Positions 1 through 64,000 of a stretch of DNA of 64,000 bases are shown piece by piece. A program made the position numbers and the translations under genes. The DNA is from Candidatus Omnitrophota bacterium (lineage in GTDB: Bacteria; Omnitrophota; Omnitrophia; Omnitrophales; Aquincolibacteriaceae): assembly GCA_030698625.1 (NCBI GenBank), contig JAUYMS010000042.1:28150-92149 (forward strand). Direction: 5' to 3'. The first letter of the stretch is position 1; every line of letters starts with the position of its first letter. The notes under the pieces were generated by a model, which worked only from the letters and a program-made list of their open reading frames with translations, searched no databases and was not told the DNA's origin.

Positions 1-3000
1 AGATGGACGGAATCTCAGCGCCGGTTCCCTGGATCAGGGCATCAAAGGCTTTCTTGTCCGTGGACAATCGCATGATACCGGACGTATTCATGACCGGTAT
101 TCCCCGTGACTCCAGCTCCGCCAAGACAGATGCTGGCGCCAGGCCTCCGGTTGCGACGGCATCAATGGGAAGAGGCCTTCTGAAGTGACCGAGCACCAAC
201 CGCCCGTCCTTATCCACAAAAACGGCATAGGATGCGTAAACAGCGTCTGAGTTATCACGCCCGCGGTAAAGGCCGCGAACGGGCGGTATGATGACAAAGT
301 TGGCCTTATCCGTTTTATCCTTTGCCGCCCAGTAAGTGGCGAGTTCAAAGCCCGGAAACCCATTCGGGAACATTGCAACATTGGGCCCCTCAGGATTCGG
401 GAGATCCTCCCAATCGACCTCCTCGACCGCCATGGCCGCATTGTGGCTCGGCAACCCGCCCTCAAAAAGATCTCCGTAGCCCGTTTCTCTAAATTTTGCA
501 ATATCAGAAGCGGCCGTCGCCTGTAATAAGATGGCGGGATCGATCCCCAACTGATTAAACAACTTGTCCTCCAACTCGGCGTAAACTTCTTCTTCGGAGA
601 CGCGCAGCTCGGATCGTCTCGTCGACTGGATGGCTTCCCACAATGCGGTTAGTGCCCCGCCTTCGGCTTCCAACCTGTAATAAATTTCCGGATCGGTGAC
701 ACGATAGACACCGCTTCCAAGCGCCCCGTGTTCATGACGATGCGCCAGCCTCTTATCTAGCCAGTCCGGCCTCAGATCGAGGGCGTTGATCAACTGGAGC
801 CCGGGTGCATTAAAAACAAACGGACTTTGAGGATGTTTGTCGGTGAGATTCCCCAGGTCACGGACAGGTTCAGTTATGTAATAGGTGCCTGGCCGCGCCA
901 GGACTGAAAGCGTATTTCTCAATGCTAAGTACGAATCGATCAATCGTTCCCATATCGGTTCGTCGTTTAGGTCCGCTGCAGATGTGCGGTCCTTATTCTC
1001 ATAGGTGACATTCCGCTTGTAGACGGCATCGGCGCTCCTACCCTCGAGACCGAGCCGCTTCAGCACACCGTCAACACCGTCATAAGCCGATTGAAGCTCA
1101 TCAACATTGAACACATTGGCGTGGAGCACCTCTAGGTGAAGCTGTCCGGGTTGAAGGTCGCCGGGTTCGATCCCCATCAGCTTGATTCCCTTCCCCTGCT
1201 CAAGAGACTTTGTGAACGCGCCGAAGTACATCGGCGTCTGCCTGAAAACAATATGTTCATCGCCGTCGAAGGCGATGAGATGGATATCCCATGCCTTCAA
1301 TTGTTCCCTGACCTGATCCTCGCCATACCGATCTGCGAGTTCTGCCTTGAGCTCGGTGAAAAACATTTTGACTATGTCCCACGCTTCCACGGGATTCCCG
1401 CCGACACCGACTTCGGCCAGAATGACCGTTGTGTCACCAGCATCAAGTTTTTCACGGGCAAGTTGCCGCATAGCAGAGTGAATCAGCTCCGCCTGTAGAA
1501 CGTCTTCATCATTTTCCACAAATCCGATCGTCTGAATAAAACCCGTGGGAGACTCCAAGACATCTCGAGCAAGAGCCGTCAGGTAAGCATCGGTATTGGC
1601 AATACCAATCGTCTCACTCATCTCAGAGCCAATCCCTTCAAAGGTGCCACGCAAATTCGTAATCTGTTCATCCGTGGCAACGGGCACGCCCTCAAGGGCA
1701 GCTAAAGTCTGCCCGAACCGCTTCACGCGGCGCCCGACATGCAGTTCAATGGCGGCATCACTGCGCAGTTCGGAGCGGTCGGCGTCTTTAGCAATCTCGC
1801 GGGCTTTCTCCTCGACCATCGCCTCTAATTCGCCGACAAGGTTGTACTCGAGATAAGCGTTCATCACCGAAGTTCCGGCCTCATCGGCCACCCTTGAGAG
1901 GCGATCGGTTTCTTCGCTGCCCAAGATATTTCTCATGCTGCTATGAAATCGATGCTCACCCTTTGCGATATCCCCAAAGTAGTCTACGTGCTTATTTTCC
2001 AGTTGGGGGTATTCAAGCCGAATGGCATCCAACGCCTCCCGGCGTGCATAAAGGGCCAGGCGCCGCAGGCGCTCGTATTCCACAGTGCCCACAGCGGACA
2101 GGATGTATCCGTTCCCTTCAGGAACAATGTGCTTGCCCACATCGCGAATGACATGCCAGATGGGCATTCCCTTTCTATTTGTACCCGGCTGAAAAACTCC
2201 GTAAAGGAAGCTGTCAAGAAAGAAAGAGACGTGCTCGCTAGTCTCGGCCCACGCGGGGCGCTCTTCATGGATTTTATTAGGGATTGAGCCCGAAAAAATT
2301 GCTGCCGAAACGATTCTTTCCGAGTCCGTTTGAAATTCCGATTGGAGCCGCTGCCGCGTGCGGAACATTTCTGCTCCTGACAAGGCGACATCGTCGAGGA
2401 GCACGACATTCTTGCCCGTGCGTGCAAGTGCCCGAATACCGTCTTCGTCTTCCGGCCTTTCCAAATACAAGAACTCCGGGACATCTTCCGGATGAAATCT
2501 CTGCCACATCAACCGCAGTAAGCGTGCGGCCCAGGGGCCGCTTCCCGGAATGACAATAATCCGGTGCAAGTCTCTCTCGTCTTCGCGGATGCGGTTCATG
2601 AGATTATAGGCAGCGTCTTTCAGGGAGCGCCGCTCGCCGAGAGAGTCATTAATGATATCCCGCATATGAGAGGCCTTTTCCAACGGGTGCTTAATAACAG
2701 CGAGTTTAACCTGGCGGCCGAAGGCTTCAGCTTCGTGAAATTTTGCGATGCGATTACCCGGTTTCAGTACTGTTGCGGTACCCGCTCCGGCGGCAAGCCG
2801 CGCGGCTTCAAATAGGTTCATGCCCCGGCGTTCGGCGTAAATAAAAGCGACCTTGACTGCATCACCTGCGCCGACATCGGAAACGGTCGTGACCGGAGGA
2901 TGCTTGGCGTGATACGTGATTATCTCCTTTTCATTGAACGGGCTGCGACTCGTTGCCAAAATGCCGTCGGCCCCCAAGCTGATAACCACTTTGTTGATAC

Positions 3001-6000
3001 CGCTCCGGATTAGATCCTTCGCATACTCGGCGATCCTGACATAATCGCCTTCGAGCTCACTCACCGGCACACCCAAGTAATCCGCAAGCTCCCTGAGATT
3101 AATACCCAGAAAATGGGGGCGAGCTTCAATGCCGTGCCGGAGGGCCTCCCCCCGCGTGTCGAGATAGGTTAGGATGCCCAGTTTCTTGGCCTCGCGAATC
3201 TTGTCGGCGTAGAACGTTGCCGGTAATCCCGGCGGGAGACTGCCGGAGAAGACCACGTAATCGCCCTCCCTCAGGTGCATGAAGATAGAATCGCTAAGAC
3301 TCTCCTGCTCGGCATCCGTCATATCGGGGCCGCGCGGAGTGACATTCAACTGGTTCCGGTTGCCGGCATGCACATTCATGGCAATGCGCGAATCGCCTTC
3401 GATCGGAGTCATGAGCGCCGTGCCGATATTGTCTTCCAGTTCGGCCTTACCGATCTGAATCGTTCCGGCCGCGCCTCCGAAAGTGCCGGTCGTAATCGGC
3501 GAGATGTCAAAGGCGATAAGGCCTCGCGAAGCGTTAAAACCCTTGCCTCCCGCATACATATTATAAGAATCCGGTACAATGATGCCGTCGGTGCCGTTGG
3601 CCCCGTCTGGGGGAAACTTTTCGAAATCAAAAGATACGTCGAGAATGCCGTTGGCCATCACCGTGACAACGCGCGGCAATCCATCAACGGGGTCAATGCG
3701 CCCTAATGCACGATGATCTCTCGTCGGCTCATACTGCTCAGCATGCTCCTCAGGCGTCTGCCCCACGAACAATTCGAATGTGACGCGGCTCAGATGCTCA
3801 AGCTCGGCAGAACTCAAGCGCTCCGCAGCTTCGTGATAAAGCAGCGGCATTTCCGTAACACGGCCGCTCGTAATGACACCGTTAATGACTGCGCGCATTC
3901 TCCCAACAGGCGCATCGCTTGCCAGCGCATCCCTGAACTGCTGAATCTCGGGACTTTCATCTTGATAAAGATCTGCGCGGCCCGTGATCAGCGCGGCAAC
4001 CCGCCCGATCCCGGCCTTTTCAAAGTCGGTAATCACGTAGTGCGCACCTGCATCTTGCAATTGTTTACGAGAATGCAAGCCGGTTGCGAGCGCAACGGGA
4101 ACGATGCCGGCTTCAAGCGAGGCCGCCTGGCCGCTCAGCGAATCATCCACATAAACAACCTGTTCCGCGGACAAACCCCCTCGGATCTCGCGCAGAAGAT
4201 CCCCTTTCGATCGATTTTTCTCCTTGGCACTTTGAACCTCATCGATGTATTGATCGATACCGAACAAACGGGCCTGACGCATGACCGTGGGTGTGAGGTT
4301 GCTGGTAACCACGATGATCGCGATCTCCGAAGTAGCCTCCTCGGATCTGATGAAATCCAGCAGGGCAATCGACCCCGGAGTCATCCGGTTGTCGCGGGTC
4401 CGGTCTGTCGGCGCAACATAGAGCCTCGCTCGGGCGCTCTCCAAGAGCTGCCCGGCCTTTTCAGTGAGCGTCTCCCCGGGCAGGGCTGCCAGGAATTCCG
4501 AATTCCCGAGTGTTCTTTCCGCCATTTCCAGTAATATTTCTGTATGCTTATCATCCGTGCGGTCGCCGTGCCACAACTCCTGCACGATCTGAATATGCAG
4601 AGCTTCGGCCGCCCCATCCAATGTCCCGTTCGATAGAACAGGCGCCAAGATTTCGGCCAAACGATTCTCGAACCATGAGATCGAATTGTCCCAATCGAGC
4701 ACAAGCGCTTTGACATCACGCGGGGCCACGGCATCGGGCTTCGCCCATAGGGCATCGCCGGTTCTAAGTTCGGAGCGGGCATTCACGATTTCAACGTTTC
4801 CGAAGTAAAGAAGTGCGTCATACCGGAGGTCGGCAGAGGCTCTTGCCGCCTCTTTGACAAATTCTTGCTCGGCATCTAAGAAGCGCGAGCCCCCGAGATA
4901 GCTTATGAAAATTCCGTTTGCTGGCGCGAGCGACAGAATCTCCGCATCCTCGGCATTTCTCAGATTGGCATAAACGGGTTTGATCCAGCTCCTGAGAACC
5001 TCATCCGCCGCATACCGAAGATCCAAGGGTATGCCCGATTCCAATTTGGGTAATAACTCGCTTCGAAAAGAAAACGGGGCCGTTGAACCCGGCGAGGAAT
5101 CCCGATGCCAAGTTTCACCGATTTTCCCATTTTGGATGATGCGAGGGTCATCATAGGTGACCGCATCATCAAAACCCTGGGGATCATCGTAGGAGAAATC
5201 AAAACGTCCGTTCTCGGCAAGGGCAAGGTTCACAATCTCCCTGTCGGCGGCTTCAATCTTCACATCCCAGCTTTTCAACCAGCTTTCGAATCCTTCAAGG
5301 CGTTCCTTATTAGCATCATGAAATTCCTTAAGCGCGTAGTAGATATCCATCGCCAGAGAATAGGGTTCTTCCCCGCTTGAAATACCCACATTTTTAAAGC
5401 GAAGCGTATAATCCTGCCTCGCCTCTTTCCGAACGATAAGTTTGCGAACATATTCCTGAATAGCTGCGTCCTTGTAACGGAAAAATTGGGTGCTCTCCCG
5501 CGAGTAATTCGGGATGGCAGCTAATGCCGAAAAAATCTCCGCCCCTAACCGGAACAATTCATCTTTGTTGCTCTGCAAACCAAATGAAAGGTAATCTCTA
5601 AAACTTTGCCGGTCCTTTAACTTCACGCGGGCATTCATCAAGGACTCAAAATAGTGCCACATCCGGTCTTTGATGGCTTCCGCCCCGATAGCTTGGTAGA
5701 TGCGGTCAATACTCGTTACCGTTTCGCTGTCCAGTTGTCCAAAGACGGCGGCGACAAACCCCTGTTTCAAATCAGCGTCTGCTGCCGCGCCCGTGGTCAA
5801 CGCATTGACAGACTCGAGAATTCTGTTTTCATCCAATGCACGCAGTTCCGAACGGTCGGGCTGAATTAACAGAAGGGCTTGATTGCGCTTATCAAAAAGC
5901 ACCACGGGCGATTCTTTGGACCGCCAAACATTTTGGAAAATCGCCACGGGCAATTGATCCGGATCTTTGACACGCAGCACCAGAAGGACTTCCCGGTTCT

Positions 6001-9000
6001 GTTCGTCAAGTCCGTCGAAAATGGGATATCGTTTTTTCTCATGAGTCAGAAATCCCTTGTCGATAAGCCCCCGGATTTTATGACCCGCAATGACGGGTTC
6101 ATTGACGGCTGTGCGTAAAAGATTGCTGACATCGCGAAAAGCCGAAAGGTTGCCGCCGTGGGCGGATTCCCACATGGTTTTAGGATCCATTCTTTCCGTA
6201 GTTCTGAGCACAAGATCCCCCGTTACCGGAGCCCGAATACCGGCAAGGACGTGCTGGGCCGGTATTTTTGTAGTCCGGCGGAGGTTCAGCTTGTAGGCAA
6301 TCGCATTATCGGCACTCAAAACGAGCGGGCTTTTTTTGCTTTGCCGCGTATCCTGCACGGCATGGATGAAGCTTCGTTCAAGACTAAGATCGAACCAACC
6401 CCCGAGTCCCGAAACGACCGAATTTCTGATCACTCCCCGGGAACGGGGGTCCAGATTCGCGTTCAAAACAACGGCATTTTCCAAACGGAGGTTCCCATCA
6501 AAGAGCGTCCCGGTTTCCGGTTCGGGTACATCCCAGAACTGCCGCGCCAGGCGCCCCTCGGCAGAATCCTCAAGTAAGACAAGCATATTATGCCGAAAGA
6601 CTCCTTCCGAAAGATCCTCTTCCGTCGCGACATTGCCGAAATCCCACCAAAGGGCATGACTTCCCACGTCAATGACCCGCATGAGCGGCTGAGCGGAATC
6701 ACGATGCTGTTTCCAAAAGAGATTGATCATTTTATTACTGACCTCATCCGCGGCAATTCCCTGCCGCCTTATAAATTGCCGGAAGGTTCTTAAAGAAGAA
6801 AAGCCGGCGGCATTCCGCTCTTTTTGCTTGAGAAGGAAATCAAGTCTCGTAAGCGGCACCCACCAATCCTGATCGGTATTTGCAGAATTCTGATCTTGTT
6901 TTTTGGGATCCGTTTCATTCAGTTCCCGCTTATAACTCTCCATGAGTCCGTCCCAAAATTCCAGACTTGCCGTAAATGACCCGAGACTCTTGCCGATAGC
7001 GTCGACCTCGCTGTGCCTGGCAACAAACTCCCTGCCGCTTTCGGCGCTCTTCGGCTTCTCCATGATTCGCGTGGCATGCCATGCATCCCCTTCTTTTCCT
7101 AACGCGATCAATCCGTATTTATCGACCAATTCTTCAATATCGAAGTCCCCGACCAGCGAAAGGATTTCCAGCGGCAATTCGGCGGCTTGACTTAGTGTCT
7201 CGTGCGAGACTGTGGGGACAAAGACCTGATCTCCCCAAAAAACAAGGAGCCTTCCGCCGCGATTGCGTGCGAATATGGAGGTTTGGAAGATAACGGATTC
7301 TAAAAGGGTTAGCGGCATCGTCTCATCACCCGATATCACATGCCGCGGCATTGCAATCTTGCTCTTGGAACCGCCTTCGGCGCCGGTAATCGGCCAGATC
7401 CGGCTGCCGAATCCCGCCGTATGGTACATCGCGATAACCGGCTCTCGTTTTCGTGTCCGGCGAATAGACTCTAAAAGCTGTTCCCAGGTTTTCCCGGTTT
7501 GCGCCTCACTTATTTGCTGCGCACTTTGATAAGCGACCAGGGAACCCAGTCCGTTCCCTGCCGGTTTCGAAACTCCATAGCTTTCCACAACCGAAAAGAC
7601 TTCTGTGTTTTCGCCAATCACTTTACCTTTAGTGCTTTGCAGTCTTTCCTCCCAAAACCGTTGTTCGGCGGCATTCGAAGAAACAACGATCACGATGTCC
7701 GGGCCTTCGGATTTCGCAATGCTGTCATACATGGCTTGAATATTGTTTGACGCAATCGCCTCCTCGGCGGCGCTGATGCCGCCGTCAGTGCGCAGTTCGG
7801 AGCGCGAAAAATCCATGATTCGAAGATCTTCATCATTGACATAAATTGTGGCATCGAACATTTCCGCTAAAGTCGTTGCTCCACTCAATTCATAATACGG
7901 CAAACGGCCTATCGCATTGTCTTCCTCATCTAAGTCCGCCACCGCAAAATCACGATGTCGCAGGGGATCGTCCCAGCCCAAGGCGCGATGGATATAACTC
8001 TCTCTAAGGCCCAAACCATATGACGACGAAGATTCGTAACCAAATGCATAGTAATTTGCCTCGCCTAACCATCTCGTTAAGTATTCTCCTACCCCCGGAA
8101 GCAAGGACCAGAGGTCTAGCATCAGAATGCCAACAATCATCGCAATCCCATCTCTTTTCGGGTGCTTCTTTACCACGTGCAGCTCGCCCAAGTAGACAAG
8201 GACCCTGTTATTTGCATTTTGATCAAGCAGCCGTTTGATCCTTTTTGCGGTGTAGTAATCGCGCAGGGTCCTCCGCACGAAGCCGCCCTTACTTTTCTCA
8301 TCGATCGGCTCAATCGAAATCCCTTTTTCATAAACAGCCTTGAGCATCTCCAGAAAGGAACCCAGGTCGAATAACCGGGAATCGAGCGTCAATACTACCC
8401 CCAATTCATCCAATGCGGTCTTGTCAGGGTAATTATTTCCATCCTTGGACTGAAATTTCGCAGGAATGATGTTTCGGAGCTCCTCGATGATATCGTAATT
8501 CCCGGCCAGATAATCTCTAACATCTTGGATCCCCGATGCCGCCCATTTTTGCAGCAGCAGATCGAATGCCGGTTTCATCGCAGGAGCTGCCTCAATAGCG
8601 AAATGAGTGAAGGGGCTGGCCTTGATAAGATTGCCGATGAGTTCCCGGTATAGGAATAGGGTCTTCGCACGGTGCATGTCACCAAAGGCAATAACTCTTG
8701 TGCCGGATTCCACCGCAGACTGAAAGACATCCGAAACCGGCCGGCCGTATTTCCTGGCCGAGGCAGCAATCTCCTCTTTAGGCGGCACAACGGCAGTGCG
8801 CAGCTCGGAGCGTGACTTCATGCCGGAGTGTAAAGAACGCGCGAGTTTTCGGACGCCGCTGCGTTTGTCGGGACTGCGTGCAATCTCCCCAAGGAAGGCG
8901 TGTGCCTTGTCGCGGAAGGGATGATCTTCGGGAATTTCGGCAAGGAGCCGCAGCTTCGTCTTATTATTGAACCAAGTGCGGTGCTCCCGGATCGTTTCCA

Positions 9001-12000
9001 AATAACGGTCAAAGGCAGCCTCTATTCTTTCAAAAACCGGATGCTCAAGCTGTGATGTGGCACCTATTCCGCTATAATCGTAATTATAATCGCGGGCCGC
9101 TTGCAATATTTGACCTAGCTTCCAGCGATGAACGCCGGTCGGATACACATTAATCCGCCATTCGAGCAAGCCCATCCAGAGGTTCGTGATCGCACCGCCT
9201 ATGCGCCTGAGCAGGATATGGAGAAGGACGGCGGCGATCGGCAGACCCGCTGCTAATATAAAGAAGACATCCTCCGGTCTCAACTCGGAGCGCGCGGGGT
9301 TGATGCGCCATAAAGTCTTCGAATCCCAGTCAAAATTGTAGAAGTCGCCCGGTTTAATCTTCGGTTGTTTGCCTTTCGCCACCAACGAGATTATAGGAAT
9401 GCCCTTGCCGCCGCGCGTGTTCCGGCCCCACTTGTCGGCGTCATCCTGAGTGCTGTGCATCACCATGACCCCGTCGATAAGCTTAGCGAGACCGATTCTG
9501 CGTTTTAGATTTTGATCTAACCGATCGACCAGAACGTATATCTTCGGAGAGCGTATGGATCGCGGTAAATAGGACTTGAGCCAGCCTTCCGTGAGAAGAT
9601 CCATGTCCTTAACACTGACGACCAGAATCTTATCCTGCACGTAGTTGACATGCTGCGGGTGCCGGCTATCGGGTAAGACCGCGTAAGGTTCCCAGCTTGC
9701 CTCAAAAGGCATTTCATCAAAGAAGGTCTCCGGCCCTTCATAGTTGAACTCAACGGTCAGCAGGTTCTCAATCGTGTCGACTTCATCGGTGACAAGGGGT
9801 CTCTGAGTGAGGGTCAGCAAATAAGGGAATGCGGACTCGTAATCAATTCCCACGCGAGGACTAATACTATGAATCCAGGCCATGGGTTCTTCGGTTCTGC
9901 CTTGGACAAAATCCAAATCGCTTACTTGTGACTTCTCAGGTGTGAAGAGCCTCACTTTATTGATTCCATCCTTCTGCCTCTGCCAAGCCCTGACAACCCG
10001 GTTGAACTCTGCGAGGCTATTGACGACCTTGTGTTCTTCAATCGGCTCGGACCGGAGTTCGGAGCGCACCCACCGGCGAAGCTGCCCCACGTTTTGCCCA
10101 TAATCCACATTGGCTGCCGCGCCGTTCGGAATGAGCTCGCGGGAAGGACCCGGGAGAGAAAAGCGATCGAGCACGTTCGCGGCTTCACCAGTGTCTTCAC
10201 CCATATATTCCTGCACGCCTTCTTCAGCAAGCGGCAAAATGCGGCTGAAGTGGTTCCCGCCTTTTTTCCTGACATGCAGTAACTGTCTCGCCATATCGAG
10301 CGCTTCGTCGCTGAGCACTGCCTTGAGCGCTTCGCCGGCGCGGCCCCCGAATAGGGGCGCCATGCGCCGGGCAGAATCAACCGCCATGCGATCATAGAGG
10401 CCCAGTTTTTCTGATTTATTTCGCCCCGGCTTATTCCACTCAAGGATCATCGCCCGCAACATTTCAATGGCCTCTTCCGAGGGCTTGAGCCCTGTCACCT
10501 GCCGGAGCCGCACCATGCTGCCGATATTCTTGATGATTCGTTCCTCCACCTCGTCAACATCCACACGTTTAGACATCTGCCGTACCGTGAGTTCGCCTTC
10601 TTCTAAGGCAGTTAGCACGTCTTTGGGAATTTCGATCTGAAGCGTTCCTGTTTGGCGATTTAAGTAAAGGGTCATGCGGTTGATGGCGAGATAGCCGTTG
10701 CTGTCATCCTGCAGCCAATCGCGAAGCGAATCACGACTGCGCCAGGCTGAAGCCGCATCCACTTTCAGCCCGAAGTCTCTCGCGATCTTCGCCGCCACAC
10801 GGCCATGCTCAAGCATGGAAATATTCTGCGGCCGCCCCCCTTTCTGAGCGTACACGGAAATGTCCAGGTCATGAATGGTGTACCAAAGGCCGGTAAGACC
10901 CGCGAGCTGCAGGAGCACGTTAATGGCTGTCCCGCCCCAGAACTCCATGGCGAGTGTGCCGTTTTCGGTATCCCAATTCGAGGGTGAGGATTCATACGAT
11001 TCCAGAAATTCGCGCATTTCGCGAATGATCGGCGAGCGTGCTTCTGCGACAGCTAGAGGAATATCGAGAATAACGAAGTCGCTGTCTGCAGCCGGCTTAA
11101 GCGACCCTTCCGGGAGCCGTGACTTCGGACGGAGCCCGGCCGGAAGGCTGTCCGGTTGAGAATAACGCGCTACGAGCTGGCGCGTGCGTTCCGTTTCAAC
11201 ACCCAGGTATTTCTGGGCAGTCTGCTGGGCTTGAGAAAGCAGGGCGTTGCGATACTTGTGCCCCCGGGGTTTAAGCTTGAGGGATGTTCGAGCCAGTTCC
11301 AACACATCGTGCCCCAAGGCAAGATCAAGCGCCTTCGAAGTACTGCCGGGTGTAATCGCCGCGATTCGTTTCGTCGCGTTGAGCACCGAGTCGGTGTACA
11401 GGGCCTGTTCGGTCACGCGCCCGGCCCCGGCGGGCATTGCCATAAAACGGGCAATGTTCGTTTTAAGTTCGGTGCGGGCACTCTGAGCAAGGTTTAATCC
11501 CGCGACACGATTTAGCCGAACGGCGGAGCCGATATTGACCACGATCTTATCACGCAGGGTATCCGCCTCGGTGATATCCGAGCTGTCTGTGAAAGTGATC
11601 TCACCGCGATCGAGGGCTTCCCGTGCCCGCGCGGGCATGTTGATGACGAACTCATCAGTCTTGCGGTCGTAACGAATCAATGTCTCATTCAGCTGCAAAT
11701 CCCCCGTGCGTGTTTCCCGCCTCTTCCGTTTAAATCCCTCCTGATCTTCAAAAACAGGCGTTCCGTCGACTTGAACACCAAGGTCATCACCGACCCGCCT
11801 AACCAGGTTTGCGATATCGTCGTTTGAGACATCACGCAGCTCCCCTTCATCGTCCAGATAAAAGAAAATATCGAGGTCATTGACCGTGAACCACATCCCC
11901 GAGACATCCGCCAACTGCAGAAGCACATTCGAAGCCAACCCGCCCCATAATTCGAAAGTGAGCGGCGCCCCGTCATAGCTCTCGAGAGATTCACGCAAGT

Positions 12001-15000
12001 AGCGCAGAAACGGCGCCCTCTGCTCGCCGTCCTCACGCGGCATCCGCCATTCGACATACTCCTCCCGCAGTGCGGAACGCACCTGCTTCGGCGTGCCGCG
12101 AAGGGTTGCCTTCCTGATGAATTCCAGTTCGTAAGAAAGCGGTAGTCCGTTTTTGTCGCGGTATTCAGGGTCGCGAACCCGGATCGAAAGGCCGTCGTCA
12201 GTCACTTCGAGTGTCGGCGCCATCGACTTCGTGCCCTCGAAGAGTTCCTGGAACTCAAATACTTTCGGAGTGCCGTCGGCCTCACCGAGCCGAGACCATT
12301 CGGTCTTGAGATTTCCCGACGGATCAACGTTGATCGCGTAGGTGTCCTGCCTGTCGCGGATCGCGATCTGTCCGATACGCGGCAGGAGTTCTTCGGGGGT
12401 CACTTGAACCCAATTGTCACGGTACACTTCCACTTCGAGGGTGCGCCCTTCGGCTTCAAGGACCCGGGCCATGGCGCTCAGCATATTGGGGTTTACCGTC
12501 CAATTGATTCTCAACTGATTGCGATTCAGATCCAGCGCCCGCTGGCCCGCCCATGTCAGGATGGCTGTCGCAATCCCTTCGCCCTGGTATTTAGGCTTTA
12601 GGTACATGTTGAAGACTTCCACGGCATCACTCCCGTCAAGTTCACCTTGCAGTTCCAGGAGGATGACGCCGTAGCTATCGCCCGCGCGGGGCTCATCCAC
12701 CCGTTTGCCGTGATACCAAACTTCATAGAAACCCCGTGAGGCTCCCGGTGGACGGATAAGATGTGCCGGGCCATGAGCAGTCTCCATCGTCACCCAAACA
12801 ACTTCATTGCTTCCGTTTCGCCGTTCCGTAATGCTTCCGTCCGCATAAGTATCCGTAACAGCGACATCGGTTTCGATTGAAGCGACGCGCGCCCCGAATT
12901 CCTCACTGTCGTTTTCTGCCAACCGGAGAGTGTAAAAGCCGAAAGAAGTTCCGGCTTCGTCCAAGGCACCGTAGTCGGTATGGTCCTTCGCCGCAAACCC
13001 TTCCCTCTCGAAGATACGGATGGTCACTTCATAAAGTTTTTTTGCACCGTCCTTCTCCATAAAACTTTCGTTCCATACGATCACACGCGCATGAGGGACA
13101 TTCGAAAGCAGACGCGGCGAAGCCGCGGCAAGACGCCTGATCGCAACACCGCCGATATCGGGGTCGGCGAGATTGGAGTAGCTATAGAACTTAGACGGCC
13201 GTTTCGCACGCAGCATCAGCCGCGGCAGATTCCACTCCACGAGATCAAAGCGCATACCGGGGAAGGCAAGCTCGCCGTCTGCTGTCACAACATTGTCATG
13301 TACCTTAGCTTCAGCTTCGATGCCGAGCATGCGCGACAGCACGCGCGTATTGGCGACTTCAAGAGGGTTGACGCCCAGGAAATGAAACCGCTTCTGCCCC
13401 GTAGCCAGCCAGATGAGCCAGGCATTAATTCCCGTTCCGGGACCGACGATCAGGGTTTCGAGATCCCGCAGGGTCTCTGCGGGCACATCCTTATAGAGAG
13501 CCAGCGCCTGCTGATAAAGTTGTCTATAGTACTTCGGGTCAGCAACCGTGTACCCTCCCGGCGCGTAGACGAGCGGGAAAACAGGGATGACAATCTTGTG
13601 AAACTCTTCATCAATGCCGGTCAGTTCGTCGAGAAACTCCGGTATTTCACGCGGAGTAAACAGCTGGTCCGTGCGGACAAGGTATCCGTCCCGCGAGGCC
13701 TTTGCGATGCTGAATTGATTGCTGTTCTGTTTGGGAAGCAGTTCCGCGGCGCGCTCGGCTTTTGTTTCGCGCAAGTAATTCTGCAATATGGTTTGATCAA
13801 CATCCCATTGGTGCTTGAATGCCAGCCACTTCTCGCGAGCGCCTGAGGCGCCCGGCAACGGCACATCGAAATGAACCGCGCTCAGGTCAAAGTAATCACC
13901 GCCGCCTGTTGCCGGAAAGATACCGATCACGCGGCCTTCGCGAACGACAATATCGAATTCAGCGGCATCACTCAGTTCGGCACGAAGAATGGAATGCCCT
14001 TTCGGCAGCCCGGTTTCGGCAAAGACTTCCGTTTCTTCCGGTACCTTGAGTGTCAGGATTTCGGCCTCGACCCCGTCGACGTCTACTGTGCGGCGGCCGG
14101 TAATGCGGTCCCCCAGCGCCTCGAGCTCGCCGAGTTCCAGCGCCCCCAGAACCTCCATTGCGGAATAGGTCAATTCCGCAGCACGCAGCTCCGAGCGGCC
14201 GGCCTGTGCCTGCGCGTCTTCTTTCCTCTCTCTGTTTTCGCGGCCCTGCTCGATCATCACGTCAATCCAGGCCTCAACCGAGCGGCCAATACGAGCCTCG
14301 GCCGTAACATCGCCGGACCAAGCGCGTGCACGCAGAAAATAATCGAGATCCCACACGCCTCCCGAATCCTGGCCGTTCACTTCAATGACATGGGGATGAA
14401 AGATGCCGTCTTCGCGCGTCACAATAATGTCGACGCCCATAAAATCCGTCGCGTGCCAGCCCTCACGAAGTAAATTGTCCTCGCGCATCGCCTGTTCGAT
14501 AACCGGATAGGCCTTTAAGGCCTGTGCCTCGGCTGCGGCGCGGATTTGCGCGGCCTCGCCGGCCGTGATCCCGAGCAGATCCGCCAACGCTTCCAGCGTT
14601 ATGGCTTCGGCCCCCAAGCTGATATTCACGGGGCCGCCTTCACGGTCCAGGCGCACCACGATATCGGTGATCACGGGATTTCCGTTCGGGTCGCGCGTGA
14701 CAAAGACACGGAGATTCCAGTCTTTGACGGTGCCGTCCTGCCGGACCAGCGGGGGCGTCTTTCTTTCCTGCAGGACAATGCCCTCGTTTGCCAACAGCAG
14801 GGCCAGACCGTGCCCGCTTATGAGGTCAAGATTCTCCGCGTTGAAAAACCGCACATCCTCTCCGGCCCGGCCGCCGGCCGGCTTGAGGACCGCCTCAGGA
14901 TGTTTGAGCAGGAATTCGGACAGGAGAAGTTTGACCCATTCGAACAGATCGTCATCCGTACGTTCCAGAAAATGCACGGTCGCTTCGGGCCCTTCGGAGG

Positions 15001-18000
15001 CACTTAGACGGCGCCGGGCCACGGCAGGGATGGAGCGATCGCCTAGAAAAACCGAAACCGTGTCCGGAACGGACACCCCCGCTTCACGCAGAAGCAGAGC
15101 CGCAATATCCTTGTCCTCATAGTGACGGAAGAGGCCGTCTTCCCCGGTTCGAACGTCCAACGAACGGATCGTGTCATCCTCATCCTGAGAAAAATCAGCC
15201 ACATGGTCAAGCGCCACGGGTTCCTCGAAGGCGACGATTGTGGGCCGTCCGTTCTGAAACGTAAAAGCATAATCACGGGCCAGCGGATAATTCGCCGCAC
15301 CGACCGGCTCGACCCCAACCGTGCCGGGCGCCACAAGCATATAAAAATTCGCATCCGGGCGCAGCACAGCCCGTTCCAGGAGAGCCAGGTGGTCCTCGGA
15401 TAAAGCGCCGTAAAGTCCGACGTTAATTTTGTCCGCTGACGCCGGCCCGGCATCGCGGTGTTGAATCAGAAACCCCATGGCCGACAGCGCCCCGGAGGCT
15501 GCACCGCGAACCTTTTCCGATTCATGGGCAAGCAGGGCGGCGGCCAATTGGGACTGAGTGCGGCGCGTATCCTGGTCCACACGTCCGAGCACTTTGGCCG
15601 CTGCGGCCGCGATATCGTCGTTCTCGTCTTCAAGGGCGGCACGAAGCGCCGGAATCGCTCTCTGCCGCAGATTTTCGAGATCCTGTAAATTTTCATGCGC
15701 GTCGCGAAGAAGCGCATAGGCCCCAAGGATATCTTTTTCGTCGCTGTTGAGATTGTTCTCGCCCGCGACGGCACGATAGGCCTCGGCCGCGCTCGCGCGG
15801 ACACGGGCAAATTCGTCATCCTTGATGAGCGCCACGAGTTCAGGCAGGGCGTCACGGCCTGCGGTGCCGAGCGCGGTGAGTGCGTCCGCCGCGATCACCC
15901 GCCGCGAAGGCGTCTCTTCCCGCAGCATCACGATCAATGCGGGAAGCGCGGCCCGGCCAAGGGACACAAGACTTTCCATCTCGCTCGCCAAGGCGTAACG
16001 AAATCCGAGCGCAATACTCCGGTAACCCTCACCAAATTCCCGATCCAAATCTCCGGCAGAAAGCAGAACATCGGCGGCGGCTCCGCGCACCGCGAGGGCC
16101 TCGTCTCCCCGCATGACGGTGTTGAGATAACTGCGCAGGCCCGGTACGGAAGCGCTGATATTGCCCAGGACTTGCACAGCTCGCAGCCGAACGCGGTGGT
16201 CTTTGCTGCGAAGCAGGCGTTTGAGACCCGGGGCCGCGGCCTCGCCGTAAGTCGGCAGCACCTCAGCCGCCTGTTCCTGAACGCGCGCGTCATTAGATCT
16301 AAGCGCCCCCGTCCACATTTCCATTTCGTCAGCACGCAGCTCCGAGCGCCCGGCCGGCACGACAAGGGCTTCGGCCTGGCGGATATATTCGAGCACGGCC
16401 GTGATGTCGTCGTCTGAGCGATCGCCGGCTTCCGTGTTGCCCTCGGGGTAACGAGTGACGAGCTGCATATCCCGCACCCTCTCCGTAACTCTGAGATAGG
16501 CGGCTTCGTTGATTTCTATTTGATCAAAATGCTTCAAATCACGAATCGTCTGCGCCAGCTCAGTAGGCCCGTAAGTCGGATCGAGAATAGCTCCACGAAG
16601 CTCCTGCAGGATCGTGGCGAGATCGGAGAACTCGTAAATGCCGGCCTGAACCGTAAAAGCAACCATCGCGTTGTCCAGCTTGGCCTTGTCGTCCGCAGTG
16701 ACCGACAGCGGCAGTTCCGCCTTCGATTCGATGACAAAAACCAGCTGCGAGTCAGCGGCAAGACGAACCACGGCTTCGGGAACAGTGCTCTCATCGTCGA
16801 TCGCGTCTCTCGCACCTTCGAGCGCTTCACCCACAATACGGATAATCTCTTCGTCATCAAGCCCGGCGATCTCTGTCAACTTCCGGTACGCCAGGCTCAA
16901 CGCCCGATCAAACTCGAAAAGGGCTTGTGGGTGTTCCAGCTCGGCGCGAAGCCAGGGGTGATTCTGCGAGAGAGCAAACGCGGTCCGCATATGTGCCGGC
17001 TCATCCGCCCGCAGTTCCGAGCGGAGTCTAGTAATCTCTTCCTTGAGTACCCGCATGAATACGGCAGACCCGGGCGCGCCCAATTCAAGGACGGCCGCAA
17101 ATTGATCCGCTTGCAGATCCATCTCCATATACTGCAATTCATCGTCGAGGACACGAACCAGTTCGAGCGAACCCTGGGGCCCGTAAATCTCTTGGCCGCT
17201 GCGTACTATAGCGCGCGCGGCTTCGGCAGGATCAAAGGGCTGACCGGATCGCGTCAACTCTTCAAATGCCAGCGCAATGAATCCGCGTTCGATCTCTCCC
17301 CGGGAATAGCCGCCGGAGTCAATGACGTAGGGGTCTCCGGTTTCGTCCTCGCGCATAATGTTTGAAAAATTCTTGAGCGCTTCGCGCAGACCGGGAAAGT
17401 CTCTCTTTACTTTTAGGAGGGCCGCCACGGCCTCTTCCCAACGCCCCCGTCGGAGCAGTGAGAAAAGGGTGTGGCCGTGAATCACTTGTGAAGACATCAC
17501 TCCGTAAGTTGTTTCCCTGCCCGGCAGATCTGCCCGCACAAAAACCCCAGCGCGGGGAGCCTTTCCCTGGCGTCCCAAATCGAAGGCAACCTCTGCCTGG
17601 TCGTCGATAAAGGCACCCGCATAGACACCCAGTTCATACAGGGTGCCGTCGACATCGACGGAGAGCGTAATAAAATCGCGCATGCTGCCCGCAGTCTGTT
17701 TAACAATTACGACTTTAACATCCTGCACTGACTGCGCCACCGGGATCTGAAGCTCGGGATAAACTGCCTGCAATGATTCCAAAATGAATTTTCGGCTGCT
17801 CAAAGCCTTTGCCAAGTGACTGACCATCCGCTCGCGGTACTGCTCGGGATGCCTGAATCGGAAGCCCTGCATTCCCGTCACCGTTACCCTGCCCTTGTCC
17901 AGTTGAGCCGCGCCCAATTCCCGCACGGCTCTAAGTTCCGAGCGCACGCGGCCGCCTAGGACAAGCTTTGTTCCGTTGAAGTTGGCAACGGGTTTTACGA

Positions 18001-20074
18001 TCTGAATGGTCTTTGTGGTAACCGGAATGGCCAGCCTGCCGCCGATGGCTTCCAGTAACGGTCCGCGCATATCGTAAAACTGCCCGTCAGCATGCATCTC
18101 AACCTCAAGTCCTGTTTTCGACGAGCGCGCCGCCATCTCAATCAAATATTGAATCGAATCCGTCAGGGAGAGCTCCACCTGCTCGGCAAGCACGCGTGTG
18201 ATTGCCTGTGACTTCCTGACCTCCTGATAGATCCCCACGAGCGCCTTCAGATGCAGAAGCCTGAGCTCCTGCGCCTCTGCCTCGCCTAGGCCCCCAAGTC
18301 TCGCTTCAAACTGCGCATGATCGAGCAACGCGGCTTCAGCCACGCTCATATTGAGCGATGCCGCTAACCTGGATGTGAGCGCGGTAATAAAACGCCCGTC
18401 TCCGGCTGCGGCACGCATATACAAAGCACTTTTGATTTTGGAGTTTTGCAGAGAGGGTGTTTCGATGGGGGTCATGAGCGCATTCACATAGTTTTCGCCC
18501 TCCTGCTCCTGCACTGCTGAAATCCTGGGCGACACCCGCGCATAGGCGATCCCCGCTTCACGAAATTGGCGCGCAAGCCCTTCGGCATGAAAACCGCCGG
18601 TGATCATGACGGCCTTCACTTCGCCGGCTTGCCGCATGGCATCGAGCGCTCGATTCATCATGATTTCATCGCGCTTAAAGGTGCCTTCGTAGAAACGTAT
18701 TGCCAGATCAAAGGCCGCGTCCAATTCTTTGAGGCTCGTAATAGCGAAACGCGTCTTCGAGTTTTTAAGTTTGTCAAGACGGCCCGCATAGGCCGAAGGA
18801 CGCAGGCGCAAAGCATTGGTTTTTACGCGCCGGAATTCGTCCGCCGTCAGTTCCAGCGTGAACAAATTACGGAGAAGGAGATAATCCTGATAATGCTCGG
18901 CCAAGACTTTTTCTGACTCTTCCTTCGCGAGTTTCTCGAGCACCAACTGCGTCAAATGTTTCGTTTCACTGAACAGATCGTAGACATCCATTTCATGCCG
19001 CAAGGTGAAAGTCGCCAAGGCATCGGCGAACTGGGGATACTCCCTGAAGCGAAATCCCGAGGTTCCCATGGCCTGATAGAATCGTTCCAGGAACAGTCTG
19101 GGATTTTCAGATGCTTCATGGGCCCAGCTCAATTCCCCCGTGACCGATACCTCAAACTTCTCAAAGGCCGGCGCAAATTCCGCGCCCGCCTTATGCGAGC
19201 GAAGCCGTATGAGAAATTTTTCCTTTTCCTCTCTCGTCGCCGTGACATCGGCACTTCCCTCAAGCTCCCGCAACTTGAAGAAGCGGATCAGATGCGGCCA
19301 CTCACGCTGATTGCTGACATCCCGGAAATCAATATCGAGGTGCCTTTCCGCGGCCTTCCCCAGGGCATTCAAGTGCCGCAGCAACTCTGAGCGAGAATCC
19401 TGATACAACATCCACTCTTTGAGAAAGGCTCTGAGCTCGGGGTTGAAATAATGGGAACCCAGCACGTCCATCGCCCCCTTCACCTGCGCCAGAAATGCCT
19501 CGTTCGTGTCTTTCTTTTCCAGGACGCGCCGGTAGTTCAGAAGGTTCTCATAATAGACACGTTCGTCTTCAACACCGTGGGCCGTTGCCGCACCGCCGGC
19601 CTTCATCAAATAGAGTTCGGCGCCGCCAACCTCGGCCTGCGCGGCCAGGCGGTCTGCGATCTTGTAATTTAATCGGTCGTCGGCGAAGAAACGCATCGAA
19701 TCCCGATCGAGCGGGCCGCTTGCACCTTCCAGGAAAAGAAGGTTCATCTCGTGGTTCTTAGAAAGATAGCTGAGGATCTCCTGGATATTCTTTTGGGCCT
19801 CGTAACTGGAATGCGCATCCTGAATATGCACGATGGTCGGGAAGTCGACAGCACGGAGGCTTTTTTCTGGAAGATAAGTTTCTTCAATGTGGCCCAAAGA
19901 TTCCGGAATACTGAGCTGCTCGACGAAGGCAAGGTTCTGCACTTCCTTTAATGCAGGCGCGGGCGTCGGACTCACCTCGACCATAAACGGAGCCGGCGCA
20001 GACCACGCCACCGTGGTTAGGGCAAAATTAGCCGCCACAATGAGCGCTATCGTTTTTAGAAACCTGCTTCGCAT
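1..20074 (-). CDS. giant multidomain protein A (signal peptide plus enzyme-domain mosaic); N-terminus at 20074, C-terminus beyond window start; at least 6691 codons in window
   Basis: Minus-strand ATG at 20072-20074 preceded by GAAAGGAAG RBS; hand translation gives MRSRFLKTIALIVAANFALTTVAWSAP..., a signal peptide paralogous to the gene B N-terminus. The frame (codon high ends = 1 mod 3) was verified in-frame by explicit codon-by-codon translation at 12 RSELR sites and several domain motifs between nt 602 and 20074. None of the listed minus-strand ORFs in 1-20 kb uses this frame (all end at 0 or 2 mod 3), so it never closes and was dropped from the track only because no stop lies inside the window. 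In-frame motif matches: PRTase-like GKNVVLLDDVALSGAEM (about 2380-2410); PfkB signatures GGKGFNASRGL (3518-3550) and DVGAGDAVKVAF (2846-2880); HAD motifs ALVLDWDNSI (4679-4708) and VVYVDDS (4139-4160); GNAT motif YQGEGIATAIL (about 12550-12590); HEAT-like GRAALPALIVMLREETPSRR (15900-15958); N-domain ITGGFHAEGL (18575-18598). Confidence 0.8.
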   Translation of the reverse strand, partial: MRSRFLKTIALIVAANFALTTVAWSAPAPFMVEVSPTPAPALKEVQNLAFVEQLSIPESLGHIEETYLPEKSLRAVDFPTIVHIQDAHSSYEAQKNIQEILSYLSKNHEMNLLFLEGASGPLDRDSMRFFADDRLNYKIADRLAAQAEVGGAELYLMKAGGAATAHGVEDERVYYENLLNYRRVLEKKDTNEAFLAQVKGAMDVLGSHYFNPELRAFLKEWMLYQDSRSELLRHLNALGKAAERHLDIDFRDVSNQREWPHLIRFFKLRELEGSADVTATREEKEKFLIRLRSHKAGAEFAPAFEKFEVSVTGELSWAHEASENPRLFLERFYQAMGTSGFRFREYPQFADALATFTLRHEMDVYDLFSETKHLTQLVLEKLAKEESEKVLAEHYQDYLLLRNLFTLELTADEFRRVKTNALRLRPSAYAGRLDKLKNSKTRFAITSLKELDAAFDLAIRFYEGTFKRDEIMMNRALDAMRQAGEVKAVMITGGFHAEGLARQFREAGIAYARVSPRISAVQEQEGENYVNALMTPIETPSLQNSKIKSALYMRAAAGDGRFITALTSRLAASLNMSVAEAALLDHAQFEARLGGLGEAEAQELRLLHLKALVGIYQEVRKSQAITRVLAEQVELSLTDSIQYLIEMAARSSKTGLEVEMHADGQFYDMRGPLLEAIGGRLAIPVTTKTIQIVKPVANFNGTKLVLGGRVRSELRAVRELGAAQLDKGRVTVTGMQGFRFRHPEQYRERMVSHLAKALSSRKFILESLQAVYPELQIPVAQSVQDVKVVIVKQTAGSMRDFITLSVDVDGTLYELGVYAGAFIDDQAEVAFDLGRQGKAPRAGVFVRADLPGRETTYGVMSSQVIHGHTLFSLLRRGRWEEAVAALLKVKRDFPGLREALKNFSNIMREDETGDPYVIDSGGYSRGEIERGFIALAFEELTRSGQPFDPAEAARAIVRSGQEIYGPQGSLELVRVLDDELQYMEMDLQADQFAAVLELGAPGSAVFMRVLKEEITRLRSELRADEPAHMRTAFALSQNHPWLRAELEHPQALFEFDRALSLAYRKLTEIAGLDDEEIIRIVGEALEGARDAIDDESTVPEAVVRLAADSQLVFVIESKAELPLSVTADDKAKLDNAMVAFTVQAGIYEFSDLATILQELRGAILDPTYGPTELAQTIRDLKHFDQIEINEAAYLRVTERVRDMQLVTRYPEGNTEAGDRSDDDITAVLEYIRQAEALVVPAGRSELRADEMEMWTGALRSNDARVQEQAAEVLPTYGEAAAPGLKRLLRSKDHRVRLRAVQVLGNISASVPGLRSYLNTVMRGDEALAVRGAAADVLLSAGDLDREFGEGYRSIALGFRYALASEMESLVSLGRAALPALIVMLREETPSRRVIAADALTALGTAGRDALPELVALIKDDEFARVRASAAEAYRAVAGENNLNSDEKDILGAYALLRDAHENLQDLENLRQRAIPALRAALEDENDDIAAAAAKVLGRVDQDTRRTQSQLAAALLAHESEKVRGAASGALSAMGFLIQHRDAGPASADKINVGLYGALSEDHLALLERAVLRPDANFYMLVAPGTVGVEPVGAANYPLARDYAFTFQNGRPTIVAFEEPVALDHVADFSQDEDDTIRSLDVRTGEDGLFRHYEDKDIAALLLREAGVSVPDTVSVFLGDRSIPAVARRRLSASEGPEATVHFLERTDDDLFEWVKLLLSEFLLKHPEAVLKPAGGRAGEDVRFFNAENLDLISGHGLALLLANEGIVLQERKTPPLVRQDGTVKDWNLRVFVTRDPNGNPVITDIVVRLDREGGPVNISLGAEAITLEALADLLGITAGEAAQIRAAAEAQALKAYPVIEQAMREDNLLREGWHATDFMGVDIIVTREDGIFHPHVIEVNGQDSGGVWDLDYFLRARAWSGDVTAEARIGRSVEAWIDVMIEQGRENRERKEDAQAQAGRSELRAAELTYSAMEVLGALELGELEALGDRITGRRTVDVDGVEAEILTLKVPEETEVFAETGLPKGHSILRAELSDAAEFDIVVREGRVIGIFPATGGGDYFDLSAVHFDVPLPGASGAREKWLAFKHQWDVDQTILQNYLRETKAERAAELLPKQNSNQFSIAKASRDGYLVRTDQLFTPREIPEFLDELTGIDEEFHKIVIPVFPLVYAPGGYTVADPKYYRQLYQQALALYKDVPAETLRDLETLIVGPGTGINAWLIWLATGQKRFHFLGVNPLEVANTRVLSRMLGIEAEAKVHDNVVTADGELAFPGMRFDLVEWNLPRLMLRAKRPSKFYSYSNLADPDIGGVAIRRLAAASPRLLSNVPHARVIVWNESFMEKDGAKKLYEVTIRIFEREGFAAKDHTDYGALDEAGTSFGFYTLRLAENDSEEFGARVASIETDVAVTDTYADGSITERRNGSNEVVWVTMETAHGPAHLIRPPGASRGFYEVWYHGKRVDEPRAGDSYGVILLELQGELDGSDAVEVFNMYLKPKYQGEGIATAILTWAGQRALDLNRNQLRINWTVNPNMLSAMARVLEAEGRTLEVEVYRDNWVQVTPEELLPRIGQIAIRDRQDTYAINVDPSGNLKTEWSRLGEADGTPKVFEFQELFEGTKSMAPTLEVTDDGLSIRVRDPEYRDKNGLPLSYELEFIRKATLRGTPKQVRSALREEYVEWRMPREDGEQRAPFLRYLRESLESYDGAPLTFELWGGLASNVLLQLADVSGMWFTVNDLDIFFYLDDEGELRDVSNDDIANLVRRVGDDLGVQVDGTPVFEDQEGFKRKRRETRTGDLQLNETLIRYDRKTDEFVINMPARAREALDRGEITFTDSSDITEADTLRDKIVVNIGSAVRLNRVAGLNLAQSARTELKTNIARFMAMPAGAGRVTEQALYTDSVLNATKRIAAITPGSTSKALDLALGHDVLELARTSLKLKPRGHKYRNALLSQAQQTAQKYLGVETERTRQLVARYSQPDSLPAGLRPKSRLPEGSLKPAADSDFVILDIPLAVAEARSPIIREMREFLESYESSPSNWDTENGTLAMEFWGGTAINVLLQLAGLTGLWYTIHDLDISVYAQKGGRPQNISMLEHGRVAAKIARDFGLKVDAASAWRSRDSLRDWLQDDSNGYLAINRMTLYLNRQTGTLQIEIPKDVLTALEEGELTVRQMSKRVDVDEVEERIIKNIGSMVRLRQVTGLKPSEEAIEMLRAMILEWNKPGRNKSEKLGLYDRMAVDSARRMAPLFGGRAGEALKAVLSDEALDMARQLLHVRKKGGNHFSRILPLAEEGVQEYMGEDTGEAANVLDRFSLPGPSRELIPNGAAANVDYGQNVGQLRRWVRSELRSEPIEEHKVVNSLAEFNRVVRAWQRQKDGINKVRLFTPEKSQVSDLDFVQGRTEEPMAWIHSISPRVGIDYESAFPYLLTLTQRPLVTDEVDTIENLLTVEFNYEGPETFFDEMPFEASWEPYAVLPDSRHPQHVNYVQDKILVVSVKDMDLLTEGWLKSYLPRSIRSPKIYVLVDRLDQNLKRRIGLAKLIDGVMVMHSTQDDADKWGRNTRGGKGIPIISLVAKGKQPKIKPGDFYNFDWDSKTLWRINPARSELRPEDVFFILAAGLPIAAVLLHILLRRIGGAITNLWMGLLEWRINVYPTGVHRWKLGQILQAARDYNYDYSGIGATSQLEHPVFERIEAAFDRYLETIREHRTWFNNKTKLRLLAEIPEDHPFRDKAHAFLGEIARSPDKRSGVRKLARSLHSGMKSRSELRTAVVPPKEEIAASARKYGRPVSDVFQSAVESGTRVIAFGDMHRAKTLFLYRELIGNLIKASPFTHFAIEAAPAMKPAFDLLLQKWAASGIQDVRDYLAGNYDIIEELRNIIPAKFQSKDGNNYPDKTALDELGVVLTLDSRLFDLGSFLEMLKAVYEKGISIEPIDEKSKGGFVRRTLRDYYTAKRIKRLLDQNANNRVLVYLGELHVVKKHPKRDGIAMIVGILMLDLWSLLPGVGEYLTRWLGEANYYAFGYESSSSYGLGLRESYIHRALGWDDPLRHRDFAVADLDEEDNAIGRLPYYELSGATTLAEMFDATIYVNDEDLRIMDFSRSELRTDGGISAAEEAIASNNIQAMYDSIAKSEGPDIVIVVSSNAAEQRFWEERLQSTKGKVIGENTEVFSVVESYGVSKPAGNGLGSLVAYQSAQQISEAQTGKTWEQLLESIRRTRKREPVIAMYHTAGFGSRIWPITGAEGGSKSKIAMPRHVISGDETMPLTLLESVIFQTSIFARNRGGRLLVFWGDQVFVPTVSHETLSQAAELPLEILSLVGDFDIEELVDKYGLIALGKEGDAWHATRIMEKPKSAESGREFVARHSEVDAIGKSLGSFTASLEFWDGLMESYKRELNETDPKKQDQNSANTDQDWWVPLTRLDFLLKQKERNAAGFSSLRTFRQFIRRQGIAADEVSNKMINLFWKQHRDSAQPLMRVIDVGSHALWWDFGNVATEEDLSEGVFRHNMLVLLEDSAEGRLARQFWDVPEPETGTLFDGNLRLENAVVLNANLDPRSRGVIRNSVVSGLGGWFDLSLERSFIHAVQDTRQSKKSPLVLSADNAIAYKLNLRRTTKIPAQHVLAGIRAPVTGDLVLRTTERMDPKTMWESAHGGNLSAFRDVSNLLRTAVNEPVIAGHKIRGLIDKGFLTHEKKRYPIFDGLDEQNREVLLVLRVKDPDQLPVAIFQNVWRSKESPVVLFDKRNQALLLIQPDRSELRALDENRILESVNALTTGAAADADLKQGFVAAVFGQLDSETVTSIDRIYQAIGAEAIKDRMWHYFESLMNARVKLKDRQSFRDYLSFGLQSNKDELFRLGAEIFSALAAIPNYSRESTQFFRYKDAAIQEYVRKLIVRKEARQDYTLRFKNVGISSGEEPYSLAMDIYYALKEFHDANKERLEGFESWLKSWDVKIEAADREIVNLALAENGRFDFSYDDPQGFDDAVTYDDPRIIQNGKIGETWHRDSSPGSTAPFSFRSELLPKLESGIPLDLRYAADEVLRSWIKPVYANLRNAEDAEILSLAPANGIFISYLGGSRFLDAEQEFVKEAARASADLRYDALLYFGNVEIVNARSELRTGDALWAKPDAVAPRDVKALVLDWDNSISWFENRLAEILAPVLSNGTLDGAAEALHIQIVQELWHGDRTDDKHTEILLEMAERTLGNSEFLAALPGETLTEKAGQLLESARARLYVAPTDRTRDNRMTPGSIALLDFIRSEEATSEIAIIVVTSNLTPTVMRQARLFGIDQYIDEVQSAKEKNRSKGDLLREIRGGLSAEQVVYVDDSLSGQAASLEAGIVPVALATGLHSRKQLQDAGAHYVITDFEKAGIGRVAALITGRADLYQDESPEIQQFRDALASDAPVGRMRAVINGVITSGRVTEMPLLYHEAAERLSSAELEHLSRVTFELFVGQTPEEHAEQYEPTRDHRALGRIDPVDGLPRVVTVMANGILDVSFDFEKFPPDGANGTDGIIVPDSYNMYAGGKGFNASRGLIAFDISPITTGTFGGAAGTIQIGKAELEDNIGTALMTPIEGDSRIAMNVHAGNRNQLNVTPRGPDMTDAEQESLSDSIFMHLREGDYVVFSGSLPPGLPATFYADKIREAKKLGILTYLDTRGEALRHGIEARPHFLGINLRELADYLGVPVSELEGDYVRIAEYAKDLIRSGINKVVISLGADGILATSRSPFNEKEIITYHAKHPPVTTVSDVGAGDAVKVAFIYAERRGMNLFEAARLAAGAGTATVLKPGNRIAKFHEAEAFGRQVKLAVIKHPLEKASHMRDIINDSLGERRSLKDAAYNLMNRIREDERDLHRIIVIPGSGPWAARLLRLMWQRFHPEDVPEFLYLERPEDEDGIRALARTGKNVVLLDDVALSGAEMFRTRQRLQSEFQTDSERIVSAAIFSGSIPNKIHEERPAWAETSEHVSFFLDSFLYGVFQPGTNRKGMPIWHVIRDVGKHIVPEGNGYILSAVGTVEYERLRRLALYARREALDAIRLEYPQLENKHVDYFGDIAKGEHRFHSSMRNILGSEETDRLSRVADEAGTSVMNAYLEYNLVGELEAMVEEKAREIAKDADRSELRSDAAIELHVGRRVKRFGQTLAALEGVPVATDEQITNLRGTFEGIGSEMSETIGIANTDAYLTALARDVLESPTGFIQTIGFVENDEDVLQAELIHSAMRQLAREKLDAGDTTVILAEVGVGGNPVEAWDIVKMFFTELKAELADRYGEDQVREQLKAWDIHLIAFDGDEHIVFRQTPMYFGAFTKSLEQGKGIKLMGIEPGDLQPGQLHLEVLHANVFNVDELQSAYDGVDGVLKRLGLEGRSADAVYKRNVTYENKDRTSAADLNDEPIWERLIDSYLALRNTLSVLARPGTYYITEPVRDLGNLTDKHPQSPFVFNAPGLQLINALDLRPDWLDKRLAHRHEHGALGSGVYRVTDPEIYYRLEAEGGALTALWEAIQSTRRSELRVSEEEVYAELEDKLFNQLGIDPAILLQATAASDIAKFRETGYGDLFEGGLPSHNAAMAVEEVDWEDLPNPEGPNVAMFPNGFPGFELATYWAAKDKTDKANFVIIPPVRGLYRGRDNSDAVYASYAVFVDKDGRLVLGHFRRPLPIDAVATGGLAPASVLAELESRGIPVMNTSGIMRLSTDKKAFDALIQGTGAEIPSI
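9213..9272 (-). other. internal hydrophobic TM-like segment of giant protein A (VFFILAAGLPIAAVLLHILL), immediately C-terminal to an RSELR linker
   Basis: Explicit in-frame translation of 9181-9300 gives NPARSELRPEDVFFILAAGLPIAAVLLHILLRRIGGAITNL: a 20-residue apolar stretch followed by RR. Confidence 0.5.
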
Positions 20075-20375
20075 TCGCTTCCTTTCTTTTCCCTTTTCAT
20101 AATGAGATAGAATCTCCACGTAGGGCGGACGACGCACATAGAGTTGTCTATGCACGCTCCTCCCGTGGGGAGCTATATCACGCTATAACACGCTATTTTT
20201 CTACCTCGTAAAGATTACCTGATGAGGGTGGGAGCTTCAAAGGCAGGAGTGAATTATTTTTAGGGATGACGCTAACCTAAGCCTTTGTTATAGCTAGACT
20301 TAGATCAAGCGCCTCAGGCAGTCGCCAACTATTTAATGGGGATAAAACGGAGGGTGGGAAATTTGAGAAAATGGC

Positions 20376-20448
20376 TGGACCGGAGGGGGATCGAACCCCT
20401 GACCTCCACAATGCCATTGTGGCGCTCTCCCAGCTGAGCTACCGGCCC
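20376..20448 (-). tRNA. tRNA-Ala(GGC)
   Basis: 73-nt cloverleaf on the minus strand: GGGCCGGTAGCTCAGCTGGGAGAGCGCCACAATGGCATTGTGGAGGTCAGGGGTTCGATCCCCCTCCGGTCCA. Anticodon loop ATGGCAT gives GGC. G3:U70 alanine identity pair present; T-loop TTCGATC. Confidence 0.9.
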
Positions 20449-20502
20449 GAGTAATGAAGGGAGCGCTATAATAATTCAATTTTTCGAGAGGGGCAAGGAA
20501 AC

Positions 20503-20540
20503 AAAAAAGGCCGGTCCTGTTACGGACTGGCCTTTTTTGT
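20503..20540 (-). terminator. rho-independent terminator hairpin (bidirectional A/T tracts) downstream of the small secreted protein gene
   Basis: AAGGCCGGTCC-tgttac-GGACTGGCC stem-loop (one mismatch) followed by TTTTTTGT on the plus strand and preceded by AAAAAA, so it can act on either strand. Confidence 0.6.
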
Positions 20541-20560
20541 ACTTGGAGATTACGACTAAA

Positions 20561-20914
20561 CTAAAACAGAGTTTCGGGGTCGACCGGCATGCCGTCCTGA
20601 TGGCCCGGTATTAACGCGGCTACGAGATCCCACGCACCGCTGCCGAAACGGACGACCATGCGAAACAGTCCGTCAACGGTTCCCGCGAGGTGACGAATCA
20701 CGGGGCGTCCGGTGCCTTCATGATATTCCTGAATGGTCATCGGAACTTCGGCGACCGCACCCACGACGTTCTTGATGCCCCGCACGAGAGTGGTCTGCAT
20801 CTGGTCGAGATACATGTTGCTTCCGCCATGTTCGCCGCCGTGCTCCCCGGCTAGTGCCGGTGTCGCTACAAACGCCAAACTGAGTATTAACAATAACACG
20901 CTGATTTTCTTCAT
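20561..20914 (-). CDS. small secreted protein, His/Gly-rich N-region (GEHGGEHGG); resembles exosortase-associated small protein families (TIGR04073-like RGxxNxxxGxxEVP motif)
   Basis: 117 aa; signal peptide MKKISVLLLILSLAFVATPALA, then RGIKNVVGAVAEVP. Followed by a strong terminator. Confidence 0.5.
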   Translation of the reverse strand: MKKISVLLLILSLAFVATPALAGEHGGEHGGSNMYLDQMQTTLVRGIKNVVGAVAEVPMTIQEYHEGTGRPVIRHLAGTVDGLFRMVVRFGSGAWDLVAALIPGHQDGMPVDPETLF

Positions 20915-21036
20915 AGAATTTCCTCCCTTTTGATTAATAAGACCATGCGTCCTATTTCTGATGCCGGGTATAAGTATCGGCCTTTCAAGTTAAACATAAA
21001 GCGGCATTTTGGCGCCCAAACCATAATCTTAAAGTT

Positions 21037-21300
21037 TTGATTTCGGCGGCCGATGGTCTTTATACACAGCAGTTTCGGCAACGCAGCACTTTAGGACTGG
21101 AGAACCCGTTGAAACCTTTGTATACCTGTTCCAGCTGCCAATGGGCGGGCAATGAAGCGGCCTTCGTGACGCGGATTCTGTCCATTATGTACCGGCCCAA
21201 GCACGAGAATATCCAGGCCTTTAAACAGATCAAATGCCCTAAATGTCATAATCTTGTGACGATTATCTTCGAGACCCTGGACGGGTCGGTGGCGAAATAA
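21037..21300 (+). CDS. small zinc-ribbon protein (CxxC...CxxC); likely true start at TTG 21109 with a GGAG RBS
   Basis: Two Cys pairs (CSSC, CPKC) about 35 aa apart. Convergent with the gabT-like gene; GGAG lies 7 nt before TTG at 21109. Confidence 0.4.
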   Translation: MISAADGLYTQQFRQRSTLGLENPLKPLYTCSSCQWAGNEAAFVTRILSIMYRPKHENIQAFKQIKCPKCHNLVTIIFETLDGSVAK

Positions 21301-22617
21301 TTAGGCGAGACATTCCTCGACGATCTGCACTGCAATATCCACCTGCTTCTTCGTAATCACCAGCGGCGGCGAAAACCTAATCCCCGTTTCCCCGCAGCCC
21401 AACAACAATAATCCCTTCATGAAGGCACCTTCAATAATTTTGTCACGGTATTTCGGAACGGGTTCCTTCGTCGTGCGGTCCTTGACGAGTTCGATGCCCA
21501 CCATGAGCCCTTTGCCGCGGACATCTCCTATCACCGGATACTTCCGGGCCAGCGTCTGAAGCTTCTTGAATAGATACGCGCCGACGACCTGAACATTTTT
21601 GAGCATGCCGTTCTCGAGAAGATTCATGGTCTCAATGGCGGCCGCACAAGCCACCGGATTGCCGCCGAAGGTATTCGCGTGAGCTCCCGGTTCCCAGTCC
21701 ATAATGTCGGCACGCGCGATCACGGCGCCGAGCGGCAGGCCTGAGGCAATGCCTTTTGCCATGGTGATGATATCCGGCTGAACGTTCCAGTGTTCGATCG
21801 CAAACATCTTTCCCGTACGCCCCATACCTGCCTGGACTTCATCGCAAATCAGAAGAATGCCGTGCCGTTTGGCAAGGGCCGCTAACCGCTCGTGATAATC
21901 GGGCGGCGGAACAACGTACCCGCCCTCCCCCTGAATCGGTTCGACAATGATGGCAGCGACTTCTTCGGGCGGAACAGTCTTTTTAAAAAGCGTGTGCTCA
22001 ATGTAATCGACACAATCGATTTTACATTCGGGATAAGTCAGATTATAAGGGCAGCGATAGCAATACCCGTAGCCGACATGAGTCACACCCGGAACCAGCG
22101 GCCCGAATTTTTCTTTCTGAATGGCCTTGCTGGCCGTCAGGGAAAGCGACCCCATCGTGCGGCCGTGAAAAGCCCCGAAGAAGGAGATCACTCTCTGCCG
22201 CTTTGTTTTGTAGCGTGCGAGTTTGAAGGCCGCCTCAACCGACTCGGTTCCTGAATTGGTAAAAAAGACGCGCTTCTTCCCCTTAATGGGGGCGGCCTTG
22301 GCAAGCTTCTCGGCAAGCGTGACCTGGGGTTCGTAGTAGAAATCCGTCCCCGACATATGCAGTAACGTAGCGGCCTGTTTCTGAACCGCTTTGGTCACTT
22401 GCGGGTGACAATGCCCCGCGGCCGTAACGGCAATCCCGGCAGTAAAATCGAGGAAGATGTTTCCGTCAACATCCTCCATCCAGGCGCCTTTGCCGCGTTT
22501 GGCCACAAAAGGATAGGAGCGCGTCATGGAAGGAGAGAGAATGGCTTCGTCGCGTTTGATCAACTTCCGCGCTTTAGGCCCGGGGAGAGGTTTTTTAATG
22601 CGAATTCGGTCCATCAT
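21301..22617 (-). CDS. class III PLP-dependent aminotransferase (4-aminobutyrate/acetylornithine aminotransferase family)
   Basis: 438 aa; DEVQAGMGRTGKMFA PLP-lysine motif; whole-length class-III aminotransferase architecture. Confidence 0.85.
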   Translation of the reverse strand: MMDRIRIKKPLPGPKARKLIKRDEAILSPSMTRSYPFVAKRGKGAWMEDVDGNIFLDFTAGIAVTAAGHCHPQVTKAVQKQAATLLHMSGTDFYYEPQVTLAEKLAKAAPIKGKKRVFFTNSGTESVEAAFKLARYKTKRQRVISFFGAFHGRTMGSLSLTASKAIQKEKFGPLVPGVTHVGYGYCYRCPYNLTYPECKIDCVDYIEHTLFKKTVPPEEVAAIIVEPIQGEGGYVVPPPDYHERLAALAKRHGILLICDEVQAGMGRTGKMFAIEHWNVQPDIITMAKGIASGLPLGAVIARADIMDWEPGAHANTFGGNPVACAAAIETMNLLENGMLKNVQVVGAYLFKKLQTLARKYPVIGDVRGKGLMVGIELVKDRTTKEPVPKYRDKIIEGAFMKGLLLLGCGETGIRFSPPLVITKKQVDIAVQIVEECLA

Positions 22618-22621
22618 ATAT

Positions 22622-24109
22622 TTAATCGGTGTCTATCTGCGCTTTCTGTAGCTTGCCGCTGAAATCAATATAGACGCTTTTCCACTCGCTGAAAATATCC
22701 AAAGCCGTTTTTCCTGCCTCACGGTGTCCGTTGCCGGTGTTTTTAACACCCCCGAAAGGCAAATGAACTTCTGCCCCGATCGTCGGCCCGTTCACATAAG
22801 TAATACCCGCCTCAATATCCCGCACAGCCTTCATGGCGTTTGCGATATCATTGGAGTAAATGGAGGACGAAAGACCGTAGGCGGATTTATTGACTTCGGT
22901 CACCGCTTCGTCGAGGCTCTTAACTTTCATGAGGCTGACAACCGGCCCGAAGATTTCCTCACGAATAATCCGCATTTCGGAATGGGCATGAGTAAAGACG
23001 GTCGGCACATAGAAGAACCCGTTTTTAAGGCCCGGCCCTTTTGCGATACGCCCGCCGCATTCCAGCTTGGCCCCCTCACCGACTCCGATCTTGACGTATT
23101 CGTGCACCCGGTTCCGCTGCGCTTCATTGATGAGCGGCCCCATCTGTACGTTGCTGCGAAGGCCGTTGCCGACGCGGATCTTTTTAGCCTGCCGCACAAA
23201 GGATTTCACAAACGAAGCGTAGATTTTATGATGGAGATAAATTCTGCTCGTAGCGGTGCACCGCTGGCCTGTCGTGCCGAAAGCGCCCCACAGCGCGCCT
23301 TCCAAGGCCAGGTCCAGGTCGGCGTCCCCCATCACGATTTGAGCATTCTTGCCGCCCATTTCGAGGGAACAGCGCTTCAGCATGCGGCCGCAGTTACTCG
23401 CAACTTCGCGCCCCACTTCACAGGAACCCGTAAACGAGACAACGCGCACTTCCGGATGACGGACGAGAGCCTGACCGGCTGCCGGCCCGCCGTGAATCAG
23501 GTTGACGACGCCCGTGGGAAGACCCGCCTGCTCCAGAATTTCCACGAAGCGAACGGCGCTCGCCGGAGTGTCTTCGGCGGGTTTGAACACAACGGTATTC
23601 CCGCAAATAAGGGCCGGGAAAATCTTCCAGGTGGGAATTGCGATCGGAAAATTCCAGGGCGTAATCATGCCGCAGACGCCGATCGGCATACGCAGGGTCA
23701 TGGCAAGTTTGTTTTTAAGCTCACTGGTCGTCGTCTCACCCAGCAACCGGCGGCCCTCGCCGGCGACATAGGCGGCCATGTCGACGCCCTCCTGCACATC
23801 GCCGCGCGTTTCCTTGAGAACCTTCCCCATCTCGCGGGTCATGAGACGCGCGAGTTCCTCTTTGTGTTTGAGCAGAAGCTCGCCGGTCTTGGCGATAATT
23901 GAGGCGCGTTTCGGAGCCGGCGTCAAACGCCAGCCGTCGTACGCTTTGGCTGCGGCATGGACGGCTTTATCGACCTCCACTGTTGTCGAAAGCGGGAATA
24001 CCCCGATCACATCCCGGAAGTCGGCAGGATTGCGGTTTTCGAACTTACCCTTGCCCTCTGCCTGACTCCACTTTCCTGCAATGAAATTACTATAAACCTT
24101 ACGACTCAT
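22622..24109 (-). CDS. NAD(P)-dependent aldehyde dehydrogenase family protein, possibly succinate-semialdehyde dehydrogenase given the aminotransferase neighbour
   Basis: 495 aa; EMGGKNA (ELGGKSP-type) and catalytic Cys motif GQRCTA. A 4-nt gap to the upstream aminotransferase gene suggests an operon. Confidence 0.85.
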
Positions 24110-24861
24110 TTTTTCCCTACCCAGTTTTCGAAGACCGACATTACACCATAATCTGTCAGATCGAGTTTTAGAGGCGTGATAGAAATGAACCCTTCGCTAA
24201 CGGCCTCCTCGTCACTTTTGCCGTCCTTATCAAAAACTTCAATTTCGCCGGCAAGGGAGTAGACACGTTTTCTGTCATGACGCTCATGAGTCACGAATTC
24301 CTCAACGAACCTGGAGGCGGCCTGTTTTGTTATCTTGATCCCCTTAATCTTCCGCTTCGGCAGCGGCGGCACGTTGATATTCACGAGGATATCACCCGGG
24401 AAAACCCTGTCGATATAGGCCTGGATGACGCGGTTCGTAATGGCCACACTGCCCTCAAAGTCTCGTGACTCCTTGCTGCACAAGGATACGGCAATTGCCG
24501 GGATTCGGTTAATCACTCCTTCGCGGGCTGCCGAAATTGTTCCGGAGTAATAAACACTTACGCCCGTGTTGGCACCCTGATTAATTCCGGAAACGATAAG
24601 ATCGGGATGGAAGTCCTCGAGCTCGGAAACGGCGAACTTAATGCAATCGACGGGTGTCCCGTGAACCCTGAAATGCAGAATTCCGTCTTCTTCAAACTCC
24701 TCGATTCGAAGTTTCTGACCGAGTGAAATGGAATGGCTGGAAGCGGAGCGCTCACTGGCAGGCGCCACTACAATGGCGACAATGCCCTCCGGGACATTCT
24801 TGACCAAGGCTCGAATCCCGTCGGCTTGAATGCCGTCATCATTTGTGTAGATAATGTTCAT
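24106..24861 (-). CDS. surE: 5'/3'-nucleotidase SurE
   Basis: MNIIYTNDDGIQADGIRAL N-terminal SurE signature. Start moved to the internal in-frame ATG at 24861; the ORF-track start at 24966 would overlap the ydjC-like gene. Confidence 0.8.
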   Translation of the reverse strand: MNIIYTNDDGIQADGIRALVKNVPEGIVAIVVAPASERSASSHSISLGQKLRIEEFEEDGILHFRVHGTPVDCIKFAVSELEDFHPDLIVSGINQGANTGVSVYYSGTISAAREGVINRIPAIAVSLCSKESRDFEGSVAITNRVIQAYIDRVFPGDILVNINVPPLPKRKIKGIKITKQAASRFVEEFVTHERHDRKRVYSLAGEIEVFDKDGKSDEEAVSEGFISITPLKLDLTDYGVMSVFENWVGKK

Positions 24862-24868
24862 AGCCAGC

Positions 24869-25648
24869 CTAATTATAACACAACCCGTAATGGCTGAGGC
24901 GAATCTGCCGGGTCTTAACGATCCGGAGGATTCGCGGATGCACAAATGCGGCCAATTCCCGTTCACGCCCTACGGTAAATGAACTAATCGCTCTGAGGCC
25001 GGCATCCGAGCGGCCGGGATGGCACATGATTTCGCTTATGCCTTCCGGAAGATTCTCCAAGAGCCCTTCCAAAGACGACAATCGCCAATGCCCCGAGGGC
25101 AGTAAATACCCAAAAAGATAATCGGGATACCTTACGCCCGACTGCGAGAGGCGCCCGGCAAAAAACGGCTGCAGCAAAAGCCGCGAACGGCGCACCGGTA
25201 ACTTAAAATGGGCGGCAACCCCCCGCAGTGCCTCAAAAAAGAAAGGGTGATCGTGCACCTGATGATGGGTGTCTAAATGTGTCGGCAGGCGCCCGAAAAT
25301 CTTCTGAAAACTGCGGACCTGGCTGCAATACTCTTTGTGCACATGCGCGGCCGTCGGCACACGCCGCGCCTTGTCGGCATAAATCCTCTTAAAATGCCCC
25401 GTACCGTCGAGCAGGCTGCGCACGCCTGCGGGTTTGGATACGGGCGTTCCGCGCGTAATATTGAGATGAAGCCCTATACCCAGGCCCTTATACTTCTTTA
25501 GTTTTCGAATATTCTCCGCTCGTACGGGAAAATTAACCAGGAAGGTTGTGCTGGAAACGATTCCCCGGTCGACCCCTTCCAAAATGCCGCGAGTGACGCC
25601 GTCGGTCTGATTACAATCGTCGGCGTTGACGATCAAAGTGCAGCTCAC
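24869..25648 (-). CDS. ChbG/YdjC-family carbohydrate deacetylase-like protein
   Basis: N-terminal LIVNADDCNQTDGVTRGI matches the YdjC LIVNADDFG motif; 259 aa. Confidence 0.6.
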   Translation of the reverse strand: MSCTLIVNADDCNQTDGVTRGILEGVDRGIVSSTTFLVNFPVRAENIRKLKKYKGLGIGLHLNITRGTPVSKPAGVRSLLDGTGHFKRIYADKARRVPTAAHVHKEYCSQVRSFQKIFGRLPTHLDTHHQVHDHPFFFEALRGVAAHFKLPVRRSRLLLQPFFAGRLSQSGVRYPDYLFGYLLPSGHWRLSSLEGLLENLPEGISEIMCHPGRSDAGLRAISSFTVGRERELAAFVHPRILRIVKTRQIRLSHYGLCYN

Positions 25649-26043
25649 GGAAAAATCAGGAGGACAGTCGCGACGGCGTGGTCACGCTCGTGTGAAAGGG
25701 AAAGTTCTGTGCGGTATTGTTTGGGGAGGCCAAAAAGCTTTTCTGCCCTGCGTGTAAGGTAGATATAAGGTTTGCCGGTGCTCCGGTTTCTAACTTCAAT
25801 ATCCTTCAGAGAAAACTTGACCCGTCCCGGAAGCTGCGCCGCCTTAATAAAGGCCTCTTTGGCGGCAAACCGGGCGGCATAATGCTGTTCCTTAGCGCGC
25901 TTCGGTTCACAATAGGCGCGTTCCTTTGCCGTAAACACGCGGCGGGTAAATGCGTGCGACTGCCGGCGAATCATCTCTTTGATTCGTTCCACACTCACGA
26001 TATCAACACCCTGCCGAAGCTGCACGGCCAGCCTATCTGTCAC
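25645..26043 (-). CDS. acpS: holo-[acyl-carrier-protein] synthase (4'-phosphopantetheinyl transferase)
   Basis: 132 aa; GVDIVSVERI ... FTAKERAYC pattern of AcpS. 4-nt overlap with the upstream gene. Confidence 0.75.
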   Translation of the reverse strand: MTDRLAVQLRQGVDIVSVERIKEMIRRQSHAFTRRVFTAKERAYCEPKRAKEQHYAARFAAKEAFIKAAQLPGRVKFSLKDIEVRNRSTGKPYIYLTRRAEKLFGLPKQYRTELSLSHERDHAVATVLLIFP

Positions 26044-26333
26044 GTTCGGATGACGAAGACGACGATTCCAATGATGATGAGTATTGAAAGGATGTAGAAA
26101 TTATTGAAGCGCCAGAAATCACCGATGCGGGAGAACAACGTCTGGGATTTTGAAGAGCGCTTCTTGGGGGATGCTTCCTGCCGCAGCACCAGGACCTCTT
26201 CTTTGCGGAAACGAATGTAAGTGCCGCCGATTTTATAAGCCGTAAGACGCCCTGACTTGATGTACTTCTCAACTACCTCGTTCTGAATCGCAAGGTAGGA
26301 CTTAACTTCCTCCAGGGTGAGCATGTTGTTCAT
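26040..26333 (-). CDS. small excisionase/MerR-type HTH DNA-binding protein with C-terminal hydrophobic tail
   Basis: LTLEEVKSYLAIQNEVVEKYIKSGRLTAYKIGGTYIRFRKEEV HTH. Paralogous to the C-terminal HTH of the adjacent bactofilin. Confidence 0.5.
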   Translation of the reverse strand: MNNMLTLEEVKSYLAIQNEVVEKYIKSGRLTAYKIGGTYIRFRKEEVLVLRQEASPKKRSSKSQTLFSRIGDFWRFNNFYILSILIIIGIVVFVIRT

Positions 26334-26395
26334 ACGCGTACCTCTGCCTAATGATATTTAAGTATAGCACAAGTGCGAGAGGCACGGGGGGCAGG

Positions 26396-26926
26396 CTACT
26401 TGGTATTCTCTTCCTGAATCCACCGGTCTACAGCTGTCTTCGCAAAAACCCAATTCCCATTCTCGCTTTGAGCGGGGATCTTATTATTATTGGCCCACTC
26501 TTCAACGACTTTAGACTCCACTTCCAGATACTGGGCAACGTCCTTTAAGGTCATCGTAACGTCATTTTGGGGTCCGCCGGAAGTCGCATAAAGCATCGCA
26601 AGCTGCCCTTCAATCACCGCACCCTCGGTCACACTGAGCCGAGGCGTAGTGATATTCCCCTTCACAACAGCCGGGGCAATGACCGAAACGGTATCCGTAG
26701 CCGTGATATTCCCGGTTACTTTACCGGCGACAATGATCCGGTCTCCGGTAATATTCGCCTTCACCCTGGCATTTTCACCGATGGTAAGGCTGCCGCGGGC
26801 ATCTAACCTGCCTTCAAAGCTACCGTTAATTCGAAGATTTACGGGATCCTTGAACGCGATGGTCCCCTGCATACTCGCGTCGACATCAAGTATCTTTTCT
26901 TCGAGATCCTCTTTTTTCCTGGCCAT
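26396..26926 (-). CDS. bactofilin (DUF583) domain protein fused to a C-terminal excisionase-type HTH
   Basis: Repetitive beta-helical bactofilin core (GDRIIVAGKVTGNITATDTVSVIAPAVVKGNITT...), then LKDVAQYLEVESKVVEEWANNNKIPA HTH. Confidence 0.7.
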   Translation of the reverse strand: MARKKEDLEEKILDVDASMQGTIAFKDPVNLRINGSFEGRLDARGSLTIGENARVKANITGDRIIVAGKVTGNITATDTVSVIAPAVVKGNITTPRLSVTEGAVIEGQLAMLYATSGGPQNDVTMTLKDVAQYLEVESKVVEEWANNNKIPAQSENGNWVFAKTAVDRWIQEENTK

Positions 26927-27071
26927 AGATGAATTCTCCTTTATAGGGTGGCGATTCGAGTTAAACTAACATAAGCAGCCGAAGGGGTAAAGCCCAAAAA
27001 TGGCCCTTCTCTCTTCAGAAAACGCTTGCTTAAGACGATTGAAATTCAGTGGATAGCAGATTAGGATCTAG

Positions 27072-28517
27072 GTGATGATTCGGTCCATTTTTCTAGTGGC
27101 GACAACGGCTTTCTGGCTGGTCATGATGACACTGCTCATCCAACGAGAATTCTTCGCCTTTGCCCCGCTCATCTCCGCCTATGAAGTCATGCCCCTCCAA
27201 AGCGGAAACCTGCGCAAGGAGTATCACGGGGTCTACCTGGGCCAGCGGCTTATCGGGTTTAGCTTGAATGCCCTGGAAAAGCTGGATGAGGAGGCCTACG
27301 AACTCCGTCATAATCTCTACTTAACCTTCCTTTTTCTGGGAAAAGAGCGGGAAATGCAAGTCAAGGGGAAGTCCTTCCTCAACCAAAGGCTTGAGCTCAA
27401 AGGCTTTGATATCACGATCAGGAGCGGGGATTATTGGACCCGCATGCAGGGCGAGCGGAAAGCCGAAAGCATCATCATGGTGATCGAAGGAAAGGAGCAG
27501 GAGGCTACCCGGACATCCGTCCCGGTGAGCGGGCCGGTGTTCTTCTCCGAGGCCCTCAATGTTTTATGGACCCCAGAAAACCTGAAGCCGGGCAAAACGG
27601 GCCGGCTGCAGGTCTGGAACCCGCTTATGATGGGCTTTGAGACCATTCAGTTCCGCGTGGGCAAGAAAACAACCCTATCCCACCAGGGCGAGGAAAAAGA
27701 GGTTTTTATCGTCCTCATGGAGAAGGACGGCCTGGAAACCAAAACATGGTGTACGCCGGAGGGCGTCGTCCTCAAGCAGGAAAGCCCGACAGGACTCACC
27801 CTGATCAAAGAGGAGCCCTGGAAGATCTTCGACACGATTCGGGAAAACCGCCACGCCCTGGCCGATCTGCCGAACCTGTATTCCATTCCGTCTAATGAGT
27901 TGATTGAAGACCCTGCGGCCTTGGGGGTTTTGAAGGTAAATATCAAATTCCAGAAAACCGAAAGAATCATCATCGTCACAAAACCTGTCCTGGCTAAAAT
28001 AACTTCGGCTGACTGGCCCGTTCCCGATGTCCCCGAGGATGCACTTCCCTTTTTGAAACCCACAGACATGGTCCAGTCCGACGACAAGGAACTCGCCGAG
28101 AAAGCACGCGAAGTCGTCGCGGGAGAAACCTCTGCGCTTGCGGCGAGCATCAAACTCATGGAGTGGGTGCATGACTATGTCTCCCCCACTCCGACGGTCG
28201 GCTTGCCGTCGGCAAAACAGGTTTACGCAATTCGTAAAGGGGATTGTAATGAATACACCGTCCTTTACACAGCGATGGCGCGCTCACTCGGTATCCCGGC
28301 AAAGATGGTTGCAGGCCTCGTTTACCAACAGGGACGTTTCTATTACCATGTCTGGCCCATGGTGTATGTCGGGCAGTGGGTCAGCTTGGATCCGACCTTT
28401 AACCAGGCCCCGGTCGACGTTACCCATATCCCGCTCGTCATCGGCGGGCTCAGGGAACAGCTCAACCTCGTGGGAAAAATAGGGCAGATTGATCTAATCA
28501 TCTTAGAGGCAAAATAG
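27072..28517 (+). CDS. membrane-anchored transglutaminase-like (Cys-protease fold) protein
   Basis: N-terminal TM helix; C-terminal RKGDCNEYTVLYTAMARSLGIPAKMVAGLVY...HVWPMVYVGQWVSLDPT transglutaminase-like core with the catalytic Cys in GDCNEY. Confidence 0.7.
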   Translation: MMIRSIFLVATTAFWLVMMTLLIQREFFAFAPLISAYEVMPLQSGNLRKEYHGVYLGQRLIGFSLNALEKLDEEAYELRHNLYLTFLFLGKEREMQVKGKSFLNQRLELKGFDITIRSGDYWTRMQGERKAESIIMVIEGKEQEATRTSVPVSGPVFFSEALNVLWTPENLKPGKTGRLQVWNPLMMGFETIQFRVGKKTTLSHQGEEKEVFIVLMEKDGLETKTWCTPEGVVLKQESPTGLTLIKEEPWKIFDTIRENRHALADLPNLYSIPSNELIEDPAALGVLKVNIKFQKTERIIIVTKPVLAKITSADWPVPDVPEDALPFLKPTDMVQSDDKELAEKAREVVAGETSALAASIKLMEWVHDYVSPTPTVGLPSAKQVYAIRKGDCNEYTVLYTAMARSLGIPAKMVAGLVYQQGRFYYHVWPMVYVGQWVSLDPTFNQAPVDVTHIPLVIGGLREQLNLVGKIGQIDLIILEAK

Positions 28518-28541
28518 CACGGCGACTTACGGAGGACTTCT

Positions 28542-29294
28542 ATGGCCGCAATGGTAGAGTTTATAGGGATCAAGAAATGCTACGGCAATAAGGTTGCCGT
28601 CAAGGGATTGGATCTCGAAATCAACATGGGTGAGATTTTTGCGCTTGTCGGCCCGAACGGCGCGGGGAAAACCTCCAGTCTCAAGATGCTCGTCGGGCTT
28701 CTCAAACCCACGGGAGGGCAAATCCGCATCGGCGGATACGATTTCGCCGCTGAGCGTGTTAAAGCAAAAGGCCTCGTGAGCTTCGTTCCCGACACGCCCT
28801 ATGTCTACGAAAAACTAACACCGTGGGAACTGCTCCGTTTCGTAGGCAAACTCTATTCGATGCATCCGAAAGTGATCGAAGAAGAAGGGACCATGCTCTT
28901 GGAGTTCTTTTCTCTGTCTCATGTGCAGGATGTCCTCATCGAGGAATTCTCGCACGGCATGCGCCAAAAGGCCGTACTCGCCTCCGCGCTCGTCCACCAA
29001 CCCAAGGTATTCATCCTGGATGAACCGATGGTGGGCCTTGACCCCATGAGCATTAAAAGTTTCAAAGACTTCATACGCAGAAAAGCGGCCGAAGGCATGA
29101 CGATCATCCTGTCCACTCACGCCCTGTATCTCGCCGAGGAACTTGCGGATCGTATCGGAATTATCCACGAGGGCGAGTTGATTGCGCTTGGATCGATCAA
29201 GGACTTGCAGAAGAAATATCAGTCGCGGGAAAATCTGGAAAACATGTTCATCAAACTTGTCGAAACCGAAGAGATTCGTTCCCAAAAGGAATAG
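28542..29294 (+). CDS. ABC transporter ATP-binding protein
   Basis: Walker A GPNGAGKTS; Walker B ILDEP; 250 aa; 24-nt gap after the transglutaminase-like gene. Confidence 0.9.
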   Translation: MAAMVEFIGIKKCYGNKVAVKGLDLEINMGEIFALVGPNGAGKTSSLKMLVGLLKPTGGQIRIGGYDFAAERVKAKGLVSFVPDTPYVYEKLTPWELLRFVGKLYSMHPKVIEEEGTMLLEFFSLSHVQDVLIEEFSHGMRQKAVLASALVHQPKVFILDEPMVGLDPMSIKSFKDFIRRKAAEGMTIILSTHALYLAEELADRIGIIHEGELIALGSIKDLQKKYQSRENLENMFIKLVETEEIRSQKE

Positions 29295-29296
29295 GC

Positions 29297-30952
29297 ATGG
29301 ACCACCTGGGTACGCTCGCCGGGCTGAAAGTCACCTTAATCACGAATGCTTTTCGCAGCCTCAAGAAGCGTTCGCGCTTTGAGTTCATGGTCCTCGCGGT
29401 CTTTTTTGTTGCCGCGGCCGCGGGCCTCTATTTCTTTTTTCACTTCAGCTTTCGCTTTTTTAGAGCGCAGGAACCCTTCGGCCCGATCCTCATCGACGAA
29501 ACTTTTTACCTTTTCACGTTCTCTCTTTTCGTCATGCTGCTTATTTCTTCGTCGGTTTCTTCCTACACGTCTCTATTCCGCTCGCGCGAGATTCCGCTTC
29601 TGGCATCGACACCCGTGGAGTGGAACGAAATCTACTTCCTGAAACTGGCCGAGTCCTTGTGGTACAGTTCTTGGGCCTTTCTCTTTGTTGCCCTTCCCTT
29701 TGTGACGGCCTACGGAATCCATAAGGGGGCCGGTCTTTTCTTTCCCGTCCTGTGTTTTGCCTTCTTCATACCCTTTGTCGTACTTACCGGAAGTCTCGGC
29801 ACCCTTTTATCCACGCTCATTATCTGGTTTTTGCCCAACCGCAGGCGCCGCAGGCTGGCGCTTGCACTCGCCGTCACTTTTATTGTCTTCCTCTTTGTTC
29901 GAGCTCAACCGAGCCTGATCAAAGAACAGGGTTCGATTGCGGGGATCATGTCGGGCTATCTCCCGCATCTGTCCTTCGCAAAAAATCCGGCGCTCCCCTC
30001 ATGCTGGGCATCGCGAGGTATTCTCTCACTGGCCACGGCAGAATCCCGCGCCCTCATGGGCTGGCAGGACGGACTGTTCTATTTTTCCCTGCTCCTCTCC
30101 AATGCCCTGTTTTTTCTCATCCCTTCTTACTCGGTCGCGACACAGCTCTACTCTAAAATCTATCTCCGGTTTCAGGACCACGGCTCAGGCGAAACAGCCC
30201 GCCGCATAAAGCTGCGGAAGGGTTTCGAGCGCGCTATCGACGGCTTGAAATGGCCTCCCCGCCCCGTCATGGCCTTTCTCGAAAAGGATCTTAAGACCTT
30301 CGCACGGGATCCGGCCGAGTGGTCTCAGCTGATCATTTTCTTCGGGCTGCTGCTCCTCTATTTCATGAACCTGCGTAATTTGGAATTTCATGTGCTCCAA
30401 ACCTTTTGGAAAAATGTGGTTTTTGTTCTGAACACGATCGGGACTTACATTGTCTTATCGAGTTTCAACATGAGATTTGTCTTCCCGATGATCTCCCTTG
30501 AGGGAAGCCGCTTCTGGATCATCGATTTGTCTCCGGTACGATTCTCGGATCTTCTGCTGGAAAAACTGGCGCTCGGCATCACCATCTCGACCCTGCTCAC
30601 ACTGCCGCTCATTTTTCTTTCGGGTTGGATGCTCAAAATCCCCATGAGCCGCATCCTCTTCACAGCAGGGTTGGGGTTCTTCGTCTGCTTTGCGCTGACG
30701 GGAATGTCGGTGGGATTCGGCGCTATCTTTCCGAATTTTAAATCCGATAATCCGAATGAGATTATTTCGGGGTTCGGCGGGTCGTTGCTTCTCGTCGTGC
30801 ATCTCACGTATCTGGCGGTGATCGGCCTATTCCTCATGCTGACAAGCGATCCGCATGCCCTCATTTTTGTGACCGTTGCGATGGGCAGCATTCTGGCAGG
30901 GGTTTATCCGATCAAACTCGGCCGGGCCGCGCTGAAGAAGATGGAGTTCTGA
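29297..30952 (+). CDS. polytopic ABC exporter permease-like membrane protein
   Basis: 551 aa with at least 10 hydrophobic helices; starts 3 nt after the ATPase gene. Confidence 0.6.
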   Translation: MDHLGTLAGLKVTLITNAFRSLKKRSRFEFMVLAVFFVAAAAGLYFFFHFSFRFFRAQEPFGPILIDETFYLFTFSLFVMLLISSSVSSYTSLFRSREIPLLASTPVEWNEIYFLKLAESLWYSSWAFLFVALPFVTAYGIHKGAGLFFPVLCFAFFIPFVVLTGSLGTLLSTLIIWFLPNRRRRRLALALAVTFIVFLFVRAQPSLIKEQGSIAGIMSGYLPHLSFAKNPALPSCWASRGILSLATAESRALMGWQDGLFYFSLLLSNALFFLIPSYSVATQLYSKIYLRFQDHGSGETARRIKLRKGFERAIDGLKWPPRPVMAFLEKDLKTFARDPAEWSQLIIFFGLLLLYFMNLRNLEFHVLQTFWKNVVFVLNTIGTYIVLSSFNMRFVFPMISLEGSRFWIIDLSPVRFSDLLLEKLALGITISTLLTLPLIFLSGWMLKIPMSRILFTAGLGFFVCFALTGMSVGFGAIFPNFKSDNPNEIISGFGGSLLLVVHLTYLAVIGLFLMLTSDPHALIFVTVAMGSILAGVYPIKLGRAALKKMEF

Positions 30953-30955
30953 AAC

Positions 30956-32635
30956 CTATTGCTTCTGAATCCGCCTGAGCATTCCGAAGCTTCCCCACTC
31001 GTCGTTCACGCGTGCGTAGTTGTTATTAATATAATCCGTAAGCTGCAGGTAGTGCACCAGCGCGTTTATCGGGAAGACGCTCACATCGCGGTGAGTCACG
31101 ATCCAATCGGGCGGATGCTCGACAATGGCCGCCCGGACTCGCGGCGCCTGAACATCGAGTTCCGGCACGCCGGGAAGGTTAAAGTGGAAGGTCATACCGC
31201 GAAAACTGTCGCGTCCGGTCAGCGGATAAATAAGCTGCATTGTAGAAAGCACGAGCACGGTTTGATCTCCAGGGACGTGCTTTTTGATTGCGCTGACAAT
31301 CCCGTCAAGCGGCTCTCCCCACTCCTGATTGCACAACCACCCGGCCAGCGGCTCTGACTTCAGCACGTAGTTTGAGATGATCGGATAATTCCGAATCTCT
31401 TTACTCACCCAATCTTTATGTTCGGTCACCTTTGCCAGCGTTTCAGGATCGGCAGAACCGGGATACCCTTCCAGGATCAGTGTCGACTTCCCCACATTGT
31501 CGTGAAAAATATCCGTCGCGATATACCGGGCAAAGGGAATGATCTGAACCCCCGTGATAATCACAAGCGCTCCGAACATGGTGCGAAAAATGAGGGCTCG
31601 AATACCCGGCATGGCCGCAACGGAAAGACGGTAAAAGAGGATAAAGCCCAAAACGTTGGGAAGAATGATGAGCGGACTCAGGGAGTTCGTGCGGTGGGTG
31701 AACATTGCGCACATCACAGCACCGAGAAAAAGCACGATCCATTGAGACATTTTCAGCAGATGAGTCCAAACCCCTGCGAGCACGACAACCGCGACCAGCC
31801 AATAGTGCCGCTCGGCCCAATCCGGCAGTGACGCCCAGAGAGCGGAGCTTCGTTCCGCAATCACGGCGCCCCGCATAAAAGGCAGAATGTTATAGTTGAG
31901 AAAACCGTTTACGTCCCCAATGAAAATCCAACTCACCAGCAGCATCAGCACGGCTCCCGTGACAAAGCCCTTGATCCCTGAAAACCGCTCGGCAGAACTG
32001 ATCAGGACAAGAATGAACGTGAGCCCGTAAATAGCGCCGATATTAAACTTAGTCATAAAAGCGGCCACGGCAATCAGACCGCACAGAAGACCGCTGCCGA
32101 ATGCGGTTGTAGCTCCCTGAAGGGGCATCCGCGAAGACAGCACCAAAACCCCCAGCAGTCCCCAGACAAACGCATCGTGCGTGTAATTCGGAAAGGGGTA
32201 GGCCCAGTGAAAGCTCACCATGGCAAGTGCGGTAAGCACGAGCGTGACAACTAAAGGGGTGTGCTTCCGCAGAATAAAGAAAGTGAGAATCGTATTGAGC
32301 GAGCTTGTCAACAGCAGATGCGCCAGAATCGCCGTCTTACCGAAACCAAAGACCGTCATAAAAAAGGCCATGGTGTACGGAAAGAAGGGACCGTTGTGAT
32401 ACAAGAAATCCACGTAAATCTTCTGGCCGCGCAGGATTCGCCAGGCCATGTCGAGAAACCCGCCGTGGTCATTCGGGTCGAAGAAGACATGCATGTAGGT
32501 GAATTTCATGTAGACGGCGTTAACCGCAAGAAAAAGGGCCAGTCCGCCGTAGGCAATCCAGGTGCGCACAGACGGGCTGTGGTCCGCAGAATGGGAGCCG
32601 ATCTGATTAGTCGCTAACGAAAAAAAGGGTCTCAT
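30956..32635 (-). CDS. polytopic membrane protein, GT-C-fold glycosyltransferase-like (ArnT/PMT-like)
   Basis: 559 aa, at least 12 TM helices. N-terminal region with conserved acidic loop (FFDPNDHGGFLDMAWRIL) is typical of GT-C lipid-linked sugar transferases. Confidence 0.45.
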   Translation of the reverse strand: MRPFFSLATNQIGSHSADHSPSVRTWIAYGGLALFLAVNAVYMKFTYMHVFFDPNDHGGFLDMAWRILRGQKIYVDFLYHNGPFFPYTMAFFMTVFGFGKTAILAHLLLTSSLNTILTFFILRKHTPLVVTLVLTALAMVSFHWAYPFPNYTHDAFVWGLLGVLVLSSRMPLQGATTAFGSGLLCGLIAVAAFMTKFNIGAIYGLTFILVLISSAERFSGIKGFVTGAVLMLLVSWIFIGDVNGFLNYNILPFMRGAVIAERSSALWASLPDWAERHYWLVAVVVLAGVWTHLLKMSQWIVLFLGAVMCAMFTHRTNSLSPLIILPNVLGFILFYRLSVAAMPGIRALIFRTMFGALVIITGVQIIPFARYIATDIFHDNVGKSTLILEGYPGSADPETLAKVTEHKDWVSKEIRNYPIISNYVLKSEPLAGWLCNQEWGEPLDGIVSAIKKHVPGDQTVLVLSTMQLIYPLTGRDSFRGMTFHFNLPGVPELDVQAPRVRAAIVEHPPDWIVTHRDVSVFPINALVHYLQLTDYINNNYARVNDEWGSFGMLRRIQKQ

Positions 32636-32667
32636 GGCCGTTCAGCATATAATATAATCAGCTAATT

Positions 32668-33393
32668 TCAAGAACCGTTTTGCCGGCGGCAGAGGTTAAT
32701 CTTTTTTTTGGATTTGCTTCCTGTCTTTCTCGCGATCCAAATGATATGGTGCCCGCCTTTACCGCTGGAATGCGCCCGCACACGAACCTCGTCTACCGTA
32801 AATCCGACCTTGTTCATACGGGCAGTAAACGCTGCATCCGGGCCGGCCGACCATGTGGCAAGCACGCCTTTCGGACGCAAGGCAGCAAAGATTGCATAGA
32901 GCCCCTTCAAACTATAGAACCAGTCATTATCCGTCCGAGTCACCGCGCCGGGACCATTGTCAACATCAAGCATGATGGCATTGTAGCGCGCCGGCCCTGC
33001 CTGAATCATTTCAGCCGCATCGGCTTCACGAATGCTCACGCGTTTGTCGCTCAGCGGACGGCCCGCCAAACCTGCGAGCGGCCCCCGGTTCCATCTCACC
33101 ACAGCCGGCACGAGCTCCGCCACCACAACCTGCGCTTTGACCGGGAGTCGGTCGAGCGCTGCTCTGAGGGTGAAACCCATGCCCAGCCCTCCAATCAGAA
33201 CGCGCGGCTTTTCTTGATTTTCAATTCTTTTGCAGGCAAGCTCAGCCAGCGCTTCTTCAGACCCGTGAGCCCGACTGCTCATGAGCTCCGCATTCCCCAC
33301 GGTGATAGAGTAATCCTCATCATGCTTGTAGAGGCAAATCTCTTTTCCTCCGTCGGGTGTTGCTGCCTTGCTGATTAAAATCCGGGGAATCAT
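32668..33393 (-). CDS. spermidine-synthase-family (PABS-like) Rossmann methyltransferase-fold protein
   Basis: VLIGGLGMGFTLRAAL glycine-rich loop and PABS-like core; 241 aa. Confidence 0.55.
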   Translation of the reverse strand: MIPRILISKAATPDGGKEICLYKHDEDYSITVGNAELMSSRAHGSEEALAELACKRIENQEKPRVLIGGLGMGFTLRAALDRLPVKAQVVVAELVPAVVRWNRGPLAGLAGRPLSDKRVSIREADAAEMIQAGPARYNAIMLDVDNGPGAVTRTDNDWFYSLKGLYAIFAALRPKGVLATWSAGPDAAFTARMNKVGFTVDEVRVRAHSSGKGGHHIIWIARKTGSKSKKKINLCRRQNGS

Positions 33394-33429
33394 CAGTTCC
33401 TCAATCCCTGTCTAGGGTAGAAAATAGGG

Positions 33430-34659
33430 TCAAATTTGTTCGTAGAATTGCTGAACGACCGCATCAGCACGAATGGAAGAAGGATCCCAACCCATTAAAG
33501 TAATGCCCTTGCCGCTGCGCGCCCGGCTGAGCGCCACATAAGCCTGCCCGGGTTCCCAAAGAGAACGCAGACTCACGTGCATGCGATCGAGCGTTGTGCC
33601 CTGCATCTTGTGAATGGTGCTGGCATAAGCCAAAGTCACGGGGAAATTAGTCGCGAAGGCGGCTTCCACTCCCTCATCATCCAGGACCGTAAATGTAAAA
33701 GGTTCCACATCAATAACCTTCTTCCCCACCCTGATGCACAACGCGTCTTCGAACAACTCTTCAATCGTGCCGACGGTTCCGTTCACGTACCGCTGTTTGG
33801 GATCATTCATCCGCATCATCACAAGCGCACTTTTCTTAAGTTCGAGGATCTCGGGAACCGGCGCATCCCGCTTAAGCCGTGTCACGTAAATGTCCCGTCC
33901 GCCGTACTCGGTGGGGTAACACCGCATGGGGTGTTTAATTTCACTTAGCCTTGCCCGGTTAAAGGCACTGGTTTCGGCGCGGCGGGGAAATACATGAGGC
34001 ACATCACTTTCAAGTTCTTCGTCCGTAATAAGCCGTTCCTGCAAAAAGGCCTCGACCCTTTCGGTCGTCTTGCCGAGCCGGACATCCCCAAGAATCTGCA
34101 AAAAGGCTACATCCGTTGTACGCTTCACTTCGATAAGAATGACCTTCTTGAACTTCGCCTGACGCCAGGCCTCGGACAAAAAACACCACTCCCGTTCCCG
34201 GCCGCGGCTGATCGGCGGGAGCTGGGCAAAATCCCCGACCGCAATGATCCGGATACCGCCCCACGGTAATTTGGACTTTCTTGCGGCCCTTGCGATTTTC
34301 TCCGCACAATCCAGGCTCTCACTCGAAAGCATCGAAACCTCATCAATGACAAGCGTCTTCGTTTCCGCAATCCGTCTCTTTAAACGCTTGTTTTTCAAGG
34401 CCTTCTGCACAACGAATTCAGGGCCGCCCTGCATAATTCCCAAACCGAAGAAACTGTGGAAGGTCCGGCCGCCGATCAAGATAGCGGCCGCACCGGTACT
34501 CGCCACGACCGGGATCTCCTCGCGGCTTCTCGTCAAATACTCGGCAATAAGAAAACTTTTGCCCGTGCCGGGGCCGCCGGTCAGGAAAACATTATCGCTG
34601 CCGTCCAGCATTTCGGTCAGTCCGGCTTGTTGGGAACGTGTCAATTTGACGGGTTTCAT
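33430..34659 (-). CDS. PIF1/RecD-like superfamily-1 DNA helicase
   Basis: Walker A GGPGTGKSFLI; RTFHSFFGL; C-terminal STIHKMQGTTLD motif typical of Pif1/RecD helicases. Confidence 0.7.
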   Translation of the reverse strand: MKPVKLTRSQQAGLTEMLDGSDNVFLTGGPGTGKSFLIAEYLTRSREEIPVVASTGAAAILIGGRTFHSFFGLGIMQGGPEFVVQKALKNKRLKRRIAETKTLVIDEVSMLSSESLDCAEKIARAARKSKLPWGGIRIIAVGDFAQLPPISRGREREWCFLSEAWRQAKFKKVILIEVKRTTDVAFLQILGDVRLGKTTERVEAFLQERLITDEELESDVPHVFPRRAETSAFNRARLSEIKHPMRCYPTEYGGRDIYVTRLKRDAPVPEILELKKSALVMMRMNDPKQRYVNGTVGTIEELFEDALCIRVGKKVIDVEPFTFTVLDDEGVEAAFATNFPVTLAYASTIHKMQGTTLDRMHVSLRSLWEPGQAYVALSRARSGKGITLMGWDPSSIRADAVVQQFYEQI

Positions 34660-34682
34660 TATAATGAGGGATGTCGAGCTTA

Positions 34683-35261
34683 TTAGGAGTTACGCGGAGG
34701 ATATTCTTTTAGTAGCGATTTTAATCTTACACTACAGTCGCTGCCATATTGAGTCGCTAGTTTCGCAAGAAGGCCTTGATCGATTTTCTCGCCTGACACT
34801 TTCAGCACGCCGATAATGTCCTGCGTATCTTTGGGAGAACCGGCGAAAATCTTCATTGCAATAAAATCTTCCCGGCTAACGATCTTCACTTGGCAATCCA
34901 TGAACCTTGCCTCCTGAACACGACGGAATGCTTCTTGCTCCATGCCGCGGATTCCGATCAGGAGGTCCACACGATTATGAAAATCATCTTGAATGTTGAT
35001 GACCGCGGTAATCGGATCCTCAGAATCGCCTCTGCGGTGGTCAAACCTTAAGCCCCGGGCACTCAGATCTCTGCCGAGATCAAGGGCTTCCTGGGTGGTC
35101 TGAACCGAAATCACGGCATCCGCATCCAGACTGGCTCGAACCATACCATAAAAGGAGGCCGCAAAGGCTCCGATAATCGCATAGTCGATATGCCGCTTAT
35201 TCAACACGGAAATCACATCGAGGAGAAGTAAAGCCGACTGACCGGAAGCCGTCGTTCTCAT
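34683..35261 (-). CDS. nucleotidyltransferase-fold (Pol-beta-like) protein
   Basis: GAFAASFYGMVRASLDADAV fits the GS-x(9-13)-DxD NTase motif. Start set to the in-frame ATG at 35261 (MRTTASG...); the longer track ORF has an unconserved N-extension. Confidence 0.45.
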   Translation of the reverse strand: MRTTASGQSALLLLDVISVLNKRHIDYAIIGAFAASFYGMVRASLDADAVISVQTTQEALDLGRDLSARGLRFDHRRGDSEDPITAVINIQDDFHNRVDLLIGIRGMEQEAFRRVQEARFMDCQVKIVSREDFIAMKIFAGSPKDTQDIIGVLKVSGEKIDQGLLAKLATQYGSDCSVRLKSLLKEYPPRNS

Positions 35262-35538
35262 GCTTTTGACTTTTTTTCTTTTCCCGCTATTGAGAATTGG
35301 ATCACAAGCTGCGAATGACGATAAAATGCCAACAACCTCTCTTCCGGAGAAAGGGAGCAATTCAGTTTGATAAGGTCGTCGTAATCTTGTTGAAGAACGC
35401 GCGATTTCATAACAAAAATATACCACACTCCGGCTCAAAAAGGATCAAATGAATAGCGTTCCAAAGTAGTTTCAATTGGGACCAATTATACCAGTGGCTC
35501 AGGGCAGTTGAAACACTCAAAGAAGCCCGTTCAGCTAT

Positions 35539-35950
35539 CTAAGAACAACGCGTCAATGTGTTCTGATCGGTATGTTCGAATGACCTGCCGTAAATTTCCA
35601 GCATAGTGGTTTCGGCATAAGCCATTTGATTGCCCTCTACCGAAATTTTATGCGTAAACCCGGCCGTTCGCGGTTGACGCATCCCACATCCAGTAACCTG
35701 TTTCATTATGAAAAACTTTTTGATTTGATTTTTTGCTGACAACCTGATGATAGCGAAGCACCGACAAAGCCTGCTCCTCGGCGTTTTTTACATCACCGAT
35801 GGCTTCGAAAAGAATGGTCTCGTAATAGGGATTTTCTTCTTTCCCCTCCGGTTCAGGAGCCACGTCCATCCCTTTATCACCCTTCCAAGTCCCAACCAAA
35901 CACGCCAGAGGACCATAAGCAATTCCATTTATCACGGTTGTTTGACTCAT
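35539..35950 (-). pseudogene. nitrobindin/THAP4-like (DUF1794) heme-binding beta-barrel gene, split by a frameshift near 35650-35665
   Basis: ORF 35648..35950 carries LVGTWKGDKG and YHQVV...ETGYW signatures, then stops after GRVYA. The adjacent frame (ORF 35539..35742) continues with beta-strand-like sequence. Combined length of about 165 aa matches family size. The break lies in a GGGTTT run. Confidence 0.45.
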
Positions 35951-36318
35951 ATTTCACCCTTTCTTTATGAAAAAAGCGCCCCACCGATGCAACTCACCCC
36001 GAGCACAACTCTAATGAGTATCATATACGTAAAATACCGGGGATCATCGCGGCGTAAGACTCTTCCTCTCCCGGTGCCGCCCCAGGTTTCGCCCCGCTTC
36101 CCCTCCTGCAGGTTATCATAGAACCTTTGAGTGGGATACGCGAAATCAACGTCTGGCGTCCCCAACCATTTTCAATTTGAACTATTCAGAAACCTTTGAT
36201 CGGAACAAATCGTACCATTGGCTCCGTGAAATGGAAATGCTAAAGGAAGCGTGCTTGTGCCCTCTGCGTTAGCCGAGTTTTGTAATAGATTAATGACACA
36301 AAAAAAAGATATTTTATT

Positions 36319-36612
36319 TTAACTTTTAATTTTCCCCAATTTGATTTTTTCTAATCCGATAGGAAATTGCTCATGCCAGGCAATCATACCTCTTTTAAGG
36401 CTTGCCACATTCAGCACACCGTCCTTCTTGAGTAGAACTGAGGCTTGCCCAGATCGTTTGCCAGAGCGGCAGATTGTCACGATTGGCTTATTTCTCGGAA
36501 TTTCTTTGATCCTAGCTATTAATTGATCCAGCGGAATATTGAGCGCATCCTTGGTGATCATCGTCTTGTCTGCGGCGTGAGCTACGAAGGAAAAGTCTAC
36601 CCCGGCGAGCAT
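36319..36612 (-). CDS. rhodanese-domain protein, apparently N-terminally truncated
   Basis: C-terminal half of a rhodanese fold with active-site loop TICRSGKRSGQAS; the N-terminal half of the domain is not present. Confidence 0.5.
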   Translation of the reverse strand: MLAGVDFSFVAHAADKTMITKDALNIPLDQLIARIKEIPRNKPIVTICRSGKRSGQASVLLKKDGVLNVASLKRGMIAWHEQFPIGLEKIKLGKIKS

Positions 36613-37425
36613 GAAGCTTTTCTTTCAGAAGAAGTTTACAATCAAGCGCAAGTATTGTTGAAGCTAAATAAGCGCGAGCGCGGCGTTTCAAAGAACAAAA
36701 AATTTGATGGCATTCTGAGCCGTCTGTTTCGATGTGCTTGTTGTCACGCCAGCATGTGTCATGGTTACGCCAAAAAGAAGAACAACGCCTACCGCTATTA
36801 CACATGCCTCACCGCGCTCAAAAGAAACAGGAAAGACTGCCCTATCAAAAGCGTAAGTGCCTCAGTGATTGAAAATAAATGTCTGGATATTCTGCGGTAT
36901 ATTTCAAGCGATGAGCGGCTTGAAAAAGAACGGTGGAAAGCTTTGAATCTCGAAGAGCAAATCACCGCTTTGCGCTCGCTTGTGCGGCAGATCAATTATG
37001 ATGGCCAAAAAGGAAAACTGTATATCGAATTGACCCATGACTCGCACAAGCATGAATTCGACCTCCCGTTGGCAGCACTGAAAAGCCGCTTGAGAACCAC
37101 AGGCGAGCCAAACCTTGAACAGGAACCTCCCATTAGAAGGCAGCTCTTGCTCGCTCATCAGATCCAGCAAATGCTCGACAAAGGCCAAGCCAAAGACTTG
37201 AACCAACTGGCAGGATGGCTCGGCGTGAGCAAAACCCGCCTCGACCAAATCACAAATCTGCTCTATCTCTGCCCCAAGATCCAAGAAGAAATCATTAATG
37301 GCGACCGCCTGCAAATCGAGCGAATCGGAGAAAGAACGATTCGTCCCCTCTCTGTTGAAATCGACTGGCAGCAGCAGATCAGCGCTTGGAAAAAACTGCT
37401 TTCAAGCGAAACCCTCTCCGCGTAA
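36523..37425 (+). pseudogene. C-terminal fragment of a large serine recombinase (recombinase and zinc beta-ribbon domains only; catalytic resolvase domain missing)
   Basis: YRYYTC...RKDCP zinc-ribbon motif and coiled-coil region typical of large serine recombinases. No N-terminal catalytic Ser domain. Lower GC than surroundings. About 330 bp from tRNA-Glu. Confidence 0.6.
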
Positions 37426-37752
37426 ACCAGAGATAGACGCTCCACAAAAACCAATCATCCGATCATAAGCTGGTTGTGGGCTGATTTTTGGATCAGACAT
37501 CTCTGAGATTTGCGCCATAAGGGATCAAAACCAGTTCGCAAAAATAATGTTCACTTTAGAGAGGAATCGGAGATTGCACACGAGAAATGGCCTTGTCTGG
37601 AGATGTGGTTTTGAAACCAGAACGACTTGGCAAAAGGCTGAAACTCACGCTTGCCCTAAGCCTTTGAAACGTCGCGAGATGAAGAAGGCCTTGGCTCGTT
37701 TTGCGAACCAAGGCCTTAAAATCTATCTCTGTCGCGCAGAGATAGACATGAT

Positions 37753-37830
37753 TGGCGTCCCCAAGGGGATTTGAACCCCTGTTACTAGAATGAAAATCTA
37801 GTGTCCTAGACCTAGCTAGACGATGGGGAC
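37753..37830 (-). tRNA. tRNA-Glu(TTC) with encoded CCA
   Basis: GTCCCCATCGTCTAGCTAGGTCTAGGACACTAGATTTTCATTCTAGTAACAGGGGTTCAAATCCCCTTGGGGACGCCA; anticodon loop TTTTCAT. Confidence 0.9.
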
Positions 37831-37858
37831 CTGACAACCGAGGGGAGATTATACAGAA

Positions 37859-40800
37859 TTACGCGGCTGTGCGCAATTCTTCCTGTGCGGCAAGATAAGT
37901 CGAAATGGCGGCCATGACGAAGCCGAATGCGTCGGGGGCCAGCTGTGAGGGGTCCAGAATATCGGGCGACTCGGCTAATTGTCTGTGCAGGGAAACGGCC
38001 GCGGTCGTAATGTATGCGGCCAACACCTCTGCGCGCAGTAAAGCATCCGCGGAATATCGAAAACGCGTCAGGCCGCGCCTCCAATGCGGAAAATCATTTC
38101 GGTCGAGCACGCCGTGGCGCTCACCGGTGCCGAAACGGCGCTTCGGAACCGAAACCAATTTCCTGTTCGTCACCGTCGCCACGACTTCAAACTGCCCGTC
38201 GTGTAAAGCAAGTCCCAACCGCTTGGCTTCGTCCAAAATACCTTTTTGGACCCTTTGGGCCTGATCCTCAGTGATGCCTTCAATGTTCAGACGAAGCGCA
38301 CCGGCCGTGTTATAAACAACGGCGAGCACCGGGACAAAGCTCGTGTAATTCTCAGGCGCTTGCGGCAACTGCACATGCACCGCATTCCCCTTCTCGGGCG
38401 TAAATGCTGTCGTTGGTTTGAAACCCAGTTGTTCGGAGATCAAGTCAGAAAATGCCTGCAAATCTTCGGATGTAATTCCTGCGGTCTCGATACCAAGAAT
38501 CAGTTCTACCAAACGGTCCTCGAACCATGCGCGGGCGGCTGTTTGACGTGCCGTAATTCGCCGGCCGTCTTTATCAACGACGGCAACGCGCTCCGGCAGC
38601 CGCACAGCGATACCGGCTTCGGAGAACACAGACCCGAGCCTCGCGGCGACTTCCACAGCGGTTTCTCGGCCCGCCGGATCGAAGCCCGGAACTCCGTCAA
38701 AACGAGTATTTCGGTACCGGCGTCTTACATCGAGGCCGAATTCGTGAGTGGTTGAAATCTCCGAAGGCGCCGCTGCACGTAGTTCCGAGCGGTCAGGTTC
38801 AACAGCAACATCGGGACGGGACGAATCCAAAACACGTTTGCTTTCATTAATAAAATTGCTTATTTCAGGCGACAAATGTGCCCGTTTCGTAAGAAAACCG
38901 TCCGGTCCGGTCATGCCGGCGACAAGCTGGTAAACCGGCAAATAAAACGGCGTCCGGTCACTCCAGTCATGTTTGGCTTGTGCCGCCTGAACGGTCAGGC
39001 TGTCCCATCGTGACCCGTTCCTTTTTTTGATCGCCACGGCCCGGGTGACCGCTTGGAGCAAGGCGTCACCCGTATAGTCGTAAAACAGAAAAGCATCACC
39101 CTTGTCCGTCTCCTCGTCGTAATCATTGAGCGTCGCCGCCAAGCCGCCAACGCCTCGGCCGATGACTAGGGCTCCTCCGGCCAGGGCCTCCATCTGAGTA
39201 ATTCCGCCCGGCTCATAGCGCGAAGGCATGAGGAAGAAATCACTGCCCGTCATGACTTCCCAAGCCGCTTGAATCGGCACAAATGTGAACTGCCCGTAGA
39301 TGCGGCCCGGATACCGGCGCGTTAATTCCGGCAGAATTTGATACAAGGCGTCGGCCGTAGCATCGCCCTGCTTTATGATCGTTCCGCTGGCGTCGCGTTG
39401 ACTCAATGCCGCCGGTCCTGCAATGAAAATTTGAATGCGTTCATCTTTTTTAAGTATCTTTTCCAGCACGGTTTCTCCGCTTTCATCCGTTTCAGTCAGA
39501 AGCGGCAGGCCCTTTTGATCGGAGAGTCTTCCCACCATGGACAGCAGGATCGCGTCGTCACGTTCCTCGAGCCCGTATTTTTTTTGAACGCGGCGTTTCG
39601 TTTCGGCCTTGGCTGCCGGTAAATCACGAAGATACGCCTCGTTACTGAAGTCCTCCGGCGCCCTTCCTGAAAGACCCCAGAGAATCCGCCGAAAAGCGGG
39701 TTGATCGATACCGTTACTGATGCCAAAAAGGCGGTCTGAATATTCGCGAAGGTTCTTGTCGAGCCCCTCCCCGCCTTCCGGTGTCAGCATCTGCTCGGCA
39801 TAAAGTTTACTCATCGTCGTCAGGGCTTGCGTAACCTGGGCAAACGTCGAGGCCACAAGATTCATGTGGTCCGGGTCATTCGGATCCTTAACCAGATCAT
39901 AGGTCATGCGCTGCCGTCCCTGTTCTTCGTATTCATTGGGAAGGTTCAAGAACGGCCACAAATCGATATCACCTTCGTTGGTATAAATGCGTTTCTGAAA
40001 ATGAGGGGGGTAATTATGAATCGTGAACATCGTTTCGGCTTGTTGCAAATAGGGGTCTCTATTGTAGCGGGGTCCCCTGCGGAAAAACAAGGGGATGAGA
40101 CTTGCCATCCAGTCGTGCGCTGAAATGACGTGCGCATCCACGCCGATGCTGCGGTCCTTGAGAATTTCAAGGCTGCCCCGGGAAAGAAAGATCGTGCGTT
40201 TAAGCTCTTCGGAGTGTGACACCTGCGGGTAAAGCTCGTCGCCCAAACGGCGGTGACGCAGAAATAAATAACGGACGCCCCCGTCATTGGCCTCATAGAC
40301 CTTGGCCTTAATGATCCTGGCGAAAGTTCGGACCTTGTCATCCGTAATGCCCGTGATATGGGTGCCTGACCGATAGGTCGGACCGAAAGGGATTGTTACC
40401 TCGCCGACAGGGTCGGGGGCCAGTCGAATGACTTCATCATGGATTCGAAATCCGTCGCGCAATACAGTCTCGGCACTTTCGTGGTGTTTCGGAAGTTCTT
40501 TTTCATACAAAGTTGTGATGACGGTCACGGAAATGCCGCTTCGCACCAACGCGCGGCTCAGCCCTTCCATCACCTTGGCGAGGCCGCCGGCAATCGCGTG
40601 GGACGCCTCAGGAGAAACAAAAACTACCTCACCGACACCGAGCGTTTCTACGGCAAGATAGGCTGGAAGCTTGCGATCCCGTTCGGTCTCGGAATCCGTC
40701 GCAAGGTCTGTACGCAAACGGGCATGATGCTCAAAAAGGCGAACGAGAAGAGCTTCATCATCCTGCACCGCCTCAAAAACTAATTTACCCGTCCCCCGCA

Positions 40801-43800
40801 CCTTGTCGTCGCGGACCAAGCGGTGCATGGTACTGATGTAATCGTCATAATCAGAAATACTACCGCGTATCACGCCGCGGAGACGATTCTTTTCCGCTTC
40901 TCGGTCCGCATCGGCCACCTTATTGCCTTCTCCGAAAGGTACCACAGGCCCATCAATCACCAGTTCCGCGTCGTCTTCCCGGCCGTTGCCTTGCCATAGA
41001 ACGGTTCCGGTTTGGAAATCCTCGACATAAACCGTCAGACCAAATAGACCCGCGCGCCCGGGCCGGACTTCCCCGGTCAATGTGTACGTGCCGTCGCCAT
41101 TGTCGGTGATATTCTCCGGTGTCACTTCATCATCGGTCCAGCGGTAAGCCGGATCACTATAGGAGCCCCAATGCACGAAGAAGTTCAGGTTCGCAAAGTC
41201 TTCGGGCCGGTCGAGGCGGAAATCAATTTCAAGAACACCGCGGTCTTCTTCGCGATTTACGCGAGGTTTGGAAAGAAACTTAACGGACGGGCCTTCACCG
41301 GCCCGCAATTCCGAGCGCTCAGAATCGTTGACGTTCTCGCGGCTCAGTCGCTGTCCTACGTCTTCGGCCAAGCGGCCGAGGAACTCCCGATTCTTGGGGT
41401 CATAAACCCATGCCTCCAAAGCCTCGACACTGCGTTGAAATTTCTGCGGATCCCCTTCTTTTTTGGCTTCTTTGACGCCGTGCCAAAGGTTGCCGACCCC
41501 GAGCCCGAGAGCATCTAAACTATCTAACAATCCAAAATCATCAATGAGATCAATCACTTTTTCGAACTCCTCGACTGACCGAGCATACAGAATACCTGCT
41601 TTCCAGAGATGCGGGTCTTCGTCCGGCTTTATGTAGAAGGGTATCTGACTGGCCAGTAAGGTTGCATGAGTGAACAAAAGCCGCAAGCGCCAAAAGACGG
41701 GGTGCTCTTCAAAAGGAAACGGGTTGCTCTCCGGGTCTGCCAGAAATCGCGCAAAGTCCTCTCTGAATTCCTCCATAATGCCGATCCACTTTTTTGTGGC
41801 CATCTCTTCGTTATCTTCCTCGGAATCAAAGTATTCCTGCAGCGTTGCCGGCTGAGCCGCGTCTTCATCAACGTGAATCTCATAGTGATATCTCTTATAA
41901 TGCGTCACCACCAAATCATAGCCGCCGTAGAGATTGTGCATGAGCTTCGCAAAGTCGTAGAGCGGGTCATTGCCTTCGGGAATGTTTTTGGGGTCTACGA
42001 GTTTAAATTCGCCTAAATCGCCCCGTCCGATAAAGTCAAAAGGATCGGCGAGGATATTTCCGAAATGCAGGTCTCCGTGCTGCTGCGACAGATACGGCGG
42101 CAGAAATATTTGAGGGAAAAGCGGCGTTATCAGACGCAGGACTTCAAGCATAACAGGCAAATTCGGACTAAGCGTGGGTTCCCGGTTCATGAGCGCTAAC
42201 TTAATATAGGGTGCGGCAAACAGGCGGTCGATCTTCTCCGACTTCGCCCGGGCCTCGGCGAAGCGATTATCGAGTTTGTCCCGAAAATGATAGCGGTCGA
42301 GAAAATCCGGAGGTGTCACGCTCTGTCGCCGCAAATAAAAATCGGGCATGAGCCGCTCATAGGTTTCCAAAGCCATCTGGAACGGTGATTTGATCGACGG
42401 GGCAAACCGGCTGAGTGACCGCAGCAACGCCATGTCGCCCAACTCTAAGGCGTCGGTGCCGGCCCGCGGCACATAGTTGACATCAAGTAACCTGGTGAGA
42501 TTCATGGACGGCATGCCTTGAAAGAAAATGTCTTCCATGAGGACAACGGTTGCTTCCGGACTGTCTTCAATGTTGTAAATACTCGGATACCACTTTGCCC
42601 GCGGATCGCCGCTTTCGTAGAGTTCCGCGATCAATCGCGCTTCGGCCAACAGCTTTCCCCCGTCCTCGCGGGGATCGGCCCGCTTTTCGATGAGGGTTCT
42701 AAAACCTTCTGCATCGTCGGGCTCGATGATACGTGTGACCGTACTGTAGGAACCTCCGTGCAACTTCTGTCTTGCGGGAAGTTCCAATTCATAGTCCGGT
42801 TCTTGCGGAATCCAAATCTGACGGACCCGGCGGGCTCCGGTGTTCATCTTTTCCATGGCCCCTGTGCTTAGCATATACATCACACCATAAGCGCCCGGAT
42901 GGTCGCCGGCACGAGCTATCTCCACATAAGGGCTGTCATACACAGTGACATCGCGCGTAAATAGAATACCTTTAGAATCCATAGCTCCGTCCACTATGAG
43001 CGTATCGACCGCACGCCGCATGCGATAGGCGATTTCGGGACCGTGAGATCTCAGGTCTTTGACAATGGCCTGAGTGATGCGGTCACGCTCGGATGCAGCA
43101 AAGATCTCGGGCGGAGTCCCTTCCCAGCCGTCAATAGAATCAGGGGCCGCTACGACCGCCCAGCGAATCCCCTGCGATTCAAGGTCATGTGCAATTTCCC
43201 AAAACTTGAGATCGTCCTTCGCATAAAAAGCCTGTTCCAGCGCTTCAAATTGCGCCATGAGCGCTTCGTCGGACTCCAAAAACCGAAGCTCCGACCGGCC
43301 CCGATGACCTTCGACGAAGCGGTTAAAACCGGCAGATGCCGACAAGAGATTTGCGACCAGGGTTTCCTGGTCCGTATCGCGAGCGGCCTGCTTGGCGCTC
43401 CTATTCAAGTGCACCATGGCAGTCCCTTGATCAAAGGTAAAATCTGCTGCCTGCGCAATTTTTGAGAATACCGGATGCGCGGACAGAGCGGTCATCATGC
43501 GATGAGCGGCGCGCGCTGTTTTCAAACCATAGTGCCCCGTCAAAACGGGAGCGGCCCACTCGAGAAGCCCTTTGAACAACAGGGCCTCTTGCCTGGTCTC
43601 AAACGGATACTTTCCTTCAAAATAACCTTTAAGGTCCGCGTGCCTGCCGGACATGACTTCGCGGTACAAATCCCCATGATCGTAACCGGCACCATTCGGA
43701 CTGACAATCGCATAGCCGGCACCGGCATCTTCCAAAGCCGCGCGCAAGCCTTCGGTATGAAACCCTCCGGCGACGATAACCAGCACGGCACGCGATCTGT

Positions 43801-45337
43801 CTGTGCCCTTCTGCCGGGTTGCGGCGACCGATTCCAGGGCATGAGTAAGCATGAATTCATCACGAAGCCACGCGCTGTCATAAAATTCGTGTGCCCGGCT
43901 CCAGAGTCGTGCACGTCCCAGCTTGTCGCGCTTCTCGGATTCAACCCATAAATCTTTCACGGCCGCCGAACGGCTCCGTATCTCGTTCCATTCATCCCTT
44001 GTCAATTCCCGCCTGAGCAGCTTCTCCACGAGGTCAAGATCCCCGCGCTTTCGCACAAAACCCTTATCTCTTTCCGTTTGAGCAAAGCGATCAATCAGCA
44101 CGGCCTCCAGGCGCTCGACTTCCTGCATAAGATCCACCGCATTAATCTCAGACCGGTAAACGAAAACCCTGAAGGTTAGGAAAAACTGTGAGAAACGGCC
44201 GAGATCCAGCCCGCGCTGTTTCGCCAAAAGATACACGCGTTCGAGCAGCATTCGCGGATAGAAGGAACCGAGCGCCGCTTTGTCTTTAGAGTCCCCGTGC
44301 TCCGCCTGCAGATAGCCATGCCGCACTCCGAACCGCCGCAGCTCTTCAAAGAGTTCATCATCATTGCGATCCGTAGAGTTGGTCCATAACTCGTCCAAGA
44401 GTGTCTGCCACTCGCGGCTTGCGCGCCGGCCGTCCAGAAAGGTCTCCGTTTCCTGAAGGGCGAGCATTCGAATCAGGTTAGGAAACCGCAGTTGTTCAAT
44501 GGGATTCTCGAGATCAACGTTTAACGTTTTACGGACTTGGCCGCGAATATAATCCAGATAGGCTAGCCAGTTTGGTTCACCCAAGGAGCGGCCGGGACCG
44601 AACTTCCCCTGTTTGCGCCGGGCCCGCTCTTTGAGAAAATCTCTTAAGGCCATGCTGTCGAGTTTGGAGCGTTCCGTCTCGAGCTCCGCGTTTAACCACA
44701 GCAAAGATTTTTCGATAGCATCGCCGGCTCGTTCGAGTGCCCGATAGGCCGACAGGTTCTTGCGGTATAGCTCCGGCTTCTCAACTCCGAATACGGGGAT
44801 ATCGGTGCCGCCCTCTACTTTGGCATCGCGATAGCGCCGCCAAGCAAACAGTTCCGCACCGGTAAGCTCGCCTTGATTCAAAAGCTCCTGAACCACGCGC
44901 TCACCCGCTTCGGGGTACTCCGGGAAAAAGTCAAAATACTCAGGATGAAGCTCCCCGCTAGCCCCTTCAACGGCAACCTGCAGGGAAGCCCCTGTTGCTT
45001 TCGCATTCTGAGCGAGATGTTTCAATATATAGAAGATGTTTTGCTGGGCCTCGGGATTGGCATGCATATCACGGATATGGACTACGAAGGGCAGTTGCTC
45101 CTGCTCGGAGCCCACGACATTTTGGACATACCCTATTTCTCCGGGAAGGGCACCGAGTATATCGAGGAAGGGGGACTCCGGATGGAGTCCGGACATCATA
45201 CGCGCCTCAAGGTCGCTCGGCGGCATGAGCGCCGGCAGCGTAGGCGCAGACCATGCCACCGTTGTCACAAACATATTAAATGCGACAACTAAAGCGGATA
45301 GTCTCAGGACTCCTGACTTTCTAAATTCGAAAACCAT
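37859..45337 (-). CDS. giant multidomain protein B (2492 aa): signal peptide, Tiki/TraB-like N-domain, APH-like kinase domain, CBM-like module, GT5 glycogen-synthase-like domain, uncharacterised C-terminal region
   Basis: Intact ORF in the track. N-terminus MVFEFRKSGVLRLSALVVAFNMFVTTVAWSAP shares the TTVAWSAP signal-peptide end with gene A. Three in-frame RSELR sites at 38777-38791, 41303-41317 and 43283-43297. Flanked by tRNA-Lys upstream and tRNA-Glu 28 nt downstream. Confidence 0.85.
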   Translation of the reverse strand: MVFEFRKSGVLRLSALVVAFNMFVTTVAWSAPTLPALMPPSDLEARMMSGLHPESPFLDILGALPGEIGYVQNVVGSEQEQLPFVVHIRDMHANPEAQQNIFYILKHLAQNAKATGASLQVAVEGASGELHPEYFDFFPEYPEAGERVVQELLNQGELTGAELFAWRRYRDAKVEGGTDIPVFGVEKPELYRKNLSAYRALERAGDAIEKSLLWLNAELETERSKLDSMALRDFLKERARRKQGKFGPGRSLGEPNWLAYLDYIRGQVRKTLNVDLENPIEQLRFPNLIRMLALQETETFLDGRRASREWQTLLDELWTNSTDRNDDELFEELRRFGVRHGYLQAEHGDSKDKAALGSFYPRMLLERVYLLAKQRGLDLGRFSQFFLTFRVFVYRSEINAVDLMQEVERLEAVLIDRFAQTERDKGFVRKRGDLDLVEKLLRRELTRDEWNEIRSRSAAVKDLWVESEKRDKLGRARLWSRAHEFYDSAWLRDEFMLTHALESVAATRQKGTDRSRAVLVIVAGGFHTEGLRAALEDAGAGYAIVSPNGAGYDHGDLYREVMSGRHADLKGYFEGKYPFETRQEALLFKGLLEWAAPVLTGHYGLKTARAAHRMMTALSAHPVFSKIAQAADFTFDQGTAMVHLNRSAKQAARDTDQETLVANLLSASAGFNRFVEGHRGRSELRFLESDEALMAQFEALEQAFYAKDDLKFWEIAHDLESQGIRWAVVAAPDSIDGWEGTPPEIFAASERDRITQAIVKDLRSHGPEIAYRMRRAVDTLIVDGAMDSKGILFTRDVTVYDSPYVEIARAGDHPGAYGVMYMLSTGAMEKMNTGARRVRQIWIPQEPDYELELPARQKLHGGSYSTVTRIIEPDDAEGFRTLIEKRADPREDGGKLLAEARLIAELYESGDPRAKWYPSIYNIEDSPEATVVLMEDIFFQGMPSMNLTRLLDVNYVPRAGTDALELGDMALLRSLSRFAPSIKSPFQMALETYERLMPDFYLRRQSVTPPDFLDRYHFRDKLDNRFAEARAKSEKIDRLFAAPYIKLALMNREPTLSPNLPVMLEVLRLITPLFPQIFLPPYLSQQHGDLHFGNILADPFDFIGRGDLGEFKLVDPKNIPEGNDPLYDFAKLMHNLYGGYDLVVTHYKRYHYEIHVDEDAAQPATLQEYFDSEEDNEEMATKKWIGIMEEFREDFARFLADPESNPFPFEEHPVFWRLRLLFTHATLLASQIPFYIKPDEDPHLWKAGILYARSVEEFEKVIDLIDDFGLLDSLDALGLGVGNLWHGVKEAKKEGDPQKFQRSVEALEAWVYDPKNREFLGRLAEDVGQRLSRENVNDSERSELRAGEGPSVKFLSKPRVNREEDRGVLEIDFRLDRPEDFANLNFFVHWGSYSDPAYRWTDDEVTPENITDNGDGTYTLTGEVRPGRAGLFGLTVYVEDFQTGTVLWQGNGREDDAELVIDGPVVPFGEGNKVADADREAEKNRLRGVIRGSISDYDDYISTMHRLVRDDKVRGTGKLVFEAVQDDEALLVRLFEHHARLRTDLATDSETERDRKLPAYLAVETLGVGEVVFVSPEASHAIAGGLAKVMEGLSRALVRSGISVTVITTLYEKELPKHHESAETVLRDGFRIHDEVIRLAPDPVGEVTIPFGPTYRSGTHITGITDDKVRTFARIIKAKVYEANDGGVRYLFLRHRRLGDELYPQVSHSEELKRTIFLSRGSLEILKDRSIGVDAHVISAHDWMASLIPLFFRRGPRYNRDPYLQQAETMFTIHNYPPHFQKRIYTNEGDIDLWPFLNLPNEYEEQGRQRMTYDLVKDPNDPDHMNLVASTFAQVTQALTTMSKLYAEQMLTPEGGEGLDKNLREYSDRLFGISNGIDQPAFRRILWGLSGRAPEDFSNEAYLRDLPAAKAETKRRVQKKYGLEERDDAILLSMVGRLSDQKGLPLLTETDESGETVLEKILKKDERIQIFIAGPAALSQRDASGTIIKQGDATADALYQILPELTRRYPGRIYGQFTFVPIQAAWEVMTGSDFFLMPSRYEPGGITQMEALAGGALVIGRGVGGLAATLNDYDEETDKGDAFLFYDYTGDALLQAVTRAVAIKKRNGSRWDSLTVQAAQAKHDWSDRTPFYLPVYQLVAGMTGPDGFLTKRAHLSPEISNFINESKRVLDSSRPDVAVEPDRSELRAAAPSEISTTHEFGLDVRRRYRNTRFDGVPGFDPAGRETAVEVAARLGSVFSEAGIAVRLPERVAVVDKDGRRITARQTAARAWFEDRLVELILGIETAGITSEDLQAFSDLISEQLGFKPTTAFTPEKGNAVHVQLPQAPENYTSFVPVLAVVYNTAGALRLNIEGITEDQAQRVQKGILDEAKRLGLALHDGQFEVVATVTNRKLVSVPKRRFGTGERHGVLDRNDFPHWRRGLTRFRYSADALLRAEVLAAYITTAAVSLHRQLAESPDILDPSQLAPDAFGFVMAAISTYLAAQEELRTAA
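39150..40650 (-). other. GT5 glycogen/starch-synthase-like glycosyltransferase domain within protein B
   Basis: N-terminal SPEASHAIAGGLAKVMEGLSRAL (K-x-G-G-L motif) and C-terminal SRYEPGGITQMEALAGG (E-P-x-G-x-x-Q-x-E-A) of GT-B retaining synthases; motif DNA at about 40567-40620 and 39185-39235. Confidence 0.55.
40990..41290 (-). other. beta-sandwich carbohydrate-binding-module-like region (CBM25/CBM53-like) preceding the GT5 domain of protein B
   Basis: FANLNFFVHWGSYSDPAYRW...GTYTLTGEVRPGRAGLFGLTVYVEDFQTGTVLWQGNG begins directly after ERSELRAGEG. The arrangement resembles the starch-binding-domain plus GT5 layout of starch synthase III. Confidence 0.3.
41890..43240 (-). other. APH/choline-kinase-like phosphotransferase domain within protein B
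   Basis: HGGSYSTV ... QQHGDLHFGNIL (HGDxxxxN catalytic loop) ... GNDPLYDFAKL. Paralogous to the domain in protein C. Confidence 0.6.
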
Positions 45338-45524
45338 ACTGGGTATAATCCATCCCTTTTTTTATTTAGACAAAATCGATAAAAGATACCCGCCGTTTCG
45401 GGGTGTGTCAAATAAGATGAGCACGCGTATAACATAGTGCTATACGGTGCTAGTTCAGTATGGAAAGAACTTAAAGCTGTGGGTCAATGCTCACTTGGGG
45501 GGAACTTATCGGAGAAAAAAAACG

Positions 45525-45597
45525 TGAGCCCGGATGGATTCGAACCATCGACAACCGCCTTAAAAGGGCGATGCTCTGCCAACTGAGCTACGGGCTC
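45525..45597 (-). tRNA. tRNA-Lys(TTT)
   Basis: GAGCCCGTAGCTCAGTTGGCAGAGCATCGCCCTTTTAAGGCGGTTGTCGATGGTTCGAATCCATCCGGGCTCA; anticodon loop CTTTTAA; 5 nt from the frr stop. Confidence 0.9.
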
Positions 45598-45602
45598 AAC
45601 AC

Positions 45603-46175
45603 CTAGATCGAATGGATTTCTGTTTCCTTCTGTTTCAGGGCCGAGTCCACCTCGCCGATGAACTTATCGGTGATTTTCTGAATGTCTTTCTGTGCGACAT
45701 GCGACAAATCTTCCGGCAGCGACTTGTCTTTCTCGAGCTTCCGGACCTGCTCAATCGCTTCATGCCGCGAATTCCGCACCGAGACACGCCCCTCTTCGGC
45801 CGCTTTCCTGACGACCTTGCCCAATTCGTCACGCCGCTCTTCGGTAAGCGCCGGCAGCTGAATGCGCAGCACTTTACCGTCATTGATCGGCGTCAGGCCG
45901 AGATCCGCCATCAGAATGGCGCGCTCAATCTCGGGAATGACTCCGGGGTCCCACGGCGTAATTGCGATCGTCTTCGGATCAGGCGTGGAGATATTTGACA
46001 TATTCTTAAGCGGGGTCGGTGTATCATAATAGTTCACCTGAATCCCCTCAACCAGCGCAATTGAGGCACGGCCCGTACGGATATTCTGAAACTCCTTTTT
46101 GGTGACCTCAAGCGCCTTCGCCATCTTTTTTTCCATCTCACTGACTACTTTTTTGACATCCATCGTTTCTACCAT
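45603..46175 (-). CDS. frr: ribosome recycling factor
   Basis: 190 aa with full-length RRF architecture; position in the rpsB-tsf-pyrH-frr cluster. Confidence 0.9.
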   Translation of the reverse strand: MVETMDVKKVVSEMEKKMAKALEVTKKEFQNIRTGRASIALVEGIQVNYYDTPTPLKNMSNISTPDPKTIAITPWDPGVIPEIERAILMADLGLTPINDGKVLRIQLPALTEERRDELGKVVRKAAEEGRVSVRNSRHEAIEQVRKLEKDKSLPEDLSHVAQKDIQKITDKFIGEVDSALKQKETEIHSI

Positions 46176-46195
46176 AATACCCTCCGAATTGAAAA

Positions 46196-46930
46196 TTAAT
46201 GAACCCGGGTTCCGATATTTTCCCCTGTGACCACCCGCCGGATATTACCGTGCTTCGTTAAATTAAAGACAATCAACGGGAGTTTGTTATCCATGCAAAG
46301 CGATATGGCTGTGGAATCCATCACCTTCAGCCGTTTGCGGAGCACGTCAATGTAATGAAGACTTTTGAATTTCTTGGCGTTCTTGTTTTTAACGGGATCG
46401 CTCGTGTAAACCCCGTCGACTTTTGTCGCCTTGAGGATCACGTCTGCTCCGATTTCAATCGCACGAAGCGTCGCCGCGGTATCCGTCGTAAAATACGGAT
46501 TGCCTGTTCCTCCCGCAAAAATAATGACACGGCGCTTCTCGAGATGGCGTATCGCGCGGCGGCGGATGTAGGGCTCCGCGAGCTCCTGTACGTCAATGGC
46601 GGACTGTACCCTGGTCGGGACACCGATTTTTTCGAGTGCATCCTGAAGAACCATCGAATTGATAATCGTCGCCAGCATACCGATATAGTCGGCCGTCGAG
46701 CGGTCCATGCCCGCCTGCGATGCCTGCAGCCCGCGAAAGATGTTCCCCGCCCCGATGACGCAGGCGACATCTATCTTCAGATCAAAAATCTCTTTGATTT
46801 GCTCGGCAATGGAGGTCGCAACTTCGGGGTCTACCCCGTAGCCGAGTTTCCCCTGCAGGGCTTCCCCTGAAAGTTTTAGCAGAATGCGCTTGTAGACGGG
46901 TTTTTTACGCTGCGGCTTTTGCTTGGCCAT
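46196..46930 (-). CDS. pyrH: UMP kinase
   Basis: [12 protein letters not shown] ... [11 protein letters not shown] motifs; 244 aa. Confidence 0.9.
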
Positions 46931-46941
46931 GAGGGAAGGCG

Positions 46942-47544
46942 TTAATTACTGCCGCCGACTTCAAAACGGATGAAGCGGCGGATTATGATGTTCTCGCCGA
47001 TCTTGGCGATGGTTTCGGTCAGATATTCCTGAACCGTCCGGGAATCGTCTTTCACAAACTTCTGGTTCAGAAGGCAGATATCCTCGAAACGCTTGGAGAG
47101 TTTCCCCTGGATAATCTTCTCCCGCACATTCTCGGGCTTTCCGGCGACTTCCGCCTCAAAAGCCTCTTTCTCTTTATTCAACTCATCTGTGGGAATATTG
47201 TCCTGGCTCACATAAAGCGGATGCGCCGCGGCAATGTGCATGGCAATATCGCGAATAAAGCCCTGAAAAAGTTCGTTCTTTGCCGCAAAGTCAGTTTCAC
47301 AATTAATCTCCACAAGGACGCCAAGCTTACCGCCGCCGTGAATATAAGTCGTAATCTGTCCCTCTTTGGCCTCTCGGGTCGACTTCTTTTTCGCGATATC
47401 GAGCCCCTTCTTACGGATAACGCTCTGGGCCTCCTTGAGGTCTCCCTTGGCTTCGGTCAGGGCCTTCTTGCACTCCATCATGCCCGCGCCGGTCAACTCG
47501 CGCAACTTAACAAGATTCTGCTTTTCGCTATTTTCCGTACTCAT
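46942..47544 (-). CDS. tsf: translation elongation factor Ts
   Basis: [31 protein letters not shown]-Ts UBA-like N-terminus. Start placed at the ATG at 47544; the longer track ORF is a wrong-frame read-through of the rpsB 3' end. Confidence 0.9.
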
Positions 47545-47566
47545 ACTCACGGTTTGAATTCCTCTT

Positions 47567-48484
47567 TTAAGTACTCGTTTTGCTGGGCTCTTTTTTGGCG
47601 GGTCTCGCTTTAGGGGCCTCGGGTGTCTCGGATACCGCAGACGGAGCTTGAACGGCCGCCGCAGTCGCAACCTTTTCTGCCGCTTCGATTTTCTTGGCTT
47701 CGTCGTCAGCAGCCTTTGCCGCCGCTTCCTCAGCCGCTACTATTGCGGCTTCGGCTTCCTCTTTAGCGCGCTCGGCTTCTTCCTCAGCGACAATCTTTTT
47801 ATACTCCATACGCCCGTCACGAATCGCTTCGGCAAGCGTGTCGCAAAACAGCTTCACGGCGCGAATCGCGTCATCGTTGCCGGGGATGGGATGATCCACC
47901 AAATCCGGATCGGAATTGCTGTCTAAGATGGCAATAACGGGGATGCCGAGTTTGTGAGCCTCACGAATAGCGATATCTTCTTTAATCGAGTCGACCACAA
48001 AAATAGCAGCGGGCAATCGCCTCATGTTGCGTATGCCCATTAAGTTTTTGTTCAACTTCTCGCGCTGCTTGCGAAGCCTCCCGCCCTCCTTTTTTGTAAT
48101 AAATCGAAAACCGCCCTCTTCCTCCATCTTATCGATACTTTCGAGCTTTCCGAGGGACTTACGGATGGTATCGAAGTTCGTAAGCATGCCGCCGAGCCAG
48201 CGTTCATTGACATAAGGCATCTCGCAGCCATTGGCCGCTTCGCGGATCGAGTCCTGCGCCTGCTTCTTGGTACCCACGAACAGAACTTCCTTACCTTCGC
48301 TTCCAAATTTCTTCATTAAAACCAGGACATTTTGAAGGCAAGACAGAGTGATTTCGAGGTTGATGATATGAATGCCGTTACGCGCCCCGAAGATATACTT
48401 TTGCATCTTGGGATTCCAGCGGTGGGTCTGATGCCCGAAATGGACACCTGCTTCAAGAAACTGCTTAATGGTAACTTTTGACAA
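47567..48484 (-). CDS. rpsB: 30S ribosomal protein S2 with a roughly 70-aa Ala/Glu/Lys-rich C-terminal extension
   Basis: MSKVTIKQFLEAGVHFGHQTHRWNPKM S2 N-terminus; tail EEAERAKEEAEAAIVAAEEAAAKAADDEAKKIEAAEK... Confidence 0.9.
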   Translation of the reverse strand: MSKVTIKQFLEAGVHFGHQTHRWNPKMQKYIFGARNGIHIINLEITLSCLQNVLVLMKKFGSEGKEVLFVGTKKQAQDSIREAANGCEMPYVNERWLGGMLTNFDTIRKSLGKLESIDKMEEEGGFRFITKKEGGRLRKQREKLNKNLMGIRNMRRLPAAIFVVDSIKEDIAIREAHKLGIPVIAILDSNSDPDLVDHPIPGNDDAIRAVKLFCDTLAEAIRDGRMEYKKIVAEEEAERAKEEAEAAIVAAEEAAAKAADDEAKKIEAAEKVATAAAVQAPSAVSETPEAPKARPAKKEPSKTST

Positions 48485-48637
48485 AATTATCCTTTCTTCT
48501 CCTTTTAAACGCGATAGAGTTTTTTATGTGATTACGCGCAAAAGAGCTAACTCGTTGAGTATTAGCGGCTTAAGAACAGCTCAGGGCCATGCTGAATTGG
48601 CTAGATATTATAGCAAAATCCGTAAGACCCACAAGCA

Positions 48638-49051
48638 CTATTTGGGGGGTTCTTCGAGGGGTTGGCGGGAGGTAAAACCCTTGCCGATTTCATGCCAAAA
48701 GCCGATTTCTTTCTCTCCGAGCTTCCAACAGAGGTAGACGACCTGGCCGGCATGGTTACTGTAAAAGTCGACCAGGCCCGCATCAATGTCCTTGAGAAAG
48801 CAGCCGAGGGCATGCACCTGATCCAGTACCTCATAGAAGATATTCACCTCTTCCTGATAGGCTGAAAGCTTCTGATTAACTGCCGGACTGGGCTCCTTCT
48901 CATCCTGCTCGGATACGATCTCCAACAGATCCACCTCCACCTCAAGCCGGGAGATCTTCTCCCTGAGGGCCTGCAGCTTACGGATAAGCTGCGAGAGGAC
49001 GGGCAGTGTTCCGTTGGCTTCTTCTAAAGTGAATAGTCTAACCTGGTCCAT
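48638..49051 (-). CDS. DUF2203-family protein
   Basis: 137 aa; RLFTLEEANGTLPVL N-terminus and coiled-coil centre as in the DUF2203 family. Confidence 0.45.
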   Translation of the reverse strand: MDQVRLFTLEEANGTLPVLSQLIRKLQALREKISRLEVEVDLLEIVSEQDEKEPSPAVNQKLSAYQEEVNIFYEVLDQVHALGCFLKDIDAGLVDFYSNHAGQVVYLCWKLGEKEIGFWHEIGKGFTSRQPLEEPPK

Positions 49052-49058
49052 AGTCTCC

Positions 49059-49517
49059 TTAGCGACTGACGATTTTCTCGGGCTGCCCTGTAGGGTAATG
49101 CAGCTTTATAGCTCTCTCTATATCGCGGGGCAGCGCGAGCACCGCACAAACCTTCGCTATACCGGCCGTCTCCTTGAGTTCATTGTCTGCCCACACATGG
49201 AAGGGCCCCGGAACGGCGATCGTCAAGACGTCGTCACGAATCTCCACGGGCAAAATCCCCAACTTCCTCGCCATCGTCGCAGGAACCTTAGCCAAGGCTT
49301 CCGGATTGATATGAGTCCTCTCCAGATCCACAAAGCGCATGCGGTTTTGTCTGGCCAAACTGCGGTAAAGCAATCCCCACGAGATGAAGCCCTTCCTTAC
49401 CAGAATCATCCCAGTCAACTCGCGGGTGTGACTCTGCTCATCGAGGGCCTCTTCCAACTGGACCCAGTTGATGAGTTTTTCACGAACTAGAATCTCTCCG
49501 ATACGCCATTGCATCAA
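49059..49517 (-). CDS. stand-alone T2SSE_N/MshEN-domain protein (candidate c-di-GMP receptor)
   Basis: Two copies of the MshEN-type motif (RIGEILVREKLINWVQLEEALDEQ ... GMILVRKGFISWGLL); 152 aa. Confidence 0.55.
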   Translation of the reverse strand: MMQWRIGEILVREKLINWVQLEEALDEQSHTRELTGMILVRKGFISWGLLYRSLARQNRMRFVDLERTHINPEALAKVPATMARKLGILPVEIRDDVLTIAVPGPFHVWADNELKETAGIAKVCAVLALPRDIERAIKLHYPTGQPEKIVSR

Positions 49518-49524
49518 TACGGAC

Positions 49525-50412
49525 TCACTTAGGCCTTGCCGCTCCCAGGTTGCGGTAAATCTCCGTCGTGGCTTGCGACTTGTTTAGGGTATAAAAATGA
49601 ATCCCCGGAGCCCCTTCTTTGAGAAGTTTTTCACATTGCTTCGAGGCATGCTCAATTCCGTAAGACTGCACCGAATCCTGGTCATCGCCATACCGCCCTA
49701 TGGCATCCCTCATCGCGGGAGGGATCTTGGCCCCGCACATTTCCGCAAACTTCTTAATCTGCGGCCCATGCGTCACCGGCATGATTCCCGGAACAATCGG
49801 CAGGTCGATTCCGGCCTCGCGCACTCGGTCCACAAAAGAAAAATAATCATCGTTATCGAAAAAGAGCTGAGTAATGATAACGTCCGCACCCTGCCCCACC
49901 TTAATCTTCAAATGTTCCAAATCCTTTTTTTTGTCGCGGCATTCTACGTGGCATTCCGGATAACCGGCAACGGCCAGGGAAAAAGAATCAGAAAACGTAG
50001 GGTGCTTGCGGATAAACTCCACCAACTCACTGGCATAGCGGAACCCTCCGGGAACCGGCTTAAATTCCGTTTCGCCTTTCGGCGGGTCGCCGCGCAAGGC
50101 CACGATATTCTCAATCCCTTGCTCCCAAAGCGCGCCGAGCACCCCTTCGATTTCGTCCCGGGTCTGCCCGACGCAGGTCAGATGCGCCGCGGCTTCGATG
50201 CCGATTTCCTCCTTAATCACAGAAACTATGCGGATGGTATTGTCACGCGTCGTGCCCATGGCACCATAGGTCACCGAGACAAAGGACGGAAACAGGCCCT
50301 TGAGAAGGTGGACTGTTTCGAAGAGCTTCTTCTCCCCCTCATCCGTCTTTGGCGGAAAAAACTCGAAAGAAAAGGTCTGTTCCTGCTGGCGGTAAATATC
50401 GGATATCTTCAT
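49525..50412 (-). CDS. metF: 5,10-methylenetetrahydrofolate reductase
   Basis: FSFEFFPPKT ... VSVTYGAMGTTRD MetF signatures; 295 aa. Confidence 0.9.
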   Translation of the reverse strand: MKISDIYRQQEQTFSFEFFPPKTDEGEKKLFETVHLLKGLFPSFVSVTYGAMGTTRDNTIRIVSVIKEEIGIEAAAHLTCVGQTRDEIEGVLGALWEQGIENIVALRGDPPKGETEFKPVPGGFRYASELVEFIRKHPTFSDSFSLAVAGYPECHVECRDKKKDLEHLKIKVGQGADVIITQLFFDNDDYFSFVDRVREAGIDLPIVPGIMPVTHGPQIKKFAEMCGAKIPPAMRDAIGRYGDDQDSVQSYGIEHASKQCEKLLKEGAPGIHFYTLNKSQATTEIYRNLGAARPK

Positions 50413-50458
50413 AAGTTAGAGGGATAATAGCGAACTACGGTATCAGTGACAAGCAACT

Positions 50459-51430
50459 TTAGAACCAGCTGACTCTCTTTTGCGCGGCCGGAATCTTCTT
50501 ATCATCCTCGTGCAGGCTTTCATTCATTTCCATCGGATGGGCTTGATGGACTCCCATCTGGGGGGCAAAAACAATGGAATCGGAGGAATTTACCGTTATC
50601 TGGCGCACTTCGCTCAGCATATCCTGCTTAAAGTCAATCATTGCCGGCTCCTCGCCGTCATCTTCAACGATCCCCTCGAGAACCGTGCGGCGATCCTGAA
50701 ACGGCGGATGCGTATTCATAAAGACGACGAACCGGCTCACGTCGTCCATTTCAATCTGTGTTAACCGTTCCACAAAGGCCTTGAAACCTCTGGGGTCGTA
50801 ACCGGCCGCGACAAGGTATTCAACGGCCTTTTCATCGGCGTGAATCTCGGCGTCCTTTCCAAACTGTCGGCCAATATAGGGAGCCGCCTTGCCGGTGTAT
50901 TTTACGGCGTAATAAGCGGCCGTTCCGTAGGTTCCGATACTGTTGCGGGCCAGTTCGGTACCTTTAGACAAAGCGTCGTAGGCCTTCTTCATCTTGTCAT
51001 GCTTGGGAATATGCGAGTACTCGTAGTAGGAAATATGCCCAATTTCATGGGCTATAATACCGGCCAGCTCCGACTCGGAGCGGACAAAGTTAACCATGCC
51101 CCGCGTCATGTAGATATAGCCTCCGGGGCCGCCGAATATGTTCACATCATCACTATCGAGAAGAATTACGTGATAGGGCAGGTGGGGTCGCGTAGAAACA
51201 GCAGCGATGCTCGACGCAATCGCATTGAGATAAGTTTCAAACTTCGGGCTATCGTAGATCTGGTATTCCTCTAAGACCCGCCTGTGATTTTGCTCCCCAG
51301 CTCTAATCTCGACCAAATCATCTAACGTTAGCGGAAGTTCTTGGCTTATAACACCCTTGCGATCAATGCGCGAGCAACCGGCAGCAACAACTATCATAGC
51401 TATCAGCACTGCGTAGGCCATTCGTGCCAT
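50459..51430 (-). CDS. M48-family zinc metallopeptidase lipoprotein (YcaL/BepA-like)
   Basis: HEIGH zinc motif and downstream EIHADEKAV / GYDPRG motifs; lipoprotein signal MARMAYAVLIAMIVVAAGCS. Start placed at the ATG at 51430, preceded by GAGGAG 8 nt upstream. Confidence 0.8.
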   Translation of the reverse strand: MARMAYAVLIAMIVVAAGCSRIDRKGVISQELPLTLDDLVEIRAGEQNHRRVLEEYQIYDSPKFETYLNAIASSIAAVSTRPHLPYHVILLDSDDVNIFGGPGGYIYMTRGMVNFVRSESELAGIIAHEIGHISYYEYSHIPKHDKMKKAYDALSKGTELARNSIGTYGTAAYYAVKYTGKAAPYIGRQFGKDAEIHADEKAVEYLVAAGYDPRGFKAFVERLTQIEMDDVSRFVVFMNTHPPFQDRRTVLEGIVEDDGEEPAMIDFKQDMLSEVRQITVNSSDSIVFAPQMGVHQAHPMEMNESLHEDDKKIPAAQKRVSWF

Positions 51431-51504
51431 GAGGCACTCCTCGTTCATTAATCTACTTCTTCCTATAATAGAATATACCTCGTCAGCGATCGATTTACAA
51501 TTTT

Positions 51505-51777
51505 CTAGAGGAGCGTAAAAGCGAGCATCCCCATGAGGATCATGAGGATAATAAGGATAAGCCTTCCGTCCTTGATCCATTTCGCAAGCTTTCCGATCGG
51601 CCCGGAATCATCAAAAACCCGTTCGCCGCAATAGAGGCAGGAAAAGCTATTTTCCTTAATCGGCTGGCCGCAATGACGGCATGAAATATCGGCAAGAGGC
51701 CGGGATTCTTCGGCTTCCCATTTCTTGCGAAGGCTCTCGGGTTCTTCTTCCTCTTCTTCGTTAGGCATAAATCTCAA
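51505..51777 (-). CDS. small zinc-ribbon protein with acidic N-terminus and C-terminal TM helix, translationally coupled to giant gene C
   Basis: CRHCG...CLYCG zinc ribbon; C-terminal LILIILMILMGMLAFTLL. ATG overlaps the gene C stop by 17 nt. Confidence 0.5.
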   Translation of the reverse strand: MRFMPNEEEEEEPESLRKKWEAEESRPLADISCRHCGQPIKENSFSCLYCGERVFDDSGPIGKLAKWIKDGRLILIILMILMGMLAFTLL

Positions 51778-54700
51778 CGGCCTTTTGTGAGCGGAGTTCT
51801 TCGACGTATTCCGCTAGGTTGATGATAAAGGCTCCCCGGCTTGAAGAGACGCCCGGTAGGATCATCGGCAATTGCCGGATCAGAATTTCGCGCTGTTTTA
51901 TGGGATCGCTGACGCCGCGAATGAGTTCGGCCGCCTTTAATATTTCGGGGATCATAAGCGCCGCAGCCTGACGGTCGGTTTCGTGCACCTCATCCGGATT
52001 CAAAACAAAATTCGCCGAGCCGATGATATCGCTCAGGTATTGCACGTCATCGGCCAGGAACGCCGCTACCGCATAATCATGGGCCTTGATATAGGAATTC
52101 ATCGCCTCCGCGACGGAGCCCTCGTAAGAGACAACCTCGATGAGCTTATCAAGACGTGAAAGGAGACCGCCGCTACGGCGCAGTGCCATGGTCTTGACCA
52201 TGCCGAGCCCGATTTCCGCATTACGATTCGTCAGCCTGCGGCGAATTTCCGCATAAAGCGCGGGGTTGGCCATCACGGCCACGAAGGGCTCGCTGCTCTG
52301 CGACTGGGCATGAAACTCATCAAGCGCCTCCAAAAAGACATAAAGTGCGCGCGGGGAATCCAGTAAGGCCTGCATCCAATCCGGATCTAAAATGACACGG
52401 CCGGTCCCGGATTCGGCAAGGCCGGGATGATCAGCCTGAACGCGTTCAGGATAATTCACGGCTGCCATGTACTTACCGCCGGCTTTTTCAATCGCACTTT
52501 CGACACGCTCCGGAAAAATTCCGGCCGTAACAGCAAACACCTTTTTGCCGAGCACCTGACTGAGCAGATCCCGAGCGCCTTCGGGCCCGAGGGTCTGAAC
52601 CAGAAGACGCGACATCAGAAATTCGCGAAACTTCTTCAGGGTGATAAGCGCCTCCGGTGAAACCGTTACGACAGGCGAACGCCTGGGCCCCTCCGCGCGC
52701 AATTCCGATCTGTCTGTATCATGAACGGATAATTTGGGAATAATGGCACGAACAGCATCAACCAACGGTGTCGGGACACGAGAGTTGATCATGTGAGCGT
52801 TTCTCGGCTTTCCGATGCCCGGGGAATCGGCCTTCACTTGAGCCATGCCGATCTTATCCGTCTCCTTGGCGCGGTTGGGATAGATTTCATAGTAAACTTC
52901 GGCAATGAGACGTGCCCACTCATACTTGGTCAGCGATTCCGCTCCGTTAATCTGATGGATACCGGTCTTGTTCCCTTGAATAATGTCTAGGGTCAGACTG
53001 GCCACATCCCGCACCGAGGTCGGATGGCGCACCTGTTCGTTATCCAACACGAGAGATGCGCTCTCATCATCCGAATCCAGGAAATCGACGACTTGTTTAA
53101 TGAAATTTTTCTGGATGGCGGCTTCACCGTAACCGATACCCAGCCTCACGACCGCGCCCTTGGGATGCTCGAGCACAAGCTTCTCTCCGGCAGCCTTCGT
53201 TTCCCCATAATAATTGAGCGGCCGGGGTTCGGCGTCTGCGCCATACGGAGCGTTGCCTCCTTCGAAGACATAATTGCTGGACAGATAAATGAGCGGGCCG
53301 TCGAAATATCTGCGGACAGTCTCAACGGCCGTCACATTGAGCGCATAGGCCTTGGCGCGATCGGCTTCCGCCCCCTCGGCGGTAGGTTCTCCGGCCGCAT
53401 AGACAATCACGTCGGGCCGGAATTCAGCGATGAATCGCCGCACGGCCGCCTCATCCTTCACATCGAGCGCCGCGAAAACGTCACCCACGCGGCTGTATGC
53501 GGTGCCGCTCACATTCGCGTAAACTTTGCGCGCGGCCTTGTCTATTTCGCTGCCGACAAAACTCGAGGCGCCAATAACGGCTACGCGCTTGGTTCTTAAT
53601 TCGGAGCGGTCGGCCAGATAGGTCTCTAACTCTTCAATCGCCTGACTGAAACTCGTTTCGTCAAAGCGGGTTGTTTCAATCTTTGACCAGATGTCACGGA
53701 GCTCCGGAGTGGAGTCCAGAATGCCCATCTCGAAAAAGCGGTGAACGACCTCATACACCGCCTGAACCGCCTGCTCGTAGATCACGCTCATCTTCCACTC
53801 CCTCTCGTCGCCCACGACGTGATACGGCAACAGTCCCGCCAGCAAAGTGGCATGGGTGAAAAGTAACCTATCCTTCCAAAAGCCGTTCACTTCAAAAGGA
53901 AAGAGTTCATCTTTGACGGTATCGTCGCGCATGAAAACACGAAAAGCGGCAGAAAACTCTTTGATGTTGCTGAGCATATTGGCGGTGTTCGCATCACTGA
54001 GATCATGATATTCCGACAATACGGCGGCGCCCCCTTCGGTTCCGGGCAGCTCAATCTCAAAATGGTAGGCGTGGGAATGATTCAAGGCCAGGTCATAACG
54101 GCCCTCTTGGTTATGAAGGAGTTTGGCAAAATCGTAGAGCGGGTCATTCCCTTCGGCCATCCATTTGGGATCCACAAACTTCATACGGGAGATTTCTCCG
54201 GTAATCGCATAGTGGAAGCGATCGATCAGGATGTTCCCGAAGTGGAGATCGCCCATCTGTTCCGACAGATAAGGCGGGACAAATCGCATGGGATGAAGCG
54301 AGGACAGGAGCTCCAACACCCTCTTCGTGGTCGGAAGGTTGGGGCGATACTGCTTCTGCAAAGGAGACGTCATGCCGTTGTACCGATTGACCTTTCGCTT
54401 CCGGATCTCGAGATAAGGGGCCGCCAGAAGACGCCGGGCCACTTCCGAATCACGAGCGGCTTCCGCCCACCGTTCATCCAGTTTCTCAAAGTGCTTTTGA
54501 TCGACAAAATCTTCGGGAGTATCCGCCACTTTTTTAAGATAGAGATCGGGCAACAAGTTCCGATAAATATCCACGGCCATCTCAAAGGGCGTTCGATTTG
54601 CCAAACTGAGTTCCGGGCTCAGCACACTGTGTTCGATGACTCGGGTCAGATTCGGCCACGGGATGTCCTCCATCTCGACGACAGTATCCTCTCCATCGTC

Positions 54701-57700
54701 ATGGATCCTGAGGAGCTTGGGGAACCATTCGCCGCGCTTATCACCCTCACTCTGCAGTCGCCGGATAAACTCGGCTTCGCGGCGCAGCTTGCCTTTGTCT
54801 TTGGCCGTATTCGCTCTTTTTTCAATAAGCACACGGCCATCCGGATAGAATTTTCTTTCCACGGTACTGTAGGACCCACCGTGCAGGCGTTCTGATCTCA
54901 CGCCTAAACCTGCTATTCGGGCAATATTCGGAATTCCATAGCGAGACGTGCGGCCAAACCGCGATCCCAGCGGGTAGTAATCCCCCATCATAAAATAAAT
55001 CTCCGGCACCACATTTCGCCTAACGGGCACGCTAACGACCTCCACTTCCGCCTTTTTGTCCGAGGCCACTTCCCGCATGAAGACCAAACCGCCGCCGCCC
55101 GTTGCCGCGGCAACGATGGACGCGTCAACCACCTGCTGCGCTTCTCGAACCACCTGCTTGGACGCAAAATGAATTTCGGCCGTGAGATAGTGGAATAATT
55201 TCTCATGCTCCTCGTAATTCCATACCTTTGTATCGCCGGCTGCTTTTTGCCACTTTTCCGGGGAGTCTTCCGCCGGTATCAGCGCCCAGCGAAATCCGTC
55301 GCGCTCAGCCTGACGCGTCAGAGCCTTGAATTTCTGCTGATCGCCCGAATTCAGCGCCGCAAATAATGTTTCGTCAGTCACCTCTACTTCGCGCAGCTCG
55401 GAGCGGTCAGTGCCGGCAATCGCGGCGGCTTTTCTCGGCAATACGAAGGCATGTCCGTCTTCATCATAGCGCCTTCCCAGGTAGCCAAAAAGCCGGCCAA
55501 AAAAGTCTCGATCACTGTCTGTGAATTCAACCGCCATCTCGTTATAGACAGAATCCGGATCGACAAACAAAGCGAATTTAGGCGAAAAATCCTGGGCAAT
55601 CGCAAACTCATTGTCGGCAACGTGGCGCAGAGCTGCCGCTGAACGGCTAAACAGCCCATGAAGCCTTTGCATCTCAGGCTCAGAGAGCGCAATGCGGCCA
55701 TACCACTCTTCGAGCAGCGCGCGCGCCGCTTCGTCACCGGCTTGTCCGGCCCTACTCTCCAGGAACATTGCGATGAACATGGCAATGTGGTCCAAAATGA
55801 CGGCCCGTGAAATTTTCTTGTAGGCTGGCAGCTCTTCAGCCGAAATGTCACTGACATCCGGGACAAGAATCGTATGGATCAGTGTGACAAAATCATCTGC
55901 CTGAATGCCCCGCACCGCCGAACCCGCCACGTATCTAAGATCATCGCCGCCTAGTTGCGTGCGCAGGATGCCAATATTTTCCGTTATGAATCCGATGTCC
56001 TGCCCTTTTCGGCCGAAGAGGGCCGCGATATCACCGAAGTCACCGTTGCTTAACACCCGGGTAAATCCCTCGGAAGGTTTATGGACATCCGCCAAGTTAT
56101 TAACCTCGAGCCCTGCAATCTCGGGCCGTCCTTTAAAGAGAAGCCCGAACCGCGGTTCTGCGATGTCAAGCATGTCGTCAACCAGTTCCAATTTACCTTG
56201 AAAGATCCACTCCGTCTCTCGGGTGGAAATGCCTTGAACATCAGCCCACTGGTCGAAGGCCGTGCGCATAAGGGCCGAGAGCAAGCGCTTAGTCTTGTAG
56301 CCGCTCTCGGTCGCGACCAGTTCCTGCCGCAGTCCCTCGGCCTTGTCCAATGCCGCCGCTATCTGTGCCTCACTGCCCCCCAAGCTCTTGATTAACGTTT
56401 CAATCACGGTCTTAAAATGCGGGCCTTTTCTGTAATCCTCGCGCTTAAGGCCGGTCGCTTCGGCAACCACAAAAAGTCCCGTGAATAGAGAGCGGATAAG
56501 GATAAGCGCATCTTGTGGAATTGTGATCGGAACTAAGTCGCCTGTGTCTTTAAGAAGACCCGCGGGACTCACATTACGCGTAAATCCGGACTTAACATGC
56601 GTTGCCATGTCCACATACTTGATCGTCAGATGCGACTTCAATACCGCCGCAATATTGAGAGCCAACATCTCACTCAAGTCACTTAGGTAATTGTCTCGCG
56701 CCTTATCGAGATCGGGATCAATTTCATCGACAAGATAATTTTGCATACCCCCCACCATAATGTCTGAAAGCGAACGGGTGTCATCGACGATGACACGCAC
56801 CGAAGCATATAAAGGTTCCAGTTTTTCGCTCACGCCCAAACGCGAGAGATCTTCCCGGCTCAAAATCTCTTCGGCGGCGATGGTAATGGCCGATAGATAA
56901 GCGCCGTTTTCGAGAAGGAGTTTGTCGTGACGAACGGCCGCTTCTTCCTCAAGGCTCGAACCTCCTATGGCCACATTCGAGTGTTGATAAGACGTGAGAA
57001 AGACACCGCTTTTCCCTTCTAAGCGCGGATCTTGAACCACGCTGACTCCGGTTCCGTCGACCTGCTCGTGCCCCGCGTCGGCAAGCACCAACTGCGGAGC
57101 CGCTGTACCGGCTATCACATCCGCAAGAGGCGCGGTATGCATCGTATATTTTCCGCCAATCCCTTTGTACTGTAGGGCAATGACTTCAAACGCTAATTTG
57201 TGCCCAAGCTGACGCGCGAAATTAAAAAGCGCAATCATGTAAAGAGCGCGGTAAACCTCATCGTACATTTCCAAACCGGGAATAAGGCGGTCTCCGAACT
57301 CCGTCTTACTGACCCCAGCTACGCCCGACCTCGTCTGTTCTTTAATCTCGGCAAGCGCCGCATCTGCCGCCTGACCCATTTCCTCCCCGATAAAGGCCTC
57401 ATAATCCTGCGCCGTCGCAAGAATTTTCATCTTCCCGTCGTTGACGATCATCTTGATTTTATTCTTCGGCATTAAGACGGTCCCCTGCCGAGTCGGTTTG
57501 ACGGCCGTCTGAAGCAGCGGCAAATGCACATAGGCATTCTCGCTGTCTCTAACCCACTCCAGCCCGACGGAAGCCATCTCCTCTTCGGTGAGTTCAGTAC
57601 CATCCTCCCTATGAATAGCGCCGACAAAGGGAATAACCATGTCTGCAGCCAGATCGAAGTTACCTTGGCCATCGTATCGCGCGAACTTTTTTGATTTTAC

Positions 57701-60700
57701 GCGCAGAAGGCGTGCCTCTTTCAACACTTGGGGAATTCCGGCAAACGACCCGCGCACAAGCCGTTCGCTTGGGTTTGGATTTTGCGTATCCACATTGAGA
57801 CCTGACATAAAAATCCGGCCTCCCAACCGCTTCATCACGGGGAAATCCAGTAACTTGTCCAGCCCCAAGGCAAATTCTGCCAAGGTTCCTATGGAAAAGG
57901 GGTACGGGTGAACGATCTTTGTTTGCCCTTTCTGCTCCGCGACGTGCCAGCGGAATCGGCCTACCCACTGTTCAACGACATCACGATCGATCGTGATGTC
58001 GTGCACATTGTCGGCGGACGCCGTCGCCCTCAGCTCAGAACGATCCTTCTCATCCTCGAAAGATCGGAGGAAATCGTCAGCCGCTTCCGTATCGAGAAGG
58101 CGCTCTACCAACACATCCACAGGGACATCGTCACTGTAGTAAAGTTGGATGGCTTCAAATAAAAAGCTCCATCCTAAGCGGGCGCGAGTCGCTTTGCTCT
58201 CCCGGGCATGAACGGGGTTTTCAGGATCCAGTTCGCGCGCTTGCTCGTGCTGGAGAATCGCCAATCGGTAATACCGGTGGGCGTCCCACCAGTCCAAGAC
58301 CTCTGCCGCGGCATCCCCGCCTAAACGATAAGCATTCCCGAGCGCCGCATGGGCGGAGGTTTTCTGCGCTGTTGCGATGCGGTCGTCGGCCGTATAGGTA
58401 AGCGCCGCTTCCTGCTTTTTGATGGCCCGCTCATAGAGATCTTCGGCCTTACGAAGATTACCCAATTCCACTTCGACGTTCGCCTGCCTCAGGTAGTTGG
58501 TGCCTTGAGCGCTTAGGATTTTGGCCATCACACCGGCGTACTTGGATCTTTGCTCAGGCTCGCCTGGTTTGTTTATTCCGATACCGGTCTGCTCGGTGAT
58601 GTCGTCCAATGCTTTTCGAGCTCGAGTTCTCTTTTTTCCCTTCTTGGGTGCCTCTGCGCTTTTTAGGGCGAACTTTTCCGCCTTGCCAAGGTGGCCCATG
58701 GCCTTTCTGAGGATTTTAAGCCGTTGACGCGGATCGTGTTGCAATTCATACGAAACATCAATGGCTGTAGAGACATCCACGGCTGTCTGAAACCACTCGT
58801 CGGCCCTTTCGATATTGAGGCCGGCTTTTCCGCCTTCGGTAGTCGGGCCCAACAAGTAGCGATGTTCGGCCGGGTCCGGGCCGGCCGGCGCCGCGTCCTC
58901 CTGCTTGGTCGATAGCATGTACTGCCTGAGGAACCGCTTCACGACCCGCTCGTCACGGCCGTTTCCGAGATGCCGGTTCAGCATGTGTACGACAAACTTC
59001 TTGGTTTGTTCCAACCCCGCACCGTTTTCACCACCGGCCGCTTTGTAGACATGCGCCACCAGGGCTTCAAAGAGAGTCGAGTGATAATCTTCGCCCTCGG
59101 TCACCAACTGGGAGTGGACATCTGCAAGCGCGGCCATCATCACACTCGCCAAAAGGCGGTTGGAGGCGATAATGCCGTGCAGATGCCGGAAGACATCGTA
59201 CTGTTTCCACTCATCGGGCACATCATCGGCTCGCCACATATCGACTAAAAGCGATAGAACAACCATATCCAATATCGAGTCACCCCAGGTCGCGTACCGT
59301 TCGTCGATAATAAAAGGGAACTTATGCGGAGTCGCGCTGGTGGCATACTCCCGCTGTCCCTTAGACGCCGTTGTAATGGCCATGAGCTGGTCAGGTGAGA
59401 GGCGGTTGCCTTCAAAAAGGATCTCTCCCAGTTTCGCGCGTGCTTTCGGATGAGCATCCAGCAAGGTGCCTACGGCAAGTAGCTGCCTACGGCGCATGGG
59501 CGGGCCGGTATGCGGTTCAAAGATCGGTTCCATCGAGGTTCCCTCCGGCTCATAATCCAGGCCGTCAAACGACGGGTGCAGCAACGCTTTAATGGCGCTC
59601 TCATGGCCTTCCGTGTACAGGGCCCCGATCATAAGAAACATGAGATATTTACGCGTGTCACGCGTCGCATAAAAGGCGTTCGGATCAAAATCTCCGGCCC
59701 CCTTCGCCAGCTCCGTGAAAGAGTTATAAAGTTTGTGATGACCTAACCACAGTTCCCGCACTGAAGGGTCGGCCGCGTTAATAAAGTCGTGCAGACTTTT
59801 TTCATGAATGCCTGGATAACGGCCCATCGCATATTGAATGAGGGCGTGTTTGTATACAAAATTACCCAGGAAGTAGAAGAACCCGGCCTGCTTCGCTAAC
59901 TTTCCTTCGGTTGAAACGCGCATAAGCGCCGCTGCGCCTTTTTCCCATGCCGCACGCTGCTCGTCACTTTCAGAGGCGATGTGCTGCGCATAGGCCCCGT
60001 CAACGCGTGCAAAGTCACGCTTCGTGGGATCCGTCGTTCCGCGCGGCCCCTTACGGTAAACATAGGCGCGGCGTCTGCGGCGGTCGGTTGCCGTTCTTAT
60101 CTTTTCAAAACCCATGTAATTAAGCCAGGCAAACTGTTTATTGTCATCGATCTCGCGGACCGGGATATCCGTGATAAGGACCCCTCCCTCGCGGAGGGCA
60201 TTATGGGCCGTCGCGTAAAACGTGCTGAAGCTCGCGACGCGGTTTTGCTGCACTCCGAGCATGAGGCCGCTTCTTTTAACCTCCATGCCGTCCATATAAA
60301 TCAGATCCAATTCATCCTTGTATTCCAACAGGGCATCGGCCAAAGCAAAGGGGTTGTACGAACTCCCCAGCGGATCAACTGCCGGAATGCTGTCAATCGT
60401 CATACCCCGCTTTCTGAAATCTAAATTGAGAGCCGCGGACTCTTCACGATCCCCCACATGAACGGCTTTCTTCCCCTCCACACCCCCCGGGAAATATTCT
60501 CTGACGGCAATGTGGAGAAGTTCGTGTCCGGGCCGCAAATTTGCCTCTCTGGCGGATTTTAGTTTTGCCTGCATGCGATGATTTATGACATGCTTGAGAA
60601 AATCCTGGGTCATCTCACTGTCGCTTGGTGTCCCTTTACGAAACGCCAGCAGAAGCTGTCCGGGCAGATTTCCTATCACTTTAATTTGCTCAAAACCCAT

Positions 60701-63700
60701 GTAGCGCAGCCACGCCGACTGTTTGCCCTCGGCCGCCCCGCCTTCAGGCACCGTCACAAAAAGGACTCCGTCATCTTTGATCAAGTCGCGAAGGGCCCCA
60801 TACCGGACCGAAAATGCGGTCGTCCCGTTCCTCTCATCTCCCGGCATCATCCCGCCCTCCCGCACCGCTTCTCCGTCAAAATACACAAAGTCATATTGTT
60901 CACTTTCTTCAAGCACCATATTGGAACGGCCCAGGAGTTCGTCATAGAGCGCTTCTCCCATCCGAGACTCCCCTTCGGAATCGAGACGTGTGATCTCATC
61001 CATCTCGGCACCCCGAGCTTTAAGTGCCGCCTGAAGCTGATCGGCACCTTTGACCGAACCGATTTCAAGACCGCGCTTTCCTTTGAGGTCGTCGCCATAA
61101 TAAGCGTCAAACGCTAAGTAGAAATTGAGAAGTTCCGGTCTTTTTACCGTCGCCATCCCCTTCCCCATTTTTTCTGTCCGGAGCCTCAGGACATCCGTAT
61201 TCTTTGCCTCCGTCCTGAGTTCAGAGCGCTGGGAAAAGGAGGCTTGGAAGTGGTCTGCCGCTTCGCGCGCAACCCGAAGCACGGCCTCAGGCGCCGGGTG
61301 ATGGCCTTCCCCTTCGAGCATAACCAGCGGCGACCCCGTCTCACTTGCGAATTGCGTCATGAGGTCGCGGTCGGTCTGATGTGTAATCCAATCTTTGTCG
61401 CCAAAAAACAGGAGTGTGGGGTGTTCTTTTGCTTTCAGCCGGCTGAAGTCGTCGATGGAAAAACCGTACTTGTTCAACTCAACCATGAGCCGAAGATGCC
61501 GTCTTAAGCGGCCGCTAATATCAGCGCCCCCGGGTTCCATCCCAAGCACATTCCCGGCATAGGCATCCATATGCCAGATATTCCGCGAAGAAGTAAAGGT
61601 GGCTCGGGCAGGAGCATTGATCGTCGCTGTTGCCCGCACATTTTTCGCCACGAAGTCTGAATTCGCCAGAGCGCGCAATGCCGCATAACCCCCAAAGCTG
61701 TATCCGAACATCGCAATATTTTGGGCTTCGATCTCCGGACGCCCCTGCAGAAAACCAATGGCGGCTTCCACGAAGCGCACCAGGTGCTCGGGGCCCTCGA
61801 GCGGCGTGTCGTGATCGCCGTGTCCGGGAAAACTCAGTCTAAACACCGCAAAGCCGCGATCTATCATTTCCATTTCGATCGGGTCTAACTCCGCCTGCTC
61901 ATGGGTATGCGTTAAACCATGGAGCAGGATCACAACGGGAACCTTTTGCCCCGGATCTCGATGCGGAGGGAGAAAGAGATAACCGGGATAACTCGGGTGG
62001 GTAATCTCTTCGATCTCAGGCGGCACTCGGCCTGCCTCTTCATATTCGGCCACGCGGCCCTTTTTATAGATCCCGCGATGGGCGCCCTCGACTTCGTGAC
62101 TCCGCCCAATTTTCTGCGTCGTGTAACTCTGTGCGTTATAGAGAAGCCTTCGCTGCTGGGCGATGTCGCCTGCCTCATGCGCCAACCGAGCCTCGTCGAG
62201 CAGGATTTCCCGCAAGGCCGGAATCCATTGTGTGAAAAAAGCAAGCCGTGCGGTCCGTTCGATGATACGCTCAGTGGTCTCCTCACCGATTCGCGAAGCA
62301 ATCATCGCGGCACGGACCTCCCCCTTATTAGTGAGAAACCACTTCCTCCACTGATACCAAGGGTTGAAACGAGTGCCGGGCGGAAGCTCAGAGCGCTCGG
62401 CTCGCAATTCGGAGCGTTCCTTTTTCGGATCCCACCGGAACTTCCATTTCTGATCCAGTCGAATATCGGGAAAGTCCTCAAGAACTGTTCCCTGCAAATC
62501 ATCATATTGCCAAAGTCCGTCACGAACTTTTTGCAGGCCCATATTTTCAAATTCACGGGGAATGCGTGTCTCAGCGGGTACATGGAGCTCGAGCACTTCG
62601 GCCCCGTTGGCTTTGGCCAGCCGCATCGCAAGGATCAGGAATGTGCGCGTAAGTCCGATATACCTGTCCTCACCGCGAGCTGTCAGGTCAACATCGTTGG
62701 TCGATACCGCTGCCTTTTCCCCGCGAAGCTCCAGGCTCAAGGAGCCCACCGACACTTCCGCGTCGCTCTTAGACGTTCTCGCATTGCCCTCGATGCGGAC
62801 AGAGACGTGATTTTCGGCACGAGTCCTTTCCCAGCGAAAATAGATATTTCTAAAGGAGTTCGACAAAGGCAGCCTAAAGCGGCCGAGTCGCGGGGATTCG
62901 TTGCCGCGCATGACCGTATCAAAAGTCGTGGTCTCGCGCGAGGCCGCCAGGGCCCTTTTACGAAGATAGTTCTCGCTAATCTCCACAACCGCTCTTCGAA
63001 TGTCATGAATGCGCTGTTCTTTCGGTTGGCCTTCGTACAGGGATGCGTACACGTGCAAGGTGTAAAGAATGTTGGGGATTGCCGTTTGTGTCCATGCCGG
63101 CAGCCAGTCCTGCCAGAATTCCTCCAACTGACTCTGCAGCGCGGCAGGGGGAGTCGGAACCACGCGTTTCGGAAAACCTTTGGCCGACATCAAGCGTTTG
63201 AACTCAACAAAGAACTCCTCAATCAGACCCGCTCGCAGTAGAAGATAGACAATTTCCTCCTGAATCCTGTACGGAAGGATCATACTCCCGGAATCGGTTC
63301 GCTGTGCGTGGTGCAGCATACGGCGTGCCCTGCGGTAAAAGTGCTCGGCCTTTTTGGAGTGCCCCATACTGTCATAGGCCACGCCCCAGACCTCGAGTTT
63401 GTGAGCCGCATTCCCGAAATTCTCACGGGTCAAAAGATCCGCATGGTTCGCGTAGTCTTCCGCGCCACGCCGAACCTTCTGTATGGCGGCTTCCAACCCG
63501 TCAGCATAAGCCACAATGCCCGGTTCCTCAGCCAACACCCGCCGGGCATCCTCTTCAGCCGTAACCTGATCTTCTATGACCAGAGGGCTAAGAACCGCGT
63601 CTATCTGCTTATCCGTAATCCCCTCAAAGAGAACACTCTTGTCTTTGAAATCCTCCTTGGCTACCTCGGCACGGATGCGGTCGTGACGGACCTGTGCCGT

Positions 63701-64000
63701 ATAACCTTCCTCATGCAGGTCGTGAAAGAGGTCAATGACATATTGCGCCCGGTTCAGGTAAAGCGCCACGATAACCTGGTGGAGCTCATTGTCGGGCTCA
63801 AGATAGTCGAGCAGCTTTTTGGAGATATAGATTGCCCGGCGTCTGAGTGACAAACGGCTGGGTTCGGCAAATTTGGTTTCGAGATCGGAAAAATAGAAAT
63901 AGGTGTGCATGTCCTTACCGATGACCGTCGTCGTGCTCTCAAATGTCTCAATCCGCGCCTGCATCTGGCGATCACCGGCCGCCCGGGCGATCTGCTTCCA
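51761..64000 (-). CDS. giant multidomain protein C (at least 4079 codons; N-terminus outside window): TPR-like regions, alpha/beta-hydrolase, methyltransferase-like repeats, RNase III-like signature, APH-like kinase, RmlD-like reductase
   Basis: Track ORF 51761..63964 (4067 aa). The frame upstream of the listed ATG stays open to nt 64000 (WKQIARAAGDRQ-M...), so the listed start is internal. Seven in-frame RSELR copies at 52697-52711, 53594-53608, 55391-55405, 58028-58042, 61214-61228 and a tandem pair at 62384-62416. Confidence 0.85.
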   Translation of the reverse strand, partial: WKQIARAAGDRQMQARIETFESTTTVIGKDMHTYFYFSDLETKFAEPSRLSLRRRAIYISKKLLDYLEPDNELHQVIVALYLNRAQYVIDLFHDLHEEGYTAQVRHDRIRAEVAKEDFKDKSVLFEGITDKQIDAVLSPLVIEDQVTAEEDARRVLAEEPGIVAYADGLEAAIQKVRRGAEDYANHADLLTRENFGNAAHKLEVWGVAYDSMGHSKKAEHFYRRARRMLHHAQRTDSGSMILPYRIQEEIVYLLLRAGLIEEFFVEFKRLMSAKGFPKRVVPTPPAALQSQLEEFWQDWLPAWTQTAIPNILYTLHVYASLYEGQPKEQRIHDIRRAVVEISENYLRKRALAASRETTTFDTVMRGNESPRLGRFRLPLSNSFRNIYFRWERTRAENHVSVRIEGNARTSKSDAEVSVGSLSLELRGEKAAVSTNDVDLTARGEDRYIGLTRTFLILAMRLAKANGAEVLELHVPAETRIPREFENMGLQKVRDGLWQYDDLQGTVLEDFPDIRLDQKWKFRWDPKKERSELRAERSELPPGTRFNPWYQWRKWFLTNKGEVRAAMIASRIGEETTERIIERTARLAFFTQWIPALREILLDEARLAHEAGDIAQQRRLLYNAQSYTTQKIGRSHEVEGAHRGIYKKGRVAEYEEAGRVPPEIEEITHPSYPGYLFLPPHRDPGQKVPVVILLHGLTHTHEQAELDPIEMEMIDRGFAVFRLSFPGHGDHDTPLEGPEHLVRFVEAAIGFLQGRPEIEAQNIAMFGYSFGGYAALRALANSDFVAKNVRATATINAPARATFTSSRNIWHMDAYAGNVLGMEPGGADISGRLRRHLRLMVELNKYGFSIDDFSRLKAKEHPTLLFFGDKDWITHQTDRDLMTQFASETGSPLVMLEGEGHHPAPEAVLRVAREAADHFQASFSQRSELRTEAKNTDVLRLRTEKMGKGMATVKRPELLNFYLAFDAYYGDDLKGKRGLEIGSVKGADQLQAALKARGAEMDEITRLDSEGESRMGEALYDELLGRSNMVLEESEQYDFVYFDGEAVREGGMMPGDERNGTTAFSVRYGALRDLIKDDGVLFVTVPEGGAAEGKQSAWLRYMGFEQIKVIGNLPGQLLLAFRKGTPSDSEMTQDFLKHVINHRMQAKLKSAREANLRPGHELLHIAVREYFPGGVEGKKAVHVGDREESAALNLDFRKRGMTIDSIPAVDPLGSSYNPFALADALLEYKDELDLIYMDGMEVKRSGLMLGVQQNRVASFSTFYATAHNALREGGVLITDIPVREIDDNKQFAWLNYMGFEKIRTATDRRRRRAYVYRKGPRGTTDPTKRDFARVDGAYAQHIASESDEQRAAWEKGAAALMRVSTEGKLAKQAGFFYFLGNFVYKHALIQYAMGRYPGIHEKSLHDFINAADPSVRELWLGHHKLYNSFTELAKGAGDFDPNAFYATRDTRKYLMFLMIGALYTEGHESAIKALLHPSFDGLDYEPEGTSMEPIFEPHTGPPMRRRQLLAVGTLLDAHPKARAKLGEILFEGNRLSPDQLMAITTASKGQREYATSATPHKFPFIIDERYATWGDSILDMVVLSLLVDMWRADDVPDEWKQYDVFRHLHGIIASNRLLASVMMAALADVHSQLVTEGEDYHSTLFEALVAHVYKAAGGENGAGLEQTKKFVVHMLNRHLGNGRDERVVKRFLRQYMLSTKQEDAAPAGPDPAEHRYLLGPTTEGGKAGLNIERADEWFQTAVDVSTAIDVSYELQHDPRQRLKILRKAMGHLGKAEKFALKSAEAPKKGKKRTRARKALDDITEQTGIGINKPGEPEQRSKYAGVMAKILSAQGTNYLRQANVEVELGNLRKAEDLYERAIKKQEAALTYTADDRIATAQKTSAHAALGNAYRLGGDAAAEVLDWWDAHRYYRLAILQHEQARELDPENPVHARESKATRARLGWSFLFEAIQLYYSDDVPVDVLVERLLDTEAADDFLRSFEDEKDRSELRATASADNVHDITIDRDVVEQWVGRFRWHVAEQKGQTKIVHPYPFSIGTLAEFALGLDKLLDFPVMKRLGGRIFMSGLNVDTQNPNPSERLVRGSFAGIPQVLKEARLLRVKSKKFARYDGQGNFDLAADMVIPFVGAIHREDGTELTEEEMASVGLEWVRDSENAYVHLPLLQTAVKPTRQGTVLMPKNKIKMIVNDGKMKILATAQDYEAFIGEEMGQAADAALAEIKEQTRSGVAGVSKTEFGDRLIPGLEMYDEVYRALYMIALFNFARQLGHKLAFEVIALQYKGIGGKYTMHTAPLADVIAGTAAPQLVLADAGHEQVDGTGVSVVQDPRLEGKSGVFLTSYQHSNVAIGGSSLEEEAAVRHDKLLLENGAYLSAITIAAEEILSREDLSRLGVSEKLEPLYASVRVIVDDTRSLSDIMVGGMQNYLVDEIDPDLDKARDNYLSDLSEMLALNIAAVLKSHLTIKYVDMATHVKSGFTRNVSPAGLLKDTGDLVPITIPQDALILIRSLFTGLFVVAEATGLKREDYRKGPHFKTVIETLIKSLGGSEAQIAAALDKAEGLRQELVATESGYKTKRLLSALMRTAFDQWADVQGISTRETEWIFQGKLELVDDMLDIAEPRFGLLFKGRPEIAGLEVNNLADVHKPSEGFTRVLSNGDFGDIAALFGRKGQDIGFITENIGILRTQLGGDDLRYVAGSAVRGIQADDFVTLIHTILVPDVSDISAEELPAYKKISRAVILDHIAMFIAMFLESRAGQAGDEAARALLEEWYGRIALSEPEMQRLHGLFSRSAAALRHVADNEFAIAQDFSPKFALFVDPDSVYNEMAVEFTDSDRDFFGRLFGYLGRRYDEDGHAFVLPRKAAAIAGTDRSELREVEVTDETLFAALNSGDQQKFKALTRQAERDGFRWALIPAEDSPEKWQKAAGDTKVWNYEEHEKLFHYLTAEIHFASKQVVREAQQVVDASIVAAATGGGGLVFMREVASDKKAEVEVVSVPVRRNVVPEIYFMMGDYYPLGSRFGRTSRYGIPNIARIAGLGVRSERLHGGSYSTVERKFYPDGRVLIEKRANTAKDKGKLRREAEFIRRLQSEGDKRGEWFPKLLRIHDDGEDTVVEMEDIPWPNLTRVIEHSVLSPELSLANRTPFEMAVDIYRNLLPDLYLKKVADTPEDFVDQKHFEKLDERWAEAARDSEVARRLLAAPYLEIRKRKVNRYNGMTSPLQKQYRPNLPTTKRVLELLSSLHPMRFVPPYLSEQMGDLHFGNILIDRFHYAITGEISRMKFVDPKWMAEGNDPLYDFAKLLHNQEGRYDLALNHSHAYHFEIELPGTEGGAAVLSEYHDLSDANTANMLSNIKEFSAAFRVFMRDDTVKDELFPFEVNGFWKDRLLFTHATLLAGLLPYHVVGDEREWKMSVIYEQAVQAVYEVVHRFFEMGILDSTPELRDIWSKIETTRFDETSFSQAIEELETYLADRSELRTKRVAVIGASSFVGSEIDKAARKVYANVSGTAYSRVGDVFAALDVKDEAAVRRFIAEFRPDVIVYAAGEPTAEGAEADRAKAYALNVTAVETVRRYFDGPLIYLSSNYVFEGGNAPYGADAEPRPLNYYGETKAAGEKLVLEHPKGAVVRLGIGYGEAAIQKNFIKQVVDFLDSDDESASLVLDNEQVRHPTSVRDVASLTLDIIQGNKTGIHQINGAESLTKYEWARLIAEVYYEIYPNRAKETDKIGMAQVKADSPGIGKPRNAHMINSRVPTPLVDAVRAIIPKLSVHDTDRSELRAEGPRRSPVVTVSPEALITLKKFREFLMSRLLVQTLGPEGARDLLSQVLGKKVFAVTAGIFPERVESAIEKAGGKYMAAVNYPERVQADHPGLAESGTGRVILDPDWMQALLDSPRALYVFLEALDEFHAQSQSSEPFVAVMANPALYAEIRRRLTNRNAEIGLGMVKTMALRRSGGLLSRLDKLIEVVSYEGSVAEAMNSYIKAHDYAVAAFLADDVQYLSDIIGSANFVLNPDEVHETDRQAAALMIPEILKAAELIRGVSDPIKQREILIRQLPMILPGVSSSRGAFIINLAEYVEELRSQKAVEIYA
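52950..53590 (-). other. RmlD-like (dTDP-4-dehydrorhamnose reductase / extended SDR) NAD(P)-binding domain within protein C
   Basis: KRVAVIGASSFVGSE glycine-rich loop ... PLIYLSSNYVFEGGNAPYGADAEPRPLNYYGETKAAGE (YxxxK catalytic dyad); the domain begins 3 residues after an RSELR. Confidence 0.6.
53950..55380 (-). other. APH/choline-kinase-like phosphotransferase domain within protein C (paralog of the protein B domain)
   Basis: HGGSYSTV ... EQMGDLHFGNIL ... GNDPLYDFAKL; catalytic-loop codons at about 54231-54262. Confidence 0.6.
58990..59300 (-). other. RNase III-like signature region within protein C
   Basis: ERYATWGDSILDMVVLSLL (compare ERLEFLGDSIL), SNRLLASV (compare NTLAELA), and STLFEALVAHVY (compare DTVEALIGGVF). 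The D-to-E spacing of 71 residues matches RNase III D45-E117. The position equivalent to D114 is Thr. Confidence 0.35.
61250..61960 (-). other. alpha/beta-hydrolase fold domain within protein C
   Basis: VVILLHGLTHTHEQ ... GYSFGG nucleophile elbow (DNA 61691-61711) ... later acid and His (GEGHHP). Confidence 0.7.
62384..62416 (-). repeat. tandem RSELR-A-ERSEL peptide motif (two adjacent copies of the linker motif) in protein C
   Basis: KERSELRAERSELPPG encoded by CGC TCC GAA TTG CGA GCC GAG CGC TCT GAG CTT; the two copies use different codons. Confidence 0.7.

Follow-up and report, generated by a model that had tools for sequence, protein, structure and literature searches.

Pentapeptide-delimited enzyme cassettes in giant genes of an Omnitrophota bacterium: candidate processing sites of a putative bacterial polyprotein

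The giant open reading frames (ORFs) of Omnitrophota pose an acknowledged puzzle, and published work has raised the question of whether each product functions as a single polypeptide or is cut. Giant proteins of this phylum have been described as 'Archaeovorins', with a size cut-off of 30 kaa (West-Roberts et al. 2023, bioRxiv 10.1101/2023.11.21.568195), as 'multi-enzyme metabolic clusters', with a cut-off of 10 kaa (bioRxiv 10.64898/2026.06.07.730766), and also by Seymour et al. 2023 (PMC10066038). It has been suggested that they are cleaved after translation, at points that are unknown (bioRxiv 10.1101/2023.11.21.568195). The same question is raised by three giant genes, named here A, B and C, found in a 64,000-nt stretch of Omnitrophota DNA that was analysed as a whole (the window). 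The reading that best fits the sequence, which we consider about as probable as a coin toss when taken jointly with the family description given below, is that these three genes encode very large, modular proteins in an Omnitrophota bacterium and that such proteins would be exported and cut at a short motif, RSELR in this genome.

Extent of the three genes

The RSELR motif divides the three ORFs into 24 segments, 13 in A, 4 in B and 7 in C (Table 1). A preliminary description of this DNA had placed all three genes in the span 37859-64000, which indeed covers B and C and leaves out gene A. The assignment to Omnitrophota is consistent with the best N-domain loci retrieved in searches, which were metagenome-assembled genomes (MAGs) of this phylum, and with the rpsB, tsf, pyrH and frr genes of the window, which were 68-83% identical to those of Omnitrophota STB_104. 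That the long ORFs might be chance open frames or assembly artefacts rather than real genes has a negligible probability: the sole caveat is the metagenome assembly from which the sequence came, and no point in support was found, against which stand the in-frame Pfam domains along A, B and C, homologues that number thousands, the recurrence of B as an identical 2492-aa protein (P0003) in an independent collection, and a matching flanking region in a Logan assembly. The last 40 nt of the window, on the C side, were absent from JGI metagenome contigs.

Table 1. Position of the genes, segments and motifs within the window
Feature	Position	Strand	Remarks
Giant gene A	2..20074	(-)	at least 6691 aa from MRSRFLK; 13 RSELR-delimited segments; C-end beyond window start
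A signal peptide or anchor	19997..20074	(-)	MRSRFLKTIALIVAANFALTTVAWSA; hydropathy peak 1.78
A segment 1, family N-domain	17930..20074	(-)	HIQDAH, EGASG, GGFHAEG; alignment, profile search
A segment 4, HEAT repeats and YheC/D-type ATP-grasp	14183..16333	(-)	Pfam
A segment 5 (1377 aa)	10052..14182	(-)	weak GNAT match; two internal repeats of ~330 aa
A segment 7	8798..9277	(-)	opens with strong hydrophobic helix (VFFILAAGLPIAAVLLHIL)
A segment 9	5840..7789	(-)	weak NTP-transferase-like match; entire cassettes of P0041 and P0042 align at about 47% identity
A segment 10, CheR-type methyltransferase-like	4763..5839	(-)	homologue follows A9-like cassette in P0041 and P0042
A segment 11, HAD hydrolase and PfkB sugar kinase	1763..4762	(-)	Pfam
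RSELR in A	17930..17944; 17009..17023; 16334..16348; 14183..14197; 10052..10066; 9278..9292; 8798..8812; 7790..7804; 5840..5854; 4763..4777; 1763..1777; 602..616	(-)	
tRNA-Ala(ggc)	20376..20448	(-)	301 nt upstream of A's ATG
Giant gene B	37859..45337	(-)	complete at 2492 aa; database protein P0003 is identical
B signal peptide or anchor	45245..45337	(-)	MVFEFRKSGVLRLSALVVAFNMFVTTVAWSA; hydropathy
B segment 1, family N-domain	43283..45337	(-)	AF2 model pLDDT 78.5, alpha/beta core with long helical insertion
B segment 2, kinase-like (HGDLHFGN)	41303..43282	(-)	paralogue of C segment 5
B segment 3	38777..41302	(-)	N-terminal region without family match, then GT5 starch/glycogen-synthase-like and GT1
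B segment 4, family C-terminal domain (~300 aa)	37862..38776	(-)	ends ...AAQEELRTAA; jackhmmer
RSELR in B	43283..43297; 41303..41317; 38777..38791	(-)	
tRNA-Glu(ttc)	37753..37830	(-)	28 nt past B's stop
tRNA-Lys(ttt)	45524..45597	(-)	186 nt upstream of B's ATG; arrangement repeated in L010
rpsB-tsf-pyrH-frr	45603..48484	(-)	upstream of tRNA-Lys; rpsB by NCBIfam, other three named from conserved gene order
Giant gene C	51761..64000	(-)	at least 4079 aa; 7 segments; N-end beyond window end
C segment 2, alpha/beta hydrolase	61214..62401	(-)	Pfam
C segment 3 (1062 aa)	58028..61213	(-)	0 Pfam matches; two internal repeats of ~190 aa
C segment 5, kinase-like (MGDLHFGN)	53594..55390	(-)	paralogue of B segment 2
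C segment 6, RmlD-type reductase	52697..53593	(-)	Pfam model begins at cassette residue 3
C segment 7, C-terminal cassette	51764..52696	(-)	unrelated to family C-domain
RSELR in C	62402..62416; 61214..61228; 58028..58042; 55391..55405; 53594..53608; 52697..52711	(-)	

The pentapeptide and the cassettes that it delimits

RSELR occurred 21 times in the window, against 0.04 expected, and exclusively in the ORFs of A (12 copies), B (3) and C (6). Across the family, the pentapeptide took the form R-[S/A]-E-(L/V/M/A/I/T)-R, and R[SA]E.R was found 704 times in 443 kaa (26 expected) with a median spacing of 265 aa, preceded by small residues or Pro, hydrophobic at position 4 and followed by acidic residues. 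At least three copies were present in 61 of the 91 representatives of at least 2000 aa. Other lineages carried alternative invariant 5-mers, namely GARLA (11 times in L077), GASLG, ASSLG and KSEGR, which is the pattern expected if the signal co-evolves with its reader. In the structural models, the motif fell in low-confidence tails (B1 residues 651-685 and B4 residues 1-6, pLDDT <50). Text searches of the literature for RSELR returned only varSelRF papers, and those for six variants of the motif as whole words only unrelated papers on PL7 alginate lyases; neither the motif nor the two terminal bracket domains turned up in the literature searched.

The all-versus-all alignment of segments revealed similarity extending well beyond the short motifs first quoted for two pairs, A1/B1 and B2/C5, and no further pair was similar, even at a phmmer E-value of 0.1 or below, in agreement with the earlier statement that the remaining domains differ among the three genes. 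The same cassettes were recovered in other proteins: A9 and A10 were found again straight after the N-domain in P0041 and P0042, and B3 recurred in P0041, P0042 and P0030 at three different positions. Moreover, cassette alignments extended from motif to motif in P0041, P0042, P0030 and P0032. The presence of homologous cassettes in varied proteins and positions, together with this motif-to-motif homology, supports the shuffling of RSELR-delimited cassettes that had been suggested beforehand, and these alignments show that the cassette running from one motif to the next is the unit of evolution.

Consistent with such a unit, B and C have in common one duplicated whole cassette of ~600 aa, as seen in the alignment of B 686-1345 with C 2871-3469 (35% identity over 630 aa, E 1e-108), spanning the flanks quoted earlier (GIRWAVVAAPDSIDGWE in one and GFRWALIPAEDSPEKWQ in the other). 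The 'kinase-like' label given to it held as far as its motifs are concerned, since LHGGSYSTV.R, IEKR, HGDLHFGN and VDPK...GNDPLYDFAKL were present, including an H-x-D-x-x-x-x-N loop with a downstream Asp (HGDLHFGN...VDPK in B and MGDLHFGN...VDPK in C), but found no significant match in Pfam or PDB. At E≤5, Pfam returned nothing save TCAD9 (E 0.013), and no APH. Among PDB sequences, CaMKII (E 0.3-1.7) aligned weakly with the N-lobe-like LHGGSYSTV.R...IEKR stretch of the B2/C5 cassette, while the mycobacterial maltokinase (PDB 4u94; E 0.59), the sole PDB sequence match of the B2 core, aligned its catalytic loop with HGDLHFGN...VDPK...GNDPLYDFAKL; neither match was significant. Unlike the APH/eukaryotic-like kinase fold, C5 carries Met where the first His of the loop would stand. 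In B, a glycogen-synthase-like cassette lies directly after the kinase-like one.

The codons of the motif bear on the level at which it is conserved. RSELR varied synonymously at Glu, Leu and the second Arg, which indicates selection on the protein. The first Arg, however, was encoded by CGC in 16 of the 21 copies, against a background of 32% (p 5e-5), and Ser was always encoded by TCN and never by AGY, a CGC-KCC bias that also held for 65 motifs taken from 13 ORFs in other genomes. This bias of the first two codons points to an extra constraint and counts against a purely protein-level reading. It would be accommodated if the motif were mainly a nucleic-acid signal, either a microhomology joint for in-frame exchange or an mRNA-processing or translation-kinetics signal, with protein conservation being secondary; the shuffling of cassettes and a 1.4-kb block at 100% identity in two paralogues of one relative MAG fit that alternative as well. 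It is nonetheless improbable, because Glu, Leu (with all six codons) and the second Arg (AGA, AGG, CGN) followed background usage, nucleotide similarity stopped at the 15 nt, and the motif was confined to one frame and strand and to the giant ORFs.

Terminal domains, paralogy and tRNA neighbours

A and B share their N-terminal organisation. As had been noted, TTVAWSAP closes the N-terminal hydrophobic stretch in both, and its 24 coding nucleotides differ between the two genes at 3 sites, all synonymous. The N-domains that follow were 27.5% identical over 559 aa (E 2e-44 by blastp and 1e-42 by phmmer), with every motif quoted for them found in place: HIQDAH/HIRDMH, EGASG, GGFH(A/T)EGL and YA(R/I)VSP. 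This domain, of about 550-600 aa and with conserved H-x-x-D-x-H, E and G-G-x-H motifs, defines a family of 8684 representatives in a full HMMER search, mostly from Omnitrophota and Elusimicrobiota, in which it always lies at residues ~1-650; a hydrophobic N-terminal helix was present in 124 of 147 family members. A word-indexed homologue search was insensitive here, retrieving 2 matches for the N-domain and 1 for the kinase-like cassette, versus 8684 by full HMMER; C segment 1 gave 0 matches in a word-indexed protein collection.

A1 was 47.6% identical to P0044 and B1 38% identical to L002. Each is therefore closer to relatives in other genomes than to the other (27.5%), and the alignments support A and B as true but ancient paralogues. 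Recent gene conversion between them in this genome was rejected, as their 5′ ends had no similarity at the DNA level beyond traits common to tRNAs.

The fold of the N-domain was approached by several comparisons. Pfam returned nothing meaningful at E≤5, the profile search against PDB sequences gave no significant match, and Foldseek comparison of the AF2 model with the PDB gave none at E≤0.001, the best match (E 0.05) being with coiled-coil proteins. Weak Foldseek matches included ChaN (2g5g, top probability 0.44) and EreC (6xcs). The TIKI/TraB/ChaN/erythromycin-esterase superfamily is characterized by GxxH...E...GxxH motifs, which the N-domain resembles in its beta-strand-D-x-H, beta-strand-E-G and G-G-x-H elements; it differs from that superfamily in an insertion of ~320 helical residues that splits the core, and no match was significant. 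A8, for which Pfam at E≤5 likewise gave no meaningful match, had been suspected of being ChaN-like, and hhalign of the N-domain profile against it was not significant.

At the other end, B and most complete relatives finish with a Rossmann-like C-domain of ~300 aa, identified by jackhmmer and, in B, by the tail ...LRTAA. It was placed at the extreme C-terminus in 38 representatives, and a tail of the form -[A/S/Q]-A was present in 112 of 150. Foldseek comparison of its model with the PDB gave generic Rossmann-like matches only (TM about 0.2), and neither B4 nor C7 had a meaningful Pfam match at E≤5. The architecture of the family thus comprises a signal peptide and N-domain, a changing set of enzyme cassettes with R-[S/A]-E-x-R at their borders, and the C-domain. 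C ends ...EIYA, and jackhmmer found its C-terminal cassette unrelated to the family C-domain, which counts against C fitting this bracketed model. The proposal that A, B and C form one paralogous family consequently stands for A and B through the N-domain, while C shares one cassette with B and lacks the family C-domain at its C-terminus.

The tRNA genes lie where they had been reported, tRNA-Ala upstream of A, tRNA-Lys upstream of B and tRNA-Glu just downstream of B; the statement that each giant gene adjoins a tRNA applies to A and B only, since C has no neighbouring tRNA in the window. From these positions it had been proposed that tRNA genes act as integration or recombination hotspots by which family members are inserted and spread. 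Each of the three tRNAs in the window adjoins A or B, and tRNA-Glu has a truncated serine recombinase and a patch of low GC next to it; moreover, among relatives, 5 of 67 N-domain genes had a same-strand tRNA in the 900 nt upstream, against 3 of 238 other genes (odds ratio 6.3, p 0.014), an enrichment that is modest and without phylogenetic independence. Against the proposal, neither tRNA-Ala nor tRNA-Lys had an integrase beside it, a search of 37000-46000 for att-like direct repeats of tRNA ends around B found none, and the GC content of B and C (0.53-0.56) was comparable with the 0.51-0.56 of housekeeping genes, while the recombinase remnant (36523-37425) lies 3′ of tRNA-Glu, outside B, and C has no tRNA at its side within the window. 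Furthermore, the gene order rpsB-tsf-pyrH-frr-tRNA-Lys(ttt)-N-domain gene was conserved in the Omnitrophota MAG L010, with housekeeping genes 68-83% identical, which indicates stable synteny. The hotspot idea is therefore highly improbable and can be set aside. A and B resemble tRNA-linked genomic islands in lying directly 3′ of same-strand tRNA genes, and differ from them in the lack of integrase, att repeats and compositional shift and in their conserved synteny. The neighbouring tRNAs would rather represent a conserved chromosomal context, perhaps related to transcription, than integration.

Cleavage or scaffold, and comparison with known systems

RSELR may mark the cutting points of the giant proteins. 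In the proposed mechanism, the giant precursor would be exported through its single Sec-type signal peptide, after which a cognate endopeptidase, possibly the N-domain itself, would cut it at the pentapeptides. A defined complement of enzymes would be released in this way, and the precursor would be a bacterial polyprotein. The correspondence of cassettes with whole proteins favours such cutting, as in C6, where the RmlD model starts at residue 3. On the other hand, a need of the cargo for ATP, NDP-sugars or NADPH sits oddly with export. A broader and more tentative claim, which we hold at somewhat under even odds, is that R-[S/A]-E-(hydrophobic)-R would be the code for processing in a polyprotein system widespread among bacteria, in which one Sec signal and one N-/C-domain pair would export up to dozens of unrelated enzymes and a cognate protease would cut at every pentapeptide, GARLA-type 5-mers taking this role elsewhere.

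Candidates for the cutting agent were also considered. Apart from peptidase-type matches inside the generic alpha/beta hydrolase C2, no segment had a significant match to a peptidase Pfam. An M48 peptidase is encoded immediately downstream of C and was discarded as a conserved partner protease, being present in 0 of 78 related loci, which rarely reach the 3′ ends of giant genes. A 2A-like or self-cleaving element is unlikely, given that the flanks of the motif are not conserved.

The pentapeptide could alternatively stay uncut, as a conserved inter-module element of one giant scaffold, serving for example as a hinge, a modification site or a docking site for partners like the HEAT-repeat modules. 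Published treatments take Omnitrophota giants as single membrane-associated polypeptides, the search of the segments yielded no cognate protease, and possible readers or modifiers exist among the cassettes (HEAT repeats, a CheR-like methyltransferase and the kinase-like modules), so that this alternative keeps a minor but appreciable share of the probability. However, five invariant residues amid freely varying flanks are unlike a passive linker, and no motif separates the duplicated domains within A5 or within C3, which indicates that it is no generic interdomain linker. Likewise, the interchange of Ser with Ala in the motif excludes Ser phosphorylation as its purpose, and it stands where an enzyme existing on its own would naturally begin.

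Should the pentapeptide be a processing site, bacteria would possess a true polyprotein strategy, and thousands of 'unannotatable' giants could be broken down into ordinary enzymes accessible to annotation and structure prediction; the missing cleavage map of giant Omnitrophota proteins would be supplied and their mature products would become computable. A lineage-specific invariant pentapeptide at the borders of mobile cassettes provides concrete, testable candidate cut sites, the two conserved bracket domains define the carrier, and B, with 2492 aa and four cassettes, is small enough to be expressed and tested.

Among known systems, viral polyproteins and those of the gingipain type (RgpA/Kgp/HagA of Porphyromonas) derive many mature proteins from one ORF by means of short recognition sites, with Arg or Lys preceding the cut in gingipain precursors. 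The proteins described here differ from them in scale (up to 13 or more cassettes) and in cargo; none of their proteases was detected in A, B or C, and the cleavage is in this case proposed from sequence. Similarly, the MARTX toxins of Vibrio have conserved N- and C-regions around variable, recombining effector cassettes that are freed by site-specific processing, their delimiter being a Leu-X site in a loose linker. The likeness lies in the working principle only, conserved ends around variable cassettes in the A/B family, since there is no homology, RTX repeats and the C80 cysteine protease are absent from all 24 segments by Pfam, the cargo of A, B and C consists of sugar, nucleotide and kinase-type enzymes, and their delimiter is a fixed pentapeptide.

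With respect to the giants already described in Omnitrophota, the complete B (2492 aa) and the portions of A and C inside the window (6691 and 4079 aa, both minimum lengths) lie well below the 30 and 10 kaa cut-offs. Neither West-Roberts 2023 nor bioRxiv 10.64898/2026.06.07.730766 mentions an inter-module motif or the N-/C-bracket domains, the word 'motif' having 1 match in the former, in its reference list, and 0 in the latter. A, B and C belong to the same phylum as those giants, and they resemble them in combining HEAT repeats, starch-synthase and GT1 glycosyltransferases, HAD, kinases and methyltransferases on one chain with a signal peptide and/or TM helices.

Modular architecture and conserved ends of the family

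The pentapeptide RSELR occurred 12, 3 and 6 times in the giant proteins A, B and C, 0.04 copies being predicted from composition, and was absent from the other frames and genes of the window. Splitting at this motif yielded 24 segments or cassettes (A1, B2 and so on, numbered from the N-terminal end), and their all-against-all comparison by blastp and phmmer (E cut-off 0.1) revealed exactly two related pairs: A1 and B1, aligned over 559 aa at 27.5% identity (E 2e-44), and B2 and C5, over 630 aa at 35% identity (E 1e-108). Both were far beyond chance, so that the similarity claimed in the preliminary description was real, and every sequence string quoted there was present in the three proteins. 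The N-domain comparison extended to A and B, the N-terminus of C lying beyond the window. A and B are old paralogues; for both of them, relatives from other genomes were closer than the two are to each other, and their 5′ ends had no DNA similarity.

Positions of the features in the window and contents of the cassettes
Feature	Window position	Strand	Description
Gene A	2-20074	minus	6691 aa or more from MRSRFLK onward; 3′ end beyond window
Gene B	37859-45337	minus	2492 aa, complete
Gene C	51761-64000	minus	At least 4079 aa; 5′ end beyond window
tRNA-Ala(ggc)	20376-20448	minus	301 nt upstream of A
tRNA-Lys(ttt)	45524-45597	minus	186 nt upstream of B
tRNA-Glu(ttc)	37753-37830	minus	28 nt downstream of B
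Low-GC patch	33430-37750		GC 0.47-0.49
PIF1-like helicase	33430-34659		In low-GC patch
DUF6036/DUF2204 ORF	34683-35438		Nucleotidyltransferase-like, in low-GC patch
Large serine recombinase	36523-37425		300-aa C-terminal fragment; Zn_ribbon_recom, without catalytic domain
M48-family metallopeptidase	50459-51580	minus	BepA/LoiP-like; 180 nt downstream of C
A4			HEAT repeats and YheC/D-type ATP-grasp (Pfam)
A5	10052-14182		Weak GNAT (Pfam)
A7	8798-9277		
A8	7790-8797		
A9			Weak NTP-transferase (Pfam)
A10			CheR-type methyltransferase (Pfam)
A11			HAD and PfkB kinase (Pfam)
B3			GT5 starch-synthase domain and GT1 (Pfam)
C2			Alpha/beta hydrolase (Pfam)
C3	58028-61213		
C6			RmlD-type reductase (Pfam)

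Further members were found by several approaches. A word-indexed protein search with the N-domain of B (the ~550-600-aa domain following the signal peptide) retrieved only two proteins; in one of them, the family representative P0001, ERSELR stood directly after this domain. A one-genome-per-species scan revealed 78 N-domain loci, mostly in Omnitrophota and Elusimicrobiota MAGs and often several per genome, with a best identity of 38%, indicating that the source genome was not among the scanned representatives. The full HMMER search over 1.84 billion representatives matched 8684 proteins at a threshold of E<=1e-3, of which 3700 reached E<=1e-30; the N-domain always occupied residues ~1-650, in proteins of up to ~7800 aa. 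A hydrophobic N-terminal helix was present in 124 of the 147 representatives with a starting Met, in many of them preceding A-x-A-type sites or W-S-A-P. At the other end, jackhmmer from the last segment of B placed a ~300-aa C-domain, usually with the motif in front, at the extreme C-terminus of 38 representatives. Moreover, nearly all complete members carried a conserved tail of the type ...AIQGYLxIxxAA before [A/S/Q]-A-COOH, and 112 of the 150 representatives (P0001-P0150) ended in [A/S/Q]-A, their tails resembling ...AIQGYLQIRTAA. B carries both C-domain and tail, ending in ...AAQEELRTAA (window 37862-37900), and the last segment of C lacks them. This conserved end could be a C-terminal recognition signal, e.g., for a tail-specific protease or secretion. 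Structure models revealed an alpha/beta core interrupted by a ~320-residue helical insertion for the N-domain (pLDDT 78.5, pTM 0.74) and a Rossmann-like alpha/beta fold for the C-domain (pLDDT 83).

Between these bracket domains the cassettes are mobile. A9 and A10 (A residues 4096-5104) were 34-47% identical to two cassettes directly following the N-domain in P0041 and P0042, B3 homologues were found at three different positions in P0041, P0042 and P0030, and many members had a B4 homologue at their C-terminal end. For A9/A10, B3 and B4 alike the alignments extended from motif to motif in both partners, and cassettes lying in two separate genes in the window occurred within one gene elsewhere. 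The shuffling of RSELR-delimited cassettes proposed from the window is thus supported. As a separate observation, two N-domain genes of MAG STB_104 (L008:561-1960 and L010:3924-5323) had a 1400-nt block in common at 100% identity, downstream of which identity decayed from 90% to 77%, with unrelated flanks on both sides; gene conversion between the paralogues would account for it, as would an assembly artefact.

Half of the segments had no Pfam match even at E 5. B2 and C5 have in common LHGGSYSTV.R, IEKR, (H/M)GDLHFGN, VDPK and GNDPLYDFAKL, which is the order of glycine-rich loop, lysine, catalytic loop and metal-binding Asp expected for APH or eukaryotic-like kinases. Against PDB sequences only non-significant matches were obtained, to the CaMKII N-lobe (E 0.3-1.7) and to mycobacterial maltokinase, which aligned at the catalytic loop (E 0.59). 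Of the kinase-like module described as shared by B and C, the similarity stood, and its kinase-like nature, drawn from motifs only, is plausible. The cassette following B2 is the glycogen-synthase-like B3, which would suit a maltokinase-type enzyme, as a lead only. In A8, the strings G-D-M-H, I-E-A and L-G-E-L-H recall the ChaN/TIKI-type motif set; this cassette had no Pfam match, and its hhalign comparison with the N-domain profile was not significant.

Genomic context and tRNA genes

The remainder of the window consisted of ordinary chromosomal genes, with NCBIfam matches to the acetylornithine-aminotransferase family, aldehyde dehydrogenase, surE, rpsB, methylenetetrahydrofolate reductase and an M48 peptidase, and Pfam matches to an ABC transporter, a bactofilin and a YdjC-like gene. 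Conserved gene order was the basis for naming the three genes that follow rpsB tsf, pyrH and frr. The region was also found in the Logan assembly of run SRR13727534. No M48 peptidase gene accompanied the family genes in any of the 78 related loci, which rarely extend to the 3′ ends of the giant genes.

According to ARAGORN the window contains three tRNAs and no more, each encoded on the minus strand. The claim that each giant gene adjoins a tRNA held for A (tRNA-Ala) and B (tRNA-Lys and tRNA-Glu) and failed for C, which has none alongside in the window. The reading of these tRNAs as recombination or integration hotspots failed each check run and should be dropped: no integrase was found beside tRNA-Ala or tRNA-Lys, no att-like repeats around B and no GC shift in the giant genes. 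In addition, another Omnitrophota genome (locus L010) preserved the order rpsB-tsf-pyrH-frr-tRNA-Lys(ttt)-N-domain gene, with housekeeping genes 68-83% identical to those of the window, and this conserved synteny argues against a hotspot. In relatives, a same-strand tRNA lay just upstream of 5 of 67 family genes versus 3 of 238 others (odds ratio 6.3, p 0.014, the loci not being phylogenetically independent). This modest enrichment may reflect a transcriptional context in common more than mobility. Between tRNA-Lys and B there is a sigma-70-like site, and no terminator-like site was found between B and tRNA-Glu. The sole mobile-element trace, made up of the truncated serine recombinase and the PIF1-like helicase, was placed outside B, beyond the 3′ end of tRNA-Glu, in a GC dip at 34-38 kb; this patch resembles a decayed element that had integrated at tRNA-Glu, separate from B.

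In region L030:9827-21409, from a marine Omnitrophota MAG, a complete N-domain gene of 2865 aa, devoid of R-S-E-x-R, was located directly upstream of rpsB-tsf-pyrH-frr, on the same side as C in the window, where a few genes lie between.

The punctuation motif and its possible role

The commonest 5-mer in most long family members was R-[S/A]-E-x-R, including RSELR, RSEVR, RSEMR, RSEAR, RSETR and RAEVR, with L, V, M, A, I or T at position 4, small residues or Pro before it and acidic residues after it. In 152 proteins, comprising the representatives together with A, B and C, it occurred 704 times versus 26 expected, at a median spacing of 265 aa (interquartile range 143-532), and at least three copies were present in 61 of the 91 representatives of at least 2000 aa. 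R-S-E-x-R was missing from some lineages sharing this N-domain, where different invariant 5-mers were repeated instead: GARLA in L077 (1805-13039; 11 times), GASLG/ASSLG (P0108, P0115, P0138, P0147) and KSEGR (P0137, P0145). A5 and C3 each contain two internal tandem repeats (~330 aa, 28.8% identity, E 2e-49, and ~190 aa, 29.7%, E 3e-24) with no RSELR between them, and thus the motif is not a generic interdomain linker; it separates protein-sized units. The Pfam model of C6 begins at segment residue 3, placing the motif exactly at the start expected of a free-standing enzyme. Toward its 3′ end, a neighbouring giant ORF (L022:3-5135) carried RSELR every 40-80 aa (9 copies in ~700 aa) and finished in ...RSELRTSMAA, so some motif-delimited units are peptide-sized, not enzyme-sized.

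A signal at the nucleic-acid level would fit the codon usage of the first two positions. The first Arg of RSELR was CGC in 16 of 21 window sites versus a 32% background (p 5e-5), and Ser was never AGY; the CGC-KCC preference recurred in 65 motifs of nine loci from other genomes (L003, L006, L007, L013, L018, L019, L021, L022 and L029; CGC 32 times versus 15.8 expected), the second codon in both sets being TCC or GCC and almost never AGY. Glu, Leu and the second Arg were encoded by freely varying codons without bias, which indicates conservation at the protein level, and such a signal is improbable.

Proteins of this type would rather be exported precursors, cut at the motif as polyproteins, to which we assign a probability of roughly 0.4 to 0.5. 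This reading is suggested by a motif that is invariant while its flanks vary, lies at natural protein borders and in regions predicted to be flexible (in the N-domain and C-domain models, within low-confidence tails), is absent inside multi-domain cassettes and is replaced by lineage-specific variants. Against this reading counts that no protease was identified; moreover, enzymes that depend on nucleotides could hardly be expected to function beyond the cytoplasm. A docking or regulatory element that is not cleaved is less likely. Strong internal hydrophobic helices were found in A at residues ~3603-3625 (A7) and ~3977-3995 (A8, window about 8090-8150), and therefore its topology must differ on either side of them; B had none past its signal peptide. 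The motif is the part of the finding that deserves follow-up.

Relation to known systems

Giant multi-enzyme proteins of Omnitrophota have already been described (West-Roberts et al. 2023, bioRxiv 10.1101/2023.11.21.568195; Seymour et al. 2023, PMC10066038; 2026 catalogue, bioRxiv 10.64898/2026.06.07.730766), with C39 or S8 peptidase domains embedded in them proposed to carry out cleavage and the cleavage points stated as unknown. The family is real and is a further variant of these proteins; the texts of West-Roberts et al. and of the 2026 catalogue mention neither an inter-module motif nor the bracket domains. A whole-word literature search with six motif variants retrieved only unrelated alginate-lyase papers. 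By working principle the nearest known analogue would be the MARTX toxin, with conserved ends, shuffled effector cassettes and autoprocessing; Pfam searches of the segments revealed no homology to it.

Follow-up and report, generated by a model that had tools for sequence, protein, structure and literature searches.

The giant open reading frame C, which runs off the right end of the window (the 64,000-nucleotide stretch of DNA analysed here), encodes a chain of self-contained, mutually unrelated, enzyme-sized modules, C1 to C7, each border of which is marked by the pentapeptide RSELR. We put at about even (a probability near 0.5) the chance that C and the two other giant frames of the window are exported polyproteins that are cut at RSELR into separate enzymes, possibly by the TIKI/RRSP-fold module found at the N-terminus of such proteins. 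If so, they would exemplify a route of protein making, the processing of a polyprotein into enzymes, that is hardly known in bacteria. The three frames are as follows:

2..20182, minus strand: giant ORF A, at least 6,727 aa, C-terminus past the left window end; 12 RSELR, no cysteine
37859..45337, minus strand: giant ORF B, 2,492 aa; 3 RSELR, no cysteine; kinase-like and glycogen-synthase-like modules
51761..64000, minus strand: giant ORF C, C-terminal 4,079 codons plus stop, frame open past nt 64000

From its ATG, C occupies 51761..63964 (minus strand, 4067 aa), and the 12 further codons up to nt 64000 are all open. The initial annotation had taken this to mean that the protein is longer than 4067 aa and that its N-terminus lies outside the window, and both points were confirmed. 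The public Logan contig SRR13727534_12411 matches window positions 41867..60412 at 100% identity, and gene C is called on it at 5,478 residues, overrunning the contig end. Full-length C thus comprises no fewer than 5,478 codons, and 1,399 or more of its residues lie beyond the window; an in-frame stop just past nt 64000, which would make the ATG at 63964 the true start, is not seen. This rightward extension did not reach the N-terminus, which lies beyond the end of the public contig as well. Similarity of C to two large proteins, P0003 and P0004, also extends upstream of Met-63964. Several modules of C are without close database relatives, the only point in favour of an artefact, in which the frame would be an assembly chimera or a product of fused or decayed genes and the RNase III likeness described below would be due to chance. 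This explanation is close to refuted: the 12.2-kb frame is free of stops, the independent public assembly is identical across 18.5 kb, the same architecture is present in three metagenome contigs, and the RNase III-like domain, which real RNase III profiles match, is found again in three large, unrelated proteins.

The six exact copies of RSELR in C, which were not part of the initial annotation, are located as follows:

62402..62416, minus strand: separator 1, aa 529-533, followed by a near-copy, RSELP
61214..61228, minus strand: separator 2, aa 925-929
58028..58042, minus strand: separator 3, aa 1987-1991
55391..55405, minus strand: separator 4, aa 2866-2870
53594..53608, minus strand: separator 5, aa 3465-3469; the RmlD-like Rossmann strand begins 2-3 residues on
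52697..52711, minus strand: separator 6, aa 3764-3768

Across the three giant ORFs, 21 exact copies were observed against 0.04 expected from composition. None was found in the rest of the window, and the background in unrelated genomes is 3 per 2.2 million codons. In A, B, and C the motif always stands between modules, and none of the Pfam domains of the three ORFs has it inside. The five codons are free to vary, indicating that it is the peptide, rather than the DNA, that is under selection. The flanks show no conservation, except that in 17 of 21 cases Ala, Thr, or Ser comes next; since a small residue usually follows, cleavage after the second Arg is suggested. A basic residue ahead of the motif and a small one behind it resemble a protease site. 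Homology between module C5 and module B2 of protein B spans from separator to separator, the RmlD-like fold begins where stand-alone RmlD proteins naturally start, and in one relative (L072) a SecA module begins right behind the variant RSEMR. Separators are absent at some domain borders: module C3 holds several domains with no RSELR between them, and the RmlD-like and kinase-like parts of the relatives L071 and L073 are fused without one.

The modules and domains of C, from the N-terminal side, are:

62417..64000, minus strand: module C1, no known family, cut by the window end; residues 13-309 homologous to P0003 and P0004
61274..61939, minus strand: alpha/beta-hydrolase domain of C2, aa 688-909; Pfam Abhydrolase_1/6 above threshold
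60632..61141, minus strand: duplicated alpha/beta unit, copy 1 (in C3), aa 954-1123; no family assigned
60047..60535, minus strand: duplicated alpha/beta unit, copy 2 (in C3), aa 1156-1318
59561..59923, minus strand: tentative RNase III-like domain a (FLGNFVYKHALIQYAMGRYPGIHEKSL...LMFLMIGALYTEG), both key carboxylates replaced
58955..59326, minus strand: RNase III-like domain b, aa 1559-1682, from profile methods
55406..58027, minus strand: module C4, 874 aa, no relatives detected
53609..55390, minus strand: module C5, kinase-like (GGSYS..V, IEKRA, GDLHFGNIL, VDPK), paralog of B2
52712..53593, minus strand: module C6, RmlD-like extended SDR (GASSFVG, YGETK); Pfam RmlD_sub_bind E 1e-39
51764..52696, minus strand: module C7, 311-aa C-terminal module, no known family

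Most of the folds proposed earlier for C were recovered. The alpha/beta hydrolase has its GYSFGG nucleophile elbow at nt 61705, the RmlD-like reductase has YGETK at aa 3598, and C5, which by sequence is APH/protein-kinase-like, is indeed shared with protein B (35% identity to B2 across its full length) and the best-conserved module of the giant-protein family. The tandem Rossmann/methyltransferase-like units are a true duplication (30% identity between copies, E 3e-25), but their label did not hold, as no Pfam match was found and the PDB profile matches were only to de novo TIM barrels. Behind these two copies, C3 has one degenerate domain of RNase III type, or perhaps two in tandem, and then a helical repeat region.

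Domain b is a real but divergent RNase III homologue. Like class 1 bacterial enzymes of the family, it has the GD signature (GDSILD at aa 1573) and the FEAL helix (FEALVAHVY at aa 1644). Its hhalign alignment with real RNase III (91%, E 9e-7) covers the entire nuclease domain, and all 13 of its 13 PDB profile matches are RNase III family members, with Drosha the best, so that a chance match is not borne out. It differs from the family in scoring below the Pfam threshold, in its replaced carboxylates, and in that no dsRBD was found. The initial annotation had one catalytic Asp replaced by Thr and a D-to-E spacing of 71, as in E. coli. The homology and the Thr at D114 stand, while a second loss, of E41 to Ala, had been missed; the spacing is 71 in domain b but 72 in E. 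coli RNase III. The equivalents of D45 and E117 are retained, and those of E41 and D114 are Ala and Thr or Asn in all four known members of this RNase III-like group. The suspicion of a pseudo-nuclease was supported: just two of the four metal-binding carboxylates are kept, and an RNA-binding or dimer-like scaffold is more likely than an active RNase III. A second, dead copy upstream, domain a, is tentatively suggested by a Drosha alignment that covers both a and b, though hhalign gives it just 12% over 34 columns; such a pair would mimic the intramolecular tandem of Drosha and Dicer. Neither the loss of E41 nor this possible copy had been noted before.

The occurrence of a nucleic-acid fold with sugar-nucleotide and kinase folds in one polypeptide had been called hard to rationalise, a puzzle that arises because C was taken as one integrated enzyme. 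We find it unlikely that a single pathway is at work, in which the RNase III-derived pseudo-nuclease or dimerisation module would cooperate with the kinase and the sugar-nucleotide enzymes. The folds are present as described, and the RmlD-like and kinase-like parts adjoin in C and in two relatives, suggesting that at least these two cooperate. However, the RNase III-like domain has quite different partners elsewhere (sigma-70 region 4 in P0002; HATPase_c and a methyltransferase in P0003) and is missing from L071-L073, which share the kinase-like module and, in the case of L071 and L073, the RmlD-like one, and the separators divide C into independently recurring units. Module order is shuffled, with the kinase ahead of RmlD in C and behind it in L071 and L073. 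Independent, shuffled modules are a known habit of the long multi-domain proteins of Omnitrophota, to which the separator is added here.

The giant-protein family, where relatives are named, belongs to Omnitrophota, and in the relatives RSEMR or another form of R-x-E-[LMVI]-R takes the role of RSELR. Two giant ORFs from a single metagenome together hold 17 copies of RSEMR; other relatives have R[SA]EVR, R[GP]ELR, or RAEIR. A GC-rich relative has GARLA five times instead, which may be unrelated to RSELR. R-x-E-[LMVI]-R was seen only in proteins that have the N-terminal module or are truncated ahead of it. Judged from these sequences, the motif is conserved yet drifts, a pattern that a protease and its target site would be expected to show, and RSELR would serve a sequence-specific endopeptidase as its recognition sequence.

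Proteins A and B and their relatives begin with a common basic-hydrophobic-AWS|AP segment, a Sec-type signal peptide in A and B, followed by a predicted TIKI/RRSP-fold hydrolase module:

18236..20074, minus strand: signal peptide and TIKI-fold N-terminal module of A, candidate processing hydrolase
43553..45319, minus strand: signal peptide and TIKI-fold N-terminal module of B, predicted

The AlphaFold model of the module is confident (pLDDT 83), and none of His88, Glu116, Arg468, and His496 varies among 17 sequences. The 28-residue spacings of His88/Glu116 and Arg468/His496 match, as sequence spacings without superposition, the RRSP catalytic pairs His3902/Glu3930 and Arg4001/His4030 (PMC6254334). 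The nearest named homologues are Omnitrophica MAG proteins; no sequence-level match to any Pfam or PDB TIKI member was found. Compared with the TIKI superfamily (Tiki, TraB/PrgY, erythromycin esterases, ChaN, RRSP, HopBA1), the fold is split here by a helical insert of ~300 residues. The fold does not by itself imply peptidase activity, as it also includes esterases (Ere) and haem-binding ChaN. We speculate that this module is the protease, and that C, too, probably begins with it.

Not a single cysteine is present in the 13,306 residues of A, B, and C, while neighbouring genes have 70 in 6,345 (1.1%); two relatives have none in 8,804 residues. Together with the signal peptides of A and B, this previously unnoticed lack suggests that the precursor is exported. 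Once released, the modules may act as a mixture of effector or surface enzymes, along the lines put forward for predatory Omnitrophota. Modules that depend on ATP, NAD(P)H, or sugar nucleotides make little sense outside the cytoplasm unless delivered into another cell, and no delivery machinery was identified.

It is possible, if doubtful, that the giant proteins stay intact as membrane-tethered multi-enzyme scaffolds, with RSELR as a linker, a structural cap, or a docking motif for a partner, chaperone, or export checkpoint. An invariant inter-modular motif suits any trans-acting reader, not just a protease. For most long Omnitrophota proteins a membrane-associated assembly is predicted, and both A and C contain HEAT and TPR-like repeats, which would be able to bind peptides. 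Against this, the modules are complete and enzyme-sized, at least one has its natural N-terminus right after the motif, their order differs among relatives, the residues around the motif are protease-site-like, and the same proteins carry a TIKI-fold hydrolase whose catalytic residues are intact.

Cleavage or reading of RSELR by another agent, such as a housekeeping or periplasmic protease, a prey or host protease acting after delivery, or the product of the neighbouring metallopeptidase gene, appears unlikely.

50459..51580, minus strand: M48 peptidase gene directly downstream of C, an alternative protease candidate by position only

This gene, called at 50459..51430 (323 aa) on the public contig, lies 180 nt from C on the same strand, and PMC6315884 places MARTX effector release in the target cell only. 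However, no M48 gene stands beside the giant ORFs of relatives in the flanks scanned, and the drift of the motif (RSELR, RSEMR, RAEVR, RGELR) favours a co-evolving, self-encoded reader over a prey enzyme.

The proposed processing of these polyproteins into separate enzymes has parallels in known systems. Viral polyproteins with 3C/NIa-type proteases share a strict short peptide at every border, variable flanks, and lineage drift; here, in contrast, the genes lie on a bacterial chromosome, with rpsB-tsf-pyrH-frr between B and C, the enzymes are of metabolic type, and there is no chymotrypsin-like protease. Vibrio MARTX toxins have a cysteine protease domain that cuts after Leu, type I secretion, and glycine-rich repeat regions, none of which was seen in A, B, or C. 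They are also huge secreted precursors with unrelated effector enzymes, their cargo includes an alpha/beta hydrolase and a TIKI-fold domain (RRSP), and their own protease domain cuts short inter-domain sites, as may be the case here (PMC6315884, PMC6254334). In our case, the TIKI-fold module would be the protease and not cargo, the site would be R-S-E-L-R, and the paralogs carry a Sec-type signal.

The closest likeness in Omnitrophota is to the 'Archaeovorins', strings of enzyme domains in very long ORFs (bioRxiv 10.1101/2023.11.21.568195, 10.64898/2026.06.07.730766), in which glycosyltransferase, methyltransferase, TPR, and SecA-like domains follow signal peptides or TM segments. With its 5.5 kaa or more, C falls well short of their 30 kaa or more. 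The peptidase domains in the two papers are C39 and S8, and neither paper mentions a defined, invariant pentapeptide between modules, a total lack of cysteine, or an N-terminal module of TIKI fold. The 2026 survey of 916 long proteins (bioRxiv 10.64898/2026.06.07.730766) does not mention motifs, linkers, or cleavage; post-translational cleavage has already been suggested for this class of giant multi-domain proteins. A SecA-like module is also present in an ORF that has a relative of the kinase module of C.

The stretch under study falls in ORF C, one of three giant open reading frames on the minus strand of the window:

2..20182, minus strand: giant ORF A, at least 6,727 aa
37859..45337, minus strand: giant ORF B, 2,492 aa
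51761..63964, minus strand: ORF C, 4,067 aa, with no stop in the 12 further codons up to nt 64000

Protein C is best explained as a polyprotein-like precursor of independent modules, with the pentapeptide RSELR as the dividing mark, and it is this separator system, more than the RNase III fold, that makes the locus interesting. The initial annotation had placed the N-terminus of C outside the window, and this holds. An exact-protein look-up of the neighboring MTHFR gene retrieved the Logan contig SRR13727534_12411, which is 100% identical to window positions 41867..60412 and on which the C gene is called at 5,478 residues and overruns the contig end. The contig has 26,333 nt and reaches 4,199 nt past nt 64000. 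C therefore has at least 1,399 residues more than are encoded in the window, with the N-terminus further out. The longer call, together with homology of the first module in the window (C1) to two database proteins, which extends upstream of Met-63964, rules out Met-63964 as the true start. The gene calls of the public contig also include an 87-aa ORF that overlaps C at its end. The giant genes are chromosomal, since ordinary housekeeping genes (rpsB, tsf, pyrH, frr, and MTHFR, at 45603–48484 and 49525–50412) lie between B and C. The RpsB protein is at most 58% identical to any species representative retrieved by a peptide-pattern scan, and those representatives come from many phyla; the relatives anchored in this way contained neither giant ORFs nor RSELR enrichment, and were used as background.

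RSELR, which the initial annotation overlooked, occurs six times in C and 21 times across A, B, and C, and is absent from the rest of the window in any frame. The number expected from composition is 0.04, the next unrelated 5-mer by frequency occurs three times, and about 1.1 Mb of unrelated genomes, read in six frames, gave three matches. The flanks are unconserved, except that Asp often precedes the motif and Ala, Thr, or Ser follows it in 17 of the 21 copies. All five codons vary synonymously, which indicates selection on the peptide and excludes a DNA or RNA repeat. The separators coincide with module boundaries: no Pfam domain contains one, the RmlD-like fold of C starts 2–3 residues past RSELR, and the homology between the kinase-like modules of B and C (B2 and C5) spans separator to separator. 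RSELR is, in other words, a recurrent invariant peptide at the borders of functional units, the property by which processed polyproteins are recognized. In a full-text literature search, RSELR matched nothing but the names of software (e.g., varSelRF). In protein A, a strongly hydrophobic TM-like helix (aa 3631–3660, window 9268–9292) begins three residues past a separator (RSELR followed by PEDVFFILAAGLPIAAVLLHIL), and a second one is found near aa 4013; such helices would give some modules a membrane anchor of their own.

The modules of C that could be assigned are of different kinds. The alpha/beta hydrolase proposed initially was matched by Abhydrolase_1 (44.2 bits) and Abhydrolase_6 (44.4 bits), both over the Pfam cut-offs, and its GYSFGG nucleophile elbow (GxSxG) is present; the other two triad residues, acid and His, were identified by eye only. 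The proposed tandem duplication was confirmed, residues 954–1123 and 1156–1318 being 30% identical (E 3e-25). Its description as Rossmann/MTase-like found no support. The duplicated unit had no Pfam match at E ≤10, its profile retrieved only de novo TIM barrels from the PDB, and the Gly-rich cofactor loop is degenerate in both copies; the unit thus has neither the family model or structural match nor the loop that identify a class I SAM methyltransferase or Rossmann domain. The kinase-like module C5, described initially as APH-like, is, as claimed, shared with protein B, with 35% identity over the full length. C5 itself had no Pfam match; within the kinase-like family, APH was matched by three of six members (best E 8.5e-4) and TCAD9 by four of six, and the motifs GDLHFGNIL and VDPK are invariant. 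Module C6 matched PF04321 with 136.8 bits (cut-off 27, E 1e-39), and GASSFVG (GxxGxxG) and YGETK (YxxxK) can be read in its sequence. Since the NCBIfam equivalog TIGR01214 scored 135 bits against a cut-off of 224, the proposed reductase is RmlD-like rather than RmlD. Searches of the PDB by phmmer were uninformative for both C4 and C5, a word-indexed homolog search with the whole C3 module (the duplicated unit and the RNase III-like region) gave no match, and neither did a scan of genome contigs with C1. Overall, what was observed in C at the outset was confirmed, and its interpretation was partly supported.

A profile of the kinase-like module detected three metagenome contigs with giant ORFs. 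Among the relatives, the separator is conserved and drifts in sequence. Two contigs of one sample contain RSEMR 17 times, along with single RSELR, RSEVR, and RAEMR variants, and in one ORF of this type, a SecA-like module begins directly after a separator. The third contig (L073:2060-11290, 65.7% G+C) has five copies of GARLA in place of the RSE[LM]R of the others; its N-terminal module and RmlD–kinase pair are the same. The order of the pair is not fixed, being kinase then RmlD in C, and RmlD then kinase in other lineages. A profile of the N-terminal module common to A and B retrieved 15 proteins, the named ones from ‘Candidatus Omnitrophica’ MAGs. In the longer proteins among the 15, the module is closely followed by R[SA]E[VLI]R or R[GP]ELR. 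R-x-E-[LMVI]-R was not found in three database proteins (P0002–P0004) that have the RNase III-like domain and lack the N-terminal module. Two of these, the low-G+C relatives P0003 (aa 1873 and 2532) and P0004 (aa 717), share C1 and the RNase III-like domain with C. Their regions are set apart by repeats of ‘GPGAA..D.xEFS’, perhaps another kind of separator; the N-terminal anchor (…IVWANPD) is similar, and the cysteine content is normal.

RSELR is most likely the recognition mark of a site-specific endopeptidase, as far as can be judged from sequence. Cleavage would take place at RSELR, probably after the second Arg. Phosphorylation of the motif Ser by the kinase-like module was excluded as the role of RSELR, because the RAEVR, RGELR, and RPELR forms of the relatives have no Ser. 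According to the main competing explanation, the protein would stay uncleaved as a scaffold, and RSELR would be a docking or linker element; selection on the peptide and its placement between modules have to be accommodated by either reading, and the separator is missing at some domain borders. We favor cleavage, and if it is real, the locus would be a rare case of a cellular organism expressing genes as polyproteins, and would imply a new protease specific for a site of five residues.

The most economical protease candidate, albeit a speculative one, would be the module attached to the N-termini of the giant proteins. A, B, and the relatives start with a basic-hydrophobic segment ending in ...VAWS/AP or ...VAWA/Q, which by eye resembles a signal peptidase site (in the window, a signal peptide was seen on A and B only), followed by a module of ~500 residues. 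The profile of this module had no sequence-level link to the PDB or Pfam. The module has the alpha+beta fold, the 2His/2Glu set, and the conserved basic residue that define the TIKI superfamily; the proteins listed for it were HopBA1, the Ere-like 2rad and 2qgm, a TraB-family protein, ChaN, EreC, and the Ras/Rap1-specific endopeptidase of MARTX toxins (RRSP). H88, E116, R468, and H496 are invariant, with a distance of 28 residues from H88 to E116 and likewise from R468 to H496. In RRSP, the catalytic H3902 and E3930 are 28 residues apart, and R4001 and H4030 are 29 apart (PMC6254334); judged by residue spacing alone, the two sets may be equivalent. A positional alternative to the TIKI-fold module as the protease is the product of an M48 metallopeptidase gene at window 50459–51580 on the minus strand, the same strand as C and 180 nt downstream of it (called as 323 aa on the public contig). 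With regard to the TIKI-fold module, stand-alone versions of ~500–600 aa with their own N-terminal hydrophobic segment (P0010–P0019) were also observed, and these could act in trans.

The giant proteins contain no cysteine: there is none in the 13,306 residues of A, B, and C, compared with 70 (1.1%) in the 6,345 residues encoded by the window's 19 other ORFs. The two relatives with RSEMR-type separators (L071 and L072) also lack it, over 8,804 residues. Cysteine is typically missing from proteins that pass through a membrane in the unfolded state or function outside the cytoplasm. As an indication of exit from the cytoplasm, its absence from over 13,000 residues is both independent and unusually clean and, together with the signal peptides, points to export, by which A, B, and C would all leave the producing cell's cytoplasm. 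Delivery of the module enzymes to prey would be a further, speculative step.

The RNase III-like region of C3 was proposed from motif order and spacing, and it stands by profile methods, though the Pfam threshold was not reached. Ribonuclease_3 (PF00636) scored 14.6–18.9 bits against a cut-off of 27, with ~22–24 profile positions matched; the stretch alone gave a Pfam E of 0.059 over 22 profile positions only, and matched no sequence when run by phmmer against the PDB. With C residues 930–1780 as the query, HMMER run exhaustively over 1.84 billion representatives found just three proteins, all of which match exactly the RNase III-like stretch. The resulting 4-sequence profile retrieved only RNase III family chains from the PDB, with Drosha (E 0.003–0.005) followed by Dicer and a bacterial RNase III; all 13 matches at E ≤10 were Drosha, Dicer, or RNase III. 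PF00636 was touched by each of the four members, and when the 4-member profile was compared by hhalign with six bacterial rnc products annotated in PLSDB records, the probability was 91.4% (E 9.3e-7) over 111 columns, the whole nuclease domain. Together, these results show that the homology is real. An AlphaFold model from the 4-sequence alignment was all-helical with a pLDDT of 41, too poor for fold comparison.

The active site is more degraded than the single missing Asp noticed initially. At the equivalents of E. coli E41, D45, D114, and E117, the main domain of C (domain b) has Ala, Asp, Thr, and Glu, so that the loss of D114 is accompanied by loss of E41, and the four-carboxylate set is incomplete. 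Across the four homologs, the E41 equivalent is an invariant Ala, D114 is replaced by Thr or Asn, and D45 and E117 are invariant. The region thus lacks the canonical two-metal RNase III site, and a binding or scaffold role appears likelier; the domain represents a divergent, probably non-catalytic branch of the RNase III fold in bacteria. A second copy (domain a) may lie upstream of domain b. Its signature, FLGNFVYKHALIQYAMGRYPGIHEKSL ... LMFLMIGALYTEG, is conserved in two homologs, it has Asn and Met in place of D45 and E117, and the Drosha alignment bridges the two domains. Because domain a alone reaches just 12% in hhalign, the tandem arrangement is only tentative.

Omnitrophota have been described as possessing long multi-enzyme proteins (bioRxiv 10.1101/2023.11.21.568195, 10.64898/2026.06.07.730766), and the giant ones are a current puzzle, since their size blocks structure prediction and biochemistry. 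Neither of these survey preprints describes the separator, the cysteine lack, or the TIKI-like head; the 2026 catalogue of 916 long proteins (bioRxiv 10.64898/2026.06.07.730766) is silent on motifs, linkers, and cleavage. According to one of the preprints, the cleavage points of the giant proteins are unknown. Compared to Archaeovorin-type giant proteins, C (at least 5.5 kaa) falls short of the 30 kaa ORF length that defines them, A, B, C, and relatives have part of the GT, MTase, GH, TPR, and SecA-like mix, and the membrane/signal-peptide association is seen here as a signal peptide on A and B only. The assignment to Omnitrophota was drawn solely from how the closest homologs are named. The nearest functional analogues of C are MARTX toxins and viral polyproteins, but C is outside both on defining features: the protease and the secretion route differ, and C is encoded on a cellular chromosome. 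A strict, countable separator offers a rule for dividing giant ORFs into units to model, express, and seek in proteomes.

In the broadest reading, to which we assign a probability of roughly 0.3, predatory or parasitic Omnitrophota would export cysteine-free giant precursors by the Sec route, and an N-terminal TIKI-family endopeptidase would cleave these at a pentapeptide that differs between lineages (RSELR in the present one; RSEMR, RAEVR, or RGELR elsewhere). Enzymes otherwise of cytoplasmic type (kinase, reductase, hydrolase, glycosyltransferase, RNase III-like) would thereby be released, and would act outside the producer or inside prey.

Some neighboring genes are also of note. A PMT/ArnT-like GT-C glycosyltransferase gene (L071:1706-3388) lies directly upstream of the giant ORF of L071, and a PMT_2 gene is found in the window at 30956–32635 on the minus strand, ~5 kb from B. 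Window 33430–37425, where G+C drops to 0.47–0.49, encodes a PIF1-like helicase, a DUF2204/DUF6036 nucleotidyltransferase, and an ORF with a recombinase zinc-ribbon, and may be the remnant of a mobile element adjoining giant gene B.
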